Source: a virus | IMG/VR virus record: IMGVR_UViG_3300016476_001289 | Length of the DNA: 64,000 bases | Reading direction: 5' to 3' (one strand) | Shown here: in pieces, positions 1-64,000 of the stretch | Numbering within the stretch: position 1 is the stretch's first letter | How the letters are laid out: each line of letters opens with the position of its first letter | Translations under genes and position numbers: made by a program | The notes under the pieces: generated by a model | The model's database searches: none | The model's input: the letters and a program-made list of their open reading frames with translations, nothing else | Told to the model about the DNA's origin: nothing

Positions 1-821
1 GAGTTTCTGATCCTGTTAGTTCTGTTAATACTTTTATTGTCGATAATTTAACAGGTAACACCACTATTAAAGGTACTTTAGATTTAAGTGATGGTAATAT
101 TACTAATGTCGGTAGTATTGCTTTAGATAGTATTAGTGCAGATGCTTCTTCTATTGCTATTAATTTAACTGATAATCAAGCTAGTGCTTTAGATATTACT
201 GAATCTACTAATTCTTATCTTAAATTTGTCACTACCAATGCTAGTGAAAAAGTGGTAGTGGGTAAAGATTTAGAATTGAGTGCCAATAATTCAGTTTTAA
301 TTAAAAAAGCTACCACTGCAACAGATCCCTTAATTGTTCTCAATAGTGATACTACACTTGTTGCTAATGCTCAAACTGCTGTTGTTGCTTCTGTTGAAAG
401 AGGTAGTAATGCTACTTCTGATGCTCAAATCATTTGGGATGAAGATTATTTATCTTGGAAATTACAAAATAGTAGTTCCGAACAAAAAATTATCCAAACA
501 CAACCTTATCTTGATGCTACTATTACAACATCAAATACTTCGTTATCTGCTAATAATTTAGATCAATTAGAAAAGATATATCTTGTAGAGAATGGCGCTA
601 CTTCTATTGAGTTAACTCTTTTTCAATTAGGTGGTGCTACGGATTACTCAGGTTATAAAGTTATCATCAAAAAAATAGATAATGGTGTTGGAAATATCAC
701 TGTTAAACCCTATACAGGTGAAACTATTGATGGCGCTAGTGATTCTATTGGTGTTACAATTAGCGCAGGATATGGAAGCTTAACTTTACTAGCCTATGGT
801 TCTGCATGGTATGTTATTTAA
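1..821 (+). CDS. Tail fibre protein, 5'-truncated (frame open from base 3)
   Basis: No stop from base 3 to 821. Shares NLTDNQAxxLDIxExxxSYLKF with the 1267 ORF, has the VERGx6-7I.WDE fibre repeat and a C-terminal knob ending IDG...YGSLTL...WYVI. Confidence 0.75.
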   Translation, partial: VSDPVSSVNTFIVDNLTGNTTIKGTLDLSDGNITNVGSIALDSISADASSIAINLTDNQASALDITESTNSYLKFVTTNASEKVVVGKDLELSANNSVLIKKATTATDPLIVLNSDTTLVANAQTAVVASVERGSNATSDAQIIWDEDYLSWKLQNSSSEQKIIQTQPYLDATITTSNTSLSANNLDQLEKIYLVENGATSIELTLFQLGGATDYSGYKVIIKKIDNGVGNITVKPYTGETIDGASDSIGVTISAGYGSLTLLAYGSAWYVI

Positions 822-888
822 TAGATATTTAATATCTTTACACTTAGTATAATCCTTGTCTTATTATTTTTACATAAAGGATCTTACT

Positions 889-1218
889 ATGTCTTTATTT
901 TTTCGTAATGGTTGGTCTACTATTAAATCTTCTATTAATACCACCACCTATGCCTTAACACTAGATGATTCTATTTATATAGCATATCCTGGTCAAACTG
1001 TTACTTTTCCTGAACCCTCCACTTGTATAGGTCAAACTTATACAATTAAATTGGGTGCTAATCATGGTGGAAGTGGTGATACTGTTACCATTAATGTTGC
1101 AGGTGGGGGCAATATTGAAGGTTCTTCAACACATTCTTTAAATTCATCTTGGGTTTTTCATAGATTTGTAGCAGGTAGGAATAGTGCAGGAAGTTTTACT
1201 TGGATGTTTATTACTTAA
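889..1218 (+). CDS. Small tail-fibre knob-domain protein
   Basis: ATG at 889 after AAGGA. TTYALTLDDSIY..PEPSTCIGQTYTIKL is paralogous to the N-terminus of the 1267 ORF. Confidence 0.65.
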   Translation: MSLFFRNGWSTIKSSINTTTYALTLDDSIYIAYPGQTVTFPEPSTCIGQTYTIKLGANHGGSGDTVTINVAGGGNIEGSSTHSLNSSWVFHRFVAGRNSAGSFTWMFIT

Positions 1219-1266
1219 TTTATAAAAACTCTTTTTGAGTAAGAACCTATTGGAGAGAGATAAATT

Positions 1267-2580
1267 ATGACAATACTATATAAACACAATATCCAAAGTA
1301 CTAAAAAAGCACTAAGTAGTACAACATATACCTTAAGTCTTAGTGATTCAATATATCTTGGATATAATGGTCAAACTATAAATTTACCTGACCCTTCTAC
1401 TTGTAGGGGGCAAAAATTTACAATTAAACTTCCGGATTCTTATAGTACAGGTATTACAATAGATGCAGGTGCTTCTTTTCTTATTGATGGGGTAAGAACA
1501 TATATAATAAAAACAAGTTATGGTTTTGTAGAATTGATCTCAAATTCAGATAGCTGGTCTATTGTTAATAGCTCGTATAATTTTACACCTAATTTTTCTA
1601 CTAATACTTTCACCCTTAATTTAACAGATAATCAAGCGACTTCTTTAGATATTAAAGAAGGATCTACTTCTTATTTAAAATTTGATACTTCTAATAGTGC
1701 AGAGAAGATCACTATGGGGAAGCCCCTAATAGTAGTCGGAAATGTTAATATTAAAGATGGTTCAGATAATACTAAATTTAGTATTGATAGCAGTACTGGG
1801 GATACTATTGTAGCAGGTAATTTAACAGTCAATGGGACTACTACTACCATTAATAGTACTACAACTACATTTGATGATATTATTATGACTCTAGGTGGAG
1901 ATTCTGCACCTACATCAGATGATAATAAAGATCGTGGTATAGAATTTAGGTGGCATAATGGGTCAAGTGCTAAAGTAGGTTTCTTTGGGTATGATGATAG
2001 TGCTGAAGAATTTATTTTTATTCCTGATGCTACAAATACAAGCAGTGTGTTTAGTGGGACTGTGGGTAATGCTCGTTTTGCAGGGTTGACTCTTTTAAAT
2101 AGTCTTGATGTTACTAATGGTGAAACATATTTAGGTGCTTTAGATGCCACAGGTGCAGTTACTTTTGGTAGCACTTTATCTGTAACAGGTGCAATTACAG
2201 GTATTACTACTACTCAAACTGCTCTTGATAATTCTACTAAACTTGCTTCTACTGCTTATGTTCAAAATGCCACCCGAGTTAATACTACTACTAAAACTAC
2301 TAATTATACCTTAGCTTTAGCTGATGAGGGTTATATGGTTATTATGAATAGTGCTAGTCCTACTACTCTAACAGTACCTCTTAATTCATCTGTTACTATT
2401 CCTGTAGGTGCTCAATTTATTATTAGTAGACTTGGTGCAGGTACTGTCAATATAGCTTCATCCGCTACTATATATTCAGTATCTTCTAATAAAAATATTG
2501 CTAATCAGTATGGTGCTGTTACTCTTATTAAAACAGGTACTGATACTTGGTATCTTTTTGGCGATCTTTCAGCAAGTTAA
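1267..2580 (+). CDS. Tail fibre protein
   Basis: GNLTVNGTTTTINS, DDNKDRGIEF, STKLASTAYV motifs and a C-terminal domain ending WYLFGDL, typical of phage fibres. Confidence 0.8.
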   Translation: MTILYKHNIQSTKKALSSTTYTLSLSDSIYLGYNGQTINLPDPSTCRGQKFTIKLPDSYSTGITIDAGASFLIDGVRTYIIKTSYGFVELISNSDSWSIVNSSYNFTPNFSTNTFTLNLTDNQATSLDIKEGSTSYLKFDTSNSAEKITMGKPLIVVGNVNIKDGSDNTKFSIDSSTGDTIVAGNLTVNGTTTTINSTTTTFDDIIMTLGGDSAPTSDDNKDRGIEFRWHNGSSAKVGFFGYDDSAEEFIFIPDATNTSSVFSGTVGNARFAGLTLLNSLDVTNGETYLGALDATGAVTFGSTLSVTGAITGITTTQTALDNSTKLASTAYVQNATRVNTTTKTTNYTLALADEGYMVIMNSASPTTLTVPLNSSVTIPVGAQFIISRLGAGTVNIASSATIYSVSSNKNIANQYGAVTLIKTGTDTWYLFGDLSAS

Positions 2581-2587
2581 GGTCTTT

Positions 2588-3298
2588 ATGTTTCTATCTT
2601 CTCACGGTATTATTAAAAAATACACAGCACCCGCTTCCTTAAATTTAGTAGGTACGATGAAATTTAATGGTACGGCTTCTAGTAACTTATCTATTGCTAA
2701 CGATGCTAATCTTGCTGTAGGTTTAAGTGATTTTACTATTGAATGGTATCAATACCAAACAGATAGTAATTCTTATCCCAGAATTTTTTCAATAGGTTCT
2801 TATTCTACTGCGGATCTTGCTGTTTCTTTTGAATCAGGAATATTTTATGTATTTATTGGTGGTGGTATGGCAGGACAAGGATCAGGTGCTACTTCTATGG
2901 GGTCTTTAGGTACTTATAAAAATGAATGGGTTCATTTTGCTATTACTAGACAATCAGGGACTTTAAGGTCTTTTAAAAATGGGACTCTTTTGAGTACTGC
3001 TAGTAAAAACTTAGACCTTGCTAATACTACTTCTGCTCTTAGAATAGGTAATGAAACTACAACTTCTGCTAATGCTGCATTTGGTGGGTGGATTTCTAAT
3101 TTCAGGTGGGTTAAAGGATCTGCTTTATATACTTCTAATTTCTCAAGACCCTTAGCACCATTATCTAATGTTTCGGGTACCGAATTATTATTATTATCAT
3201 CTACAAGTGGTGCTTTAAATACAGATAGTTCATCTAGGAATAGGACTATTACTAATAGTAGTGTAACTTGGCAATCCTTCTCTTCTACGATGGTTTGA
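2588..3298 (+). CDS. LamG/concanavalin A-like lectin domain virion protein
   Basis: DFTIEWY, WVHFAITR, LRIGN, GWISNFRWVKG motifs. Start reassigned to ATG 2588 just after the upstream stop. Confidence 0.8.
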   Translation: MFLSSHGIIKKYTAPASLNLVGTMKFNGTASSNLSIANDANLAVGLSDFTIEWYQYQTDSNSYPRIFSIGSYSTADLAVSFESGIFYVFIGGGMAGQGSGATSMGSLGTYKNEWVHFAITRQSGTLRSFKNGTLLSTASKNLDLANTTSALRIGNETTTSANAAFGGWISNFRWVKGSALYTSNFSRPLAPLSNVSGTELLLLSSTSGALNTDSSSRNRTITNSSVTWQSFSSTMV

Positions 3299-3349
3299 TA
3301 AAGTATATATAATTCACCCCTATTATGATAAATAATTTGGAGTTTTTAT

Positions 3350-6300
3350 ATGTCAGTTATAATATTTAAAAAAGGCACTACTGCCCAAAATGATGCTTAT
3401 AGGGGTCAAAGTGGAGAAATTACCATTGACACCACTAAAAAAACCATTCGTGTACATGATGGTAGTGTTTTAGGTGGTGCTGAAATGGCACTCTCTGACC
3501 TTTCTAACACTAATGTCCAAGATCAAATAGATAATGGTAATACAAGACTTGATACTTTAGAAAATGATACGACTACTGAAATTCAAAATAGAATTGATGG
3601 AGATTTTGCACTTCAAAGTGAATTAGATACCACCCAATCAGGCGCAGGTCTAAATACTAATGGTTCTTATTCTATACCTGAAGGTAATACTTATTTAGCA
3701 GGAACGGATTCTTTAAGAAGCGCCCTTCTTGCTCTTGATATTTCTTTAGCCACAGAAGCAGGAAATATCTCTAATATCCAAGACCAATTAGATACTGAAA
3801 TTCAAAATAGAATAGATGCTGATAATGCTATTGACCTTAGAATTGATGATGTGGAATTACACCATCTTCATGCTAATAGCTTTTATGCTAATAATGGGAT
3901 TACCGATATTCAAACAGAAATTGATAATGTAGGCGTTACTCAAAATCAAGTTATCTTTGTTACTAGTGGATCTTTTGCTGGTGCTACCATCTCTATTAAC
4001 AATAAAACGGATATGGCTATCGTTGCACCTGATATTGGTGATAATATGGCTACATTATCAGGTGGTAGAGCATTGACTATTGAAGGTACTTCAGAGAAAA
4101 TAAGAATCGCCAATTTAAAAATAGAAGGCGCTGTTAATATTACAGGTTCTAAAGGTCGCCATTATTTCTCAGATTGTGAATTTCAAGGTGGTGTTAATAT
4201 TGATGGAACTACAGATACTACTAACACTTTTATTGTTTTTCAAGATTGTACTTTTAAGAATCAAAATATAAACTTATCTAATCTTACTAATTGTGTGGTA
4301 TATTTTGATAATTGTAATTTTGAAAATAGAAGAGTCGTACCTACTAATTGTACTACATCACCTTATGTTGCTATTATCTCTAATTCTATTAGATTAAATG
4401 TTTTGCAAACTAACTTTGCTAATGGTGTTGCCTTAGTAGGTCGTATTGGATATGCAAATCAAGTTGTTAAAACCTATACTTCATCTACTAACTTTATCTC
4501 TGCACTTAATGTAGAAACTTCATTTACTGGTTCTTATAATGAACTTAGAGATATACCTACTTTAGTTCTTGCTTCTACTAGTTTAACAGATAGTGCAGAT
4601 CTATTAAGAACTTCTGATAAAGGTGTTGCTAATGGTGTTGCTGAACTTGATGCTAATGGTCTTATTCCTAACCACCATTTGCCACCTTTAGCTTTAAGTA
4701 AACCTTATGTTGTTAATACTATCATTGAAAGAGATGCTTTATCTGTGGAAATGGGTGATGTTGCGATTGTTGTTAATGATATTGACCCTGACAATAATGG
4801 TAATTATATTTATGATGCAGATGCGCCATCTTGGATTAAGTTATATAATGCCACCGCACCTGTAGATAGTGTAAATGGTTCTACAGGAACTGTTACTTTA
4901 TTTACAGGTGATATTAGTGAAGGTGCAGGTGCTTTATTACAACCTTCTAATAAATGGTTCACCGACCAAAGAGCAATAGATGCTGTTGTTACTTCTAATA
5001 TTAATACTAATGACAAAGCACCTTCAACACAGACTGTTAAGTCTTATGTTACAGGTATTACAGATGCTTTGGATACTCGTTTAACTTCTGTTGAGAATGA
5101 TGCTGTAAATCACGCTACTGTTGTTTATGTTGATAGTGGTTTAGCTGGTAAAGTTAATACTAGCGACTATACTGCTAGTGATGTATTAACTAAGATTAAA
5201 ACAGTCGATGGCTCAACTTCAGGATTAGATGCAGATTTACTTGATGGTTTAGATGCTTCTGATTTTGTTAAAATGACAACAGACCAAACTATTGCAGGTA
5301 TAAAAACTTTCTCATCTGCACCTATCGTGCCTGATCAATCTGCTCTTGATAATTCAACAAAATCAGCTAATACTAAATATGTAGATACAGCTATCCAAAA
5401 TGTTACTGATTTACAAGGCGCTTCAGGTCAAGTCTTATATAAAGGTTCTTATGATCCTACTACTAATACACCTTCTTTAAGCACAGCCAAAAAAGGTTAT
5501 TTATATGTAGCTTCCGATAATGGTACTTTAGCAGGTGTCAATTTAAATACTGACGATCAAATCTTGTTTGTTAAAGATGTTTCAGGTGGTGTTGTGGCAG
5601 ATACTGATTTTGTTATTGATAGTGGTCTTGCTAATGGTTCTATTATTGTTAGAAATATCACTTCTAATAACTCTACTATGGTTTCTAATGCTTATCATAT
5701 ATATCAAGATTCTAATAATTGGGGTCTAAAAATTCCAGCATTAGATCAAACTCAAGTAGGATATGTGATTTATCTTAGACATAGAGGAACAGGTGTTTTA
5801 TCTTTAACTCGATTTGATACTTCATATACTGCTAACTTCTATTTTAATAATACACTATCTATTAATACCTTGTCTTTATCTTCTACAGGTGAATATATCT
5901 TTAGATGTTCTTCTATTCAAGGGACAACTATAACTTGGGAAGTTACTTGTACAAATAAAAATGCTTTAAGAACCACAGATGATTTAACTGAAGGGTCTAC
6001 TAATAAATATGCTAGTGCTAGTAATGTTAGAACCCATTTAAGTGGCACAGCACCTATTAGTTATGATAATAGTACAGGTGTTATTTCTACAACTCTAACT
6101 CAATATACAGATGCTAATGCTAAAAGTGCTACTGTTGTTAATAGCATGGCAGGTTCTCAAACAGATCAAGCACCAAGCGTAGATAGTGTTAAAAATTATT
6201 ATACTGCAGGAACAGGTATTAGTATTTCATCAGGTCAAATATCAGCTTCTTTAAGTAGTTTTAGTGTTAATGCTTTAAGTGATGTTGATACAACTACTTC

Positions 6301-6688
6301 AGCGCCTACATCAGGTCAAGCATTAGCTTGGAATGGGACAAATTGGACACCCCAATCTATTAGTGGTTTTTCTATTGCTACAGGTAATAGGTCAATATCT
6401 ACAAATACTGTAGCCACTGCAACATCTGATGAAACTTATTACATAGCAACATCAGCTTTAACAGTAACATTACCTACCCCAAGTTCATCTAATGTAGGTA
6501 AAAAAATTATTGTTAAGTCATATACGAATGGTGCAGTAACAATCGCTTCTAATAGTGGTAGTCAAATCATTTATGATAGCACTACAGCATCAGCTTCTGT
6601 AGTACACACAGCAAACTTTCCTGGATTCTCTACAACTTTCATTTGTTTAGAAGTTGGTTCAGGGACTTATTTTTGGGTAGTCGTCTAA
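3350..6688 (+). CDS. Long tail fibre/spike with Mtd_N-like N-terminus and probable beta-helix segment
   Basis: N-terminal KGTTAQNDAYRGQSGEITIDTTKKTIRVHDG, central F.DC.F repeats, SGLDADLLDG, QTIAGIKTF, TDDLTEGSTN and a C-terminal knob. Confidence 0.8.
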   Translation: MSVIIFKKGTTAQNDAYRGQSGEITIDTTKKTIRVHDGSVLGGAEMALSDLSNTNVQDQIDNGNTRLDTLENDTTTEIQNRIDGDFALQSELDTTQSGAGLNTNGSYSIPEGNTYLAGTDSLRSALLALDISLATEAGNISNIQDQLDTEIQNRIDADNAIDLRIDDVELHHLHANSFYANNGITDIQTEIDNVGVTQNQVIFVTSGSFAGATISINNKTDMAIVAPDIGDNMATLSGGRALTIEGTSEKIRIANLKIEGAVNITGSKGRHYFSDCEFQGGVNIDGTTDTTNTFIVFQDCTFKNQNINLSNLTNCVVYFDNCNFENRRVVPTNCTTSPYVAIISNSIRLNVLQTNFANGVALVGRIGYANQVVKTYTSSTNFISALNVETSFTGSYNELRDIPTLVLASTSLTDSADLLRTSDKGVANGVAELDANGLIPNHHLPPLALSKPYVVNTIIERDALSVEMGDVAIVVNDIDPDNNGNYIYDADAPSWIKLYNATAPVDSVNGSTGTVTLFTGDISEGAGALLQPSNKWFTDQRAIDAVVTSNINTNDKAPSTQTVKSYVTGITDALDTRLTSVENDAVNHATVVYVDSGLAGKVNTSDYTASDVLTKIKTVDGSTSGLDADLLDGLDASDFVKMTTDQTIAGIKTFSSAPIVPDQSALDNSTKSANTKYVDTAIQNVTDLQGASGQVLYKGSYDPTTNTPSLSTAKKGYLYVASDNGTLAGVNLNTDDQILFVKDVSGGVVADTDFVIDSGLANGSIIVRNITSNNSTMVSNAYHIYQDSNNWGLKIPALDQTQVGYVIYLRHRGTGVLSLTRFDTSYTANFYFNNTLSINTLSLSSTGEYIFRCSSIQGTTITWEVTCTNKNALRTTDDLTEGSTNKYASASNVRTHLSGTAPISYDNSTGVISTTLTQYTDANAKSATVVNSMAGSQTDQAPSVDSVKNYYTAGTGISISSGQISASLSSFSVNALSDVDTTTSAPTSGQALAWNGTNWTPQSISGFSIATGNRSISTNTVATATSDETYYIATSALTVTLPTPSSSNVGKKIIVKSYTNGAVTIASNSGSQIIYDSTTASASVVHTANFPGFSTTFICLEVGSGTYFWVVV

Positions 6689-6704
6689 AGGAAGAAGAAT
6701 AAAA

Positions 6705-7787
6705 ATGACTTTAAGATTCAATGAGAATGATACTAACATTGCTAATGGTATTCTTAAATTAGATGCCAATGCAAAAGTTACGCTAGATAAACTAGACACC
6801 ACTACTTCAGCGCCTACAAGTGGACAGCTTTTAAAGTATAATGGCACTAATTGGGCGCCCGGTAATGTTACAGGTTCTAATTTCACTTGGCCCACTGCTG
6901 CTCTTAATACAGGTGCTAATACCTTATCTGTAGGTAATTATTACTATACCGGCACAAATGGTATTACTTGTACTGTTACATTACCTTCAACAGGTAATTC
7001 AGGCGATATTATTTACATTCATAATATGGGGGGTAGTTCTGTTACTACAAACGCACTACAATATTATTGGAATGGTGCTTATTTTAATGGTCAAACTTTT
7101 GCTTTTACTGCTAATGATGTTTTTGTATTCACACGATTAAATACATCTAATGCGTGGTTTATTTCTACCCAAGTTTCTCAAAATTTAAGAATCACCACTA
7201 ATATTAGTGAAGGCACTAATTTGTATTTTACTGATGAAAGGGCGCAAGATGCTAGTGCGAGTCTTTTAACAAGTGGTACGCATACAGGTATTAGCTTTAC
7301 TTATACTTCTACTCAAGATACAGCTAATAGGATTGACGCTACAGTTTCTTTAGGTATAGATGCTTTAACAGATGTTGATACAACAACTGTAGCGCCTACT
7401 AATGGTCAAGCCTTAGCATGGCAATCAGCCACTTCTAAATGGATTCCCCAAACAGTAAGTGGTGCGGGTGGTGGTAGTGGTTTAGTTTTTCATACGAATG
7501 TTACTACTAATAATACTATCTTAAATCCACCAAGTGGTGAAACTATGGTTTTAGTGAAAAATGGTAGTACTGCATTTAATGTTTATTTACCTGCTATGTT
7601 AGGAAAAGATACTTATAAAATACATATTAAAAGAATAGGCACTGCTTATGTCACAGTTAATGTTAATGCTTCCGATACTACTAAATACATTGAATCAACA
7701 GGTAACTCTACCTTTGTTTTAAGTATTACAGGGACTTGTTTGACTCTTGTAGCTAATGAAACAGACGGTATTTGGTATATCGTTTAG
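6705..7787 (+). CDS. Short tail fibre A
   Basis: ANGILKLDAN, two DTTTxAPTxGQxL repeats, EGTNLYFTDERAQDA, knob ending WYIV. Confidence 0.75.
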   Translation: MTLRFNENDTNIANGILKLDANAKVTLDKLDTTTSAPTSGQLLKYNGTNWAPGNVTGSNFTWPTAALNTGANTLSVGNYYYTGTNGITCTVTLPSTGNSGDIIYIHNMGGSSVTTNALQYYWNGAYFNGQTFAFTANDVFVFTRLNTSNAWFISTQVSQNLRITTNISEGTNLYFTDERAQDASASLLTSGTHTGISFTYTSTQDTANRIDATVSLGIDALTDVDTTTVAPTNGQALAWQSATSKWIPQTVSGAGGGSGLVFHTNVTTNNTILNPPSGETMVLVKNGSTAFNVYLPAMLGKDTYKIHIKRIGTAYVTVNVNASDTTKYIESTGNSTFVLSITGTCLTLVANETDGIWYIV

Positions 7788-7799
7788 AAAGAGATTATT

Positions 7800-8246
7800 A
7801 TGAGTTATTTAGCAAAAACACTAATTGACCCTGTTGTAGGGCAGTATATGTTCTCTTATCCTGCAGCTACAGGTGTAGTAAACCATATCTATACACCTAT
7901 TTATATAAATGGAACAAGTACTTTTACTAGCTATGCTTCTATATCAGGTAATGGTATCGTATTACAGCCAGGTAATTATTTTATTGAGTGCTACTTAGGT
8001 GGCGTTAAATCAGCTTTTAACGCCACCTTATATTATAAGTTAGTTATAGACGGTGTAGATGCAGTAGCACCTAAAGGATGGGGATATATTACTTTTGGTT
8101 ATACAACAACAGCACCTGATGGTTTTCAATACGATCTAACTGTTCCTGAAGGCACTACATCAACGATTCAAGTTAAATGTCATTCTGTATACTTAACTGT
8201 AACTTACAACACCAATAATGGCACGATGTTAATATGGAGAATATAA
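7800..8246 (+). CDS. Putative fibre tip/adhesin subunit (C1q/TNF-like beta sandwich)
   Basis: MSYL start, GIVLQPGNYFIE strand pattern, aromatic/Thr-rich, directly downstream of a fibre gene. Confidence 0.5.
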   Translation: MSYLAKTLIDPVVGQYMFSYPAATGVVNHIYTPIYINGTSTFTSYASISGNGIVLQPGNYFIECYLGGVKSAFNATLYYKLVIDGVDAVAPKGWGYITFGYTTTAPDGFQYDLTVPEGTTSTIQVKCHSVYLTVTYNTNNGTMLIWRI

Positions 8247-8249
8247 AAA

Positions 8250-8723
8250 ATGTCTTATTTACCTGAAACCCCTATTAAATATGTTAAAGCTGCAACCACA
8301 GCAAGTGCTACAGGTTTTGGAACTCATTTATGGGATTACTTAGGTAATCAAGATGCTGTGTTTTGTAGAAAAACTACTGCTAAGTATAATAACACCCCCC
8401 TTAAAGGTTTATATTTCTCTAACTGGTTCTTTTCTTGTGGGTCTTTCACCGTAGATTATCAATTTACTGTAAGATTTAATACTGTAGGTGATAATTTTGC
8501 AGATACTAGCTATTCAGGTGCTACTTTCTATAGAAATATCTATATGTGTAATATGTCACAAATTTATGGTACTACTCTTTATCATAGCAGTGTAATGGCT
8601 TTAGGAAGTCCCATTTATGGAATTAACTCTTCAGCGACTAAAGACTCTGTGGGTGCCGCGAGAGCAACATCAAGAAATCTTAGTAGTCATATTTTTATGC
8701 TACCTGTAGCGGAGAATCAATAA
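8250..8723 (+). CDS. Putative fibre tip/adhesin subunit
   Basis: MSYLP start, 157 aa, Ser/Thr/Tyr-rich, tightly coupled to neighbours. Confidence 0.45.
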   Translation: MSYLPETPIKYVKAATTASATGFGTHLWDYLGNQDAVFCRKTTAKYNNTPLKGLYFSNWFFSCGSFTVDYQFTVRFNTVGDNFADTSYSGATFYRNIYMCNMSQIYGTTLYHSSVMALGSPIYGINSSATKDSVGAARATSRNLSSHIFMLPVAENQ

Positions 8724-8724
8724 A

Positions 8725-9213
8725 ATGTATGTACCTTCTAATATTATTAGACTTCCAAATATTATATTGATCCCTGATCAAATAAACACAGGTGGTGCAG
8801 GAACTAAAGCTACATTCACCAATGCCCAAGCATCTTCTAGTTATTCTCATTTTGATCTTGAAGAAAATACTAATTATACTATTGAAGTAGATACTACTGT
8901 AATCACTGTTACAAAGAAAACTTTAGTAAGAGCTACTTTAAAACAATATACTACAGCTGTAAACCAATCCTACTTATATGGAATATTTGATAACACTTCA
9001 AATACACAATTAGGTTGTCAAGGAGGGTATGGTTATTTAAGCGCTTCTTATGCAACACCTAATGGTGGGGCATTGAATAACTACCATAATAGTGCGGATG
9101 CTATTATAGAAGCTAATACTTCTTTCTATTTAAAAATAGTTTCAGTATCACCTTCAGGTGGTGGTGTCTATGCTAAACATAGTAAAGTTTACCTTTTCCA
9201 ACTTGAACCTTAA
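8725..9213 (+). CDS. Putative fibre tip/adhesin subunit
   Basis: MYVP start, 162 aa, beta-rich, tightly coupled. Confidence 0.45.
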   Translation: MYVPSNIIRLPNIILIPDQINTGGAGTKATFTNAQASSSYSHFDLEENTNYTIEVDTTVITVTKKTLVRATLKQYTTAVNQSYLYGIFDNTSNTQLGCQGGYGYLSASYATPNGGALNNYHNSADAIIEANTSFYLKIVSVSPSGGGVYAKHSKVYLFQLEP

Positions 9214-9230
9214 CATAGGATACCTTTAAA

Positions 9231-9749
9231 ATGACTTTAAGATTTAATGAAAATGACACTAACATTGCTAATGGTATTCTTAAATTAGATTCTAATGGTA
9301 GATTACCCATAGATAGAGTCCCTGATCCTTTTAGTATCGACTCTTTAACAGATGTTGATACCACAACTGTAGCACCCACTAATGGTCAAGCTTTGGCTTG
9401 GCAATCTTCTACTAGCCTTTGGATTCCCCAATCCTTTAGTGGTTCTTCAAGAGAAACTATTATTACAACAACAAGTAATGCTTATGTCCCATCTAGCGTT
9501 ACAGGTGCTACTATTGCCATTACTTATATCTTATCACCCACTGCTAATGGTACTGTTACCTTAACTAATATCACAGCATCTGGTAATTCAGGATTAAAAC
9601 TTACTTTTAAAAAGAAAACAGCTTTTTTAATGGCGATTGTCCCCGCTACAGGTGAAACAATAGACGGCTTTTCAGGTGGAACTGATTTGATTCAACAATA
9701 TGCTTCTTTAAGCATTATCTCTGACGGTACTTCTTGGAATATCGTATAA
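9231..9749 (+). CDS. Short tail fibre B (paralog of fibre A)
   Basis: First 20 aa identical to the 6705 ORF (MTLRFNENDTNIANGILKLD). Shares LTDVDTTTVAPTNGQALAWQS. Knob ends ISDGTSWNIV. Confidence 0.75.
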   Translation: MTLRFNENDTNIANGILKLDSNGRLPIDRVPDPFSIDSLTDVDTTTVAPTNGQALAWQSSTSLWIPQSFSGSSRETIITTTSNAYVPSSVTGATIAITYILSPTANGTVTLTNITASGNSGLKLTFKKKTAFLMAIVPATGETIDGFSGGTDLIQQYASLSIISDGTSWNIV

Positions 9750-9760
9750 GGTGTAATAAT

Positions 9761-10186
9761 ATGTCTTTTTTAATAAAACCACCTACTATTATACCAGGTT
9801 TTGCTATCTTTAATGGCACTACCGCCACAGCTAATACTTTTTCTTTTAAAGAAGGTACTTTTACTGCGACATCAGGTAATGGCACAAATACTTTAACTTT
9901 TGGAGGTGGTTTTAGATATATGATCACCTTAGATTTTGCTACACCTAATAGCTTATCTACCTTTGCAAGTTTTAATATCCGTGCTATAAAAACTTATGGG
10001 TCTGTAACAGTCACAGGTAATACTTGTTATTCAAGAGCTAGTCCAACTTTTAGTTTTGATCAAAGTTGGATGTCTTCCATTTGTTTTGATGCACATTCAG
10101 ATTTCACTCTTAGTCTTATCTATACCTATAATAGTCAAAGAGTTTCTTCATCTTGTTTAATATCTATTTGGAGGTTTCCATTATGA
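9761..10186 (+). CDS. Putative fibre tip/adhesin subunit
   Basis: ATG 9761 after AAGGTG. MSFL start, ends ISIWRF like the LIWRI end of the 7800 ORF. Confidence 0.5.
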   Translation: MSFLIKPPTIIPGFAIFNGTTATANTFSFKEGTFTATSGNGTNTLTFGGGFRYMITLDFATPNSLSTFASFNIRAIKTYGSVTVTGNTCYSRASPTFSFDQSWMSSICFDAHSDFTLSLIYTYNSQRVSSSCLISIWRFPL

Positions 10187-10593
10187 GTTATGAAGGTTCT
10201 ACAAGTCGTGCCACTCGATCAGTATGGCGACACCTATCTCAAGGCTATTCTTCAGCACCCCTTGCACAAATGACAGCTTCTTATCAAAGTGGTGGTTCAG
10301 GTTCACCACAAAGAATTAAAAATACTTTTAATTTAGATGTTATTAGTCTTCAAAGTAGAGTAGTGTATACCACGACTAGTTATACCCACCATCTTGGATC
10401 GCCAATCAATAGTAATGATGTTGTTAATGGCTGGTGTATGGTTGATTCTAATAGCACTCTTAATGAAAGATGGTATCCACCTTATTCTATGGGGATTGCT
10501 AGTGTTAGATTTAATGTCTATACAAATTTTTCCCATAATGCTAATGGTACTTCAGGTCTTACTGGAACTGTATGGTCTATTTTAGAATGGTAA
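10183..10593 (+). CDS. Putative fibre tip/adhesin subunit
   Basis: ATG 10183 after GGAGG, overlapping the previous stop (ATGA). MSYE start. Confidence 0.45.
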   Translation: MSYEGSTSRATRSVWRHLSQGYSSAPLAQMTASYQSGGSGSPQRIKNTFNLDVISLQSRVVYTTTSYTHHLGSPINSNDVVNGWCMVDSNSTLNERWYPPYSMGIASVRFNVYTNFSHNANGTSGLTGTVWSILEW

Positions 10594-10600
10594 TCTTATT

Positions 10601-11566
10601 ATGAGCTATATCCCCACACAAACTTTAAATATGAGTCTTTTTTCTCTTGAAACCAGCTTTGATTCTGTTCCGGGTACTCAAGACCCTACTTATAACCCAC
10701 TTATTGTAGATGGTCTTGAAATACATGGTTTTCTTGATAGGCAAACGCATATCTCAGGTAAATATATTGAAGGCATTACAGTAGACCCCACAGGTATCTA
10801 TTTACCACAGGGATACTCTTATATCCTAGATCCTTATATTTATTATTCATCAGGCACTACTTATCAACCTTCTCCTTATTTTAGTTGGATTATTGATGGT
10901 GTTGAAGATACTACCCTTAAATTTGCTAGTCATTATGCTACCGATGTTGGTGTTACCGCACCTAATACAGCTACAGGTAGGGGTTATAGGGGATTAAAAT
11001 ATATTGATTGTTCTTCAGCATCTAAGGTCATAAAATTAAAAGCTCAAGGTGTTTGGTCAAGTATGGGTAATGTTTATTTTGATAATCAACAGACTAATGC
11101 TGTTTTAACTTCTACCCATAAAAGCCATATTCTTGTTTATGCTATCCCCAGTGCTGATATTTCTAACCCATCTGTTACTTCTTTAGATATGTCTTTTACT
11201 AGCTTAGGAACTTCAGGTTCTTATTCTACTAATGCTTTTTTCTTAGGTGCTACTTTACAAACGATTCAATTACCTACTGAAGCACTTAATAAATATTGTA
11301 TCTACAACCCACCTAATACACCTACCCCCGCTAATGATACTAACTATCTTACACCTACAAACCCCAGTGTAGGTGATTTTATAGGTTTAATGATTGCTAG
11401 GGGTGCTGTATCTACCACCGCCACCGTAAGTTGTAGTTCCCCAGCACAAACATTATTAACAGCCACTAGCGCATCTAATACTAATACTTGTTATATGTGG
11501 CAATGGACAGGTATTAGATGGGTTGAAATCCCCTTTTCTACCTTCGGTCTTGTTAAAATACCTTAA
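10601..11566 (+). CDS. Putative fibre tip/adhesin, two domains
   Basis: MSYIP start, GIYLPQGYSY C1q-like strand, C-terminal knob-like PSVGD...WTGIRW. Confidence 0.5.
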   Translation: MSYIPTQTLNMSLFSLETSFDSVPGTQDPTYNPLIVDGLEIHGFLDRQTHISGKYIEGITVDPTGIYLPQGYSYILDPYIYYSSGTTYQPSPYFSWIIDGVEDTTLKFASHYATDVGVTAPNTATGRGYRGLKYIDCSSASKVIKLKAQGVWSSMGNVYFDNQQTNAVLTSTHKSHILVYAIPSADISNPSVTSLDMSFTSLGTSGSYSTNAFFLGATLQTIQLPTEALNKYCIYNPPNTPTPANDTNYLTPTNPSVGDFIGLMIARGAVSTTATVSCSSPAQTLLTATSASNTNTCYMWQWTGIRWVEIPFSTFGLVKIP

Positions 11567-11583
11567 TTTTCGAGGGTCCGCAT

Positions 11584-12360
11584 TCACCCCATTATCTCTC
11601 TTATTTTCTTAGCAAAGAATTCTCTCAAGGGTGGCAACGCTAATGATTTATTCTTATACTCACTATATATCACACCACTAGATCTTAATATCCTTATCTT
11701 CCAAATATGCCCTTCTCTATTTATATCCATATATCCTTGAAACCCATTTTTAAACTCTATATAATACTCAGACCCATTCTCTATATGATTCTCTGTCTTT
11801 AATGTTATTTCATACTTCACTAATATACTCTTTAAAGTACTTATAAAATACTCATAAGGATCATTCCCTATCTTCTTCATAAAATCACCTAAAAACTCTT
11901 TTATATATGGGACATTAGGTATATCAGATTCTGCTTTTTCTATATATTCTCCCATAACATTATATAATGTTATCTCCCAATTATACTTATATTCTTTTTC
12001 TTGTATGCGGACCACATCTAATCTCACTTTTACTAAATACCCATTTGGCGAAGTCGCTTTAACATTCCATACAATATAATCTTTTAACCTTAAACTACCC
12101 TCTGTTCTCTCCACTATATTAAAACTATTTCTATTTAATATCTGTCTCACCGTACTCGTTATATAATTATAACTATCATTTTCTAACTTACTAGGATTCT
12201 TTTTTTTATTCCTATATTTAGATACACATATATTACATACACCATATCCTTCTTTTTTATCTTGATTCCACTTCATAGCCCCTTTTTCACCTAAATCTAC
12301 TTCACCATAACATATACTACACTTTAAGCTATTAGACTTGTCTTGTTCTGTGTTATCCAT
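11584..12360 (-). CDS. Hypothetical protein, N-terminal CxxC..CxxC zinc finger and internally duplicated domain
   Basis: CSIC...CNIC, then two related units beginning YNYITSTVRQIL and YEYFISTLKSIL. Confidence 0.6.
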   Translation of the reverse strand: MDNTEQDKSNSLKCSICYGEVDLGEKGAMKWNQDKKEGYGVCNICVSKYRNKKKNPSKLENDSYNYITSTVRQILNRNSFNIVERTEGSLRLKDYIVWNVKATSPNGYLVKVRLDVVRIQEKEYKYNWEITLYNVMGEYIEKAESDIPNVPYIKEFLGDFMKKIGNDPYEYFISTLKSILVKYEITLKTENHIENGSEYYIEFKNGFQGYMDINREGHIWKIRILRSSGVIYSEYKNKSLALPPLREFFAKKIREIMG

Positions 12361-13196
12361 ATCGACTTCTCCTTTATGTTAGCTATTTCTCTTCCATTTA
12401 AATCCACCTGAAATAAAGACCCTTTATGTGTATTAGAATTTAATCTATATTCTTCTTTTGAATGATTAAAATATAAATTACCTAAACCATACATTATTAG
12501 TTTACCATGATATATGCCATATCTTTGTCTTACATGAGAACCATGACCCATTATTATATCACTCCCACCTTTGTCTATTAACCCCTTAGCAAATTCACTT
12601 TGCCACCTTTCAGGGATTAACTTATATTCCTTCCCCCAATGTATTGAATTTATTATCACATACTCAGGATATAACACCCTATACATTTTGATTATATCTA
12701 TATAATTATTTCTCCCATCTAATGTTAATACATTAGCCACATGACCCCTACTACCTGAATATATTGTCGTTACACTAAAAAACAATATCTTTTTATCATG
12801 ATCTATATAAGGCTCATATCTATCACCATATATAGAAGCACCACTATATCCTATGTTGTTATTCTCTAATATCTCTAAGGTCTCTTTTATCCCACTTGGT
12901 GAGAAATCTCCACTATGATTATTAGCAAATGATACTAAATCTACTTTACCATTTACTAATGCCCTTACACTATCTGGTCTCCCTCTTAAATATACATCAC
13001 CTTCTTTTTTTCTCTTCTCATGTTCACCATTACATATAGGATTCTCTAGATTCACTATAAATAAATCCCTCTTTATAGAATTTAGATCATTTAAAGGTGT
13101 TAATAGATTATATTCTATATATGTCTGATCTTCCATTGTATATCGACCAAACATCACATCACCACCAAATAATAGTCTTATATTCATCTTATTCAC
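12324..13196 (-). CDS. CapA/PGA_cap family metallophosphoesterase
   Basis: GDVM, VNLE, ANNH, HWGKEY, GHGSH, YGLGN motifs. Confidence 0.9.
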   Translation of the reverse strand: MNKMNIRLLFGGDVMFGRYTMEDQTYIEYNLLTPLNDLNSIKRDLFIVNLENPICNGEHEKRKKEGDVYLRGRPDSVRALVNGKVDLVSFANNHSGDFSPSGIKETLEILENNNIGYSGASIYGDRYEPYIDHDKKILFFSVTTIYSGSRGHVANVLTLDGRNNYIDIIKMYRVLYPEYVIINSIHWGKEYKLIPERWQSEFAKGLIDKGGSDIIMGHGSHVRQRYGIYHGKLIMYGLGNLYFNHSKEEYRLNSNTHKGSLFQVDLNGREIANIKEKSIWITQNKTSLIA

Positions 13197-13231
13197 CTCT
13201 TATTTTATACTAATAGGTGAATATAAACTAC

Positions 13232-13474
13232 TTAGTGTTTTATTGACTCTTTAAATGCTTCCCATTTTTCTCTATCATAATTATATATCTGTGGGTCTAA
13301 AAATTCTAATCTTTCTACATTCCTATCTACTATAAAGATTACATGATTCCCAAACCATTTTGATACTGGTAACCATAAGATATAATCATATTCTTTAGGT
13401 AACACCATATATAACGACTCATTCACTATTGATATCACTTCTTCATTTTTTACCACAAATAAGGTCTTTTCCAT
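13232..13474 (-). CDS. Hypothetical protein
   Basis: 80-aa ORF co-oriented with the capA-like gene. Confidence 0.5.
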   Translation of the reverse strand: MEKTLFVVKNEEVISIVNESLYMVLPKEYDYILWLPVSKWFGNHVIFIVDRNVERLEFLDPQIYNYDREKWEAFKESIKH

Positions 13475-13566
13475 ATTCTTATACTCTCTATTTTTTTCTC
13501 TTTATTTATTATACTTATATAAGTTGTATATTACTACTTTTTCCCACTATCTATGGAGATATTATC

Positions 13567-14010
13567 ATGGCAGAAAAACTTCTCACAGCCAATGAAAAGA
13601 CACAGGGTAAGCCTTTTCCGAACTTCAGTTTCGCAGAGCTCGAATTCTATTCTAGAATCCCTTCTGAATTAATACCTAATGCTACAACCTTATTAAAGAA
13701 TCTTCAAGCTCTTAGAGATGCTTGTGGTAAACCTATTGTAATACGATCAGGATATCGAGACGAATCTCGTCAAGCTATTGTTAACGAAAAAGTCAAAAAG
13801 TCGCAGCATTCCCTGGCTGCGGCATCGGACATTACAATTAAAGGTATGACACCTAAAGAAGTAGCAAATCTTATAGAAAAATTAATTTCTGAAAAAAAAA
13901 TGGATGAGGGCGGCATAGGCGTATATTCAGATTTTGTTCATTACGACTGTCGTTGCAACTTGACAGTTGCTAAGGATTTTCCCACAGCTCGTGCTAGATG
14001 GAATGGCTAA
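13567..14010 (+). CDS. Peptidase M15A family (putative endolysin)
   Basis: SGYR, SQH.x6.D, GGIGVY..FVHYD zinc motifs. ATG 13567 follows GGAG. Confidence 0.85.
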   Translation: MAEKLLTANEKTQGKPFPNFSFAELEFYSRIPSELIPNATTLLKNLQALRDACGKPIVIRSGYRDESRQAIVNEKVKKSQHSLAAASDITIKGMTPKEVANLIEKLISEKKMDEGGIGVYSDFVHYDCRCNLTVAKDFPTARARWNG

Positions 14011-17000
14011 ATAAACTCTTTGAAGAGTTCCTCCATAGGAGATGAAATAACTTCTTCTTTAACTTCTTCAATATTTTCTACAAGTTCTAAAACAAGAGAT
14101 TCAGGTGATAAAATAGAAAGAGTCTCTTTAATAGTTAGAATGACATTATTAAGTTCACCTAGTTCTTCTAAAGAGAGTGTTTTACCTTTTCTATCATTTA
14201 GGTAGTTCTTGATAGGAAAAAAAGAACCTACTTTATATAGCCATACTGCTTTAGGAACATCCTTAAAATAAGAGGTATTATTAATATAAAGATTATTGCC
14301 CTTAAACTTAAAAGAAGAAATAGTATAGTCTTTACCTGAGAAGGTTTTATATAATGGGGTGTTAATAGATGGAGTTAAGTTCATATGAAGAACTCTTAAT
14401 TTCCTACCTATCTCTTTATGATAGGTGAAGGTATCCATAGAATCAGGGTAAGGTATTCTAGGATAATCTAATTTGAGAAATTCATTATATTGAGTGATAT
14501 AGGTGGAGTCATGTAGGATACCATAGCAGTAATCAATAATATCTATAGCTTCTATATTAGAATCCAATTTTTTAAATACAGTAGTAATGTGTAAGGTGTC
14601 GATATTTTCTTTAATTTGTGTACCACCATAAATACCCATAGGGTCTTCTACATGAACTAAGAAAGGGGCGGAATATACTCGATTTCCCCCTTTAAAAATT
14701 TTATGCTCTATAGGATGCTTTGAAATAAAAATATGAGAAAAGGAATCTTTTTCTTGGGGTGTCTTAGTATAAGAAATATAAAAGTTTTCTTTAATATCTA
14801 CTTGTTTAACAAGTTCTAAAGATGACGAAGATGTTAAATCGGAATCAAAATAAAATCGGTTATCATAACAGCGATAACAGATTTGTCGATACTCTCCCTT
14901 ACCTTTTTTAGCTAAATTCCCCCTATCTTTAATTTCGGTATTAGGTGGTAATTTATCACTATCTATAAAGTCTTTGATTTTCTTTTCTAGGTCTTTTTTA
15001 TTACTGTCAATAACAAGGGTGTCACAAGAAGTGGTAATACCTGTTTGTTTGACATCAAAAAGATCATGTAAAGAAAAAGTATTAATTGAGTCGGAATAGA
15101 CTTCATAGATGGTTTCTTCAAGAGGACAGAAAAACTTTTCTTTTGTAAAGATAGGAAGTTCGGTGAAAGAAATATCTTTAATAGTATTTTCTTTTAAGTA
15201 TTTTAATTTCTCTTCTTTAGAACCTATTAAATCTCTATAAAAGACTTTACCTAAAGAATGGGGTTTCTTTTTACCTGTTTTCACAAAGAAAGAAATACAA
15301 ACAGATGCTTTAATTTCAAAAACATTCTCACCCTTAATATTAAGGATATAAATCTCATCAAAAGATTTAAGGAGAGACTCCCTAACCCCCAACATGGTAG
15401 GGGCCATCAGAAAAGAGTTGTTGGTTATATAGGTAAGAACACCAAAACCAGTATTGTCTATAAAATACTGACCATATCGGATAAACTTGATGTAATCATC
15501 TTGTATTCTGCCTTTACCATAAGAGGATATGAGGTTTTGAATAAAATCGGATTTATTTGTAGAGTGAGCTAAATAAGGAGGATTACCTATAACTAGAGAA
15601 ATAGGTTTATTTCTAGTTTCTTGGGTGAGGTTATTTTCTTTAACAAGTTTTTTTAAGAAATTATCTGCTCCTTTAAAGAGACCTTGATTTTCACTAGGGT
15701 CAAGAGAGTCAGTAAGAAACACATTAAGTTTATCTATTTTCTTAATACCTGTTTTTTCAATTTCTTCAATAACATTGAGTCTTGCTAAGGTGTAAGCAAT
15801 AACCATTACTTCAAAGGCATTAAGTCTATCCATAAGACTAGGTGAATATAATTCCCAGTTATATTCTTTCATTTCAGTATGTATATACTGAACTATTCTT
15901 CTTAGGTAGTTACCTGTCCCTGTAGCAGGGTCTAGGATTTGAACTTTATATTGAGATTTGCCTTTTGAATCTATATATTTTTCATCAGAACAGATGCCTT
16001 CTGTGATTCCTAATTTATCTTTAAAAAGATCATCAGCAGATTTTATCATGAAATCAACAATTTCAACTGGAGTGTACCATACTCCTTTTTCTTTTTTCAT
16101 TTGTTTATTATATTGCTCAAGAAAATTTTCATAGAAGTAGGTAGTATCGAAGTCTGTAATATTACTAGAGATGTTATTTAACAAGCTCACAATAGACTCT
16201 AAAACTAACAATAAGTCATTTTCAATATTACTAATTTCACCTGACTCATCAGTGATTGCTTTTTTCAAAAAGAACTTAAGTAATTCATGAATAGATGGGA
16301 TGTTTTCATGAGATTCTTTTAAAGAGAAAGGCTTACTTGTTTTAATAGAATGGTGTTTAGCATAAGATAAACCATAGATAATAATTTGAGCATACAAAGA
16401 AGCAAATTCTTCTTCAGATAGAGAAGTGATAAGATTATCTTTAAAGAGATCAAATTCTTCATGTATCTTAGTACTTACTGATTTGTTTTGTAGTTTAGAC
16501 AATACAAGAGTATCTAATATTTTAGCTTTCTCTGCTAAGAGATAAGCGAGTTCTTGTGATGAACTGATAGGAATAGGTTCTTTAGCATATCCTTTGATTT
16601 GTTCTATCATAAGAGATACTGTTTCTAATCCTGAGTTATCAAAGAGACCTTCTTTAAGAGAGTAAAGCATAAATTGGTTTCCTTTGTCATAAGAAGAATG
16701 GTTCTTTTTAAGAAATTTAAAGTCTTCAAAGTTAGTGTAAATAAGATTAGGATAGTTTTTCATATACCTAACTATTTGTTCTGTATCCTCAGGTAAGGGG
16801 TCTTGGTAATTCTTAGCTTCTAGATAGAAGACTATCTTCCCATCATATTCACCACAAAGATCTACTTTATCTGTATCTTTACAATTTCTAGGTTGGATTA
16901 CAAAATTATACTCTGGAAATAATTTTTGAAGGAACTCTTCTTTAAAGGTAGCAAGACAGTCATCTTCACCTGAGATGCCTTTCTTTTTCTTTTGTTCCAT

Positions 17001-17042
17001 TATATTCTTAAAATTTTTAGCAATTTTGATTTGTTCTTGCAT
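14007..17042 (-). CDS. Fused restriction-modification enzyme (Type ISP/IIG-like, N6-adenine MTase, no helicase)
   Basis: N-terminal D..x..EAK nuclease-like motif, GVWYTP, LDPATGTG, IGNPPY, and a C-terminal LlaBIII-type specificity region (YPRIP, DRKG). Confidence 0.85.
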   Translation of the reverse strand: MQEQIKIAKNFKNIMEQKKKKGISGEDDCLATFKEEFLQKLFPEYNFVIQPRNCKDTDKVDLCGEYDGKIVFYLEAKNYQDPLPEDTEQIVRYMKNYPNLIYTNFEDFKFLKKNHSSYDKGNQFMLYSLKEGLFDNSGLETVSLMIEQIKGYAKEPIPISSSQELAYLLAEKAKILDTLVLSKLQNKSVSTKIHEEFDLFKDNLITSLSEEEFASLYAQIIIYGLSYAKHHSIKTSKPFSLKESHENIPSIHELLKFFLKKAITDESGEISNIENDLLLVLESIVSLLNNISSNITDFDTTYFYENFLEQYNKQMKKEKGVWYTPVEIVDFMIKSADDLFKDKLGITEGICSDEKYIDSKGKSQYKVQILDPATGTGNYLRRIVQYIHTEMKEYNWELYSPSLMDRLNAFEVMVIAYTLARLNVIEEIEKTGIKKIDKLNVFLTDSLDPSENQGLFKGADNFLKKLVKENNLTQETRNKPISLVIGNPPYLAHSTNKSDFIQNLISSYGKGRIQDDYIKFIRYGQYFIDNTGFGVLTYITNNSFLMAPTMLGVRESLLKSFDEIYILNIKGENVFEIKASVCISFFVKTGKKKPHSLGKVFYRDLIGSKEEKLKYLKENTIKDISFTELPIFTKEKFFCPLEETIYEVYSDSINTFSLHDLFDVKQTGITTSCDTLVIDSNKKDLEKKIKDFIDSDKLPPNTEIKDRGNLAKKGKGEYRQICYRCYDNRFYFDSDLTSSSSLELVKQVDIKENFYISYTKTPQEKDSFSHIFISKHPIEHKIFKGGNRVYSAPFLVHVEDPMGIYGGTQIKENIDTLHITTVFKKLDSNIEAIDIIDYCYGILHDSTYITQYNEFLKLDYPRIPYPDSMDTFTYHKEIGRKLRVLHMNLTPSINTPLYKTFSGKDYTISSFKFKGNNLYINNTSYFKDVPKAVWLYKVGSFFPIKNYLNDRKGKTLSLEELGELNNVILTIKETLSILSPESLVLELVENIEEVKEEVISSPMEELFKEFI

Positions 17043-17237
17043 GGTTGTTATGTCCTTTCAAGGACATATTATAGTAATTCGGTATGTCACTCAAGCCATA
17101 AAATTTATCTATAAGAATATTGTAAAAAGAGGGGGATGGAGAGTTTGTTTTAATTCTTCCAAGCAATGTATTATGTTGGAATATTTTTTACATATATGAT
17201 AAAATTTTAAAAATTCATCTAGAAAGGACAAATTAAA

Positions 17238-18176
17238 TTGGAAGAATTTTTAAATAAGATAATTTGTGGTGATTGTATTGAAGTCATGAAAAAGATACCG
17301 GACAATTCAATCGCTGCTTGTATAACAGACCCTCCATATAACTATGAATTTGCAGGACATAAATGGGATAAAGAAGAAATAAAAAGAAGAACAGAGCGAG
17401 TTCAAAACTCTTCTACGCTAGTAAAGAATATGCCCTACGGTAGTAGCTTGTCTGGAGGAGTGAGAAATGAAAGTTGGTACAAAAAGAATCGAGAAAATAT
17501 TGTTGAATATCAAAAATGGGTTGAAGAATGGGGTAAAGAACTTTATAGGATACTGAAGCCTGGAGCATATGTTTTTACATTTAATAGTACTAGAACAGTT
17601 GCCCATATCCAAGTAGGACTTGAAAATGTGGGTTTTTATACTAGAGATATAATAGCATGGAGAAGAAACAGTGGGATACCAAAGGGGTTAAATATAACCA
17701 AAAAACTAGAGAAGATGGGTGTAGAAGATTCTAAAAGATGGGATGGGTGGCATAGTTGTCTCCGAAATGAATGGGAAGCAATATCATTAGTTCAGAAACC
17801 ATTGTCTAATAACTATATTGAAACGATTAACCAATACAAAGTTAGTGTGCTTCATGCGAAAGTAAATGGTAAATTTCAATCAAATATAATTGAGGATATA
17901 AAGAGAGATTCAAAAGATGATTTCAATGACCACATAACAGTGAAACCCGTAGATTTAATAAAAATGTTGATTGAGATGTCAGTTCCAAAATACGAAGACA
18001 ACTTAGTTATAGATCCTTTCATGGGATCTGGTACAACGGCAGTGGCAGCTTCAAGTTTAGGGGTAGGATTTGTTGGGGTTGAGATTGATAGTGGATATGT
18101 TGAAATAGCACAGAAACGATTGGATAAGGGAGTTGAGAGTATAGATTTATCCTTTGATGGTGAAGAAGAGGATTAG
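17238..18176 (+). CDS. Site-specific DNA methyltransferase, beta class (N4/N6)
   Basis: DPPY near the N-terminus, H.TVKP, DPFMGSGTT. TTG start after AAAGGA. Confidence 0.9.
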   Translation: MEEFLNKIICGDCIEVMKKIPDNSIAACITDPPYNYEFAGHKWDKEEIKRRTERVQNSSTLVKNMPYGSSLSGGVRNESWYKKNRENIVEYQKWVEEWGKELYRILKPGAYVFTFNSTRTVAHIQVGLENVGFYTRDIIAWRRNSGIPKGLNITKKLEKMGVEDSKRWDGWHSCLRNEWEAISLVQKPLSNNYIETINQYKVSVLHAKVNGKFQSNIIEDIKRDSKDDFNDHITVKPVDLIKMLIEMSVPKYEDNLVIDPFMGSGTTAVAASSLGVGFVGVEIDSGYVEIAQKRLDKGVESIDLSFDGEEED

Positions 18177-18184
18177 TGGTGGGG

Positions 18185-18658
18185 TTAATCAAATCTACAC
18201 ATATCATGAATTTCTTGAATAGATTCTCTCATTAATTTCTCTTCTTTTTCTCGTTTTTCCATATTATCAAACCATTCTTTTTCGTTTTTTTCATACTCAG
18301 CTTCATCTCGACACATTTGTTCATATTCTTTAACTTCTTCAAGATATACAGGATCAGGAAAAGAGACCCATCTAAAGAAAAAATGTCCTTCTAATTGAAG
18401 ATTTTGACAATAGGACATGAGAGAATATTTAAAAATAGATCGGAAGAGAGGGGTGAGTTCGGCTTCTTTTAGGGGATGGTCATAGATAGTTTCGGGTGGT
18501 GGTGTCTCAATTAAATTTTTTGCACAGAGTAAAAAATCTTTGAGTACTTCAATTTTAAGAGAGCCATCTTCATAATAGTCATCTGAAAAGAAAGAGTATT
18601 GATAGATGATATGATCTTTTTCAATTTGGATATGGGAGATGATATAAGGTGTAATCAT
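18185..18658 (-). CDS. Hypothetical protein, paralog of 20185-20736
   Basis: Shared SLKxE.L.D, PPETIYD.PL.E.E..P, RW.S.P and an acidic helical tail. Confidence 0.7.
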   Translation of the reverse strand: MITPYIISHIQIEKDHIIYQYSFFSDDYYEDGSLKIEVLKDFLLCAKNLIETPPPETIYDHPLKEAELTPLFRSIFKYSLMSYCQNLQLEGHFFFRWVSFPDPVYLEEVKEYEQMCRDEAEYEKNEKEWFDNMEKREKEEKLMRESIQEIHDMCRFD

Positions 18659-18746
18659 GAGTAATCCTTTTTAGGTAGTGGTCTCTTTATATTATATTTA
18701 TATAATACACCATTATAGAAAAAACCTAAAAAAAGGATACCCTAAA

Positions 18747-19361
18747 ATGATTAGTAAAAAGATCGCTTCTTTAGAAGAGCGTTTAGCTAGACTTGAAGCT
18801 AAATTAATCAATAAATTTGATTATCTAGAACCCATTGAAAAATCTAACTACAAGAAACATAAATCTATCAATAAATCCCTTTATCTAGAACCCATTGAAA
18901 AATCAGACTATAGAAAACATAAATCTATCAATAAATCTCTTTATCTAGAACCTATTGAAAATACTAAACATAAATTTATTGATAAATCTCTTTATGTAGA
19001 ACCCATTGAAAAATCAGACTATAGAAAACATAAATCTATCAATAAATCCCTTTATCTAGAACCTATTGAAAAATTCGATTATGTAGAACCTATTGAAAAA
19101 TCTAACTATAAGAAACATAAATCTATCAATAAATCCCTTTATCTAGAACCTATCTTAAAAAAAAGTTCATTTAAATCTATGGTTGAAATGATAGACCCTA
19201 GAACAAAAAGAGTAGAAGCAGTAGATACTTTAGATAGCTTCTATGAGAATAATATGGATGATGAAGAAGTAATAGAAGCTTTAGATGAATTGAAATCAGG
19301 TTTAAAGTCAGAAGTATTAGTCCCTACAGGACAAGGTTATTATATATTAAAGCTTAAATAG
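18747..19361 (+). CDS. KIASLE-leader family protein with tandem peptide repeats
   Basis: ATG 18747 after AAAGGA. MISKKIASLEERLARLEAKL followed by YLEPIEKS repeats. Confidence 0.8.
   Translation: MISKKIASLEERLARLEAKLINKFDYLEPIEKSNYKKHKSINKSLYLEPIEKSDYRKHKSINKSLYLEPIENTKHKFIDKSLYVEPIEKSDYRKHKSINKSLYLEPIEKFDYVEPIEKSNYKKHKSINKSLYLEPILKKSSFKSMVEMIDPRTKRVEAVDTLDSFYENNMDDEEVIEALDELKSGLKSEVLVPTGQGYYILKLK
18822..19154 (+). repeat. Coding tandem repeat, ~60-nt unit (YLEPIEKSxYxKHKSINKSL) with shortened units
   Basis: Seven Y[LV]EPI anchors. All length variants preserve the frame. Confidence 0.9.
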
Positions 19362-19365
19362 GATA

Positions 19366-19713
19366 TTATTTGCTGGAAGCCATATCTAATACGGACATAT
19401 CACCTACTACGGTAGCCATATCAATCACTACTGACATATCACCTGCTATAATTGATATATCCCCTACGATTGTAGCCATATCGCTTACTACAGTAGATTC
19501 CATATCAGTTGAAGAAGCCATATCACTTACGGACACATCAGCCATATCACTTACTTCGGTAACCATATCTGTAGAAGAAGCCATATCAACCACTATGGTA
19601 GACATATCAGAAGAAGTCATATCGGTGGTTGTAGCAACGGATTTAGTTTCTTTATCTCCACTACAAGCGAGAAACAAGAAAGCACTTAAAAGAATAGTAA
19701 ATAGAGTTTTCAT
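19366..19713 (-). CDS. Lipoprotein with Asp-Met (DM) low-complexity repeats
   Basis: Signal peptide MKTLFTILLSAFLFLAC, then recurring xDM/xDI every 5-8 residues. Confidence 0.8.
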   Translation of the reverse strand: MKTLFTILLSAFLFLACSGDKETKSVATTTDMTSSDMSTIVVDMASSTDMVTEVSDMADVSVSDMASSTDMESTVVSDMATIVGDISIIAGDMSVVIDMATVVGDMSVLDMASSK

Positions 19714-19838
19714 AACTAACACCTTTTATTAGAGTTTATGTATTACACAAAACATAAAGCATAAACAAAATATTCAATACTACTTTTATAAAGTAGTATA
19801 TATAAGTATAAACTTTTATAAACAAAAGGACTCATAAA

Positions 19839-20195
19839 ATGATTAGTTCAAAAATCGCTTCTTTGGAAGCAAGATTAGCCAGACTCGAAGGCAAATTAAT
19901 GAGCAAAAAAGCTTGGGGTAAAACTCTTGAAGAAGAAGTAATGCCTCAAGTTGAAGCTGGTATTGCCGATGCAGGTGGAGAAATTGTAGATGTTAAATTA
20001 CAAAAAGGTACACACAATAGATGTCAAATGACAATTATGACTCCCAGAGGGATGAAAAGTGTAACTTGGCAAGTATTTACTGACTATGGTTACAATGAAT
20101 ATCTGTTTGAAGTAAATAATAAGATTATTCCTTCTCTAGATGAAGTTTCAGGTTATGAACTTGGTCAATACCTTGTATTGAAGGCTAGAGGATAG
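19839..20195 (+). CDS. KIASLE-leader family protein
   Basis: MISSKIASLEARLARLEGKLMSKKA plus a unique domain. AAGGA RBS. Confidence 0.85.
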   Translation: MISSKIASLEARLARLEGKLMSKKAWGKTLEEEVMPQVEAGIADAGGEIVDVKLQKGTHNRCQMTIMTPRGMKSVTWQVFTDYGYNEYLFEVNNKIIPSLDEVSGYELGQYLVLKARG

Positions 20196-20736
20196 AATCA
20201 TCATCATCTTCATTAGAATGAAAATAATGATATTTACGATCTTCTTCTAAGAGTTTTTTATATTCCCCATCGTCTTCTTCTATTTCTTTTTCTAATTCTT
20301 CTATTAAGATCTCCCTTTCGAGCTTCTCGTAAAAGGCTGCTTCTCTCATCTCTTGTTCTATCATAGATCTGATTTCTTCTCTTTCTTCAAGAAGTTCTTT
20401 CAACTCACCAAAGATACATTTATCAAAAGCATAAGGAATAGGGTATGAAATCCACCTAGTAGTATTTTCTCTCTCAAAAGAATTACAGAAACCAGCATTT
20501 AATTGAAGACCAAATTTCTCAAGGATAGGAGAAATCTCACATTCTCTTAATGGACGGTCATAAATAGTCTCAGGTGGGGTGTAATTAGAAAATGGTTGTA
20601 GGTGAGAGATAAGATCTCTAAGGATTTCTGTTTTGAGAGATTGGTCTGGTAAATAATCAGTAGGTTGGAAGAAATATTCGTAATGGATATTATTGTGACT
20701 GAAACTAATCACAAAGTAAAGATGATTACTATTCAT
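20185..20736 (-). CDS. Hypothetical protein, paralog of 18185-18658
   Basis: PPETIYDRPL motif and acidic tail. Confidence 0.7.
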   Translation of the reverse strand: MNSNHLYFVISFSHNNIHYEYFFQPTDYLPDQSLKTEILRDLISHLQPFSNYTPPETIYDRPLRECEISPILEKFGLQLNAGFCNSFERENTTRWISYPIPYAFDKCIFGELKELLEEREEIRSMIEQEMREAAFYEKLEREILIEELEKEIEEDDGEYKKLLEEDRKYHYFHSNEDDDDSIL

Positions 20737-20790
20737 AGTATTCCTTTGTTGTGGGTTTATAATGTATTATATTAAGAGGAGAATAGTAAG

Positions 20791-21072
20791 ATGAAAGAAT
20801 TAGATGATTATGATGTTTTATTATGTTTGATCTACCATTTACATCCATTTTTAGTAATGGATGTAGCTAAAGAGATACATATAAAGCCTGAAGAATTAGG
20901 TTTTATCCTAAGTGTGTTTAAAGACCACCCTGTAATATTAAAGCATAAAGAAGAAGCATTAAAAAATGATAATTATATAAGAGATATGGTTATTGGTATA
21001 TTTGAAGGGACTATATATAAAGAGGCTATCCTTTCGCTCTTTCTCTTGAATGAATCCCCCAATAGAACATAA
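20791..21072 (+). CDS. Hypothetical protein
   Basis: 93-aa ORF with GAGGAG RBS. Confidence 0.6.
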   Translation: MKELDDYDVLLCLIYHLHPFLVMDVAKEIHIKPEELGFILSVFKDHPVILKHKEEALKNDNYIRDMVIGIFEGTIYKEAILSLFLLNESPNRT

Positions 21073-21799
21073 TTTTTAATCGGGGGCTTAAAAAAGGTGT
21101 AGCTTCTTCTGGATCTTCACTATAAGCTTCAATAGCGACATCGAAATCATCTTGAAATTTTTTACCTACATATTCTATAAGACTAGGGTTCTTTTTGACT
21201 GCTTCTAAGACAAGTATTTTACTTTGTTTTAAAGTAGGTGAAAGAAAGATAAAATTAGTGGGGTCTGCCTTAACACAAGCAAAGGCTATATCAAAATCAT
21301 CATTATAAGAATTAAGTAGTTTATCTAATAAGTGGATGGCATAACCTGAATCAGACATAATATTAAAATCATTTCTAATATAGATTTTAGGGTCATCACA
21401 TAAGGGAAGAATGAAGTTCTTATCTTTTAGTAGTTTTGTGGGTAATTTACTAAGAAATCTTGAATCTATTGAACAGATAAGATTAGCTTTCTTTTTAGTA
21501 GTAATAGTGAAGTGTTGGGATAAGAACCATTCCATATTATATAAGAAGATAGGTTCATTTAGTGCTATTTCAATAGGTGTTAAGTCCCAAGTTAGTTCTT
21601 CAGTATCTAAAACAAGATCATCATCATATTTATCTACATTAGTAGTAAAAACTTCTGTGATATCCAGAGAAGTACATAGTAGTTGAAGGACTTCCTTATC
21701 CTTAGGTTTAGCTAAGGTGTATAGGCAAATATCTCTATTTTCAATAGATTTTTCAAAGAGTATAACTTTCATATAGTCTATCTCACTTTCATTGAACAT
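21026..21799 (-). CDS. DUF4116-like repeat protein
   Basis: C-terminal repeats DFDIAFACVK / KILVLEAVKKNPSLIEYV / DDFDVAIEA. Confidence 0.65.
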   Translation of the reverse strand: MFNESEIDYMKVILFEKSIENRDICLYTLAKPKDKEVLQLLCTSLDITEVFTTNVDKYDDDLVLDTEELTWDLTPIEIALNEPIFLYNMEWFLSQHFTITTKKKANLICSIDSRFLSKLPTKLLKDKNFILPLCDDPKIYIRNDFNIMSDSGYAIHLLDKLLNSYNDDFDIAFACVKADPTNFIFLSPTLKQSKILVLEAVKKNPSLIEYVGKKFQDDFDVAIEAYSEDPEEATPFLSPRLKIMFYWGIHSRERAKG

Positions 21800-21817
21800 A
21801 TTATATGAAAGTGGAAA

Positions 21818-21895
21818 ATAAAAAAGGGAACATCTGTTAAGACATTCCCTTTTCTACAAAAAAACTAACCAACCAACACAAAAAAGTGTTTGTTA
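21818..21895 (-). ncRNA. Candidate small RNA or attenuated leader
   Basis: Bounded by a sigma70-like promoter and an intrinsic terminator, no ORF, 5' hairpin. Confidence 0.45.
21820..21849 (-). terminator. Intrinsic terminator
   Basis: On the minus strand: GGGAAUGUCU-UAAC-AGAUGUUCCC-UUUUUU. Two G.U pairs form only on this strand. Confidence 0.8.
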
Positions 21896-21900
21896 AAATG

Positions 21901-21929
21901 TTTATAGCATAACTTATATAAACTAGCAA
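21901..21929 (-). promoter_or_regulatory. Sigma70-like promoter
   Basis: Minus strand TTGCTA-N17-TATAAA with extended -10 TGn. Confidence 0.55.
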
Positions 21930-21946
21930 ATTTATTAAGAGAAAAA

Positions 21947-22150
21947 ATGTACGAGATGTTATTTATGGGGCAACCTATACTTGTTTATGATGTATCTAGT
22001 GCTATAAGAGAAGGTTTAGTCTTTAAGGTGAAACAAATAAGTCTATATAAGACAGGTGAAGATACCTTGTTTTTCTTAGAATTAAAGAGTGGGATACATT
22101 ATAAGATTTTATTAGAATATTTAGATAGTGGGTGGAAGATCGTTAAATAA
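21947..22150 (+). CDS. Hypothetical protein
   Basis: 67-aa ORF, weak RBS. Confidence 0.4.
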   Translation: MYEMLFMGQPILVYDVSSAIREGLVFKVKQISLYKTGEDTLFFLELKSGIHYKILLEYLDSGWKIVK

Positions 22151-22691
22151 GTTTATCTACAAGACCATGTTTTAAACATTCTTCTGAATTAAACCATAGG
22201 TCTCTTTTAAGCATTTTTACAATTTGTTTCTTTTTAAGTTTAGAGTGTTTTTTATAGAACTTATAAAATTGTTCCATGAGTTTATCTAGGTTTGCTTTTT
22301 CATCTTTAAGGTTTTCATAAGTGCCTTCAGTCCATTGACTTACTTGATGAATAAGCATATAGCCATATTCTTGCATGAATCTCTTCTTACCCACCATAGA
22401 CAATAAAGTACCTGCACTAGCGACACCACCTTCTACATAGGTATAAACAGGTACTTTATTATTTAAAATATGACCTGCCCCAGCAAGACCGCTATATACA
22501 TCACCACCATAAGAGTGGATATGTAGGTGGATAACGGGTGGGATTTCTAAATCATAGGTGAGTTGTCTATCTAGGGATAATTGAGTAGCTTCTCTTAAAG
22601 TGCTGACTAATCCTTGAATTGATTTAGGATTTACTTCATCATAATAGTAGATATGTAAGTCTTTTCTTGTGATACCAGAAGATTCTAACAT
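22143..22691 (-). CDS. clpP: ClpP-family serine protease
   Basis: IHSYGGDV, ASAG (Ser), LIHQ (His), RD.W (Asp), GLVD. Confidence 0.85.
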   Translation of the reverse strand: MLESSGITRKDLHIYYYDEVNPKSIQGLVSTLREATQLSLDRQLTYDLEIPPVIHLHIHSYGGDVYSGLAGAGHILNNKVPVYTYVEGGVASAGTLLSMVGKKRFMQEYGYMLIHQVSQWTEGTYENLKDEKANLDKLMEQFYKFYKKHSKLKKKQIVKMLKRDLWFNSEECLKHGLVDKLI

Positions 22692-22763
22692 TTAAAATAG
22701 CCTTTCTTTTATTTATTAAATACATAGCATATTTATGAAAAGTCTAAATTCAAGGAGCTATGT

Positions 22764-23816
22764 ATGTCATGTAAGATACCAGCAGGGTCAGTAGCGACCC
22801 TAGTACAAGGGAATAAAGTTCTCTTTGATGGTGTATTATACAATCTAGATGATTGTGTGATAGAAAAAGGTGTACATTTTGAGACAAAAGCTAATGTAAA
22901 AGAAGTAGGTGTCGATTCACCTAAATCCGAAGCTAATGAATCAAATGAACAAAAAACAGAAGAACCTAAACCTAAAAAGTTTAAGAAACCTGTTGTTAAA
23001 CCATCCTCAGTGGATGAAAATATTGAAAATACTCAAGTACCACAACCACAAAAAAAGGATGATGAAATGGGATTACCTGTTCAAGCACCTCAAGATTCTA
23101 CACCAGGACAAGGGCAACCTGTTCAACCTATACAACAACCTGTAGGTTATCCACAACAACCTATGCAACCACCTGTAAATATGCAACTTCCACAAGGGTA
23201 TGCTTTACCTCCAGGATTTACTGTTCCACAACAAGCACAACAATACATTCCACAACAATTCATGCCTCAACAACCACAAGAGACTCATGCCACCACTGAA
23301 CATAATCAAGATGGTATGGATATGAACATGATTAAGACTATCTTGAACATAGCAGGGGATAATCCTGTTGTTCTCGTAGCCTTAATTGGTGCATATCTAG
23401 GTTTCACCTGGATGAAGAAGATGGAAAAGATCAAAGAAAAAGAAGCTGAAAATGGTGGTCAACACGCATCAGCTTGTGATAGTGATCGTAAGAGTCTTAA
23501 TTCTAAATTCTCTGATATGGACTTTAAAGTTCAAAAAATCGATATGCTTGAAAATAAAGTTAAGCAAATGGGTGATGTTAATGGTCGTCTTACTAAACTT
23601 GAAGAAAATAGTAATGGTTTAACCTTTAATGACACCACAGAACTTGAAGAAGCTTTAGCTAAAGTAGTTAAGAAAGTAGAAGCTCTTGATAAGAAGATTG
23701 CGTCATTAGTTGCAGGAACAACAGCACCTAAAGCAGTAGAACCTGTTAAGAAACCTACTAAAGCTAAAGAAACTAAATCTGTTGCAGAATTTCCACCTGA
23801 AGAAGATGATGAATAA
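22764..23816 (+). CDS. Membrane-anchored protein with Pro/Gln-rich linker and C-terminal coiled coil
   Basis: PQ-rich tract, one hydrophobic helix (VVLVALIGAYLGFTW), heptad tail. AAGGAG RBS. Confidence 0.7.
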   Translation: MSCKIPAGSVATLVQGNKVLFDGVLYNLDDCVIEKGVHFETKANVKEVGVDSPKSEANESNEQKTEEPKPKKFKKPVVKPSSVDENIENTQVPQPQKKDDEMGLPVQAPQDSTPGQGQPVQPIQQPVGYPQQPMQPPVNMQLPQGYALPPGFTVPQQAQQYIPQQFMPQQPQETHATTEHNQDGMDMNMIKTILNIAGDNPVVLVALIGAYLGFTWMKKMEKIKEKEAENGGQHASACDSDRKSLNSKFSDMDFKVQKIDMLENKVKQMGDVNGRLTKLEENSNGLTFNDTTELEEALAKVVKKVEALDKKIASLVAGTTAPKAVEPVKKPTKAKETKSVAEFPPEEDDE

Positions 23817-23878
23817 TTTTATATAATCGTATTTCTTATTTGTATAGTATGAGTTGAACTTTTAAAAAAAGGAAACTC

Positions 23879-24634
23879 ATGTTAAAATATCTCCCTATAT
23901 TATTGTTTATGTTTGCTTGTTCTAAAAATGAAGCACAACCTGTTGTTGTTAAAGATCAAGGTATTGTTGTTGTAAAAGACAAGTCTCTACCACTCGATCA
24001 AAGTCTACCTGAAAAAGACCAAGAAGTTAAAGCAGTAGACCCTGACAAAAAACACCCAATCCCTGAAACTGTTGATTGTGAAAAGTTCTTTACTGCTGAG
24101 GGGATTGCAGAAGCACATAAAACCAATTCACCTTATATTGCCGACAAAGAATATTTCTTGATTGAAAAAAATGCTGACTATGTTTTAACATTAAGACTAG
24201 GTTATCTACCACAAGAAAAGTTCCTTGCTATTTTCATGACAACAGCGGGGAAGAAAAAAGTCTGTTATGATAAAGAAACATCACTCATGTTCACTCTTTT
24301 ACATGATGAAGATACTGGAGAGAGAAGAAGCTATATGCTAGATGGTATCCACAATCAAAATTGTGGTACTGCTCGTAAGGTTCAAGATAAGAACAAAGCA
24401 GTAGGCATTTACTTAGTGCCTGAAAGAAGTAAGTTCTTTCAGTTTGCTATGGTTGCAAGAAGTATAGGTGCTTGGGCAATTATGGAGCATAAGAATTATA
24501 AAGGTATTGTAGGTCAACATTATAGTGAAAACCATTCACTTGCTTTAATGAATGGTTTTAGATGTGCTTATAAAGCTATGGGGTATACTCATCTCACAGT
24601 AACAAATTTACTCGATAACACAGTGAAAGACTAA
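23879..24634 (+). CDS. Lipoprotein, paralog family member 1
   Basis: Lipobox MFAC. IP...DCEK and RCAY.A.G shared with the next two ORFs. Confidence 0.75.
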   Translation: MLKYLPILLFMFACSKNEAQPVVVKDQGIVVVKDKSLPLDQSLPEKDQEVKAVDPDKKHPIPETVDCEKFFTAEGIAEAHKTNSPYIADKEYFLIEKNADYVLTLRLGYLPQEKFLAIFMTTAGKKKVCYDKETSLMFTLLHDEDTGERRSYMLDGIHNQNCGTARKVQDKNKAVGIYLVPERSKFFQFAMVARSIGAWAIMEHKNYKGIVGQHYSENHSLALMNGFRCAYKAMGYTHLTVTNLLDNTVKD

Positions 24635-24637
24635 GCT

Positions 24638-25378
24638 ATGTATAAATATCTATTAATTGTTGTATGTTTATTCTCTTGTAATAAGCAAACAGAAGCTCAA
24701 GAGAAGCAACCTGAAGTTAAACAAACTCAAACGGAAGTTAAACAAACTGAACCTGTTAAAGTAGCAGAACCCGTTAAGGTTAAAAACGGCAGTCTTAATA
24801 TCCCTAAAGGTAAAGATTGTGAAAAGCATCTCCCTAAAGATGCCCTTAAACAAAGTAAAAAAAATGATGGATATTACATCCCTAAAGAATCTTTTTGGTT
24901 TGTGAATATGAAAGGCGAAGGTGTATTATTAGCTAATTTCACGGTTGTAGACATGAAATTAAAGTTCACAGTCAATCTCTTGAATGGTAATAAAGTTAAC
25001 TGTATTGAAGAGAATAGTGATCTTGGTATTAGATTTAATAAACATCAAATCCATATCCTTGAATCTAAGTTCCCAAGAAACTGTAATGACCCAAGCAAAA
25101 CAGAGGAAAGAGTCGGTGCTATGGCTATTTATACACTTCCTTTAAATAGCACTCTTTTTAAAGAACTCTTATTAAAACCTGTTGAGTTTTTAGGTATAGA
25201 ATTAAAAGGAAAAGGGTATGCTTTTTTTCAAGTTACGAAAGAAGAAACCCCTATCGAACTACAAAATGCTGCTAGATGTGCTTATGAAGCATTTGGTGGA
25301 GCAGATCAAATTAACTTAGAAGATGAGGATTTCTTAATAGATACTCTAGCACATCCAGATGAAAATTCAAACGAGTAA
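24638..25378 (+). CDS. Lipoprotein, paralog family member 2
   Basis: Lipobox LFSC. IPKGKDC, PLNSTLFKELL, LQNAARCAY. Confidence 0.8.
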   Translation: MYKYLLIVVCLFSCNKQTEAQEKQPEVKQTQTEVKQTEPVKVAEPVKVKNGSLNIPKGKDCEKHLPKDALKQSKKNDGYYIPKESFWFVNMKGEGVLLANFTVVDMKLKFTVNLLNGNKVNCIEENSDLGIRFNKHQIHILESKFPRNCNDPSKTEERVGAMAIYTLPLNSTLFKELLLKPVEFLGIELKGKGYAFFQVTKEETPIELQNAARCAYEAFGGADQINLEDEDFLIDTLAHPDENSNE

Positions 25379-25379
25379 A

Positions 25380-26015
25380 ATGATGAAATACTATTTATTA
25401 ATGATTCTTATTGTTGTCTCTTCTTGTAAGGACAAAGAAAAAGTTAGTATCCCTAAAGGAAAAGACTGTGATGTCTATTTCCCACAAGATGCTATGGCTC
25501 AAAGTAAAAAAAATAATAACTTCTTTATTAATGAAAGAAGATCTATTTACACTGGAGATGAAGGGATCTTATTAACTAATCTCCTTATCAAAGACACTAA
25601 ATTCCACCTAGCTATTAATATCTTAAATGGTAATAAAGTCATTTGTATAAAAGAAAATAGTCTTCTTGGTGTAAGAATATTTGAAAATAATAACACCCAT
25701 TTAATCAAAGGCGATTTTGACAGAAATTGTAAACAACAATCTGACCCTAAAGGTAATGGGGCAATAGGATTATTTGAAGTTCCTTTAAATAGCACTTTAT
25801 TTAAAGAACTCCTAACAAAAAAAGTAGGTGTCATTGGTGTAGGTTTAGATAATGTTAATGCTTTATTTAAGCCATTAGACCAAGAAACTGCTTTAGATTT
25901 ACAAAATGCTGCTAGATGTGCTTATGATGCTTTTGGTGGAGAAGAGACTATTAATTTATCTAATGATAATCTTCTTATAGACACTGTTTATCATGTAGAT
26001 AAGCCAAACGATTAA
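25380..26015 (+). CDS. Lipoprotein, paralog family member 3
   Basis: Lipobox VSSC, same motifs as member 2. Start reassigned to 25380. Confidence 0.8.
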   Translation: MMKYYLLMILIVVSSCKDKEKVSIPKGKDCDVYFPQDAMAQSKKNNNFFINERRSIYTGDEGILLTNLLIKDTKFHLAINILNGNKVICIKENSLLGVRIFENNNTHLIKGDFDRNCKQQSDPKGNGAIGLFEVPLNSTLFKELLTKKVGVIGVGLDNVNALFKPLDQETALDLQNAARCAYDAFGGEETINLSNDNLLIDTVYHVDKPND

Positions 26016-26439
26016 TAATCTTTTTATAGATATAGATATATAGATATAAACATAACATAATAAGGAGTCTCCCATGAGATACCCACATATAACCAGAAGA
26101 GCTAGTTCTTTTTATTCACGAAGAGCTTCAGCTTCAGCTCCCTATGCAAAATGGAATCATGAAATCTTGAATATCAAAGAAGAAACCTATGTGTTTTTAG
26201 ATGAAGCTTTGAAAAAAATCGCTAGATTGAATAATGAATTAGTTCAAACCGCAGTCGAAGCGCAAGATCCAGAAGTTAAAAAAATCCTTAATTCTTTATT
26301 AAAATTGTATCAAACCTACCAAACTTCTCTCTATGAGAAAGCAGGTGATATACAAGAAGATTTAGGAAATGAAGTTGGTCATTCTTGGTAATATCTTCTT
26401 ATAGATATTGCTTATCATGTAGATAAGCCAAACGATTAA
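25969..26439 (+). repeat. 47-bp direct repeat pair (25969-26015 and 26393-26439) flanking one gene
   Basis: atcttcttatagaYaYtgYttatcatgtagataagccaaacgattaa, 44/47 identical. Confidence 0.9.
26074..26391 (+). CDS. Small helical protein with RRAS-repeat N-terminus
   Basis: TAAGGAG RBS. MRYPHITRRASSFYSRRASAS. Confidence 0.75.
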   Translation: MRYPHITRRASSFYSRRASASAPYAKWNHEILNIKEETYVFLDEALKKIARLNNELVQTAVEAQDPEVKKILNSLLKLYQTYQTSLYEKAGDIQEDLGNEVGHSW

Positions 26440-26671
26440 ATATAAAATTTAATAATTCAACATTTCCTTTCTGACTATTTACTAGATACTCTACATAATC
26501 TAATCTTCTAGGGTCTTCTTCTTTTTTAAGACATAAACCTGCATATAAAACGATTAGATCAAAGTATTTGGTATTAACATTTAATTCAGTAAGACTCTTT
26601 TCTATATCTAACTTTCTTAAACTTCGTAAGAATTGTGCTTCATATTGAAGTTGTCTTTCTCTTGTGTACAT
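26399..26671 (-). CDS. Hypothetical protein
   Basis: 90-aa ORF with AAGGA RBS, downstream of the MTase genes. Confidence 0.6.
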   Translation of the reverse strand: MYTRERQLQYEAQFLRSLRKLDIEKSLTELNVNTKYFDLIVLYAGLCLKKEEDPRRLDYVEYLVNSQKGNVELLNFIFNRLAYLHDKQYL

Positions 26672-26682
26672 AGAGATTTCCT

Positions 26683-27438
26683 TTAAAATAGAGTGGATGC
26701 TTCACCTTGTATATAATTACAAGCTAGTTTATAATATGTAGGATCTAATTCTATCCCTACTGATTTTCTATTTAATCTTTGTGCTTCTATAAGAGTTGTC
26801 CCTGATCCTGTAAAAGGATCAAAAATAGTGTCTCCTACAAAACTAAAGTATTTAATACACCTATAAGGTAAATCAGATGGGAATGGTGCAGGGTGCTTTC
26901 TATGTGTAGCTGATTCAGGTTTCATTTTCCATAAACCATTAGACCATGAAACAAATTCTTCACCTGTAATATCATCTTCACGCTTAATAGCTTTTTTCCA
27001 AGAATCTTTATAGAAAACAAGAATAAGTTCAGTAGGAGATATAATCAAAGGTGCAGATGCTGATTTATATGACCCCCATGCTGTCCCACCTTCAAAATAG
27101 CCTTTATCCCAAATAACATCACATTTATACTTCCAACCTATTTCTTTAGCTATGTAGCATAAATCGGGACCTATAGTCTTAGAACCACCTAATGTGGTGG
27201 AAAATGGAATATTTAAACACAAACGACCTGTTGTATTACTCCAATCATAACAATTCTTTAACCATTTACGACTAAACTCTAAATACTCATCATATTGTAG
27301 AGTGTCATCATTTGAATTATATTCAATCCCAACATTATAAGGTGGGGATGTTATAATAAGATCAATAAATGGTTCTTGAAATAAAGAACTATCCGTACAA
27401 TCTCCATGATATAACTTCACATCTCTAAACTCAAACAT
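26683..27438 (-). CDS. DNA methyltransferase, beta class (SPPY, N4-C/N6-A)
   Basis: TSPPYN, HPAPFP, DPFTGSGTT. Confidence 0.9.
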   Translation of the reverse strand: MFEFRDVKLYHGDCTDSSLFQEPFIDLIITSPPYNVGIEYNSNDDTLQYDEYLEFSRKWLKNCYDWSNTTGRLCLNIPFSTTLGGSKTIGPDLCYIAKEIGWKYKCDVIWDKGYFEGGTAWGSYKSASAPLIISPTELILVFYKDSWKKAIKREDDITGEEFVSWSNGLWKMKPESATHRKHPAPFPSDLPYRCIKYFSFVGDTIFDPFTGSGTTLIEAQRLNRKSVGIELDPTYYKLACNYIQGEASTLF

Positions 27439-27470
27439 TCTTAAATGTCCTTTCTTTTTCTTGTCTTATA

Positions 27471-28235
27471 TTAAAATAATGTTTGTTGCTTTACATTTTC
27501 TTCATTTAACCATACCACTTCATTAAACTCTTTCATTTGGCAATTTAATATTGTCTTTAAAGGTTTAAAGGGCAACCATGTTGCTTTTTCTCCCTCACAG
27601 ACTATTACTTGCCCCTCTCTTCCTTTACACCATTCACCTAAATGACTAAAATCTATTTTATTAGATGAATGAGCATATCCCTTACCTTCATGTTGATAAG
27701 GTGGGTCGATAAACCAAGTAGCTTGTTCATTATCTATATCTTCATAAGACTTTTGTTCTATTGTCCAATGACGAATATGTTCTAATTGTTCTGCTATTTT
27801 AATCTTATTTAATTCAGTCCATGTGTTATAATTTCTAGGTTTATATACTTCACCTGATTTAGATATAAATCCTTGAACTGATTTCATACTACGACTTGTC
27901 CATTTAGTATCAGGTCTATAATTAGATGAATGTATCCAATAACCTATTAACCATTTAGCTTCTTGGGGGATATTATAATCATTGACTGATTTGTCAAAAT
28001 CTATCATAGGCAAGTCTAAGATTTCTTCTTTCTTAGCATGGATAAGATAATCCCACAGACCACAGATAACATCATATTTGTCATATAACTTAACTTGTTT
28101 ATGTGGGTAATGTAAGGCATAACAAGCAGACCCTGCAAATGGTTCTATTAGTATATTATGTTTAGGTGAAGGGTAGTGTTTAGCTAAATTATATTTACTA
28201 CCAAAGTAGCTAAAAAATGGTTTAAGTGGTTTCAT
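27471..28235 (-). CDS. Dam-like (alpha class) DNA adenine methyltransferase, copy 1
   Basis: YFGSK, EPFAGSA, FIDPPY. Confidence 0.85.
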   Translation of the reverse strand: MKPLKPFFSYFGSKYNLAKHYPSPKHNILIEPFAGSACYALHYPHKQVKLYDKYDVICGLWDYLIHAKKEEILDLPMIDFDKSVNDYNIPQEAKWLIGYWIHSSNYRPDTKWTSRSMKSVQGFISKSGEVYKPRNYNTWTELNKIKIAEQLEHIRHWTIEQKSYEDIDNEQATWFIDPPYQHEGKGYAHSSNKIDFSHLGEWCKGREGQVIVCEGEKATWLPFKPLKTILNCQMKEFNEVVWLNEENVKQQTLF

Positions 28236-28295
28236 TTTTTTTCCTTTATAGGATGAATATATATAATGTTAAACTATTATTATAGGAGATATACC

Positions 28296-28727
28296 ATGAT
28301 TAACTCAAAAATCGCTTCATTAGAAGCAAGATTAACTAGACTCGAAGGCAAATTAATGAGCAAAAAAGCAGGACATCAAATGCCTGACCCTGCTCTCGTA
28401 AAATTTCAAATCAAGACCCTTTTAAAAGAAGGTGCATATCAATTAGAAGGTTTTGAAGTTAAAGCATTAAGCCCACTTTCTTACTTTCCTGCTACCCATG
28501 CCATTCGTATTGTATGTATTAATGATCAAGGTAATTCAGTTGTACTTGATCTTCATTGTAGCAACAATGTAATTGTTGGACAAACATTGAATGTTTTCGA
28601 TCATATGTATAATACTAAAGTTGTTTATAATAACAGCAATGAAGATTTAGGTGGAGATTTTATTGGTGAAGATTTAACCAAACCAAGTACCGTAAGAGAT
28701 CTTATCAGTTTATTACAATTACAATAA
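28296..28727 (+). CDS. KIASLE-leader family protein
   Basis: ATG 28296 after AGGAG. MINSKIASLEARLTRLEGKLMSKKA. Confidence 0.85.
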   Translation: MINSKIASLEARLTRLEGKLMSKKAGHQMPDPALVKFQIKTLLKEGAYQLEGFEVKALSPLSYFPATHAIRIVCINDQGNSVVLDLHCSNNVIVGQTLNVFDHMYNTKVVYNNSNEDLGGDFIGEDLTKPSTVRDLISLLQLQ

Positions 28728-28731
28728 ACCA

Positions 28732-29466
28732 TTAGAATAAAGTTCTTTGTCTTATATTATTCTCATTTAACCATACCACCTCTTCAGTCCTACCACCTCC
28801 ACTATTTAATATCGTCTTTAAAGGTTGAAAAGGTAACCATTTAGCTTTATCACTTTCACAGACTATTACTTGTCCTTCTCTTCCTTTACACCATTCACCT
28901 AAATGACTAAAATCTATATTCTTTGAACTCTCTTTATAGACTTTCCCTTCACTCTCATAAGGTGGATCTATAAACCATGTAGCTTCTTCATTATCTATTA
29001 TATCATAAGACTTTTGTTCTATTGTCCAATGTCTTATATCATCCACCTGATTTGCTATTCTTTTCTTAGTAGTAGGATTCCAAGAATCTGCCCATTCTAT
29101 TTCAAATCTCTCACTAGCATAAGATGACATTTTAGTAGCAGGTATAGACCTAGCTTTAACTAACCAAAATCCTATTAACCATTTAGCTTCTTGTGGGATA
29201 TTAGGATAATCATCTATACTCTTACCTAATTCTATTAAAGGTAAATCTAATATCTCTTCTTTTTTCACCTTAATTAAGTAATCCCATATCCCACAAATAG
29301 CATCATATTTGTCATATAACTTAACTTGTTTATAGTGATAATGAAGAGCATAACAAGCAGATCCTGCAAAGGGTTCTATTAGAACATTGTATCTAGGTGA
29401 AGGATAATGTTTAGCTAAAAAGTATTTACTACCAAAATAGCTAAAAAATGGTTTAAGGGGTTTCAT
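28732..29466 (-). CDS. Dam-like DNA adenine methyltransferase, copy 2
   Basis: Close paralog of copy 1 with a different central region. Confidence 0.85.
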   Translation of the reverse strand: MKPLKPFFSYFGSKYFLAKHYPSPRYNVLIEPFAGSACYALHYHYKQVKLYDKYDAICGIWDYLIKVKKEEILDLPLIELGKSIDDYPNIPQEAKWLIGFWLVKARSIPATKMSSYASERFEIEWADSWNPTTKKRIANQVDDIRHWTIEQKSYDIIDNEEATWFIDPPYESEGKVYKESSKNIDFSHLGEWCKGREGQVIVCESDKAKWLPFQPLKTILNSGGGRTEEVVWLNENNIRQRTLF

Positions 29467-29526
29467 TTTTTTTCCTTTTATTTTATATCTAAGAATATAT
29501 GAAACTATTATTATAGGAGATATACC

Positions 29527-29931
29527 ATGATTAACTCAAAAATCGCTTCTTTAGAAGCAAGATTATCTAGACTCGAAGGCAAATTACAAAGAAGAATTGC
29601 TTCATCTTTCCCAACGAGAGAAGAATTTATAGAACTATTAGAGAGAAATTCTAGAGGTTGGTTCTCTAATTGGACTTGGATGGAAGGATTTAGTGATGGA
29701 CTACCCACAGAATATAAAAAGAGTATAGTTATGGGAGTACCTTCAAATAATGAAAGATTGTCGGTTACTCTTCTTTTTACTGAAGCTTTTGCTAAAGGCA
29801 CAATAACAATTAGAATTACCACCTTAAATGCAGATTTTAAAAAGAACCTTAAAACAGTACAATATAATTTAGATGATTTTTATACAACAGATGTAAATCA
29901 TCTTCTTGACACAATAAAAAGCATGATGTAA
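29527..29931 (+). CDS. KIASLE-leader family protein
   Basis: MINSKIASLEARLSRLEGKLQRRIAS. AGGAG RBS. Confidence 0.85.
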   Translation: MINSKIASLEARLSRLEGKLQRRIASSFPTREEFIELLERNSRGWFSNWTWMEGFSDGLPTEYKKSIVMGVPSNNERLSVTLLFTEAFAKGTITIRITTLNADFKKNLKTVQYNLDDFYTTDVNHLLDTIKSMM

Positions 29932-29937
29932 TTTGTC

Positions 29938-29965
29938 TTTACTCTATTTAAATTTATAGAGTAAA
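29938..29965. terminator. Hairpin, probable terminator
   Basis: TTTACTCTAT-N8-ATAGAGTAAA perfect 10-bp stem just after the stop. Confidence 0.45.
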
Positions 29966-30003
29966 ATGGTGATTTCCTGTATAATATTTTCAGAAGACTT
30001 TCT

Positions 30004-30360
30004 ATGTTTAAAACTACTCAAATAAATGATTTTATCATCACCGATTTTATAGACGATTCTCAATATAAATATGTTTTAGGCGACTTACACGATTTAGATT
30101 GGGAAATGTCTTTATCAGGTGCTTGGTTTCAAGCTATTCTATTTTGTAATAAGTTAAGTGAAATTTATAATTTACCTTATGCTTATCTTGTATTTAAAGA
30201 TGAAAAAGGTAATTTGGAAGCTGAAGATACAGGTAAAAATGGAATAAGACTACCAAGTCCAAAACTTCAAATCTCTTTATATGAAGATGAATTAACTGAA
30301 GAGAATGATAAAGGTAATAGATTTAGGGTGTGGATGTATTCTTCTCAACCCAGTAATTAG
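30004..30360 (+). CDS. Reduced FGE-sulfatase (SUMF1)-like domain protein
   Basis: WFQAILFCNKLS...LPYAY...NGIRLPS resembles the WxxAxxFCNxLS..GYRLPT core. Confidence 0.55.
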   Translation: MFKTTQINDFIITDFIDDSQYKYVLGDLHDLDWEMSLSGAWFQAILFCNKLSEIYNLPYAYLVFKDEKGNLEAEDTGKNGIRLPSPKLQISLYEDELTEENDKGNRFRVWMYSSQPSN

Positions 30361-30775
30361 CACCTCTTCTAGCAGAATCTTTATTTTTATATCCCACCAT
30401 AGTTGCTATTTCTGACCATTTAAGTCCTTTTTCTCTTAATTCAAAAGCAACTCTTCCTCTACTTTTTCTTGTATTTTCTATTTCTATTCCTGTTCTATCT
30501 CTATATTTATAAAAGTTATCTCTAAGAGTTCTAATGGGCATACCTAATAATCTTGCTATATCTTTATGAGTCATACCAAGTTTTGCGAGGGTGTTCGCAT
30601 ACTCTATCATTTTGCTATTATTTGGCTTATTTAGGTTATTTAAAACTTCCCATTTGTATGCTTTTCGCCTAGCATTTCTATCACTGATGCCTAAAACTTC
30701 ACCTACTTCGATCCATTTCATACCTTGAGATTTTAACTCATAAGCTAATTTCCACCCTTCATAATCAGCTTTCAT
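30323..30775 (-). CDS. Protein with three tandem helix-turn-helix units
   Basis: GMKWIEVGEVLG / GMTHKDIARLLG / GLKWSEIATMVG. Confidence 0.75.
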   Translation of the reverse strand: MKADYEGWKLAYELKSQGMKWIEVGEVLGISDRNARRKAYKWEVLNNLNKPNNSKMIEYANTLAKLGMTHKDIARLLGMPIRTLRDNFYKYRDRTGIEIENTRKSRGRVAFELREKGLKWSEIATMVGYKNKDSARRGANYWVEKNTSTP

Positions 30776-31062
30776 TTCTCAATCCCCTTTATAGCTTCAT
30801 ATATGTTTCTATATGTTTCTGTATTCTCACCACACTCAACGACAACTTTTTTAATTGCCTGTCCCTTATAATCAAAAGTCATGTTATATAAAGTATAACC
30901 TATATTAAAATCTACTTTTATGATTTCAATGTTAGGTGGTTTTATTTCACTTTCTGATTTAAGGATATTAGCACCAAGTTGGGTTTTTAAAATGCGAGGT
31001 ATAGCATTTTTATGGCTATATACACCTATGTTGTAAGGTATATTAATATTATTGACTTTCAT
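30772..31062 (-). CDS. Hypothetical protein
   Basis: 96-aa ORF coupled (ATGA) to the HTH gene. Confidence 0.55.
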   Translation of the reverse strand: MKVNNINIPYNIGVYSHKNAIPRILKTQLGANILKSESEIKPPNIEIIKVDFNIGYTLYNMTFDYKGQAIKKVVVECGENTETYRNIYEAIKGIEK

Positions 31063-31076
31063 ATCTACACTTCCTT

Positions 31077-31427
31077 GTGAGATTTACGATGAATATGAGT
31101 GAACAAAAAAAACTTTTTGAACATATCTTTAATACCACAGAGGGTATTACATTACTAGATGTTGTTGTATTACCTAGTGTTTTATCAGGTGACACGACCC
31201 ATCAAATTAGAGTTGAGTATAAAAACCCTAAAGGACTAACCGTATTAAATGTGAATATAGATGAGATACTTATTAAAGAAGTAATTATAAGAGTCCATCA
31301 AGGTGGTAGATTACCTTATGGTGAATATACTAAAGGCAAAGTTATAACAAAACTAGGTGATTTTAGAGGTAAGAAAATTAAAACAGATGTGATAGACAAG
31401 TTAGCTTATGAGTGTTCTTATACTTAA
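31077..31427 (+). CDS. Hypothetical protein (start uncertain)
   Basis: ORF with several possible starts, first of a + strand run. Confidence 0.5.
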   Translation: MRFTMNMSEQKKLFEHIFNTTEGITLLDVVVLPSVLSGDTTHQIRVEYKNPKGLTVLNVNIDEILIKEVIIRVHQGGRLPYGEYTKGKVITKLGDFRGKKIKTDVIDKLAYECSYT

Positions 31428-31472
31428 TTTATAGAAAAAGATAGGTGAACTATAAAATGAGTGAACTTGTAA

Positions 31473-31808
31473 ATGAAAAGATTTGCTAGACTAGAAAATC
31501 GTATATCTCAAATAAAGTACGACACTTTATTCTATTACTTAAAATTAAAATTAGATACAGGCATTCTTGTGTTGGAAGATTTAACTACACATGAGAATTC
31601 TTTATATATGAGATATGGTTATGATAAAATATGTCTGTATATTTACATAGAAAATTCTAGTAATGTCGTAGGGTATATAGATATATATATGAAGTATCAA
31701 CCTGATAATTTAAAAAGTGCTTTTCCCATATCTTTACCTATATCTAATATAGATGGGATAGCTAAGGTGATAGCAACTAAAATAAACAAGTATTTAGAAA
31801 CTCACTAA
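31473..31808 (+). CDS. Degenerate-leader family protein, cargo paralogous to 31856 ORF
   Basis: MKRFARLENRI. SLY..Y, LY..I.NS....G..DI and SLP...I..I...I..K.N.Y are shared with the next ORF. Confidence 0.65.
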   Translation: MKRFARLENRISQIKYDTLFYYLKLKLDTGILVLEDLTTHENSLYMRYGYDKICLYIYIENSSNVVGYIDIYMKYQPDNLKSAFPISLPISNIDGIAKVIATKINKYLETH

Positions 31809-31855
31809 TTAGTTTATATACATATTGTTAGAAGTACATATAGGAGAGATATAAA

Positions 31856-32305
31856 ATGATTCGTAATAAAATTGCTTCTCTTGAAGCTCGTTTAGCTAGA
31901 CTTGAAAATAAGTTAGCAGCTAAACAAGTTGACTATAACTTATGGCAACTTTACGAAAAGCTAGTAAGAGAACTAGAAACTGAAGGCTATTATACTGATA
32001 GAGATTCTTTCACTTTTGAAAGTATCGCTTCACCTGATGGTTCTTTATATGTTCAATATAAAGGTAATAATGTTGTTGCTTATGATAATGAAGATGCTCC
32101 TTATGGTGAATATGGAGATGCCTTATTATATGTAAATATCAAAAACTCTATGAGAAGTCCAGGTTTTGTAGATATTAGTATTGCCCCAAGTCTTCGTGAT
32201 TTATCCCACACTCGAATGGTCTCTAGTCTTCCATCAACGGATATAGTTAAGATCAGTCAATTCATCCAAAATAAAATGAACACTTATATTCATTCCCTAT
32301 CTTAA
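31856..32305 (+). CDS. KIASLE-leader family protein
   Basis: MIRNKIASLEARLARLENKLAAK. AGGAG RBS. Confidence 0.85.
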   Translation: MIRNKIASLEARLARLENKLAAKQVDYNLWQLYEKLVRELETEGYYTDRDSFTFESIASPDGSLYVQYKGNNVVAYDNEDAPYGEYGDALLYVNIKNSMRSPGFVDISIAPSLRDLSHTRMVSSLPSTDIVKISQFIQNKMNTYIHSLS

Positions 32306-32320
32306 AAAAGGAGATATCAA

Positions 32321-32860
32321 ATGATTCGTAATAAAATTGCGTCATTAGAAGCTCGTTTAGCTAATTTAGAAGCTAAACTCAGAAAGAAAGCAGCTATAGA
32401 AGTCGATCTATTTCATCTTTTTTTGAAACTACTAAACAAATTACAAGGCTCTTTCAAAGCAGAAGAAGAGTATAATGACCCTAATGCGTATGATGATAGT
32501 GTTTGGGGGACTCCTTATGATAATTATGATCCCACAGTTATCGTAAGATCTACATTTAAAAGAGTATCCGCTGATGATACCTCTTTATATATTGAATATT
32601 CTATGGTAATTGAGGACCCTTTGACTACCTATAGAAGCAAAGGAGAGAAGAGTCCTACTTTATATATCCATATCTTTAAAGAGGGTTTGGATCTAAAAAT
32701 CGAAACAGATTCAGAGCCTATTACCCCTTCTACAAAGAATGTAAAAAAAATATGGGGTCCAAAAACCATACCTTCCAATTTCCAATCCGTTTTAGAAGAG
32801 ATAGAAGAAGATATGAAAGACCTTCTAGAAAAAGAAGATTTTCCTCTTTTAAAAAAATAA
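32321..32860 (+). CDS. KIASLE-leader family protein
   Basis: MIRNKIASLEARLANLEAKLRKKAA. AGGAG RBS. Confidence 0.85.
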   Translation: MIRNKIASLEARLANLEAKLRKKAAIEVDLFHLFLKLLNKLQGSFKAEEEYNDPNAYDDSVWGTPYDNYDPTVIVRSTFKRVSADDTSLYIEYSMVIEDPLTTYRSKGEKSPTLYIHIFKEGLDLKIETDSEPITPSTKNVKKIWGPKTIPSNFQSVLEEIEEDMKDLLEKEDFPLLKK

Positions 32861-32898
32861 TATCTTTCTAACACAACCTAAAAAAAGAGACATTTAAA

Positions 32899-33363
32899 AT
32901 GATTCGTAATAAAATTGCTTCTCTTGAAGCTCGTTTAGCTCAACTTGAAAAAAAAGCAGGTATCTTTCAAAACTATGGACAACTATCACCTTTAAATAAG
33001 ATGATGGTTGATTTACAAGAAGAAGGTAGACAAAGAAAATTAGAGACTTCTTCGGGTAGTGTAGAAGCCAATTACTTTTTATATAAATTATTTGAAAAAG
33101 TAGAGCTTTACTCTAATTATGATCTTGAAACAAAAGCTTCTCGTAATGCCGATGTTTTAATTGCTACACATAGTAGTGATGATACCCAAAACGAAATTAA
33201 AATTTCCTTGAAAATAGATCACTGGGGAAAAGAAGTAGTATCTGTATTTGTTCGCCCTGAAAGAAGACCCTCTTCTTCTTTTGAAGTAAGTATTAATGAC
33301 TCCGATCTTGCTAAAAAAATAGCAAAAACCTTAGACATTAAGCTACAAGAAGTTATGTACTAA
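32899..33363 (+). CDS. KIASLE-leader family protein
   Basis: MIRNKIASLEARLAQLEKKAG. Confidence 0.85.
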   Translation: MIRNKIASLEARLAQLEKKAGIFQNYGQLSPLNKMMVDLQEEGRQRKLETSSGSVEANYFLYKLFEKVELYSNYDLETKASRNADVLIATHSSDDTQNEIKISLKIDHWGKEVVSVFVRPERRPSSSFEVSINDSDLAKKIAKTLDIKLQEVMY

Positions 33364-33364
33364 A

Positions 33365-33446
33365 AACCTATTGTTCAAAAACAGCACTTTTTGAACATTA
33401 CATATAACCTATTGTTCAAAATTGCCACTTTTTGAACATTACATAT
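33365..33446. repeat. Two tandem 41-bp units, each a TGTTCAAAA..TTTTGAACA inverted repeat
   Basis: Directly visible between convergent genes. The units differ only at the loop and inner stem edge. Confidence 0.85.
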
Positions 33447-33789
33447 ATTCTTTCTCTATAAGTCCTATTAAATTATTCAATGTCACACTCACTTCTTTAA
33501 GTTCTGTGTTCCCTATAAACTTAGCTACTGTAAATACTTGATTCTTTACATTTAGAACTTCTTTTAACTCAGGCTTCTTTGTCACTGTTTCTAAGTCTTC
33601 TAATATCGCATTTACAGGTGATAAATAATCTTGTTCATATAATTGATCCATGTGAGCATTAATGTGTGTGATTACATTATTCTTTACAGCATATTGTAAA
33701 GACCAACAATCATCAAAAGACATCATTGAATTTACCATGTCTCTTAAATTAAATAAATGCTCATAGAGTTCTTCATTCTTTAAAGTCAT
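33439..33789 (-). CDS. Hypothetical protein
   Basis: 116-aa ORF with AAAGGA RBS. Confidence 0.6.
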   Translation of the reverse strand: MTLKNEELYEHLFNLRDMVNSMMSFDDCWSLQYAVKNNVITHINAHMDQLYEQDYLSPVNAILEDLETVTKKPELKEVLNVKNQVFTVAKFIGNTELKEVSVTLNNLIGLIEKEYM

Positions 33790-33845
33790 TTTTAATAAAT
33801 CCTTTCTTATAGGTATATAGAAGTATATACATAGGAGTTAAAAAT

Positions 33846-34199
33846 ATGTGGTTCGTTTATGTAATACAATCCCACCAAAAAAGATACAATAAAAAAGGAA
33901 CTAAAGAATTACCAGGTTTCTATTATGTAGGTTGCACTGTTGATCTTAATAGAAGACTTAGGCAACATAATGGTGAAATAGTTGGTGGAGCTAAATTTAC
34001 ATCTCAATATAGACCCTGGTCTCCAAGAGCTGTTTATGGTCCTTATCCAAATAGGTCTATCGCTATGAAAGCAGAAAAAGCTCTTAAATCTAAGAGGGGT
34101 ATATCAAGAACACAATGGACTTTAGAAGATAGTAAATATTGTTGTGGTCCAGGTGTTGAACACGAATGGGTTATTCTTAATAATAAGTCTATAACTTAA
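33846..34199 (+). CDS. GIY-YIG endonuclease, Slx1-like
   Basis: FVY..YVG.T....RRLRQHNG...GGAK.T...RPW....E. Confidence 0.85.
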   Translation: MWFVYVIQSHQKRYNKKGTKELPGFYYVGCTVDLNRRLRQHNGEIVGGAKFTSQYRPWSPRAVYGPYPNRSIAMKAEKALKSKRGISRTQWTLEDSKYCCGPGVEHEWVILNNKSIT

Positions 34200-34228
34200 A
34201 GTTATATATACTTTATATAGGAGTTATA

Positions 34229-34651
34229 ATGAATCACTTAAAAATTGCTAGTCTTGAAGATAGAATTGCAAGACTAGAAAAAAAACTTATGAAAAAATCT
34301 TTCTTCAATACTATGTTGAGTCGTGAATTACAAAGATTCTCAGATGATTTTATGGAAGCTGCTAATTATTCTGGTGGGGATTCTACTATGAAAATCATTA
34401 ACCACCCAAACCAAGAAGATAGTGATTTGGTTTTTGAATATGTTCTTCAACCCGAAGGACATAACCCACTAACTTTCTATATCAAAGTAGATACTCAAGA
34501 AGTCCAAAGAGGATTATATGAAATAATAGTTTCTAGAAGTCCCTACTTTAACAAAATGCCCTTCAATATCCTTTTACCCCTAGATGTAAAGAAATTATAT
34601 ACAAAAGTAATAATGAACTTAGAACATTGGTTTATATCAAGAAAAATTTAA
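34229..34651 (+). CDS. KIASLE-leader family protein
   Basis: MNHLKIASLEDRIARLEKKLMKKS. AGGAG RBS. Confidence 0.85.
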   Translation: MNHLKIASLEDRIARLEKKLMKKSFFNTMLSRELQRFSDDFMEAANYSGGDSTMKIINHPNQEDSDLVFEYVLQPEGHNPLTFYIKVDTQEVQRGLYEIIVSRSPYFNKMPFNILLPLDVKKLYTKVIMNLEHWFISRKI

Positions 34652-35217
34652 ACTGTTTGAAACACCTTAGTATATCTACGACCTAAACCATCTACACTCT
34701 TTAATTTGCCATCATCTACTAAGGGCCATAAATATTTATCATAATAATCTATAGTTCTTCTCCTACCTGAACCATAAATAAAACGATGATATTCTTCTTT
34801 ACTCAAAACTTCTTTGAATAAATCATGTCTTGAAATTGGATTCTTGGCAACTTTCAAAATCCTCTTAATAAGAGGATTCTTGTAATCTACTTCAACAATC
34901 CCTCTTCTAAAATAAATTGTTACATTACCATCGATCTCAAATCTATGCTCTTTGTCTGTAGTTAAGACAACACTAGACTCAGTTACTGTTAAATCCGCAG
35001 GTTCATTCTTTAATAATCTAAATGAACTCATACCAATCCCAGCTTTATCAATAGATAAATATCCTGAAGTATTAGGAATCACTACTTCTACTTCATTATC
35101 TCTTAATTCACATGGTAATAACATTTTAACTTCAAAGTTATTCACTTTAAAAGATGTTCTTCCTTTTAACTTAATTGAAGCCGTTTGAACTTCAAAATTA
35201 TTTGCTTTAATTAGCAT
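34648..35217 (-). CDS. Hypothetical protein, possible C-terminal winged helix
   Basis: AAGGAG RBS. PISRHDL...YLWPLVDDGKL pattern. Confidence 0.55.
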   Translation of the reverse strand: MLIKANNFEVQTASIKLKGRTSFKVNNFEVKMLLPCELRDNEVEVVIPNTSGYLSIDKAGIGMSSFRLLKNEPADLTVTESSVVLTTDKEHRFEIDGNVTIYFRRGIVEVDYKNPLIKRILKVAKNPISRHDLFKEVLSKEEYHRFIYGSGRRRTIDYYDKYLWPLVDDGKLKSVDGLGRRYTKVFQTV

Positions 35218-35232
35218 AACTCAATTCTCCTT

Positions 35233-35760
35233 TTAGTTAGCTTTTCTTAAAAACATGGTCATTGCTTTGAAAAAGTTAATCTCCCTATAATACAGATCGT
35301 CAAATAACTCTCTCGATGTTTTTGTTATATGTTTTCCTATCTCTGTGGATAAAAAATTTTTATATTCTTCTAATTCTTTTTCACTCACCATCTCTATAAA
35401 CGAACCCCTGTCATATTCCACCTTAACATAAGGGTTCTCTATCAACCACTTGTCCTCCTCTTTTTCCCATTCCCACTTCAAATGATCTATTTGTACATAA
35501 CCTTTATCACTTAAAGTTAAAGTTATATAAAAAGGACCTTCTCCTTCTATCTTCATTTCACATCCTTCACACTTCATATTTCCTAAATCTTCTGTGTCAA
35601 ATACCAAAACTTCTAAATGAAGTTTACACACCCCATTCTCATAAGTAATATAGTTATATACATCACTACCTATATACTCATCATATTCTTTTAAGGTCAT
35701 ATACCTATTGAATTTAATAAATTCATGTCTTCTCGAATCTAAAGATATTTTGTTATACAT
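35233..35760 (-). CDS. Hypothetical protein
   Basis: 175-aa ORF with AAGGAG RBS. Confidence 0.6.
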   Translation of the reverse strand: MYNKISLDSRRHEFIKFNRYMTLKEYDEYIGSDVYNYITYENGVCKLHLEVLVFDTEDLGNMKCEGCEMKIEGEGPFYITLTLSDKGYVQIDHLKWEWEKEEDKWLIENPYVKVEYDRGSFIEMVSEKELEEYKNFLSTEIGKHITKTSRELFDDLYYREINFFKAMTMFLRKAN

Positions 35761-35822
35761 TTTTTAATATCTCCTTTCTTGTATATTGTCTTATATTATC
35801 TAAGAAAGGATTTACACTTATT

Positions 35823-36380
35823 ATGCCATCTCCCACACTTATTTCATCGGCTATCTTATCTTCTGCCCCTCTCACAGGCCCAGATTGGATTAAAACTACT
35901 CAAGTCTTAGGTATCTCTATCTCTTCTTGGCTACTATCTTCTGTTAAAGTTAATACTTTTGATACCGGGTCTGCTGGTGTTGGAACTATCACAGGCACTA
36001 TATTTGTCTTACCTAACACTACTATTGTAACTTCTGCTTTTGCTACTAATGGGAATATCGGACCTGATGTTCCTATTATATCTCAAGCTATTGCTACAGG
36101 TCTTTCTACTATCCCTTATACATTCACTGGTGTATCACCTATTGTTTCTAATGGTGCTTCTATTAGTACTTCTATTTTATCCCCCTACCCTACTCTAGTA
36201 TCTATATTAAATTCTACTTTTGCTTCTTTCCAGATGTCCCCTTTACCTACCATTGTAAATAGTTATGCTCTTGGTATATCTAATTTATTTTTAAGTGCAA
36301 CAGGTACAGGATTTATAGTAGGTGCACCTATTGTTCCACCTGCACCTGCTTCTGGTATTTCTGTCTGTAATCTGGTCTAG
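35823..36380 (+). CDS. Putative virion structural protein (small, hydrophobic, Gly/Thr/Ser-rich)
   Basis: Almost no charged residues, repeated A.G[LI] helices. AAAGGA RBS. Confidence 0.5.
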   Translation: MPSPTLISSAILSSAPLTGPDWIKTTQVLGISISSWLLSSVKVNTFDTGSAGVGTITGTIFVLPNTTIVTSAFATNGNIGPDVPIISQAIATGLSTIPYTFTGVSPIVSNGASISTSILSPYPTLVSILNSTFASFQMSPLPTIVNSYALGISNLFLSATGTGFIVGAPIVPPAPASGISVCNLV

Positions 36381-37353
36381 GATACTTATAAAACCACATA
36401 AAAAACTCATGGTAACCCTTAATATCTACTAGAACCCCATCTATATGGTCTTTACCCACTATAACACCTTCCCCCATTATAACTTTCTTAAAAATCGTCC
36501 TATATTCTACTTTATTCTCCTCACTCATAAATACTTTCTTTAACCACCACTTATACATCTCTTTCAATTCTAACTCTAACATATCCACTGACTCAATATA
36601 CTTATCAAATAAACTAAAATTATATGGGGCATATGTTAAAACTTTACTCTCTGAGAAATAACCAAAATCACACTTCCTTGATAAAGTAAATAACTTATCC
36701 TTATCTCCTACCTTATCTATCCCTTGCCCTAATAAAAACTTCTTAAAACTCTCTGCCCTATCCACAATAAAGTTTAAACTTTCTATCTTACTTAACTTAT
36801 CTCCCAATACTACTTCTTCCCTATACTTAAAGATATACTTCTTGTTATCATACCCTTGTCTATAATCATTAATCATTTCTATCAAATCCATAAAGTCTTC
36901 TCTATCTAACTCAAAAACAAAATAGAGATACTTCTTAATCACTAGAATTAACTCTCGATATAAGATACCTTCTTTCTTAAACATATCTGATGGTGCTACA
37001 CCCCAATCTATATCTGTTTTCATCAATAAGGGTAAAAAGATCGTAGTAGGAAATAACACATAAGTGTTTCTCTCTACTACGAGAACTAAATCAGGCACAG
37101 AATCAAATCTCTTTAAGTAATATAGCACTTGTTGTAATACAGAGGCTATATTCTCTCTGTTTAAGAGAGAACACTCAGATTTAGCTTCGATAAGAATTTT
37201 ATATCCATCAGATAAAGTTAAGACACCATCACATTGATGTGGTTTAGACCATTCACCACCTAAATGTTCCCTAAGTTCATTTCTATATACAGTCTCAATA
37301 AGAGACTCATTGCCTAAAGCTGACTCAATCTGCTTAATCATTTGTTTGTTCAT
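36328..37353 (-). CDS. PD-(D/E)XK nuclease domain protein (restriction-enzyme-like N-terminus)
   Basis: E...CDGV....LIEAK....Q...Y motif. GAGG RBS. Confidence 0.65.
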   Translation of the reverse strand: MNKQMIKQIESALGNESLIETVYRNELREHLGGEWSKPHQCDGVLTLSDGYKILIEAKSECSLLNRENIASVLQQVLYYLKRFDSVPDLVLVVERNTYVLFPTTIFLPLLMKTDIDWGVAPSDMFKKEGILYRELILVIKKYLYFVFELDREDFMDLIEMINDYRQGYDNKKYIFKYREEVVLGDKLSKIESLNFIVDRAESFKKFLLGQGIDKVGDKDKLFTLSRKCDFGYFSESKVLTYAPYNFSLFDKYIESVDMLELELKEMYKWWLKKVFMSEENKVEYRTIFKKVIMGEGVIVGKDHIDGVLVDIKGYHEFFMWFYKYPRPDYRQKYQKQVQVEQ

Positions 37354-37414
37354 TATATTTACCTCTTATGGTATAGTGGGACTAATCTTATTATATTAAA
37401 GGGAGATTCTTATT

Positions 37415-40400
37415 ATGATTATTTTAGATGCTCGTAGTGCTGAAGGTAATGTATCTACTACTAATTTACCTCATAGAATTATTGTAGATAGAACAGCATA
37501 TAAAGCAGGGACTTTATGTTTTGGTGAAAATGAAACAGAATATTTACTTATCTCAGCTAATAACTCTAAAATCAAATGGACTAATGATAAAACAGCTATC
37601 TATCCCTTAGATAAATTATCCACTGATGATCTAGGTATCACCACTTATGAAATAGACACCCTAGATGCTATTAAAGACATTGTTACTCTTTTACCTAATA
37701 CTACTTTTAAAGCACCTAATAAAGTCTTATCTTCTGTTAATACCTTAGAGAATATGGAATGTGTTTTAGAAGAACCTAAATTTTGGTGGACTAGAAATGA
37801 TGCCTATAAGAAGAGATTTGAATATAAAGGCACTAAGTGGGAATTACTAAAAGGTGATTCTGTTTCTAACATAGGTGTTGTTAAAGATGGTCTTATAAAT
37901 ACACCTAAGGGTGTTGTTGGTTCTATAGGTGATGCGATTAAGATTATTCGTATAGGTAATGACTTAACGGATGCTTCACCTTTAAAGACTTCTTTAGTTG
38001 TTCAGTCTATAAATGATTATACAGGTGATTGGTCTTCTTATGATAGTCTTTATGGTTTAGATGATTTTTCTATAAAACTTAATCCTAGTATTATTAATAC
38101 AAACTTAGGTAATTCTATTTGGTTCTATAATATGAGCTTAGGTATTAGTAATACTGGTATTATAGTATTATATAATAATATATATAATAGTACTATATAT
38201 AGTTACAGTCAGTATTATATTAATCCTATACTAAAAGAATATGAAGTTCCATTATTAAGATTAGGTACTCAATCTCACCTTAATGTAAATTTTATAGACT
38301 CAATAAGTGAATTACCCGTAAATATCGAAGATTCAGAGTGTTATATAATTAAATCCACAGGTGAAACTATTGTTTATAACCCCAATAATTTAGACCTTAT
38401 TTTTGAAGGTGTGGTGATGACTTCAAAACCTATAAGTTTTATAGGTGGTATAAACCTAAATTCTAACCTATCTAATGTCACCTATAAAACTATAGGTGAA
38501 GCAGGTGTAGATATTTTATACGATGGGTCAGGTTTAGATGATGGTGATCCCAATAGTGTAAGACCTAATGGATCAGGTTATATCGTAGGTTTAAACAATA
38601 GATATAACTTTGTAGTTAGCTCTTTAGGTCACCTCATTAAAGTCTATAAAAGAAATTATAGCTCTAATATCCCCACCAGAATTAAAAAATTTGTAGGGTA
38701 TATCTCCTTAGAACCCAATACAGATTTATTCACCATTACTATTAACCCTTCTCTTAAACAATATGTAGAAGATCAAGGTGGGACTTTTAAATTTATACAA
38801 ACCACCGTACCCTTAAAATCTTATTGCTCCACCCCCACCCTATATAGTAATATACCTGAACCCTATAATATCACCCAAGACGGTAATCTTATTATCAGTG
38901 TAGATGGCACACCTACTACTATCCCTTTATCTAAAAGTACAGATCAATCTATCGCTAATCTATTTACAAGTATATCTGGGCTATCTAGTGAAAATGGTTA
39001 TATCAAATTAAGTGGTAATACATCTATTGCTGTTTTAGATACATCTGATGTGTCTATATTACAAGATCTAGGTTTAGTTCCTAATAGCATAACAGGAACG
39101 GGATATGCTTATAATACAGGGGTTATGATAGAAGTAGATATGGCTTCTAAAAAGACAGCTTATGACTTTAATTCTATGGTTCTCTTAGATAATGAAGTTG
39201 TCTCAGATAAACTCACCTCATCACCCACTCTCTTTATAGACTTTAAACCAAGAATTGACTATAAAGGCTATGCTAAAAATAAGTTCTTTAAAGTAGGCAC
39301 TAAGTCTTTAACTGAAGATCAAGATGTTAAATACTACTTTGAAGATAATCGTATTCTCTTTATCAAGAAAACAAGCACTATCAGTAAAGTCTATGAACTC
39401 ACAAGTGTTATCCCACTTACACCGGGTGTCTTACAAAATACTACTAGTATAATGTTATCACAAGGTGGTGTTTCTCAAACACTTGTAGAAGGTACTGATT
39501 TTGATGTAGATACAAATTCAGGTAATGCTAGACTCTTTACTAAACTCGGGAGCTTAATTGAAGAAGGCTTTAGAGCTACTATATCAGGTAATGACTATAC
39601 TCTTGAAACAGCTTCTTCTATTATCTCTATTGGTGATTGGATTTACTCCGATCAAAAATACTTTAAAGTTGAAGATATTAATGGCAGTATTCTTACACTC
39701 TCTAATACCCCCACAGATTCATCCTGGAAAGCGTTTAAAGGGTATTCCGAGCCTAACCCTACCACCCTCTCAAATGAGTGCTTTATTTCGCTAGATAATA
39801 GCAGAGATTTCGTTATCGTTTATAAACTACACAAAGTAGTAAATACACTACTTGAATTACTCCCTAAAACTAAAACAAATAATATTAAAGCTAGACTCTC
39901 TGACCATACTGAAATAGATATTACTATCCTATCTCCAGTTTCTTTAGGTGTAGCTAGTGATACCCTATATGTAGATATAACAGACCCTAGAGTTATAGAT
40001 GGAAGTTATAAGTTAAAAGTAGGTGCTAATCTCTTTGTCTTAAATACAGATTTCTCAGTAGATGGTCTTGGTGAAATTACCTTTATTACAACAATAGAAG
40101 ATACAGACGAAGTTCTTTATATCCCACTTCCTATGACTGACCCTACAACAGTAGAAATTAGTCTTATAGATGAGAGTGAAACTTATCCTAATGGTATTAC
40201 ACCTACTTACTTAACAGAAATTGTTCCTACTAATGAATATGTAATTCAACCTAGTGATGGTGGTATTAGTTTTGTTAAACCCTTAGATGCTAGTATTTAC
40301 TTAGAAGTGTTATACTTCCCTAATGAATATAGTTATGACGGCACTAATGAAAACCCCATCTATGAAACCATTTTATTCTCAGTTAATAAAGAATTAGCAA

Positions 40401-43400
40401 TAGCTACGGCTAATCCCCTTATCTATACCTTTAATAGCAATAACTATGAAACAGAAAACACAATTACACCCTCTGTATTTGTAGGGTCTAGTTTATTAGG
40501 TTATGGTGGCACAGCCACAGCTAGTGTAAGTTTTACAGATAAGACAATTACACTACCTAGCTTACCTGATGTAGATGCTGATGGTAATCCTTTACCCGTT
40601 TATATTACATATAGCATTAAACAAACAATAGGTGGAGAAACTACTTGTAGAACAGCTGAACCTATGTTTGTCCCCTTAAATCAAGTCTTAAAAGGTGCTA
40701 ATTCTTTAAAACTATATAGAGATTGTACTTCTCTTGTATCTGTAGGTAGTGTTTTATATGTACCTAATTTCTTATTTGTAGCAAGTAGTGTTGTATATGA
40801 CACCACCACTAATATCACCACTATAACCTTTACATCTAGTGCTGATGATAATTGTGGTGCTAAAGCTAATAATGAAACCACTGCTCTTGGTGTCTTATCT
40901 AATAATAATATCTTTGCTAGTCTCTCTTCTCTTAGTGGTATTAATCACACCATAGACGCTAAACCTAAATCTCTTGAACTTATTATTAATGGCGACTTAA
41001 GAGATATTGTCTATATAGGTTCTCTCATCTATCTTAATAATGCCGATTTATATAGAGTAGATAACATTCAATTAAATGAAGATAAAACTAAGTCTGTCAT
41101 CACCTTAACAAATAAACTTAAAGCATATACAAGTATCACCTCTATTTTAGTATCTGTCAGACCTGTATATAATCAAGGTGATGTGAAATTATTTGGTAAA
41201 GGTACATATCTCACCGACTATGATGCTAAGGTGATTAAATATACAAATGGTTTAGGTGTAGAATTAGTTAAGGGTGTAGATTATACTATTGTAGAAGGAA
41301 CAGGTGAAGTTAATTTAATTACCTCATCTATACAACCTGATATTGCTTATTACTTTTTACATACAAGATTAAGCGTTATCTACCCAAAAATAGAAAATGG
41401 TATCACTTTATATCCAACCTATAAGGCAGTTTATACAAATACCATAGCTTGTCCTTATGAAAATAAGCAAATGTTAGCTAAGGCTGTTATTTCAGAACCT
41501 GACCAATTTGCTTTAAGGATTGTTTCACCTAGTGTATATGAAGGAGAAATATCAAGTGAATTAGTGCCTGCTACTACTTCGGGTCGTAGAACTAAAACAA
41601 AATCTAAAAATGGTCGCTCTTTAGGTCTATATGATGGTCTAGCTAAAGATATTATAGCAAGAACTAATTTAGATTTTTACCATAGTCTAGTTAATGTCTT
41701 AGAGAACCTAACAGGACATCTAGTAGGTGATCAAGACGGACAATTAAAATTTGATTTAGACTCCGCTGATTATAATGTAGCTAATGGTGTAGTAGATAAC
41801 CTTACAGGTGAATTAAAACCTAGCTATGTAGCATTAGATTTAATAAAGTCTTTTAATAACCCCACAGGTCTTTTATCTAGTGACCCCTTAGTTAAAAATG
41901 GGTCTATAACTAATGGGACTTTATATGGTACAGACTTAGACCTAGATGATATAGATAGTGTTTTCAATAACCAAAAATCTTTAATCACAAATCAAATAGA
42001 CGATATAGTGTTGTATTCATATAGGGTGAGTAGAAGATTAAATGTTAGCACCTTAAGTATAGAAACCACTATATATCCTAAATGGAGACCTTTATGGTTA
42101 GATAGTGTATATAGTCGCTTATATCCTGAAGAAACACAAAGTGCTTATTTCTTAGCTTCCGGCACTTTAAAGAATAAGACTAAAGGTCGTATTGTAGGTA
42201 GTGTTTCTAATAGTGAATATGAACAAATAGGTGGAATTACAGCTATAGATATAGAAAAGAGACCTTCTCGTTTTAGAGTATGGGATTATTCTAAAACAGG
42301 GTATTCAGGTGTATCTACAAGTCCTACTTTAATATTAAGTGCTGTTCCTTTAAAAGAGTTCCCTTTAGATATAGATGGTAATCCAGACACTACTAAATTT
42401 ATTTCAAATAGTGGGAGTGTATATGATGTATCTAGTGGTAATGCTGAGAGAAGATATAGTGGTTTAGCAGTAGGGTCAGCTTTATTACATGGTATTTATG
42501 GACAAGGTTTCTCATCAGTAATAAACAATAGTGATCTCGCTATTGTAGATTTTGATGTGCAACCTCGTGTAGCTAGGGTTATGGATATTATAGATGGGTG
42601 TTATGTAGTCTTATCTTCAGGTAGTTTAGAGTCCTTTGATGGTATTTTTGAACCTAAAAGAGGAGATACTATTGTAGAGAATTTCTCAGGTGATATAGAT
42701 GACACAGCACCAAGTAATCCTAGTTATAGACCAGGTTTTGATATAGGTGTAAATTATAAGACAGGTGATTTATATAACAATACTTATCCTAGTATTAGCG
42801 ATCCTAACTTCCCTGTTAAAGAATTATTAGAACAAAACCCACCTAGTGGTGGAGCTTGTTTAGGTGGTACAATTAGGTTTAATAATACCTTAACATCACC
42901 TTTTAACTTCCCCGCACTCAGAGGTGAAGATTTAAATGATAGTGGTGATGAGTCTTTACCTTTTAGAAAAGTAGAAGATGAGTTAAGTGTAATTTCAGGT
43001 ATGGGGGATAGTATAGTCAGTATGCTCACTAAACAGACTTTAGGGCAATATGTCTACCCTGATGAGATAAGAGGTGTTGGTGTTAATACAGATGGTGTAG
43101 TAACAACAACAGTAGACTTAACACCTAGTGGTAATGCTACTAAATCTGCTAGTGCAGGTGATTTAATCGTAATAGCAGATAAAGGCTTCCATGAAATATC
43201 TAATGTAAATGGTAGTGAGATTACATTCCCAAGATTTAGAAGTGATATTCCTGTAGGTAATAAGATATTCTACAAGATATTAAATTTAGTGGGATATGAT
43301 GCTTCACCTACTTATGCTAGTGGGATAGTCATTCAAGAAGATATTACATATAGTGTATATCCTACAATAGACTATGTAGAAACAAAAATAGCATTCCATT

Positions 43401-46291
43401 TTGATTTTGAAAATTCAGATATGTATAACACTTTATTTACATTACCTGGAACAGAACAAAGAAGACTTGTTATTAAGTTAATAGACACTACAGGTGCTTA
43501 TGTAGGACATGAGTTAATAATAATAAGAGGAGCGAGTTGGTCTCTAAAATGTAATGGTGTTACATTACTTGCTAATTTAACTTGTATAGGTAATGAATTA
43601 TACTTTACAACAAGCACTACTATATTTGATTGGACAGGTATTACCTATACACAAATAGTGCCTTTCATAGAAAAAAGATCAGCTGTCTATTCTTATACAG
43701 TAGATTTAGATGTTTCTGATTTTGGGTCTACCTTAGCAAGTATAGATGATGATAGGGTGACTTTTAATCTTGGTGAAAGTTATGATTTTGACTATATGAA
43801 TGTAAGAGGTACAGAAGTTCTAGGCAATACAGATATATCCACAGGACTTGCTATTTATAATTGTGAAATTACACTAGATGATAGTAGTAAATATCAAAGC
43901 ACAATAAACCATATAGATGAAGTAAATGCTAGTGAGCCTTTCACCTTTATAGATTTACCTACAGATAACACAAGCATTCAAGTTCCTTCTTATGAGGGTG
44001 ATGGGAATGTAGAATTAGGAACTAATTTAGATTTCTCTATCATGTTAGGTGCAGAAGTAGATACAAGTGCTGTTATCTATAATGGGACAGCTAAAGTAGG
44101 TGCTTATGGTGATACATCTAAGTTAAATATTTTACATAGTCCAAGTGCTAGTATAGATAGTATATTAGCAGGGGATTTTGTTAAAATTCGTAATGGTTAT
44201 GCTAGTGGTGTATATAGAATAGAAGAAGTTGTAAATTCTACAAGAACAACATTAACATCACAAGCAGGTGTAGGTTGGTGTACTTTTACATTCCCAAGAG
44301 TACAAGATATTACTATTGTAGGGTCAACAGTGACAATTACAACAGTAGTAGATAGTTCTAGTTTATTTAGTGGTCTTGCAGGTGAATTATTCTATATCCT
44401 AGTCAGTGATCCTACCACCCCAGCTTTAGGTCAAATTTATTCTTTTACAGGACTTGTCTCTGGGGATAGTATAACTTCAGATACAAGTAATTGGAAAGAC
44501 CATTTTGATAATAGTGTACTTACAGATGAGAACATTTTAAGTATAGGTGGCAAATACATCTCTGGAATTAAGAAAGTACCTGTAAGTTTAATAAGCACAG
44601 GTAAATTTGAAACAGAGATAGATTTTACTATTGTAGGTCAAAAGATTGTAGATGAAGTAGCAGGTGATGTAACTACTACAAATCCTACTTATTCTAAGGC
44701 AGTAGGTTATATAGAATTAGATGATGGGTTAGGGACTAATTTATTTGGTGCTACAAATAAATACCCTATCTTAAACACATCTGATCTTACATTAACACTC
44801 CCACAAGGTATTTATATAGACACTACCTTGCCAAGAACATCAAATGACTTAAGTGATATGAATGATTTTGGTGCTGTTGTAAAAGGGATTATAGGTTTAG
44901 ATGATATAGGTTTAGTTGTTTCACCTGCTAGTGGTACATCACAAGTGGCTAATATAGTAGTATATAGACCTAGAAGATTCTCACCTATATTTAAAACACT
45001 TTCACAAGACTTTGGAAAACTTAAATTCTTTTATGAGTTGAGACAAGGATTAGTGAATAACATAACAAACACGGGTACGGTATTTACTTTAACAGCAGAT
45101 AAGGTAGATAGTGAGTTATTGTTAAGTGCTAGTGGGACAGATACACAAGTAGGTAATTTCTCTGAGGTTTTAAGTATAGGTGATAAAGTCTTTGTATATG
45201 ATAGTCAAGATAGAGAGACTCATGTGTTAAGGGTAACAGAAGTAGCAGATGTGTCATTTAAGGCAAGTCTTATAAGATATAATAAGACCTATACACCTTA
45301 TAGATTTGAAGTATATAAACAATCACCTGATATAGTGCCTATAGAACAGAGTCTACAACAATTTATAGATTTATGTTTTGATGTTACAGCATCTTCATCA
45401 GCATCTGTTGATGTTGAGAATGTGATAACAGATATATCAGTAGGGTCTTATGATATATTAGAGGGGGATTATATAGTAGTAGACCCACAGGGGTTGTTAA
45501 TAGGTGATGAGTATGGAGCACCACCTAAAGGATGGTATGGTGTTTTAGGTGGTGATGCTGGGGATATATCACCTTTAGATGATAATAGAGGTGTGTATAA
45601 AGTAGTTAAATTAACAACAACTACAATAGAAGTAGAACCTGTAGTAGGGTCAGTGGGAATGAATCCATCAAGTGTTTTATATATACTACCCCCACAAGAA
45701 GCGACAGGTCTTGTAGCAGAAGCTAGTAAGTTAAGAATAACAGCACCTGCTATCAATGGTAGTTATTTAGACCCTAGTAGAGATTTATTGAAGTCAATAG
45801 AGCCATTTAGTTATAGGGTGTTAAGGTCTAGGGGGACATTAGAAGTAGGTTTATTAGAAGATATTCTCTATTTAAGAGAAAGACTATTGTCTTTTATAGA
45901 GAAGATGAAGAATTTAACTTTATTGAAAGAGTCTACATGGGATGTGTATGTAAATGAAGAGCAGTATTTAAGTGCGGGTGTAAGTGATATGACACATCCG
46001 AGTAATGAGTATTTAGAAGGTATCGTAGGTAGGGTGAAGAGTTTATATCCTAGTGATATATCTATAGGGAATACATCAGAGTGTTTAAGTTTATTAGAGA
46101 GAAGGTTTATGTTAGAAGATAGTAAGTTGGTGGAAGATTATATAGATGACTTAAATACATTGATAGGGGTATATACATTAGTAGAGGATAGGATAGATGA
46201 GAATGAGTTAAGAGAAGAAAGGTATAATTGGTTGAATATTCGTTGTAATTTAATAAATGGGTCATTAGTAGAGATGAAAAGGAGTAAATGA
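37415..46291 (+). CDS. Giant (2958 aa) putative baseplate/tail structural protein
   Basis: Acidic and beta-rich with repeated L.EG.D[FY].VD...G.[IV] motifs. Followed by co-oriented structural-like ORFs. Confidence 0.65.
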   Translation: MIILDARSAEGNVSTTNLPHRIIVDRTAYKAGTLCFGENETEYLLISANNSKIKWTNDKTAIYPLDKLSTDDLGITTYEIDTLDAIKDIVTLLPNTTFKAPNKVLSSVNTLENMECVLEEPKFWWTRNDAYKKRFEYKGTKWELLKGDSVSNIGVVKDGLINTPKGVVGSIGDAIKIIRIGNDLTDASPLKTSLVVQSINDYTGDWSSYDSLYGLDDFSIKLNPSIINTNLGNSIWFYNMSLGISNTGIIVLYNNIYNSTIYSYSQYYINPILKEYEVPLLRLGTQSHLNVNFIDSISELPVNIEDSECYIIKSTGETIVYNPNNLDLIFEGVVMTSKPISFIGGINLNSNLSNVTYKTIGEAGVDILYDGSGLDDGDPNSVRPNGSGYIVGLNNRYNFVVSSLGHLIKVYKRNYSSNIPTRIKKFVGYISLEPNTDLFTITINPSLKQYVEDQGGTFKFIQTTVPLKSYCSTPTLYSNIPEPYNITQDGNLIISVDGTPTTIPLSKSTDQSIANLFTSISGLSSENGYIKLSGNTSIAVLDTSDVSILQDLGLVPNSITGTGYAYNTGVMIEVDMASKKTAYDFNSMVLLDNEVVSDKLTSSPTLFIDFKPRIDYKGYAKNKFFKVGTKSLTEDQDVKYYFEDNRILFIKKTSTISKVYELTSVIPLTPGVLQNTTSIMLSQGGVSQTLVEGTDFDVDTNSGNARLFTKLGSLIEEGFRATISGNDYTLETASSIISIGDWIYSDQKYFKVEDINGSILTLSNTPTDSSWKAFKGYSEPNPTTLSNECFISLDNSRDFVIVYKLHKVVNTLLELLPKTKTNNIKARLSDHTEIDITILSPVSLGVASDTLYVDITDPRVIDGSYKLKVGANLFVLNTDFSVDGLGEITFITTIEDTDEVLYIPLPMTDPTTVEISLIDESETYPNGITPTYLTEIVPTNEYVIQPSDGGISFVKPLDASIYLEVLYFPNEYSYDGTNENPIYETILFSVNKELAIATANPLIYTFNSNNYETENTITPSVFVGSSLLGYGGTATASVSFTDKTITLPSLPDVDADGNPLPVYITYSIKQTIGGETTCRTAEPMFVPLNQVLKGANSLKLYRDCTSLVSVGSVLYVPNFLFVASSVVYDTTTNITTITFTSSADDNCGAKANNETTALGVLSNNNIFASLSSLSGINHTIDAKPKSLELIINGDLRDIVYIGSLIYLNNADLYRVDNIQLNEDKTKSVITLTNKLKAYTSITSILVSVRPVYNQGDVKLFGKGTYLTDYDAKVIKYTNGLGVELVKGVDYTIVEGTGEVNLITSSIQPDIAYYFLHTRLSVIYPKIENGITLYPTYKAVYTNTIACPYENKQMLAKAVISEPDQFALRIVSPSVYEGEISSELVPATTSGRRTKTKSKNGRSLGLYDGLAKDIIARTNLDFYHSLVNVLENLTGHLVGDQDGQLKFDLDSADYNVANGVVDNLTGELKPSYVALDLIKSFNNPTGLLSSDPLVKNGSITNGTLYGTDLDLDDIDSVFNNQKSLITNQIDDIVLYSYRVSRRLNVSTLSIETTIYPKWRPLWLDSVYSRLYPEETQSAYFLASGTLKNKTKGRIVGSVSNSEYEQIGGITAIDIEKRPSRFRVWDYSKTGYSGVSTSPTLILSAVPLKEFPLDIDGNPDTTKFISNSGSVYDVSSGNAERRYSGLAVGSALLHGIYGQGFSSVINNSDLAIVDFDVQPRVARVMDIIDGCYVVLSSGSLESFDGIFEPKRGDTIVENFSGDIDDTAPSNPSYRPGFDIGVNYKTGDLYNNTYPSISDPNFPVKELLEQNPPSGGACLGGTIRFNNTLTSPFNFPALRGEDLNDSGDESLPFRKVEDELSVISGMGDSIVSMLTKQTLGQYVYPDEIRGVGVNTDGVVTTTVDLTPSGNATKSASAGDLIVIADKGFHEISNVNGSEITFPRFRSDIPVGNKIFYKILNLVGYDASPTYASGIVIQEDITYSVYPTIDYVETKIAFHFDFENSDMYNTLFTLPGTEQRRLVIKLIDTTGAYVGHELIIIRGASWSLKCNGVTLLANLTCIGNELYFTTSTTIFDWTGITYTQIVPFIEKRSAVYSYTVDLDVSDFGSTLASIDDDRVTFNLGESYDFDYMNVRGTEVLGNTDISTGLAIYNCEITLDDSSKYQSTINHIDEVNASEPFTFIDLPTDNTSIQVPSYEGDGNVELGTNLDFSIMLGAEVDTSAVIYNGTAKVGAYGDTSKLNILHSPSASIDSILAGDFVKIRNGYASGVYRIEEVVNSTRTTLTSQAGVGWCTFTFPRVQDITIVGSTVTITTVVDSSSLFSGLAGELFYILVSDPTTPALGQIYSFTGLVSGDSITSDTSNWKDHFDNSVLTDENILSIGGKYISGIKKVPVSLISTGKFETEIDFTIVGQKIVDEVAGDVTTTNPTYSKAVGYIELDDGLGTNLFGATNKYPILNTSDLTLTLPQGIYIDTTLPRTSNDLSDMNDFGAVVKGIIGLDDIGLVVSPASGTSQVANIVVYRPRRFSPIFKTLSQDFGKLKFFYELRQGLVNNITNTGTVFTLTADKVDSELLLSASGTDTQVGNFSEVLSIGDKVFVYDSQDRETHVLRVTEVADVSFKASLIRYNKTYTPYRFEVYKQSPDIVPIEQSLQQFIDLCFDVTASSSASVDVENVITDISVGSYDILEGDYIVVDPQGLLIGDEYGAPPKGWYGVLGGDAGDISPLDDNRGVYKVVKLTTTTIEVEPVVGSVGMNPSSVLYILPPQEATGLVAEASKLRITAPAINGSYLDPSRDLLKSIEPFSYRVLRSRGTLEVGLLEDILYLRERLLSFIEKMKNLTLLKESTWDVYVNEEQYLSAGVSDMTHPSNEYLEGIVGRVKSLYPSDISIGNTSECLSLLERRFMLEDSKLVEDYIDDLNTLIGVYTLVEDRIDENELREERYNWLNIRCNLINGSLVEMKRSK

Positions 46292-46482
46292 AAATGAATG
46301 AATGGAAAAATGGGGCAGGTAAAGTACCTGACCCTATATTAGAATTTGCTAATCAGTTGAAGTTGGTGCAAGGTTTATTAGAACAGGCACTAGCACAACA
46401 GATAGAGAATAAGACTAAAGCAGAATTAGAATTAGTTAAGTTAGAAGCACAAAAGAACAATAGGAGGAGTAAAAATGGCTGA
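46288..46482 (+). CDS. Small coiled-coil protein
   Basis: AAGGAG RBS, overlaps both neighbours. Confidence 0.6.
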   Translation: MKMNEWKNGAGKVPDPILEFANQLKLVQGLLEQALAQQIENKTKAELELVKLEAQKNNRRSKNG

Positions 46483-48769
46483 ATGGAAGCAATTATCGGG
46501 TGAGATAGGACTAGCACCTGATTTTATACAAGAAATAAAGCCTTCTATTGATGCTATATTTCAAACGATAAATGTGACATTAGACTTGTTACAAAGTATT
46601 TTATCTTTTGTGAAAAATTTTCTTATAGATTTTACACAACCTATAAAGTTAATAATAGATGCTTTGGTGGCTCAACTTAAAGCTTTATTATTAGATATTA
46701 AACAAATGGGGATATATTGGACATCGGATGCTGATTTGATACCACAAATAAAGAAAGATGGTATAGAACCTTTTTCAAATGGGTATGCTGGTTTTCAAAA
46801 TCGTATGGTGGGTAAATTAACAAATGTAGATGACCCATCGAGACCTAATTTTTCTACTGCGACAGGAACTATAAGTTTATTTGTATTTGCTTCAGCTGAT
46901 TTTAATGGGATTATAAATGCTATAAATTCTATTTTGAAGTTTATAGAGTTATTCACCAAGAAAAAAGAAGACACACCTGATCCTGATCCTGTAAATATTA
47001 AAGGTGTTTTGAAAAAAGGTTTATTCCCTATTGATCTAAAAAGAGAATCTGAATTTGATGGGGTGAATATATCTTGGGATATAGCACCACCACCAAATGC
47101 TAGTGGTAAACCTTTTCCTTCTTTTGTTAATCCACCTAAATCATTTCTTATTCATGTTAGAACAAGACCTAATGCTTTATATATAGGATATAAGTATAGA
47201 CCTAATAACTCTACTGAAACAGATCAAGTACAAACATCTATTTATTACTTAACTAAAAATACCCCTGTTCAAGTAAATGGTGGGACTAATATTTATACTG
47301 GTATAGATTCAAACACCATATTTTTAGAGAGTCCTACTTCAGATATAGAATATAGTGTTTTTGACATAGTAGATACAGGATATACTTTCTATTATTCACC
47401 AAGTACCATAGGGTCTTTTATAGCAGGGAATACTTATACTTTATCTTTAACTAAAGACCAAATACCTAATACCTACGAGTATAAGTATAAGAATGGGACA
47501 GATAATAAAAAGACAGTAGAGAGTGCTATAAAAGTCCCTACTACTAAATTATATGTAGAAGTAGTCTCTTGTGATACCGATTTAGGTTTAAATAATGGTG
47601 CTGTTGTCCCAGGGCAAATAACTTTACCTAAAGGGTCTGAACCTAATATACAAGTACAAACTAAAATAAGAACTACACCCATAAGAGTAAATGGTGTGAT
47701 TAATTTACCTTTACCTGAAACATCAAAATATATAAGTGCTTTAAAAGATGCTTTAGCTATATATCTTTTAGGCGGTTATTATAAAGATACTTCTATGGGT
47801 TTATCTGCTAAGACACAAACTAATATTAAAGCTTATTTAAACAAGCTACCTACAGATACAGAACTTTTAACAGATGTTGATTTTAAAAACCAAGTAGATG
47901 CTAAAATAGGTGTTATTGTAAATAAGATGAATATGCCTGACCAAAGCATTATCAAATCACTTGAAAAAGACATAAACAATCTCACCAAGCCTTATTTAAA
48001 AGACCCTACTAATCCTAATGGCGAGAAAATTACTTTCTATAACCTTGTAGGTGATTTTGGTGTGTCTTCTTATATACCAGGTGTCACTTATGATAAGAAC
48101 TCTATTAAAGGAGTTTTAAGGTCTGTTAATAAATTAGAGTCGCTTAATAAAAACATACCTGAGAATTTACCTGTCTTATATAGTGCGGATTCTCAAGTAA
48201 AAGCTTATGATTTTGCTTCTACACAGGCGAATAAATTAAAATCCGCAGAATCAGTAAGAGCTACCATAGAAAAGACTAAAGGTGGTGAAGATATACTTGT
48301 CTTAAATAGTGCTAAGAACTTCTTAGAATTTTTACCTAGAAGAAAACCTGTTATTAGTGGTGAAGGTGCTTGGGAGAATATTAGATTCTTTGAAGATGGT
48401 ATTCCTGAATTTGAACAATTTATGAAACTCATAATAGGGTTTTTAGAATCTTTGAGTTTTGGTTTAGATGGGATTATAAAAGCTATAAAACAGTATATCG
48501 ATTTAATCATATTAAGAATAGAAGAGATACAAGCTTTGATAAATAAGATCAAAGCAATTATAGATTACCTATTAGGTATTAAAATAGGTGGGAATGTAGC
48601 ACTCTTATATAGTGTTAATGATGGAACAAGAGGGATTGTAGAGAATTTAATAAACTCGGAATCTAAACCACCTTTTACAGATAGTGAAACTTTAGGTTTT
48701 GGTGCTTGTTTTGTTTTTGGTGGATATCCTGCTTTCTTACCTGCTTTACTAAAAGCCTTTTCGGTATAG
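46475..48769 (+). CDS. Putative virion structural protein
   Basis: AGGAGG RBS. Amphipathic helical termini around a central beta region. In the structural operon. Confidence 0.55.
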   Translation: MAEWKQLSGEIGLAPDFIQEIKPSIDAIFQTINVTLDLLQSILSFVKNFLIDFTQPIKLIIDALVAQLKALLLDIKQMGIYWTSDADLIPQIKKDGIEPFSNGYAGFQNRMVGKLTNVDDPSRPNFSTATGTISLFVFASADFNGIINAINSILKFIELFTKKKEDTPDPDPVNIKGVLKKGLFPIDLKRESEFDGVNISWDIAPPPNASGKPFPSFVNPPKSFLIHVRTRPNALYIGYKYRPNNSTETDQVQTSIYYLTKNTPVQVNGGTNIYTGIDSNTIFLESPTSDIEYSVFDIVDTGYTFYYSPSTIGSFIAGNTYTLSLTKDQIPNTYEYKYKNGTDNKKTVESAIKVPTTKLYVEVVSCDTDLGLNNGAVVPGQITLPKGSEPNIQVQTKIRTTPIRVNGVINLPLPETSKYISALKDALAIYLLGGYYKDTSMGLSAKTQTNIKAYLNKLPTDTELLTDVDFKNQVDAKIGVIVNKMNMPDQSIIKSLEKDINNLTKPYLKDPTNPNGEKITFYNLVGDFGVSSYIPGVTYDKNSIKGVLRSVNKLESLNKNIPENLPVLYSADSQVKAYDFASTQANKLKSAESVRATIEKTKGGEDILVLNSAKNFLEFLPRRKPVISGEGAWENIRFFEDGIPEFEQFMKLIIGFLESLSFGLDGIIKAIKQYIDLIILRIEEIQALINKIKAIIDYLLGIKIGGNVALLYSVNDGTRGIVENLINSESKPPFTDSETLGFGACFVFGGYPAFLPALLKAFSV

Positions 48770-48780
48770 GAGTATATACT

Positions 48781-49665
48781 ATGTCTTTTAATTGGACTGT
48801 CTTATTTAGAAGAGGTTCTTGGATGGAGTTTAGAAACTTTGCCTTAAATCAAAGAAAAAATGTTCCTTCAAGACTTCAACTTATACAAAGTGAAATTGAA
48901 AAAATAGGTCAGATACGAATCGTTTATCAAAGAACGAATCCTAATGATATTACTTCCCCATTAACAGAAAAAAGACTAGGTTTAGATATATCCGATAACA
49001 CTAGCTTATCTAAATTACTTAAAGCTTATGTTTCTCTTGGTGGTAATCCTTTTGATATTTCTATGTTCCTTGTTCCTGATTCTTATATCTTTATAGATAG
49101 CCCCACAGGTGAAAAAGATGAGAATAATGAAGTTAAAAGAGTAAGTATTTCAACACAACCTTATGATGGGATTGTATCACCTCTTGCTGATGAAAATGCA
49201 GGTGAACCTAATAATTTAAGTGTAGCGGGGTGGCTTCCTATATTAAGATACCCTAATTGGAAAACAGGTAATAATGAATCCTATTGGGATAAAGGTGCTG
49301 ATGTTTATCATGCTATTAAATCTGCTAGGCAATGGATCACCCAAGAGATTAAAGAAAGACGAAATGATATAGAAGCTAGGATTATTAAACTCTGTGATCT
49401 AAGAGAACAACTTTTAATAGAAAGAGAAGAAGTCTTACTTGGTGCGGTGGGTGATGTTTTCCCTTCTCTCTTATTTAATAGTGATGTATATTCCACCACC
49501 CACCACCTATCTTATATCGTTGATAAAATTGATCGTATTTTTCACCCTAATACTAACTCTTTAGGTGAGATTGACTTCACTAAACCCCGACAACCCACCG
49601 ATACTAATATTCAAAACCCTACTCTCGTTGAAGATAACGATGAAGAAAAATGGTCTGCTATCTAA
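48781..49665 (+). CDS. Putative virion structural protein
   Basis: ATG 48781 after AGGAG. Last gene of the operon. Confidence 0.55.
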   Translation: MSFNWTVLFRRGSWMEFRNFALNQRKNVPSRLQLIQSEIEKIGQIRIVYQRTNPNDITSPLTEKRLGLDISDNTSLSKLLKAYVSLGGNPFDISMFLVPDSYIFIDSPTGEKDENNEVKRVSISTQPYDGIVSPLADENAGEPNNLSVAGWLPILRYPNWKTGNNESYWDKGADVYHAIKSARQWITQEIKERRNDIEARIIKLCDLREQLLIEREEVLLGAVGDVFPSLLFNSDVYSTTHHLSYIVDKIDRIFHPNTNSLGEIDFTKPRQPTDTNIQNPTLVEDNDEEKWSAI

Positions 49666-49674
49666 TCTTTTTAC

Positions 49675-49703
49675 TTGACAAACCCTTTTAGAGTGTGTAT
49701 TGT
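49675..49703 (+). promoter_or_regulatory. Sigma70-like promoter
   Basis: TTGACA-N17-TATTGT upstream of the HDAC-ligase genes. Confidence 0.65.
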
Positions 49704-49745
49704 CAATACAAACATACTAACTACACAAAGCAAGGGTAAGGAAAA

Positions 49746-50597
49746 ATGAAGGTTTTTTACAATAAGAACTATGTAGCATCCGTCTCAAGAATGGAGACAG
49801 TAAACAAATCTAAGTGGATGGCAGAGAGAGTAATCCAAGAAGGATTTAAAAATTCGATAGTATCGCCTATGCCTTTATCAAGAGAAGAACTATATGACAC
49901 ACACGATAAAGACTACATCAATAGTTTATATGATTTGAACTTTAAAGGAAGTGCGGCAGTAGGGGGTGAATGGGATCAAAGTTTATTGACTTCCATACAA
50001 TATTCTAATGGGGGAATTAGAGATGCTGTTTTACTTGTACATAAAGAACAAGTAGCAGGTAGCTTATCCTCAGGATTACATCATGCAGGTTCAAATTATG
50101 GAACAGGCTTTTGTCAAGTAAATGGTTTAGCTATGGGTGCTTTAATGGCAAGAGATTTAGGTTATAATGTAGGTATCCTAGATGTAGATGCTCATTGTGG
50201 AGGTGGCACTGCTAATATCCTACATAAGACAGATATTGTTATTGCTGATGTTTCTACTAATTCATATGATAAGTGGACTTATTATAATCCCTTACAAAAA
50301 CTTAGGATTGTAAATAATGAAAGCATTTACCTAATGGAAGTTCAAAATGCTTTAGATTACCTAAAATCTAAAGGCTGTAATTTCATTATGCACAATGCTG
50401 GAATGGACCCAAGTCTAGATGATATTTCTTTCTATACCCTAGCTAAAAGAGAAAAAATGATCGCTGACTTTTGTTATGAAAATAACATGAAAGTCGTATG
50501 GGTTTTAGCTGGGGGTTATCTCTCTAGTTTCTATAATATAGATGAAAATGTTTTAACTGATCTTCACATGAATACCTTTCATGCTTTCAATAGATAG
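49746..50597 (+). CDS. Histone deacetylase family (zinc-dependent deacylase)
   Basis: GLHHA, GFC..N, LDVDAHCGGGT, AGMD, GGY. Confidence 0.9.
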   Translation: MKVFYNKNYVASVSRMETVNKSKWMAERVIQEGFKNSIVSPMPLSREELYDTHDKDYINSLYDLNFKGSAAVGGEWDQSLLTSIQYSNGGIRDAVLLVHKEQVAGSLSSGLHHAGSNYGTGFCQVNGLAMGALMARDLGYNVGILDVDAHCGGGTANILHKTDIVIADVSTNSYDKWTYYNPLQKLRIVNNESIYLMEVQNALDYLKSKGCNFIMHNAGMDPSLDDISFYTLAKREKMIADFCYENNMKVVWVLAGGYLSSFYNIDENVLTDLHMNTFHAFNR

Positions 50598-50605
50598 GAC
50601 ACAAA

Positions 50606-52462
50606 ATGAATAAAACTACTTTAGAAAACCTTATCTCTCACCATAATAAACTTTATTGGTCAGAGAATAAACCTGAAATCACAGATCAAGAATATGATCT
50701 ACTTGTTGAACAATTAAGACAAATTGATCCTACTTCTCCTGTCTTAACTTCTCTTATTGGTCAATATGATGAAATCGGGACAAAAGTAAATCACGATTTA
50801 CCTATGTTAAGTTTAGATAAATGCTATTCACAAGAAGACTTATTAAAATGGGCAAATAAGTTTAAAGGTGGCTATATCATGACACCTAAAATTGATGGTA
50901 TGGCTTGTTCTATTAAATATGTTAATGGCAAATTGTCTGTTGCTTCTACAAGAGGAGATGGCAAAGTCGGAGAAGATATTACTTCTAATGTAATATCAAT
51001 TCCATCTATTCCTAAAACTTTAAAAGACAATTCTACCCTTGAAGTAAGGGGTGAGATTTATATGCCTATAAGCACTTTCACTAAATATGAAAGTGAATTT
51101 TCAAATCCTAGAAATGCTGTTGCAGGGTCTTTAAAGAATAAAGAAGGTAAAGCTATTCTAAATGAGATTAGTTTCTTTGCTTATGACTTAATAGGGTCGC
51201 AAGTAAAATCTTTAAATGAAAGTTTTGATTATCTCAAAGAGCAAGGTTTTCAAATTCCTAGCTATACTGTTTATACTAACAATAAAGATTTACAAAGTGG
51301 TTATGATTCAATCTCTGATCAAAGATCAAGTTTAGATTATGAACTTGATGGTGTTGTATTTAGAGCAAATGAGTATATAGAATACAATAAAGCAGGATTT
51401 ACTTCCCACCATCCTAAAGGTGCAATAGCTTATAAGTTTCAAGGCGATGCCGATAAAACTTATTTAAGAGGAGTTGAATGGCAAGTAAGTAGAACAGGAA
51501 CTTTAACACCCGTAGGTTTAGTTGACCCTGTAAAATTAAGTGGTGCTGTTGTAAGTAGAATTTCTTTACATCATGCAGGTATGATTAAGATTAAAAACTT
51601 AACTCTTAATGCTGAGATTTTAGCAGTGAGAAGAGGTGGGGTTATACCACATTTAGAGAGAGTTATTACTAGTGGAGATAGTGAAATTGAGATTCCTTCG
51701 ACCTGTCCGCATTGTATGTCAAACACCCATTTAGACGGAGATTTTCTCTATTGTTTAGGTGGTGATAAGTGTGTTTCATCTGTAAGTCAAGGTATATCCC
51801 ATTTTATAGATAAAATGGAAATTGAAGGTATGGGGTCTTCATGGGTAGATAAACTAATTGAAGAAGGTTTATTAACTCAAGTATCTGATCTATATAGACT
51901 CAATCGAGATGATCTATTAAAGCTAGAAAATGTAGGGGAAGTAAGAGTAGATGGGTGGTTATCTAGTATAGGCAAATCTAAGAGAATTGAATTAAATAAA
52001 TTCTTGCAGGGTCTAGGGATAGAGGGTTTAGGAAGAAAAGCGAGTGAAGTATTATCATCTAAGTATAAAACTTTAGAAGTGGTAAGAAATCTAAGGGTGG
52101 TGGATATTGAGTCAATCGAAGGATTTGGTTTATTAACATCTCAAGCGATTGTAAATGGGTTAAGAGAAAAGGCTGAGTTAATAGATGATTTACTTCAATA
52201 TATCACTATTGACAATGGTGTAGAGAGAGAAGGTAAATTTAAAGGTTTATCGTTCTTATTTACAGGGACCTTAGTAGCTATGAAGAGAGCAGATGCTGAA
52301 TCGATAGTAGTAGAGCATGGTGGGACAGTAGCTAGTGGTGTAAATAAGACATTAAGTTATCTAGTAGCAGGTGAAAAAGCAGGTAGTAAGCTAGATAAAG
52401 CAAATTCTTTAGGTGTGAAAGTTATCACTGAAAAAGAATTTTTAGATATGAGTAAAAAATAA
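50606..52462 (+). CDS. ligA: NAD-dependent DNA ligase
   Basis: PMLSL, KIDG, TRGDG, EVRGE, DGVV, AYKF, Cys4 zinc finger, HhH repeats and BRCT (GSKLDKA). Confidence 0.95.
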   Translation: MNKTTLENLISHHNKLYWSENKPEITDQEYDLLVEQLRQIDPTSPVLTSLIGQYDEIGTKVNHDLPMLSLDKCYSQEDLLKWANKFKGGYIMTPKIDGMACSIKYVNGKLSVASTRGDGKVGEDITSNVISIPSIPKTLKDNSTLEVRGEIYMPISTFTKYESEFSNPRNAVAGSLKNKEGKAILNEISFFAYDLIGSQVKSLNESFDYLKEQGFQIPSYTVYTNNKDLQSGYDSISDQRSSLDYELDGVVFRANEYIEYNKAGFTSHHPKGAIAYKFQGDADKTYLRGVEWQVSRTGTLTPVGLVDPVKLSGAVVSRISLHHAGMIKIKNLTLNAEILAVRRGGVIPHLERVITSGDSEIEIPSTCPHCMSNTHLDGDFLYCLGGDKCVSSVSQGISHFIDKMEIEGMGSSWVDKLIEEGLLTQVSDLYRLNRDDLLKLENVGEVRVDGWLSSIGKSKRIELNKFLQGLGIEGLGRKASEVLSSKYKTLEVVRNLRVVDIESIEGFGLLTSQAIVNGLREKAELIDDLLQYITIDNGVEREGKFKGLSFLFTGTLVAMKRADAESIVVEHGGTVASGVNKTLSYLVAGEKAGSKLDKANSLGVKVITEKEFLDMSKK

Positions 52463-52528
52463 TATAACAAAAAACGATACCTATCTTGTTATAGGTAGGT
52501 AATCTCTTTTAAGAAAAGGAAAAGCAAC

Positions 52529-52975
52529 ATGAATAAAAGACAAATTCTTTTAGATCACTTAAAGTTAGGTAAGACAAGAATTCAAATAAACACATCAGTT
52601 CCTGGTGTTAAACTGCCAAGTCATTTGATGAGTCAAAGTGCAGTAGCCTTAGATTTATCTTACCTTTTTCAAGTCCCTATGATGATTTCAAGTAACAAAG
52701 TAGTAGCGACTTTATCTTTTCAAGGTCTAGTATTTGAATGTCATATCCCATTTGGAGCAATTTTTATTATTAAACTTGCTGATAGTGTAGACCCCCTAGA
52801 CACTGTTATTTTTCAAGAATGTTTTCCTGGAGAGTTTCTTAGCGAATTAAAGTTTCTAAAAGACATTGGTGATGATAAGAATGTTAATCTCTTTATGGAA
52901 GACCTTGAAGATCAATTTGATAGGGATGATATTAGTGTATCTTTAAGAGATACAGAAGATGAAAAACCACAATAA
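52529..52975 (+). CDS. SspB-like ClpXP adaptor domain protein
   Basis: PGVKLP.HL....ALDLS...ATLSF.G..F.C.IP..AIF core. Confidence 0.7.
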   Translation: MNKRQILLDHLKLGKTRIQINTSVPGVKLPSHLMSQSAVALDLSYLFQVPMMISSNKVVATLSFQGLVFECHIPFGAIFIIKLADSVDPLDTVIFQECFPGEFLSELKFLKDIGDDKNVNLFMEDLEDQFDRDDISVSLRDTEDEKPQ

Positions 52976-53026
52976 TTAGTTTATACTAAATCTTAAAGGG
53001 CTACTTTTCTTTTAAGGTTAGAAATT

Positions 53027-53335
53027 ATGTATATCGTTTTAATATTTTTTTGTGCTGTCACCTATTGGTTTAGATCAAATGCTAAAGTAGCATTTGGTTT
53101 AGATCTATCCCCATTTGAATGGTGGTTATATACTAGCTTACTTACTACTTATGCTTCTCTTCATGCTTGGTGGTATATGAGAGAAACTTTTGATGTATGG
53201 AAAGCAGGGTTAATATGGCAAGTTATTTTATTCTCTGTTGAAGTAAGTCTTAATATGTATTTCTTTGGGGCAAATCCTAGAATGATGTTTGCTCTAGGTC
53301 TTGTCTTTGTAGGTATCTGTGTAGGTTTAACATAA
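53027..53335 (+). CDS. Small four-helix membrane protein (SMR/DMT-like size)
   Basis: 102 aa with about four hydrophobic segments. Confidence 0.55.
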   Translation: MYIVLIFFCAVTYWFRSNAKVAFGLDLSPFEWWLYTSLLTTYASLHAWWYMRETFDVWKAGLIWQVILFSVEVSLNMYFFGANPRMMFALGLVFVGICVGLT

Positions 53336-53376
53336 TCTATTTATGTTTATATCTATATAGATATAGGAGATGATTT

Positions 53377-54444
53377 ATGATTGATAATAAATATTTATGG
53401 AATGTCTTAAAGAAAAACATATTGCTTTTAAATGATAATAATTGGGATGATTTTAAAGGCATAAGTAATAATATCCTTAGTAAAATGATACCTACATATA
53501 AGGGTAATATAACAATGCAGGATTTCAATGACGAATTGCGCAAAGTTTTTGTACATGGAAGTTCTTGGATAGAAAATTTTGAAGACATAGATACTAGTAA
53601 ATTTGAATTTCTTATTGGGATGGGAGACTATCTCTTTAACATAACAGAAGAGAAAATAGAGATACATGGATTCCCTTGTATTTTTTTAGATATGACCGAA
53701 GATGAACTATCTGAATATTATCCCCAAATAGAATTTGCTATCTCTTCTTTAATTAAGATGTTTAAGCATAAATTACCTAAAATCAAAGATTTTTATATCC
53801 CTTTACATTTTGGTAAAGAAGCTACTCTCTGTCCAAAGAATGCTATAGGTTGTTATTCACCTGATTATAAAATCATAGAAGTAAACTTAAATTCTACTTT
53901 AAGTAAGAATAGAGTAAATGCTATAAAAAATGTCCTAGCACATGAAATAGGGCATCACATATTTAGAACTAAGCTATCTGATAAAGCAGTTAAATTTTGG
54001 TATGACTTTGTTAATGGTATGACTATCATTAAGACAGCTAGAGAAGTTTTAGGTGAAAGTGATAATTATTCTCTTGATATTAAAGAAATCTTTAAAAAAT
54101 ATGAAAGTGCACCTGAAGATAGAAGTTTAGTTTTAAACCTACATGAAAAAGCAACATTCTTACTAAAGTTTCAAAAAGACCTAAAATTCTCTTTTAAAAA
54201 CCTACCTAGTCTAGTACAAAAATTCATTAAAGAAAATTTAGATACGCCTATCACCATACACAGAAAACCTACTACTGTTTATGCTAATTCTAACCCTGAA
54301 GAAGCTTTTTGTGAATTTCTTTATCTCCTAGCTAATAATAATACATATAGAATAGACCCTATATGGATGAATTACTTTGAAATTGCTATGGGATTAAGAA
54401 TCAATAAATTTGCTAATAAGAAAAGATTTAATAGATACCTGTAA
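53377..54444 (+). CDS. Zincin metallopeptidase domain protein
   Basis: LAHEIGH plus a downstream YA..N..E.F.E motif. AGGAG RBS. Confidence 0.75.
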   Translation: MIDNKYLWNVLKKNILLLNDNNWDDFKGISNNILSKMIPTYKGNITMQDFNDELRKVFVHGSSWIENFEDIDTSKFEFLIGMGDYLFNITEEKIEIHGFPCIFLDMTEDELSEYYPQIEFAISSLIKMFKHKLPKIKDFYIPLHFGKEATLCPKNAIGCYSPDYKIIEVNLNSTLSKNRVNAIKNVLAHEIGHHIFRTKLSDKAVKFWYDFVNGMTIIKTAREVLGESDNYSLDIKEIFKKYESAPEDRSLVLNLHEKATFLLKFQKDLKFSFKNLPSLVQKFIKENLDTPITIHRKPTTVYANSNPEEAFCEFLYLLANNNTYRIDPIWMNYFEIAMGLRINKFANKKRFNRYL

Positions 54445-55120
54445 ACTTTAATAAAGTCTCAATTTGCTTTTGCCCATCTTCCGATAATAAATATTTTAAC
54501 ATATGGGGTGTATTACTACCTTCTTGTTCATGGTTTCTATTTTGATACCTTTGCCATGTTAAAACACCATAACCACTCTCAGTCGTAAAACCTAATTGTT
54601 CAAATACTTCGACTAATCTAGCACCGACTTCTTGTGTTTGATAATGAGCACCTGAAACTATAAACCCTGCCTTTTTACCCTCAACCGGATTAGCTTCACC
54701 ATATACAGAATGTCTATTTTCTAAGGTGTTAAGTCTTTCTATAATCTTTTGAAAAACAGCATTGTAATTCATCCACCTTACAGAAGTAGCAAATATAATA
54801 ACATCTGCCCATTCTATACCATCATATATAATAGGCATTTCATCAACACCACCATATTGTTCAGGGTCTTCAACAGATAATTTATGAGCCCAGCACCTAT
54901 AAGGACCAGCATCTTTACCCCCACAATTCCACTTATCACTTGAATAACATGACATATTCTCAACGATATGTAATTTATGAGCATCTACATATCTTGTTTC
55001 TACACCTGGTATATCTTTACAAATATCTAAAAAATATTTTAAAGCGATAACAGAAGTTGAGGGTGTGGGATGGTCTTCATTAGGTGTATGTGTAGTAGTA
55101 CTGATACCTAAAATTCTCAT
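54428..55120 (-). CDS. Flavodoxin-fold NAD(P)H-dependent FMN reductase family protein
   Basis: MRILGIS, DEM..IY..I..ADVIIFAT.V.W, K.IERL, GK.AG. Confidence 0.8.
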   Translation of the reverse strand: MRILGISTTTHTPNEDHPTPSTSVIALKYFLDICKDIPGVETRYVDAHKLHIVENMSCYSSDKWNCGGKDAGPYRCWAHKLSVEDPEQYGGVDEMPIIYDGIEWADVIIFATSVRWMNYNAVFQKIIERLNTLENRHSVYGEANPVEGKKAGFIVSGAHYQTQEVGARLVEVFEQLGFTTESGYGVLTWQRYQNRNHEQEGSNTPHMLKYLLSEDGQKQIETLLKFTGIY

Positions 55121-55722
55121 TATGGTTTTCCTTCAAAAGTTAAGATCAAATCTTTAATCTGACCATTTAAACTAGATAACATATTCAAGATAATTTCTCT
55201 CATAGCTCTAAAGTTATTTTTAAACTTCTTATTCATAGAAACGATTAAAGCATCTGACCAAGTTCCACTATCTAAAAATTTATTATATTCATTTCTTAGT
55301 TCATGTAGGTGAAGTTTCATAATCTTTAAAACAGCATAAAGGTTATTCCATAGAGTTTGACCATCATGCCATCCATTTTCACGAGAAGTGTCATCTACTG
55401 AAGCATTTTTAAGATTAGCATTTTCATTGATTTTAATCTTTAATAATAAAGGGAAAGATGTATTTAAGGTAATTTCAAGACCTTTTAGTTTCTTAGCCAT
55501 TTTATGATAGATATGAATAAGTTCTTTGTATTGCTCAGGAGTAATATCTATATAATTTAATTCTGATGTAGATAAGCCTGTTAGGTGATTTTCATTCCAA
55601 TGAAGCCATTCATCACTATATTTTTGAAAATCTTTTTCAAGTCTAGCGACATGATATTCCATGCTATTTAAAAAGTGACCTAACATTAGGAATAAATAGT
55701 CGGCACTAGAGTATTCTATCAT
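55120..55722 (-). CDS. Hypothetical helical protein
   Basis: 200-aa ORF with GGGAG RBS. Confidence 0.6.
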   Translation of the reverse strand: MIEYSSADYLFLMLGHFLNSMEYHVARLEKDFQKYSDEWLHWNENHLTGLSTSELNYIDITPEQYKELIHIYHKMAKKLKGLEITLNTSFPLLLKIKINENANLKNASVDDTSRENGWHDGQTLWNNLYAVLKIMKLHLHELRNEYNKFLDSGTWSDALIVSMNKKFKNNFRAMREIILNMLSSLNGQIKDLILTFEGKP

Positions 55723-55784
55723 TTTAATAATCTCCCGATAGGTTTTATCTTATCTAAGGGAGATAGATATAAATATATTATTGC

Positions 55785-56840
55785 CTAGATAGGTTCATTC
55801 TTTTGTAGTTTTTGGAAGTAGTAAAGAGGGAGACCTTCTAGATGAATTCTTATTTTTTCTTTTTGAGAAAGAGCAAATAAGTCTAATGCTATATCTTTTG
55901 CGAAAGAATCAAAGAGATCACTAATACTAGTAGCAGTTTCATGTTTGAGAACAATAGATGTAGAGTTATCTCTAAAGAAATAATCATCAAAGAGAACCAA
56001 TGCTTTTCCTAACATTGTTATATACTTTTCTTTTTTAACTTTATTTTTCTTAAAAAGATCTTCTTTTACTATTTGACTTAGAGCTGAAGTAATATCAGAC
56101 TTATTATCAAACAACATAGTAAACCATGAATGAACTTTACCATATAGTTCAACACCGAATTCAGGTGTTGTAAAGAAACTTAAACTACTATATAGTATAT
56201 AGTCGTCATTGAGTCCAAATCCTTTAGTATGTTCTCTCATTTCAATAGTTTGGATTGCTTCTGTTCTTTTTTCAAAATAATTATCTATCCAAGAAACACC
56301 TGTTGTTAATTTAATTTTGCTCCCTATAAATTTAATGGTTTTATCTACACCTAGAAAATACTTATACATATCAACTTTTTTCATATCGGGTATAGATATG
56401 TTAGTTTCTTGGAATACTGTTTCTTGTCTTGAAAGAGAAGCTATCTCATCTACTTTATCTTTTTGGTTTTGTGTTAATGGAAAATTCATTAACATTTTTT
56501 GATGTATATCTTTTAGAAATTTACTTCCTGGATTTGCTCTAATAAGTTTTACTAAGTTATTCATTTGTTCTACACTTGGAACAGATATAGGTGCTTTAGT
56601 AGGTGTTACAGGTGCGATAGTAGGTGATACTTCAAATATTGCCCCAATACCTGACTTCTTAGCTATATCATCAATCACTTCTTTTTGTCTTGGTGATAAA
56701 CTCTTACCTTGCATATATTGAGCATATACACTAGAAACAAAATTAGACTTATTTGACATAGCTAATTGTTGAAATTTTTTAGCTATGTCATTGGATACTT
56801 TAATATATAGAGACGCTACTCTTCTTGCTGATACTCTCAT
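55785..56840 (-). CDS. Hypothetical protein with RRVAS N-terminal motif and duplicated small domain
   Basis: MRVSARRVASLY, two S.F....Q....L[ST]..QK...D.IA units. AGGAG RBS. Confidence 0.7.
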   Translation of the reverse strand: MRVSARRVASLYIKVSNDIAKKFQQLAMSNKSNFVSSVYAQYMQGKSLSPRQKEVIDDIAKKSGIGAIFEVSPTIAPVTPTKAPISVPSVEQMNNLVKLIRANPGSKFLKDIHQKMLMNFPLTQNQKDKVDEIASLSRQETVFQETNISIPDMKKVDMYKYFLGVDKTIKFIGSKIKLTTGVSWIDNYFEKRTEAIQTIEMREHTKGFGLNDDYILYSSLSFFTTPEFGVELYGKVHSWFTMLFDNKSDITSALSQIVKEDLFKKNKVKKEKYITMLGKALVLFDDYFFRDNSTSIVLKHETATSISDLFDSFAKDIALDLFALSQKEKIRIHLEGLPLYYFQKLQKNEPI

Positions 56841-56899
56841 TTATGATATACTCCTATTGAAGTTTTATATAAGAGTATAGAATAAATATATTATTATCT

Positions 56900-59800
56900 T
56901 TATCTTTGATATGGTGCAGGTGATGTTGTGGTATCAGGTTTAACTGAATTATTCTTTACAACAGGTCTACCCTTAATAAAATACCTATCTGCACTAGCAT
57001 AACCTTCACCATAACCACTTGGTGATATACTACCTTGTAATGTAATAGGACTATTATCATCTGATCTATAAATCGCTTGTGTTGTAATAACCACTTGTAA
57101 TTCATCACCATAGGATAAATTATAGGTACTTAAAGTCTCATCATAGTTTTGAACTAACATAGCCTTACATAACAAGACCCCACCTTTTAAGACAGGATTA
57201 ATCTCAGTAGAGAATGACTTATTAGCATAGGTTAAAGGACTACCATCTACACCAAATAAACTAGCACCTCTATTGGTTCTATACTTTTGAGTGCCTGAAG
57301 TATTAGTCAAAGACCAAGCACTATATGATAACTCTGCACCTTCACACATAACAAGAGTATCCCCTGCAACACCATTAATCTTAGGATATGCTTTAGCTCC
57401 CCTTAAAGGTGTTTGGATAGAAGGGACTTTAATAAGACCAGGTAAACTATCCATATAACTTGTGCCGTCATTTAAAATGTCTTCACACAAGAAATCTGAA
57501 TCATTTACGAGGAGACCTAAAGGTAATCTTGAAGTTAAACCTACTAGGGAAATATCGATATTACCATCACCCGCATTATTAGGGATGTCTACACCACCAG
57601 ATAAATTGATCTTAGTGTATTTAGTGTCGGTGGTACTATAACCTAAATTACTACCTGTTCTTAAATAAGCCCTTGTTAAAAGATTAAGGTTAGATAAAGA
57701 ACCTGTATTACTACTATCTATGAAAAGAGTAATATCATTACCAACAGTACCCTTTTCTTTAGCTGTTATTAAGATATAACCTAACTCAGTACTTGTTGTA
57801 CCAGGTGATGATATATAAGTAGCATTTACAAGATTAGTAGCATTAATATCAGTAACAAAACCATTTAAATCAGCTTCATTTGTAGAACCTATTGTAACAC
57901 TTGTTGTGTCGTTAGATGTAGTAATTGTTAATCTAATATATTGATTAGCTGTACCACCTGAGGAGTATATCACTAATACACCACTCGCTACACTACTTGT
58001 ATCTTTAACATCAGCAGTAAAAGCATTAGGATTGTATTTAACAATAGGGTCTGTTGAGGTAGTAGGTACAGAATGACTTGATATCACACCAACATCTGTA
58101 AGTGTGTTGTTATATAAACTCCCACCTATTTTACCTGTCCCTAAAGTTAAATAAAAATCTAATGATGCTAATACCTTTAAAGGTCTAGGATTTACTATAT
58201 CTAAAGCTACACTACCATCAGCTTCAAATTGACCTCTTACTTGTCCACCATTATATTGACTTGATACAGGTGTTAAACCATATCTTGCTGTTGATTCGGA
58301 ATATTGTAAAGATGTCCCACCCTTTGTATGTAAAGGATCACCTTGATATACTGTTCTTGTATATCCTACATATACTTCATCATTACTTTCTAATGCTGTG
58401 GGAATAATAAAAGGTAAAGTCAATTCTTGAGGGAGAACTTCAGTTCTCTTGGAAGTATCAACATTATTGTATCTTCTCACTAAAACATAATTGTTCTTAT
58501 TAATAAAACCCTCAGCGAAACCAAAAATAGTAGCTTCCACTACATATTCAAAATCACTAAATACATCACCTAAAGTCCAAGTAGGTATCTTAGTTATATC
58601 TATCGCATGAGAAGTTAAAATATAAGTATGACTATCATCATGTCCTGTAACATCATTTCCCCCACCTTGTCTAATATACATAGTGTATTTAGTAGCATCT
58701 GTTCTTAAGAGATTAGTTGGGGGGTCAGTTATAGGAGTAATACGATCAGCTTGGTGAGCACCCTTAAAGGTAGTATTTACTTTAGCTACATAATCAGCAA
58801 GTTCATAGACACCATAAACACGAGCAAAACCTAAATATGGAGGAATTTCAATACCATCTAAAGTACTTCCTAAGTCATTTGTAGGTAAATTAGTTAAACT
58901 TACTTTTCTAGCACCATAGGCTTGATGTCCTGATGTTATAGCACCATATTCACCATAATCTAAACCTGTTGTACCTGTTGAGAATAGCATAGGATAGATA
59001 CTTTTATTTGCCCCACCTGTTGAGATACCACCTATAATCTTAAACACATCTGATGCTGTGTCATCTGTATCAGCAAATAAGTGATTTAAACCTGCTAAAT
59101 AAACATCACCTGAGATACGAGTATGGTAAGGAATATCAAGTCTACCAAATTTAGGGAGATACTCATAAGGAAGAGCAAGACCAAGTTTAGGATTATAAGT
59201 AGCATTTGTAGCTTCTGTAAACAAAGCACCACCATCTTTAGTGATTGTAGAGGTATATGCTATATCACCAAATAAACATCCTGTGGGTGTGGTTGTAAAT
59301 TCTTGAACAACAAGATTTCTTTTTCTTAACGGACGAACCATTATAGTCTTAGACCCATTATCTACAAAACATTCACCTTCTCTATCTATATCACTACCAA
59401 GAATAGTATTTCCACCATGATTAGTAGTTTCAGTAATATCTAAACCTTGAGACCCTAAACGATTCCATAATTGAATATGAGTATCTACGGGTAATTTAAC
59501 TACATCTTTACCATAAGTAGCATCTAAGTCTATTTGCTTATTAGAAACAAATAGATTACCTGAGGATACTTCAATAGTGTGGATATTATCAGGTACACGA
59601 GAAGTAGCACCTCTATTACTTGAATAGAGTAAAGAAGTGTTTAATAAGAGCTTAGAAGTATTTATATTTAAAGCATCTAATTCAGTCATCACCACACATA
59701 AAGATTTAGGGTTAGTTGGGTCTATTGTTATATCCCCATCTAAAGCACTAGTTCTTTGTGTTCTAAATTCAACAGTAACAGCAGTGCTTGTAGTATCATC

Positions 59801-61978
59801 TACCCATCCAGCAAAAGTAGAACTAATAGGAACGAGAGCGATAGATGTAGCAGAATAGGTGCTTAAATATGTGATGCTTGTATTACCTACACCAACAATT
59901 TTAAAAGCACCATTATTTTCTTTAGTCTTAGACCCATATACAACTACATATAATTCAGAACTTAAACCTGTTTTATCTGTCCCATTCGCTGTAAGTAGGT
60001 TTTCAAGAGTTTCAGTTCCATTTAATAGCTTAATAGTGCCATTTAGATAGTTTGTAAAATCAAAACCTAAGTCTATTACATAATATCCTGAACTAGGTTG
60101 GTTATTAATCAACTTATTATCAGCAGATGCAGGTGATACATTAGTGAATTTAAGAGTAGAATAAACTAAACCACCTAAAACTAAGAAAGGTTTTTCAAAG
60201 TTATATTCAGGTAAAGGAGATAGAGAGATACCATCTGTAGTGGTGTAATTAGGATAAACACCCGCTATTTGAGTATCGTCATTGATAAATCTCATTTTAA
60301 TTGAGTCGGGTGATTCATAGGGGGCTATAAATCTAACTGCTCGGTCATCATTAAGAAGACCACCTCTTGCCCCACCTGTTTGACCATCTAGGTTTAAGAA
60401 TACAACACAACCATTTCTCCAGTTACCTGAAGTGTGTAAGAAACCTGTAGGGTATAAATCAGCATTTACTTCCCAATTTGTATTTAAGAAAGAAGTAGCT
60501 GTAAAATTCTTAGCATCTAGGGTTACAGTAGGATCAAGTAATACCGTTACATCTTTTTGTAAGAAAGCACTATCTGACCATAATGTTCTAATACCATTAG
60601 GTGCATCTAATAACCCTGTGTCATTATAAGCACTACTACCAAGAACATCTACTTGTTCAATAACAAGACCTTCAGAATTACCTGTGCCACCATTACTTGA
60701 TTGCTTCCATGTAGTCTTTAAACGATTAAAGAGAATATCAGAAACAGTAGATTGTAATAATCTTTGATAATCCCACCCACTTAAACTTACTGATCTTCTT
60801 AAATCGAGAATATCTTGTAATGCTACTTGATCAGCATATAGACCATCAGGTCGAGAATTATAGACTTTAATAGCAGTACCCACAGGGTGATATTTAGCTT
60901 GAGTGCCTAAAAGACCTCTTGTAAGACCTGTAATAGAAGTAGTCCCTGCATTAACACCTGTTGCTCTCACGATTTCTTTGTCAATACCTTCACCTATTTC
61001 AATAAAGATAGGGTAAAGACCTGATTGTGAAAATTCACTACCTGTATAAGTAGTAGCAATAATAGCAGATGTAGCAGAGGAAGTTAAAGCTGTGGTTAAG
61101 GTAGCAGGTGTTAATTCTCTAGGTGTAGTGGTAATAGCTCTTGTAGTACTACCATTATGGTTAGGATTACCACCATTAACAACATTTACATATTCACTTT
61201 TATTTCTTCTAAAAACAGCACAGATAGGAATAGCATAGACATAACCATCTACGGAAGCTGTTGTGACACTAGAAACATCAGCTCTCCAGCAAGTAGGGTC
61301 ACCTAATGAGTGCATACTAGTAAAGTTTTTATTAGTGATGGGGGAAGTTGCATTACCTTGAGCAAAGATAGTAGGTGTTTCTAAACCATCAGGATAGATA
61401 CCTATATCAATATCATCTACAACACGAATACGATATTGGACTTGAACTCTTTTAGTGGTTTCAAATCCTATATCTCCATCTATAAGTTCTTCAGTAGGGT
61501 TATCTGTGCCACCGTAATCTCTATTACCGTATTTATAGACTTTATCAGCAGAGGGTTTATTATCGGTGCTAGGATTAGCAGAGATGAGGGATTTCCAAAC
61601 TTCAAGGAAGATAAAATCGGTTCTATTGCCTGATGCTGGTGCATCAGAGAGTTCGATGATATTATCTGTAGTAGTGGAATTAACACCTGTGATATTGACA
61701 ATGAGACCATTAACGATAGCAGTTGTAGGTTTAATTTTGAAGAGATTAGAGTAGTTAGATTCACAAACGAAATCACTATCGGTGAATAGTGGGTCAGATA
61801 AGAATCCACTATTAGCGATTTCTTTGAGAGAATCTCTAAGGTTTTCAAAAGAGACTTGACCTACAAAGTTAAGTTCGGAATCTAGTGGTGGTTTACCTTG
61901 TTGCCATATAACTTGAGTATATCTTCTATTGATATAGTTAAGTACATTACTGACTTCATTTCCATAATTATCTGCCAT
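56900..61978 (-). CDS. Large putative baseplate/tail structural protein
   Basis: N-terminal WQQGKPPLDSELN, R.DFIFLEVW, ETTKRVQVQYR, RPDGLYAD. Thr/Gly-rich. Confidence 0.7.
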   Translation of the reverse strand: MADNYGNEVSNVLNYINRRYTQVIWQQGKPPLDSELNFVGQVSFENLRDSLKEIANSGFLSDPLFTDSDFVCESNYSNLFKIKPTTAIVNGLIVNITGVNSTTTDNIIELSDAPASGNRTDFIFLEVWKSLISANPSTDNKPSADKVYKYGNRDYGGTDNPTEELIDGDIGFETTKRVQVQYRIRVVDDIDIGIYPDGLETPTIFAQGNATSPITNKNFTSMHSLGDPTCWRADVSSVTTASVDGYVYAIPICAVFRRNKSEYVNVVNGGNPNHNGSTTRAITTTPRELTPATLTTALTSSATSAIIATTYTGSEFSQSGLYPIFIEIGEGIDKEIVRATGVNAGTTSITGLTRGLLGTQAKYHPVGTAIKVYNSRPDGLYADQVALQDILDLRRSVSLSGWDYQRLLQSTVSDILFNRLKTTWKQSSNGGTGNSEGLVIEQVDVLGSSAYNDTGLLDAPNGIRTLWSDSAFLQKDVTVLLDPTVTLDAKNFTATSFLNTNWEVNADLYPTGFLHTSGNWRNGCVVFLNLDGQTGGARGGLLNDDRAVRFIAPYESPDSIKMRFINDDTQIAGVYPNYTTTDGISLSPLPEYNFEKPFLVLGGLVYSTLKFTNVSPASADNKLINNQPSSGYYVIDLGFDFTNYLNGTIKLLNGTETLENLLTANGTDKTGLSSELYVVVYGSKTKENNGAFKIVGVGNTSITYLSTYSATSIALVPISSTFAGWVDDTTSTAVTVEFRTQRTSALDGDITIDPTNPKSLCVVMTELDALNINTSKLLLNTSLLYSSNRGATSRVPDNIHTIEVSSGNLFVSNKQIDLDATYGKDVVKLPVDTHIQLWNRLGSQGLDITETTNHGGNTILGSDIDREGECFVDNGSKTIMVRPLRKRNLVVQEFTTTPTGCLFGDIAYTSTITKDGGALFTEATNATYNPKLGLALPYEYLPKFGRLDIPYHTRISGDVYLAGLNHLFADTDDTASDVFKIIGGISTGGANKSIYPMLFSTGTTGLDYGEYGAITSGHQAYGARKVSLTNLPTNDLGSTLDGIEIPPYLGFARVYGVYELADYVAKVNTTFKGAHQADRITPITDPPTNLLRTDATKYTMYIRQGGGNDVTGHDDSHTYILTSHAIDITKIPTWTLGDVFSDFEYVVEATIFGFAEGFINKNNYVLVRRYNNVDTSKRTEVLPQELTLPFIIPTALESNDEVYVGYTRTVYQGDPLHTKGGTSLQYSESTARYGLTPVSSQYNGGQVRGQFEADGSVALDIVNPRPLKVLASLDFYLTLGTGKIGGSLYNNTLTDVGVISSHSVPTTSTDPIVKYNPNAFTADVKDTSSVASGVLVIYSSGGTANQYIRLTITTSNDTTSVTIGSTNEADLNGFVTDINATNLVNATYISSPGTTSTELGYILITAKEKGTVGNDITLFIDSSNTGSLSNLNLLTRAYLRTGSNLGYSTTDTKYTKINLSGGVDIPNNAGDGNIDISLVGLTSRLPLGLLVNDSDFLCEDILNDGTSYMDSLPGLIKVPSIQTPLRGAKAYPKINGVAGDTLVMCEGAELSYSAWSLTNTSGTQKYRTNRGASLFGVDGSPLTYANKSFSTEINPVLKGGVLLCKAMLVQNYDETLSTYNLSYGDELQVVITTQAIYRSDDNSPITLQGSISPSGYGEGYASADRYFIKGRPVVKNNSVKPDTTTSPAPYQR

Positions 61979-61991
61979 TTTGTTTTATCTC

Positions 61992-62627
61992 CTACACATA
62001 TAAAATAGCGAATGCTAATAAGTAGATATTTTTAGATGAATTATTGACGAAATTTAATTGAATGTCCGTTTGAGTGGAAGCATAACTCAAGGATTCAAGT
62101 AAATTTACAGGTCTAAATATAGCATCTGGTGTCCCTACACTATATACAGTAAAATCATTAGTTCTAGATAAATCATATTCTTGAATGATAGGCATATTAG
62201 ATTGACTTGGTAGAGGTGATTTATCATTAGAATAAGAAATAGTAGCTGATCTCCAATAGACCATAATTTTATCTGTTCCACTAGGGATAGTGATATTTGT
62301 GGTGAATATACCACTAGTATTAGCAATACCTTGTACAGAATTAGGTAAGCTACCACCTAAAGATATAAAACCTGAAGTTGTATCTATATAATTAATATCT
62401 GTATTATCTAATAGGGGGTTATAGATAATACCTCTATATGTGGGGTAGGTATCTAAGATAGCATTTTCAATATCTGTTCTTAGGGTACTAATGATAGAAG
62501 AAGGTGATAGTGTAGATTTAACAAAATCAGGTTCATCTAGGAAGTATCTTCCATTCATAGCTATAGGGCTAAGAGAAGAAGAAACTTGTTGGACTATGGA
62601 ATTATCTTTTCTATTTACGATTATCAT
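61992..62627 (-). CDS. Putative virion structural protein
   Basis: Sits between two structural-like genes in the same operon. Confidence 0.55.
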   Translation of the reverse strand: MIIVNRKDNSIVQQVSSSLSPIAMNGRYFLDEPDFVKSTLSPSSIISTLRTDIENAILDTYPTYRGIIYNPLLDNTDINYIDTTSGFISLGGSLPNSVQGIANTSGIFTTNITIPSGTDKIMVYWRSATISYSNDKSPLPSQSNMPIIQEYDLSRTNDFTVYSVGTPDAIFRPVNLLESLSYASTQTDIQLNFVNNSSKNIYLLAFAILYV

Positions 62628-62640
62628 TTATTTAAAATCC

Positions 62641-64000
62641 TTAGTTTGCCAGCCAGTGACCATTACCACTGCCGTCAATATACCATAAAAGTTGTGCTGT
62701 TGTTTCTCTTGATATAGTAAGACTTGCGTTATTAATATCAAAATGATAAGTAATACTATTATGCCCAAGCGGGATGATGTTTAAAGTAAAGTTTGATGTT
62801 GAATAATTATATACACGAATAACTTTTCCATTAGTAAAAGAAGGTGAGAGATAACAAGATGTAACACCAGAAGGTACGATAATAATCATATTCTCCCCAC
62901 CAACACCAATGACTTGGTTGGTGTCGGTAACAGTTACGGTAGTAGGATTAAAATCTATACTTCCCTTAAAAGATACACTTCTATAAATCTCTGAAACTTG
63001 GTAGTTATATTCTTGTGATACATAACTCGCAGTATGTGTTACATTCGTTAAAGTATTAGAATCAGGTGTGATTTGAATATTATTGTTAAACGCACCTAAA
63101 GTAATATATCCACCTGGAATAATGAAATAATGAGAAGACGCTCTAGATACATATAAATAATCCATACCTGAATTTAAATACTCTTTGAAGTATATGGTAG
63201 AACCTTCAGGGACATCAAAAGAAGCAATACAAAGAACTTGACCCGGTAATGTTGGTTGATGCACTGTAGAATTAAGTGAATATTTAGTGAAATTGTCTTG
63301 TCCTGATGAATAAGATGTAGATATAATAACACTAGTATTTTTAATACTTAACTCACAAGCCCTATGTATATCTCCATCTAAGGTATAGAAATAGAAATAG
63401 GAGTTTAATTGAGCACTAACAGGACTTGCTGTTCTTATATATACATAATACCTAGTTCTTCTAGAATGACCTAAATTGAAATGCCCATCTATATCCCAAT
63501 GGTCATCTGTTTCATTCCAATATAGGCTTTTATTAACATAATTTCCTCTTTCAACAGTAATACCTGCATTAATAGTAGGATTGCTAGTTTCATCTATATT
63601 AAAAGTAATACCTTTTTGTTTAGGCAATACTAAATCGTGACTAAGATACCATGAATCATTAGTTTCATCCCACTTAATATAAGAATTAGGAGAACTACCT
63701 CTTTCTACTTCTATCGCTAATACATCTGTACCTGAACTTGCTTCGTCATAATTTAAAAGTATAGCTGAAATGGCAGTGGTAGTAGGTTTAGCTATTTTTA
63801 TGGGGTAATTGAAGTCCCACTTATAACCAGCACTAATATTAGCATCAAACTTTAAAATAGCATTAGATGTAAAACCTAATTCTACTTCTATTGCCCTTAC
63901 AGAAGTCCCTAAACCTGACTCATCACTATTTAAAAGAATTACAGGAGTGTCTACACTAGAAGGTTTCTCAATCTTGATTTGGCTATTTGTGTTTAGATAA
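62641..64000 (-). CDS. Tail fibre-like protein, 5'-truncated (frame open to window end)
   Basis: Manual translation shows no stop from 63627 to 64000. Three I.VE[RL]G...[WF][DN] repeats and a C-terminal knob. Confidence 0.7.
   Translation of the reverse strand, partial: YLNTNSQIKIEKPSSVDTPVILLNSDESGLGTSVRAIEVELGFTSNAILKFDANISAGYKWDFNYPIKIAKPTTTAISAILLNYDEASSGTDVLAIEVERGSSPNSYIKWDETNDSWYLSHDLVLPKQKGITFNIDETSNPTINAGITVERGNYVNKSLYWNETDDHWDIDGHFNLGHSRRTRYYVYIRTASPVSAQLNSYFYFYTLDGDIHRACELSIKNTSVIISTSYSSGQDNFTKYSLNSTVHQPTLPGQVLCIASFDVPEGSTIYFKEYLNSGMDYLYVSRASSHYFIIPGGYITLGAFNNNIQITPDSNTLTNVTHTASYVSQEYNYQVSEIYRSVSFKGSIDFNPTTVTVTDTNQVIGVGGENMIIIVPSGVTSCYLSPSFTNGKVIRVYNYSTSNFTLNIIPLGHNSITYHFDINNASLTISRETTAQLLWYIDGSGNGHWLAN

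Follow-up and report, generated by a model that had tools for sequence, protein, structure and literature searches.

A conserved N-terminal handle on variable small proteins from one clade of freshwater huge phages

Tagged genes in a methyltransferase-rich island

The window (the whole 64,000-nucleotide stretch of viral DNA analysed here, IMG/VR record IMGVR_UViG_3300016476_001289) carries a family of small plus-strand genes, the products of which open with a common leader, or ‘tag’. A leader HMM (first 22 residues), run against the six-frame translation of the window, returns eight clear members (E 2.7e-15 to 1.6e-12), set sharply apart from chance in that the next matches lie at E 1.2 and 1.3. 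These are the same eight genes that a first-pass annotation had grouped by their leader, and all are found where it had placed them, at E 1e-12 to 1e-15. It had also put forward a degenerate ninth, starting at 31473, whose tag is one of the noise-level HMM matches and so is not significant taken alone; membership of this gene is nonetheless upheld by its body, which is homologous to that of 31856 (blastp 3e-6, 31% over 72 aa). The DNA similarity shared among members starts at the ribosome-binding site and stops ~66 nt into the gene. The features of the locus are:

18747..19361, plus strand: member A, 204 aa; tag HMM E 1.6e-12
19839..20195, plus strand: member B, 118 aa; tag HMM E 6.9e-15
22143..22691, minus strand: ClpP-family serine protease inside the island; matches PHROG head-maturation-protease families
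27471-28235 and 28732-29466, minus strand: a paralogous pair of D12 adenine methyltransferase genes; depending on the relative, one to three tag genes occupy the slot between them
28296..28727, plus strand: member C, 143 aa; tag HMM E 2.7e-15; divergent from the D12 methyltransferase at 27471-28235
29527..29931, plus strand: member D, 134 aa; tag HMM E 1e-14; divergent from the paralogous D12 methyltransferase at 28732-29466
31473..31808, plus strand: member I, 111 aa; decayed tag; body homologous to member E
31856..32305, plus strand: member E, 149 aa; tag HMM E 5.4e-14; heads the tandem run E-F-G
32321..32860, plus strand: member F, 179 aa; tag HMM E 2.4e-13
32899..33363, plus strand: member G, 154 aa; tag HMM E 9.5e-14
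34229..34651, plus strand: member H, 140 aa; tag HMM E 6.2e-14; downstream of a GIY-YIG gene

Whilst the minus-strand neighbours had been described as metabolic, they are in fact DNA methyltransferases (two D12-class, one N6_N4), an HTH protein and unknowns. Within this methyltransferase-rich island the tag genes act as cassettes subject to gain, loss and remodelling. The block I-E-F-G, along with D and H, is missing in relatives that are ~90% identical in the flanks; taken genome by genome, D is missing from L059 and gives way to a different body in L051, I is truncated in L001 and absent in L002, L059 and L051, and H is absent from both L059 and L051. Member A runs from its tag through a 60-nt tandem repeat (18800-19074, 4.7 copies) to a ~60-aa C-terminal domain that is common to many relatives; its slot holds, in relatives, the tag with domain 1, with domains 1 and 2, or with domain 2, and four different domain combinations are seen at a single slot across genomes. 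When compared with its closest relative, the body of member F has a dN/dS of 0.98 (about 1). A sigma-70 promoter scan performed no better than shuffles (78 vs 89), such that no expression class can be assigned to the members, and a motif found upstream of the members in a second phage genome (G001, below) proved to be family-specific.

In all, we collected ~116 distinct small proteins (47-221 aa) with the tag, which belong without exception to a single clade of freshwater huge phages; when 1.84 billion proteins were searched exhaustively, 33 clusters of 47-217 aa were obtained, with two exceptions that are unrelated repeat proteins (199 and 207 aa). About 10 clear copies of the tag are found in G001, a complete 316-kb relative. 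The major capsid protein of G001 has >2,000 relatives in databases (E below 1e-10), indicating that the phage clade is large; the clade is without a cultured member. Searches of the members against Pfam, PHROGs, PDB sequences and cultured phages (tblastn) gave no match beyond coiled-coil noise.

The tag, its heptads and its hinge

The tag is a helical, N-terminal segment of roughly 25 residues, made up of two consecutive K/R-h-x-x-h-E heptads and then a basic ‘hinge’, K/R-K/R-A/S, with the heptads in the register K5(g), I6(a), L9(d), E10(e), R12(g), L13(a), L16(d), E17(e). The earlier suggestion that RLARLE fits the R-h-x-x-h-E trimer motif is borne out, as the motif is present twice in register, seven residues apart; Arg(g)-h(a)-x-x-h(d)-Glu(e) specifies parallel trimers (PMC3653964). 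After R12, a residue that our collecting pattern demanded, come I/L13, L/I16 and E17, giving Arg at g, hydrophobic residues at a and d and Glu at e; E17, which the pattern left free, is kept in 65/69 distinct tags. At further pattern-free positions, A11 is found in 59/69, A14 in 58/69 and R15 in 54/69, and both A7 and S8 are invariant in 31/31 profile-collected members, being retained even in degenerate variants that lack the Glu residues. A homotrimer prediction using three copies of member E scored 0.24, below the mark, and is given no weight here.

Different codons are used at the invariant residues of the tag (Ser TCN/AGT, Arg AGA/CGT, Leu TTA/CTY), which means that it is conserved as protein and rules out a DNA-level repeat as the source of its conservation. 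The handle is real, N-terminal, selected as protein and restricted to small proteins of the clade; it is a previously undescribed assembly or addressing handle. Judging from the heptad pattern, it would form a short coiled coil of parallel helices, in all likelihood a trimer, that bundles the variable bodies. The conserved outer face of the tag also suggests one partner common to the members and, since solvent-facing residues are as conserved as those of the core, the handle probably plugs every member into that partner as well. Recent common descent, together with gene conversion between paralogues, could account in part for conservation on all faces of the helix.

The hinge is found across much of the family: its dibasic form followed by Ala or Ser occurs in 60/116 members, compared to 1.5% of control windows, and K/R-x-A-S/G/A in 85/116, where control windows give 0.7-1.5% for hinge motifs. 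Dibasic sites had already been listed for the window, and these are all present, as KKA in 19839, 28296, 32321 and 32899, KKS in 34229 and RRIAS in 29527; no such site is found in 18747 or 31856.

Could the tag instead be an enzyme recognition site, either for a basophilic protein kinase or as an N-terminal degradation signal for a Clp-type machine? The K/R-x-x-S arrangement does occur both in the core of the tag and in the hinge, and K5, A7 and S8 are invariant though A7 and S8 point outward in the coiled-coil register; however, a coiled coil accounts better for the heptads and for the paired K/R and E positions, and no kinase was identified. K/R-x-A-S is over-represented across G001 proteins (114 vs 42.6, sd 6.1), remains so without the tag families and a scaffold candidate discussed below (79 vs 39.1, with eleven control motifs flat) and shows the same excess in the window (23 vs 7.3), but the excess in G001 is confounded by Ala-Ala avoidance, which inflates A-S dipeptides. 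In the window a ClpP-family gene is interspersed with the members, and in G001 one lies close to genes with degenerate tags, a link that is positional only. Overall, we consider recognition by such an enzyme to be highly unlikely.

The variable bodies

Beyond the tag, the sequences fall into about 30 clusters of bodies, most of which are not linkable by sequence: a profile-profile comparison of the clusters (hhalign) gave no significant links, with a best probability of 19%. Some relationships can nonetheless be traced within the window, where 31473, 31856 and 32321 have homologous bodies and five members are connected via sequence or pattern.

AlphaFold models for two members from different subgroups point to a common architecture. 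The model for member B (m1399cc7e3209) has a helix at 2-24 (pLDDT 93), a helix at 30-44, three strands and a helix at 85-104, and that for member E (m9ffa1f1c35e6) a helix at 2-23, a helix at 27-42, five strands and a helix at 130-148; both have an identical order of elements, predicted to form a helix-sheet-helix sandwich with an antiparallel sheet, at moderate confidence (pLDDT 67 and 74) and with a possible bias towards a common fold in one of the two, for which a family-wide alignment was used. Both models meet the same weak PDB neighbours, e.g. frataxin/CyaY at Z 5-6, and fold searches with them (PDB Foldseek, VIA wide, BFVD) did not rise above background (best Z 7.0 and 5.4), the viral matches being to uncharacterised proteins only. 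A search of the ESM Atlas likewise gave no lead.

The first-pass annotation had proposed ‘swappable cargo’ behind a constant leader. A constant tag on diverse small proteins is indeed what we find, but the cargo is not unrelated: the three homologous bodies, along with the single fold seen in two models, imply that a large part of the diversity arose as one scaffold diverged. With a median pI of 5.6 the bodies are only mildly acidic, too little to support DNA-binding or DNA-mimic functions.

Synthesising these observations, we somewhat favour a lineage-specific two-part family, in which a coiled-coil handle is joined to a diverging helix-sheet-helix body, within one clade of freshwater huge phages. 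The bodies would then be the working ends, probably acting on the host and possibly against host defences, a role suggested solely by the methyltransferase-rich island and by turnover between strains. A short, portable N-terminal handle carried by the genes that vary most in these phages would flag their host-interaction repertoire directly from sequence.

Possible partners of the handle and comparison with known systems

In G001 the head module consists of the portal, a 1266-aa protein, the head maturation protease at 289836-291320, a 694-aa protein that is acidic and rich in repeats, a 223-aa protein and the major capsid protein; the 694-aa protein, encoded between protease and capsid protein, is our scaffold candidate. 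It is here that the hinge motifs reappear. Dibasic sites followed by Ala or Ser number 21 in this protein vs 2.6 expected (about 8-fold), and the 4-residue hinge motif 7 vs 0.7 expected (7 being reached in 0/20,000 shuffles), although these counts come in part from internal repeats; across the whole G001 proteome the dibasic motif shows no excess (189 vs 190 expected). Only 14/328 G001 ORFs place the hinge motif within residues 8-40, namely 12 small proteins of the tag type, the scaffold candidate and one further ORF.

Such a distribution is consistent with the tag being a capsid-targeting sequence, which would place members on the prohead scaffold or core, to be cut at the hinge by the head protease so that the bodies are packaged and injected as early effectors. 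The tag is strictly N-terminal with a conserved hinge after it, and the internal proteins of T4 offer a precedent, as diverse defence proteins with only a targeting sequence in common (PMC3012670). Against this, several members (18747 and 31856 in the window) are without the hinge motif, the bodies are mildly acidic, some of the counts in the scaffold candidate stem from its repeats, and Ala-Ala avoidance confounds the K/R-x-A-S excess of G001. The earlier proposal had also called for the leader to be sought at the N-termini of scaffold and capsid proteins, and in G001 the tag HMM found no match on the scaffold, capsid or portal protein. We retain capsid targeting as a tentative possibility, and regard the loading of tagged proteins into the virus head as possible.

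Several candidates for the cleavage machinery or its sites were rejected or weakened. The N-terminal K-L-A-S of the G001 capsid protein was rejected as a cleavage site, as the region is conserved and relatives have A-A where G001 has A-S. The ClpP-like protein is weakened as a candidate head protease given that G001 possesses a separate one in its head module, and the ClpP-family protease lies far from that module there. Searches of G001 for S77, S78 and PF05065 gave no match, and no Ntn-hydrolase homologue was found there.

Another view is that members are small external virion appendages or adaptors, held by a trimeric helix bundle in a socket of the baseplate, fibre or capsid, with bodies that bind host surfaces. 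A tag-like N-terminus with a hinge-like stretch is seen on orthologous tail-fibre-like proteins (1125-1283 aa) of related huge phages, but scores only 3.7-8.8 bits with a tag HMM built without them. N-terminal helical bundles are known to dock small trimeric fibres to baseplates (Pam3 gp24, PMC9608196), and high variability with gain and loss is typical of host-range proteins; the bodies, however, are modelled at moderate confidence as helix-sheet-helix sandwiches rather than as beta-rich receptor-binding folds, and no match to a fibre or receptor-binding family was found. Whilst one of the 10 G001 members lies directly downstream of a fibre operon, nearly all members lie outside tail modules, and the fibre genes of the window (at 0.2-11.6 kb) have no member nearby. 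We think this arrangement quite unlikely. A tail fibre assembly protein (TFA) was also considered and rejected, the domain order being reversed in the members and Pfam and PHROGs giving no match.

Returning to the handle-and-body family that we favour, the prohead core, with removal of the handle at the hinge, is a partner to which we would give only a minority share of belief; a similar share goes to there being no virion partner, members then being soluble oligomeric effectors, an external site on the virion is improbable, and what is left falls to something else. A wider scheme, which we hold to be doubtful, has a trimerising handle load 10-20 interchangeable small effectors per genome on the prohead core; they would be freed by a head protease with dibasic-Ala/Ser as its code, by which the scaffold too is dismantled. 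If true, virions would bring with them a strain-specific set of pre-made anti-defence proteins. The link between hinge motif and scaffold candidate provides a concrete guess at the cleavage code of the head protease and, were the tag an addressing signal, it would be a second, structurally different case of the T4 principle as well as a tool for loading foreign proteins.

How does the tag compare with known modules? The exact R-h-x-x-h-E motif of coronin-1 and of engineered cortexillin and GCN4 variants is found at tag residues 12-17, with a Lys version one heptad earlier, matching in its spacing a solved trimer with two complemented motifs (PMC3653964); unlike these known trimers, the tag has only about 2.5 heptads and its outward-facing residues are also conserved. 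As in the gp24 fibres of cyanophage Pam3, a conserved helical module for trimerisation or docking is joined to a variable binding domain, whereas in tail fibre assembly proteins the conserved helical module is C-terminal (PMC9608196) rather than N-terminal.

Giant phages are reported to carry many packaged proteins and to have several head proteins cut by the prohead protease (PMC7411985, PMC10052503); no sequence relation was found between the tag family and the N-terminally processed head or ejection proteins of SPN3US and its relatives. There is also a likeness to the internal proteins of T4 (IPI-III, Alt), in that a short N-terminal peptide is common to polymorphic small proteins, the genes lie in variable regions, and a candidate protease motif follows the peptide and recurs in the scaffold candidate of G001; in T4 a single cleavage motif is common to the scaffold and the tagged proteins. 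Unlike the T4 case, the tag described here spans ~25 residues, in which two heptads of a coiled coil are clearly seen ahead of a basic hinge, and its bodies appear to have one fold, where the cargo of T4 is unrelated.

The tag family in the window and its relatives

The window belongs to an uncultured huge phage of low GC (31%; contig 371,667 bp), for which no cultured relative was found. All nine ORFs named in the first-pass annotation are present on its plus strand (members A 18747, B 19839, C 28296, D 29527, I 31473, E 31856, F 32321, G 32899 and H 34229; window starts). Eight are clear members (E 2.7e-15 to 1.6e-12) when a 22-residue N-terminal profile is run against all stop-to-stop window frames; all other matches in the same search lie at E >1. 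The tag of ORF 31473, described earlier as a degenerate ninth gene, is itself at noise level (E >1), but since its body is homologous to that of 31856 (blastp 3e-6) we retain it as a member with a decayed tag.

The shared N-terminus is real, and extends to the whole phage clade. Searched exhaustively with the profile, 1.84 billion representative proteins yielded 33 clusters (E up to 1e-3), all of 47-217 aa with an N-terminal tag, except for two unrelated repeat proteins (199 and 207 aa); a second search, permitting long proteins, gave 55 matches of 91-186 aa plus one lineage of 1125-1283 aa, made up of tail-fibre-like proteins with a tag-like N-terminus. A metagenome scan gave 38 loci, several of them in synteny with the window (72-94% identical DNA), and a complete 316-kb relative from IMG/VR (G001; 31% GC, proteins 24-77% identical to the window's) carries 10 members together with about nine degenerate or basic variants.

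G001 also holds further N-terminal tag types with a K/R-L-A-S-L core, all followed by the same basic ‘hinge’: a basic eight-residue-repeat tag on four paralogues, paired divergently with ordinary tag genes, and another K/R-L-A-S-L variant on two tandem genes. Separately, a 350-aa protein has a region rich in Pro and Gln, a single membrane helix and, at its C-terminus, a coiled coil; within the coiled coil is a tag-like K-K-I-A-S-L stretch, which G001 conserves.

Tag-like sequences outside the main family
G001 149825-152353 (locus L022), minus: variant K/R-L-A-S-L tags, shared core and hinge
G001 7185-7550 and 7904-8236, strand not given: variant K/R-L-A-S-L tags, shared core and hinge
Window 22764-23816, plus; G001 85830-86858: 350-aa coiled-coil protein, adjoining the ClpP-like gene in the window
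Window 26074-26391, plus: 105-aa ORF with two N-terminal R-R-A-S motifs eight residues apart, flanked by 47-bp direct repeats

Anatomy of the tag and hinge

In the DNA alignment, conservation runs from the ribosome-binding site to ~66 nt into the gene and then ends. In 72 distinct DNAs encoding the tag, drawn from the window and from relatives, the codon families used for the invariant residues are mixed (Ser TCN/AGT, Arg AGA/CGT, Leu TTA/CTY), which argues that the tag is kept by selection on the peptide, and rules it out as a DNA repeat. It begins four residues past Met1 in 67 of 78 proteins; one subgroup, with a proper ribosome-binding site, has an N-terminus five residues longer.

The hydrophobic residues (positions 6, 9, 13, 16 and 20) follow an a/d heptad pattern, placing K5 and R12 at g, and E10 and E17 at e. 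The motif Arg(g)-h(a)-x-x-h(d)-Glu(e) thereby occurs twice in succession, with a spacing of seven residues. It directs helices into parallel three-stranded coiled coils, and a structure has been solved with exactly the tag's two-copy arrangement (PMC3653964). Residues 2-23/24 form a single helix in both of our AlphaFold models (pLDDT 93 in the better one). The most likely reading of the tag is a short coiled-coil handle, probably trimeric.

Its outer face is also conserved: A7 and S8 point outwards and are invariant in all 31 profile-collected members, outward A11, A14 and R15 are retained in 54-59 of 69 distinct tags, and the K/R-h-A-S-L core persists in degenerate G001 variants that have lost the glutamates. 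After the helix comes the conserved basic hinge, at the break between helices 1 and 2 in both models. Within 15 residues, a dibasic pair plus A/S occurs in 60 of 116 distinct small members (1.5% of control windows, taken from the members' bodies) and K/R-x-A-S/G/A in 85 (0.7% of controls). In both features, outer face and hinge, the tag exceeds a plain oligomerisation module.

In some members the A-S-L-E-A codons make up a palindrome of 5-7 bp, after which the minus strand has a T run, an arrangement flagged as terminator-like; this is probably incidental, because members using other codons for these residues do not have it.

Terminator-like palindromes at A-S-L-E-A codons
Window 19855-19872, 28312-28329, 29543-29560, 31874-31887 and 32917-32930, minus

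Bodies and cassette turnover

Member bodies form about 30 sequence clusters, none of which could be joined by profile comparison. The bodies of E, F and I are nevertheless homologous, those of H and G can be aligned to them by pattern, and modelling gives E (tandem group) and B (dispersed group) an identical order of elements: first the tag helix, then a second helix, a 3-5-stranded antiparallel sheet and a C-terminal helix. The two models share their weak PDB neighbours, frataxin/CyaY among them, at Z 5-6, a background level that assigns no function. Given this shared order and the E/F/I homology, the earlier description of unrelated, ‘swappable’ cargo is too strong, and the bodies are better explained as one small fold that has diverged rapidly. 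Genuine domain shuffling is seen as well, at a slot adjoining a conserved gene (18185-18658) that relatives keep at 98-100% identity.

Arrangements at the shuffling slot
Window: tag, repeat, domain 1
L046: tag, domain 1
L039: tag, domain 1, domain 2
L038: tag, domain 2

Member A contains a 60-nt in-frame tandem repeat (window 18800-19074; 4.7 copies, 81% matches) that is missing from its L046 orthologue. The I-E-F-G block (31473-33363) is absent as a whole, as is H, from relatives ~90% identical in the flanks; D is missing in L059, with a differently bodied member at its slot in L051; I is truncated in L001; and the slot between two minus-strand D12 methyltransferase genes (27471-28235 and 28732-29466) holds one, two or three members, depending on the relative. 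Purifying selection acts on E and G (dN/dS 0.13-0.41), while the F body stands at 0.98. Neighbouring genes encode five DNA methyltransferases, an HTH protein, a GIY-YIG protein, lipoproteins and a ClpP-family protease. Such turnover, in such a neighbourhood, is typical of accessory host-interaction genes.

Candidate partners of the tag

Our best reading is that the tag handle attaches the small proteins of this diversifying family to one common partner. The first-pass annotation proposed that this partner is the prohead core, with the tag removed by a protease at the hinge, a model we regard as possible, if rather unlikely. The genome-wide tag scan called for in that annotation, run on the complete relative G001, found no tag on a capsid, scaffold or portal protein.

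G001 head module
285-298 kb: portal, 1266-aa protein, head maturation protease, acidic repeat-rich 694-aa protein, 223-aa protein, major capsid protein

One new clue is in favour of the prohead core. The 694-aa protein, our scaffold candidate, contains the four-residue hinge motif seven times where its own composition predicts 0.7 (reached in 0 of 20,000 shuffles); dibasic plus A/S occurs 21 times against 2.6 expected, and is at expectation over the whole G001 proteome (189 vs 190). At residues 8-40 the hinge motif is found in 14 of 328 G001 ORFs, comprising twelve tag-type small proteins, the scaffold candidate and one other, with the caveat that the tag paralogues are not independent. T4 uses a single protease motif both to remove the targeting peptide and to dismantle the scaffold, and the enrichment is therefore the pattern that the prohead-core model predicts; it is mainly this that lifts the model from improbable to a tentative option. 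As support for head loading of the members, the link is circumstantial, and some of the scaffold sites lie inside internal repeats.

Two protease candidates are present in the clade.

Protease candidates
Window 22143-22691, minus; G001 80092-80712: ClpP-family protein standing alone, away from the head module
G001 289836-291320: 494-aa head-maturation-protease homologue, inside the head module

The broader tetrapeptide K/R-x-A-S is in excess across the G001 proteome (114 vs 42.6 expected, sd 6.1; 79 vs 39.1 without the tag families and scaffold candidate), albeit confounded there by a ten-fold avoidance of Ala-Ala dipeptides (31 vs 321 expected), and in the window's ORFs (23 vs 7.3). Eleven control motifs in G001 are all flat. 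The excess is at the protein level, with mixed Ser codons, and peaks at nine copies each in the scaffold candidate and a 967-aa protein (G001 306638-309541). Short palindromes are strongly avoided in both phages, in patterns that differ between them (GCWGC once in 316 kb of G001; in the window, GCNNGC only twice and CGNCG never), which is probably restriction-site avoidance.

Alternatively, the members could be external virion appendages. This is suggested by the fibre-like proteins of 1125-1283 aa in related huge phages, which open with a helix and hinge resembling those of the tag, and by one G001 member at the end of a fibre operon; however, these fibre N-termini score only 3.7-8.8 bits against an independent tag profile, and the members otherwise lie outside tail modules. 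Several proteins of varied length beside fibre genes share a different N-terminus, M-F-K/L-A-T-H-G-I-x-K-P.

Fibre-associated N-termini
L047 16502-19879, minus: tail-fibre-like protein with tag-like start; also proteins P0035, P0070, P0071, P0074 and P0075
Window 2498-3298, plus; G001 24077-26193 and 51960-52664; L039 2829-5579: M-F-K/L-A-T-H-G-I-x-K-P proteins

Returning to the handle with a common partner, the tag family is itself undescribed, and it follows the principles of known tags or handles.

Follow-up and report, generated by a model that had tools for sequence, protein, structure and literature searches.

Unrelated cargo modules are exchanged by recombination at a conserved junction both in polymorphic toxins (CdiA VENN, Rhs PxxxxDPxGL) and in integrons with their cassettes. 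The internal proteins of phage T4 have only an N-terminal capsid targeting sequence (CTS) in common and are encoded at hypervariable loci; the CTS loads the protein into the prohead core, after which the prohead protease cuts it off; the cargos, represented in T4-like phages by Ip1-3 and more than 30 variants, are injected anti-restriction proteins (PMC3012670, PMC12373910, PMC2839356). In the papers cited here, shuffling of the T4 internal proteins is tied to promoter and stem-loop elements at these loci, not to leader DNA (PMC2839356). In the PeSL mobile regulatory cassettes of T4-type phages, recombination at short conserved sequences beside variable genes reshuffles modules among closely related phages (PMC2839356, PMC4122927). 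Many head proteins of the giant phages phiKZ, 201phi2-1 and SPN3US lose N-terminal propeptides of 20 to 254 residues, and the prohead protease of these phages recognizes a three-residue motif, with several sites in scaffold-like proteins (PMC10052503, PMC5694885).

The window analyzed here is a stretch of 64,000 nucleotides of viral DNA (IMG/VR virus record IMGVR_UViG_3300016476_001289). A six-frame motif scan identified exactly eight full leaders on its + strand and none on the other, with gene ATGs at 18747, 19839, 28296, 29527, 31856, 32321, 32899 and 34229; a decayed copy lies at 31473. These genes and the other features discussed below are:

18747..19361, + strand, leader gene 1: MISKK leader (18747-18806), conserved small C-terminal cargo
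about 18798-19142, + strand, repeat tract of leader gene 1, absent from 87-aa orthologs
19839..20195, + strand, leader gene 2: MISSK leader, singleton cargo
22143..22691, - strand, ClpP-type protease (Pfam CLP_protease, 4.8e-25)
27471..28235, - strand, methyltransferase copy 1, in a duplicated unit of methyltransferase, intergenic DNA and leader; ~77% nucleotide identity to 28732-29466
28271..28355, + strand, ribosome-site-plus-leader block of gene 3, near-identical twin at 29502-29586
28296..28727, + strand, leader gene 3: MINSK leader, cargo cluster 1
28732..29466, - strand, methyltransferase copy 2, duplicate of copy 1
29527..29931, + strand, leader gene 4: MINSK leader, singleton cargo, polymorphic slot
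31473..31808, + strand, decayed family member: only the 3' half of the leader left, cargo paralogous to the 31856 cargo
31856..32305, + strand, leader gene 5: MIRNK leader
32321..32860, + strand, leader gene 6: MIRNK leader, cargo a distant relative of that of 31856
32899..33363, + strand, leader gene 7: MIRNK leader
33846..34199, + strand, GIY-YIG nuclease gene (Pfam GIY-YIG)
34229..34651, + strand, leader gene 8: MNHLK leader, the most divergent of the eight

Each gene is laid out as a ribosome site, about 60 nt of leader-coding DNA and an unrelated small protein. The block common to the eight genes and the decayed copy is the ribosome site plus the leader, and DNA similarity ends where the leader ends. 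The leader peptide has the 20-residue consensus M-[IF]-x-x-K-[IL]-A-S-L-E-A-R-[IL]-A-[RK]-L-E-x-x-L and reads as a regular heptad helix (positions I2, I6, L9, L13, L16 and L20) that is amphipathic and charged; it is usually followed by [KR]-x-A-[SGAT], a flexible linker and one of many unrelated small domains. A preliminary description of this DNA had recognized two leader subtypes, MI[SN]SK and MIRNK. Both were recovered, but they are not the only ones, as MISKK and MNHLK also occur (one MISKK, one MISSK, two MINSK, three MIRNK and one MNHLK). The true start of leader gene 1 is ATG 18747, preceded at a distance of about 13 nt by the AAGGA of the family, and the leader remnant at 31473 reads ARLEN in the same codons, on a cargo that matches that of 31856 (BLASTP E 4.7e-6). 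The invariant residues S8, L9, E10, R12, L16 and E17 are written with 2-4 synonymous codons across genomes, which indicates that selection acts on the peptide. A hairpin in the leader, GCTTC-N4-GAAGC, was rejected as a selected feature, since in 34229 the peptide persists with its Ser written as AGT and since synonymous variation is free elsewhere. Sigma-70-like promoter sites showed no excess (77 versus 89 +/- 9 in shuffles); terminators also showed none, and most terminator-like matches came from the GCTTC-N4-GAAGC of the leader itself, read on the opposite strand. The neighbors of the leader genes in the window are methyltransferase, HTH and nuclease genes, not a head module. The lipoprotein genes of the window carry ordinary signal peptides.

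A search of 1.84e9 (1.84 billion) representative proteins with a leader profile gave 84 matches; in about 65-70 of these the leader starts at residue 1 and the protein is 30-260 aa long. All stem from phage contigs of low GC content, of which the largest measure 275-372 kb and most were sampled in freshwater or estuaries; the leader was found at 44 metagenome loci, and window proteins are present on a contig of 371,667 bp. Seven leaders were identified in a 316-kb relative (G001), compared with the eight of the window and none with a reversed-pattern control; a related-locus search with the conserved 341-aa neighbor protein returned G001 only. The cargos are diverse. Eighty leader proteins formed 33 cargo clusters, and profile comparison gave a probability above 40% for only 2 of 528 cluster pairs. 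One fold for all cargos between 31 and 35 kb was rejected, with only 31473, 31856 and 32321 detectably related. The model of the 28296 protein (mean pLDDT 70) places a helix at residues 3-22, disorder at 21-29 and then an alpha-beta4-alpha domain, while the 18747 cargo model (pLDDT ~85) is beta2-alpha2-beta2; the two cargos are predicted to differ in topology. Foldseek comparison of these two models with PDB and BFVD gave nothing at E<=0.001 (best match cystatin-like, E 0.08), and the 28296 protein had no usable match in the Protein Atlas. Pfam searches with 64 representatives gave nothing but one DUF4116 match, PHROG searches with ten family proteins gave only noise and nothing else at E<=0.1, and megablast of window positions 17-36 kb against 50,697 phage records gave no match. 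This family of genes with a constant leader and a variable cargo, carried by an uncultured huge phage, is real but small.

We then consider the function of the peptide. Of 68 leader proteins, 58 have the motif [KR]-x-A-[SGAT] within residues 18-30, compared with 6 matches in 7,563 cargo residues; window members 19839, 34229 and 18747 are without a clean copy directly after the leader. In both modeled proteins the lowest confidence falls exactly at this region. In G001, the genes of the head maturation protease (289836-291320) and the major head protein flank that of an acidic coiled-coil scaffold-like protein, which contains 12 such sites versus 3.9 expected. The major head protein itself reads K-L-A-S at residues 27-30; the putative cleavage motif derives from enrichment in the scaffold-like protein of this one relative. 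Pfam models of T4 gp21 protease, T4 gp23 and HK97 capsid gave no match in G001, a result to be read with the controls for the first two, which were likewise unmatched. By analogy with the T4 internal proteins, the leader would be a capsid-addressing propeptide that docks its protein in the prohead during assembly, the head maturation protease would remove it after the A of [KR]-x-A-[SG], and the cargos would be accessory proteins delivered with the DNA. We place this reading just on the probable side; virion packaging of the leader proteins is something that we only infer. The ClpP-type protease of the window is a possible processing enzyme and not the best candidate, because a different protease sits in the head module of G001.

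The strongest competing explanation, which we nevertheless regard as unlikely, is that the leader is a cytoplasmic coiled-coil module for oligomerization or docking (dimers, trimers or a non-prohead hub), with the basic-x-Ala motif a mere linker. The regular heptad, weak coiled-coil noise in Pfam (e.g. TolA_bind_tri) and the position of the leader genes outside the head module all fit such a module. However, a generic oligomerization helix need not be at residue 1 in all ~65 clusters, nor would it need an adjoining motif that is depleted ~100-fold among the cargos and, in the relative, enriched in the scaffold-like protein. An address elsewhere (to secretion or the membrane, to a compartment built by the phage or to degradation) would fit a conserved N-terminal tag that is portable between unrelated small proteins, but is distinctly improbable given that the amphipathic, charged leader is without a hydrophobic signal-peptide core, that lipoproteins encoded in the same window use ordinary signal peptides, and that there is no sign of a nucleus-forming phage here.

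Leader pairs were compared without gaps in 15-nt windows registered on the ATG, where background identity in this AT-rich DNA is ~3-6 of 15. The preliminary description had reported DNA homology that ends at the boundary of leader and cargo, with figures for three pairs, and these figures were reproduced. Genes 19839 and 28296 match at 68 of 75 coding nt (13, 13, 13, 15 and 14 per 15) and then at 7, 5 and 0 per 15; between 28296 and 29527 all 25 upstream nt agree, as do 58 of 60 coding nt, followed by windows of 7, 3 and 4 per 15; and 31856 and 32899 are identical from -4 through codon 14, or 42 coding nt. Judged from these alignments, chance is excluded as the source of the matches.

The same description had proposed that leaders are homogenised by gene conversion, and the codons agree with this. 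Within leader groups, 15-17 of 17-18 synonymous codons are identical in front of unrelated cargos (synonymous identity 0.9 or more), so that leader synonymous sites are not as diverged as the cargos; between groups of the same genome synonymous identity is ~0.5, compared with ~0.46 expected from codon usage. The leader blocks of 28296 and 29527 are 94% identical, and the methyltransferases duplicated with them ~77%. Each genome has its own dialect of ribosome site plus leader. Orthologs of 31856 are identical at 381-386 of 387 cargo nt and at only 52-56 of 60 leader nt (Fisher P = 0.0013 and 0.0001), showing that the divergence of leader and cargo is decoupled, and in P0001, the L006 ortholog, a cargo of 98% identity follows a MISSK leader.

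Orthologous loci do not carry the same cargo throughout. Relatives whose flanks are 85-96% identical to the window hold another cargo or none, and the loci of the leader genes are hypervariable between close strains. At the 19839 slot, an unrelated 190-aa cargo (the L051-type allele) recurs in an otherwise identical gene order on 9 or more contigs, which come from 6 or more samples and from several assemblers; in this allele 59 of 60 upstream nt and the first 26 leader nt are unchanged, and the codon dialect then switches. The 29527 slot holds a 129-aa cargo in L033, whereas L061 and contigs of the runs X2, X3, X5 and X9 from four studies have no cargo there (joint 29463->30000). The 18747 slot has another cargo in L034 and L060, which agree with each other. 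L006 is without the 32321 cargo, with the junction inside the ribosome-site-plus-leader repeat; the L006 and L033 alleles are each represented by one metagenome contig, and for those two an assembly chimera at the repeat is possible. The 31473 gene is absent from L006 and L061, and 34229 has an ortholog in L075 and is absent from L033 and L061. Some breakpoints and chimeras map inside leader DNA; those at the leader 3' end are partly expected with any replacement mechanism, because homology is detectable only where sequence is conserved. The junctions of several whole-cassette indels (31428/33366, 29463/30000) lie outside the leader, and the leader is therefore not the sole route of cassette turnover. 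Of the earlier proposal that the handle captures or swaps cargo, swapping was borne out and capture of foreign domains into the family was not.

These comparisons already contradict a very improbable account with no recombination, in which purifying selection maintains leader and ribosome site, the cargos diverge fast and the boundary is one of selection. The peptide is clearly under purifying selection, but that account does not fit synonymous sites that are near-identical within groups and ~50% identical between them in one genome, closely similar flanks around cargos of different length and zero similarity, codon dialects that switch inside the leader, or a 31856 cargo that is 99-100% identical between strains under different leaders. 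That the variant alleles are assembly chimeras at the repeated leader is also very improbable: leaders do have exact common runs of up to 46 nt and two alleles are single contigs, but the L051-type allele recurs with constant gene order across samples and assemblers, L034 and L060 are concordant, and the 29463->30000 form occurs in four runs of four studies and in L061 with its junction not in a repeat.

The ~85-nt block acts as a dispersed DNA repeat whose copies recombine within a genome or between co-infecting relatives. Through such homologous recombination cassettes are deleted or duplicated, another cargo is set behind a resident leader, or one leader is converted into another, with the outcome that leaders are alike by genome and neighborhood, not by cargo. 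A role of leader DNA as a recombination handle for cargo swap, loss and re-tagging is well supported by the sequence comparisons. In the window, in G001 and at six further loci, a GIY-YIG gene and a leader gene are separated by only 0-90 nt; a role of this conserved neighbor in shuffling is only a lead. Taken together, the best explanation of the whole, which we consider probable, is a capsid-addressing propeptide whose DNA doubles as a recombination handle. More tentatively, it is possible that a huge-phage clade possesses a cassette system for delivered proteins in which a single 20-residue address helix, cut at [KR]-x-A by the head protease, loads any small domain into the capsid, and in which leader DNA, perhaps aided by the GIY-YIG nuclease next to it, is the crossover site for exchanging, losing and re-tagging cargos.

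If the leader is a packaging address, ~70 small-protein families become candidate injected host-takeover or anti-defense factors, and foreign proteins could be loaded into capsids of this kind by means of a short portable tag, the leader. If the cassette-system reading is true, the tag would reveal, directly from sequence, which effectors uncultured huge phages inject. Function aside, the locus offers a clean natural example of a coding leader doubling as a recombination handle, with breakpoints mappable to within a few codons in population data.

Compared with the known systems, polymorphic toxins and integrons have as their constant part a large delivery protein or an attC/integrase system, whereas here it is only a 20-residue leader, with no dedicated recombinase evident. 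PeSL cassettes likewise use a short conserved non-cargo sequence next to variable genes as a recombination site, but theirs is an intergenic promoter plus stem-loop and the repeat here is a ribosome site plus a coding leader. The head and ejection proteins of giant phages also have N-terminal propeptides; these are not one portable common leader and their motif ends in Glu (A-x-E), in contrast to the one conserved tag on ~70 clusters found here. There is a strong likeness to the T4 CTS, also a short conserved N-terminal leader on otherwise unrelated small proteins at strain-variable loci. The T4 leader has ~10 residues and is cut at L/I-x-E, whereas a 20-residue heptad helix followed by [KR]-x-A-[SGAT] is found here; the CTS and Ip proteins have no sequence relation to this family (no PHROG, Pfam or phage-collection match), the carrier is an unrelated huge phage, and breakpoints here can be mapped within the DNA that encodes the leader. 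By this analogy, the leader system appears akin to the T4 capsid targeting sequence in kind, though unrelated to it in sequence.

A six-frame scan of the window revealed eight genes that begin with M-x-x-x-K-I-A-S-L-E-x-R-[LI]-x-x-L-E, all on the + strand and named here by the position of their ATG (18747, 19839, 28296, 29527, 31856, 32321, 32899 and 34229). A decayed ninth copy (31473-31808, +) is a paralog of 31856 in which only the ARLEN part of the leader remains, with unchanged codons. Searches with a degenerate DNA pattern identified the leader at 44 metagenome loci, several of which lie on 275-340 kb contigs, and in seven copies in a related genome, G001, compared with none for the reversed-pattern control. 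A profile built from 68 N-termini gave 84 matches among 1.84 billion representative proteins (E<=0.001); the leader lies exactly at residue 1 in about 65-70 of these, in proteins of 30-260 residues, and the remainder are internal coiled-coil repeats. The consensus is M-[IF]-x-x-K-[IL]-A-S-L-E-A-R-[IL]-A-[RK]-L-E-x-x-L, with S8, L9, E10, R12, L16 and E17 invariant. Across genomes these invariant residues are written in several synonymous codons (Ser8 TCA/TCT/TCC/AGT, Leu9 CTT/TTA/CTC/TTG, Arg12 CGT/AGA), which argues that selection keeps the peptide rather than an RNA or DNA element. In G001 (149825-150537; locus L022 9825-10537, minus strand), two neighbouring small proteins that adjoin two KIASLE-type leader genes start with MYSQR, and their first 30 residues include three sites of the RLA|S or KKA|S type; this start has the look of a second type of leader.

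A 5-bp inverted repeat, GCTTC-N4-GAAGC, lies within the leader DNA, with its arms in codons Ala7-Ser8 and Glu10-Ala11. Of 66 distinct leaders, 55 have it in perfect form, and it is the source of terminator-like hits on the minus strand. The repeat probably just follows from the codons used, since 34229 breaks it. Its positions in the leader DNA of the window are as follows.

19855-19872, inverted repeat in the leader of 19839
28312-28329, inverted repeat in the leader of 28296
29543-29560, inverted repeat in the leader of 29527
31874-31887, inverted repeat in the leader of 31856
32917-32930, inverted repeat in the leader of 32899

The preliminary description held that DNA similarity among the leader genes ends where the cargo, the protein part after the leader, begins. 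Alignments registered on the ATG reproduced its matches between 19839 and 28296 (68/75 nt), between 28296 and 29527 (25/25 upstream and 58/60 coding nt) and between 31856 and 32899 (42 identical coding nt), and past codon 20-25 or so identity fell to the background of AT-rich DNA. The 28296/29527 pair belongs to a larger duplicated unit, which also takes in a minus-strand methyltransferase; the two methyltransferase copies are about 77% identical. The 30 nt between methyltransferase and leader block have diverged, the ribosome-site-plus-leader block is identical at 85 of 90 positions, and the sequence is random from the next base on. Comparison of synonymous sites also agreed with the earlier description, the leaders being near-identical within groups though their cargos are unrelated: 15-17 of 17-18 synonymous codons are identical within {19839, 28296, 29527} and 15/16 within {31856, 32899}, compared with a synonymous identity of about 0.5 between the two groups (0.46 expected from window codon usage). 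The pattern is one of concerted evolution. Leaders on unrelated cargos follow a ribosome-site-plus-leader dialect specific to each genome; four G001 leader genes, for instance, agree in 20 upstream nt and about 57 coding nt, and the leader closest to that of 28296 belongs to its paralog 29527 and not to its ortholog.

Syntenic loci in relatives revealed other cargos behind the resident leader at the 19839, 29527 and 18747 slots, as expected if the leader block swaps cargo. At the 19839 slot, locus L051 encodes a 190-aa cargo unrelated to the 118-aa cargo of the window; this form occurs on at least nine contigs from at least six samples, with the gene order of window 18185-22691. L051 and the window share 59/60 upstream nt and the first 26 leader nt, after which the synonymous dialect changes from GCA-AGA-TTA-GCC to GCT-CGT-TTA-GCT in L051 and the cargo then differs; homology returns one base past the stop codon. 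At the 29527 slot, the single contig L033 carries a different 129-aa cargo, with homology extending from the methyltransferase 63 nt into the leader and returning 60 nt past the stop. In L034 and L060, identity of 93-96% to 18185-18791/18806 gives way to another cargo. The single contig L006, which matches the window at about 92% identity and shares synteny with 30027-34173, is without the 32321 cargo; its second gene joins the 32321 upstream region to the 3' leader and cargo of 32899, with the junction in the repeat. Gene 31473 is missing from L006 as well, and the 31856 ortholog there has a MISSK leader with the ARLEN codons of 31473. Two 31856 orthologs match the window at 386/387 and 381/387 nt of cargo but at only 56/60 and 52/60 nt of leader (Fisher P = 0.0013 and P = 0.0001); the opposite pattern was observed for 32321 (leader 58/60, cargo 74%) and 32899 (leader 60/60, cargo 91%). 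Taken together, these comparisons indicate that the leader DNA very probably acts as a recombination site.

The leader is not the sole route of turnover. Gain or loss of whole units is also seen for the 31429-33365 block, the 29527 cassette and 34229, where the junctions fall at stop codons or between genes, and a form without 29527 (joint 29463->30000) is present in contigs of four runs from four studies. One of these runs carries a deletion (joint 31428->33426) whose left end, 31428, is the boundary of the 31429-33365 deletion in relative L061; the same run has a joint beginning within the 18747 leader, variable copy number of the 18747 repeat tract and a duplicated 28296 gene. A methyltransferase gene (26683-27438, 251 aa) is missing from L061, where homology skips from 26671 to 27464, so methyltransferase content varies among strains too. 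L075 (613-1229) has about 618 additional nt between the convergent genes 34229-34651 and 34648-35217 (window 34648/34651). A GIY-YIG-only nuclease gene (33846-34199, 117 aa) lies 0-90 nt from a leader gene, as also in G001 (45438-45761, single copy), L075, L059, L063, L052, L039 and L053, and in seven more loci the two are within 2-9 kb of each other. By analogy with homing-type nucleases in T4, it could seed recombination in leader arrays.

The cargos of 80 leader proteins formed 33 clusters (BLASTP 1e-4), and of 528 cluster pairs, profile-profile comparison put just 2 above 40% probability; among the cargos of the window, a relationship is detectable only for 31473, 31856 and 32321. Pfam gave a single match (DUF4116) among 64 representatives, and a PHROGs search with the family proteins matched no cargo. 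The model of the 28296 family (mean pLDDT 70) predicts a leader helix (3-22), disorder (21-29) and an alpha-beta4-alpha domain; that of the widespread 18747 cargo (pLDDT about 85) predicts a helix (2-22), a break (22-24) and beta2-alpha2-beta2. The two predicted cargo topologies differ, and neither model matched a known fold. A basic repeat tract (18798-19142; units such as LEPIEKS.YKKHKSINKS) separates the 18747 leader from its cargo; it is missing from 87-aa orthologs (at least six samples) and varies in copy number in sequencing run X9 (joint 19103->18915). The small 18747 domain occurs singly, in duplicate or joined to a second C-terminal domain (L044, L050, L051 187-756, L060); in L034 (11667-12074) that second domain stands on its own behind the leader. 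Judged by these arrangements, the cargos are modular too.

The window DNA (31% GC) encodes a Mtd_N-domain tail-fibre-like protein, a structural protein (phrog_697), a ClpP-type protease, an NAD ligase and several DNA methyltransferases. A search of the deposited phage collection with it found nothing similar. The 28296 protein was found letter for letter on a 371,667-bp contig, and about 30 window ORFs have counterparts, in rearranged order, at 30-78% amino-acid identity in G001 (IMG/VR; 316,221 bp, 31% GC, rated complete); these similarities identify the source as an uncultured huge phage. Near-identical DNA is present in runs from 11 studies, predominantly freshwater and estuary metagenomes. 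A 350-aa protein (22764-23816), 60% identical to a G001 protein, has an N-terminal half rich in Pro/Gln, a single hydrophobic segment and, at the C terminus, a coiled coil that includes KKIASL.

Hydrophobic leader positions 2, 6, 9, 13, 16 and 20 describe a regular heptad helix. Directly after it, at residues 18-30, [KR]-x-A-[SGAT] is present in 58 of 68 distinct proteins, compared with 6 occurrences in 7,563 residues of cargo, and the lowest predicted confidence of both models falls exactly there. Helix, short conserved site and flexible linker, as predicted, have the layout of a cleavable propeptide. When such putative head-protease sites in each G001 ORF were compared with shuffles, a 694-aa acidic coiled-coil protein had the most (12 vs 3.9 expected). 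This scaffold-like protein, which also carries four EIKALKKANAQLRMAKKSE-type repeats, lies between the head maturation protease (phrog_18299; three sites) and the major head protein (phrog_2522; K-L-A-S at residues 27-30).

G001 285973-295130 (L029), head module, in order: 1266-aa portal-sized ORF, head maturation protease, 694-aa scaffold-like protein, 223-aa ORF, major head protein

This evidence is circumstantial but agrees with the T4 internal-protein model; on balance we lean slightly towards a packaging propeptide as the role of the leader.

The curated families of Pfam and PHROGs do not cover leader or cargos, and no paper on the leader family was found, the literature not having been searched for this leader specifically. 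The family is reminiscent of shuffling mediated by PeSL (promoter plus stem-loop) elements, yet its repeat is coding, and a search for a promoter or terminator cassette of that kind found none. Giant phages such as SPN3US strip N-terminal propeptides off many of their head and ejection proteins by cutting at a motif of three residues (PMC10052503). T4 internal proteins (Ip) have only a capsid targeting sequence (CTS) in common. The scaffolding core takes them up, the prohead protease trims them, and once injected they act as specific anti-restriction factors; few loci in T-even genomes vary more than theirs (PMC3012670, PMC12373910, PMC2839356). The window family would work like the T4 CTS/Ip system without belonging to it: the two are without sequence relation and differ in leader length, putative site and phage lineage.
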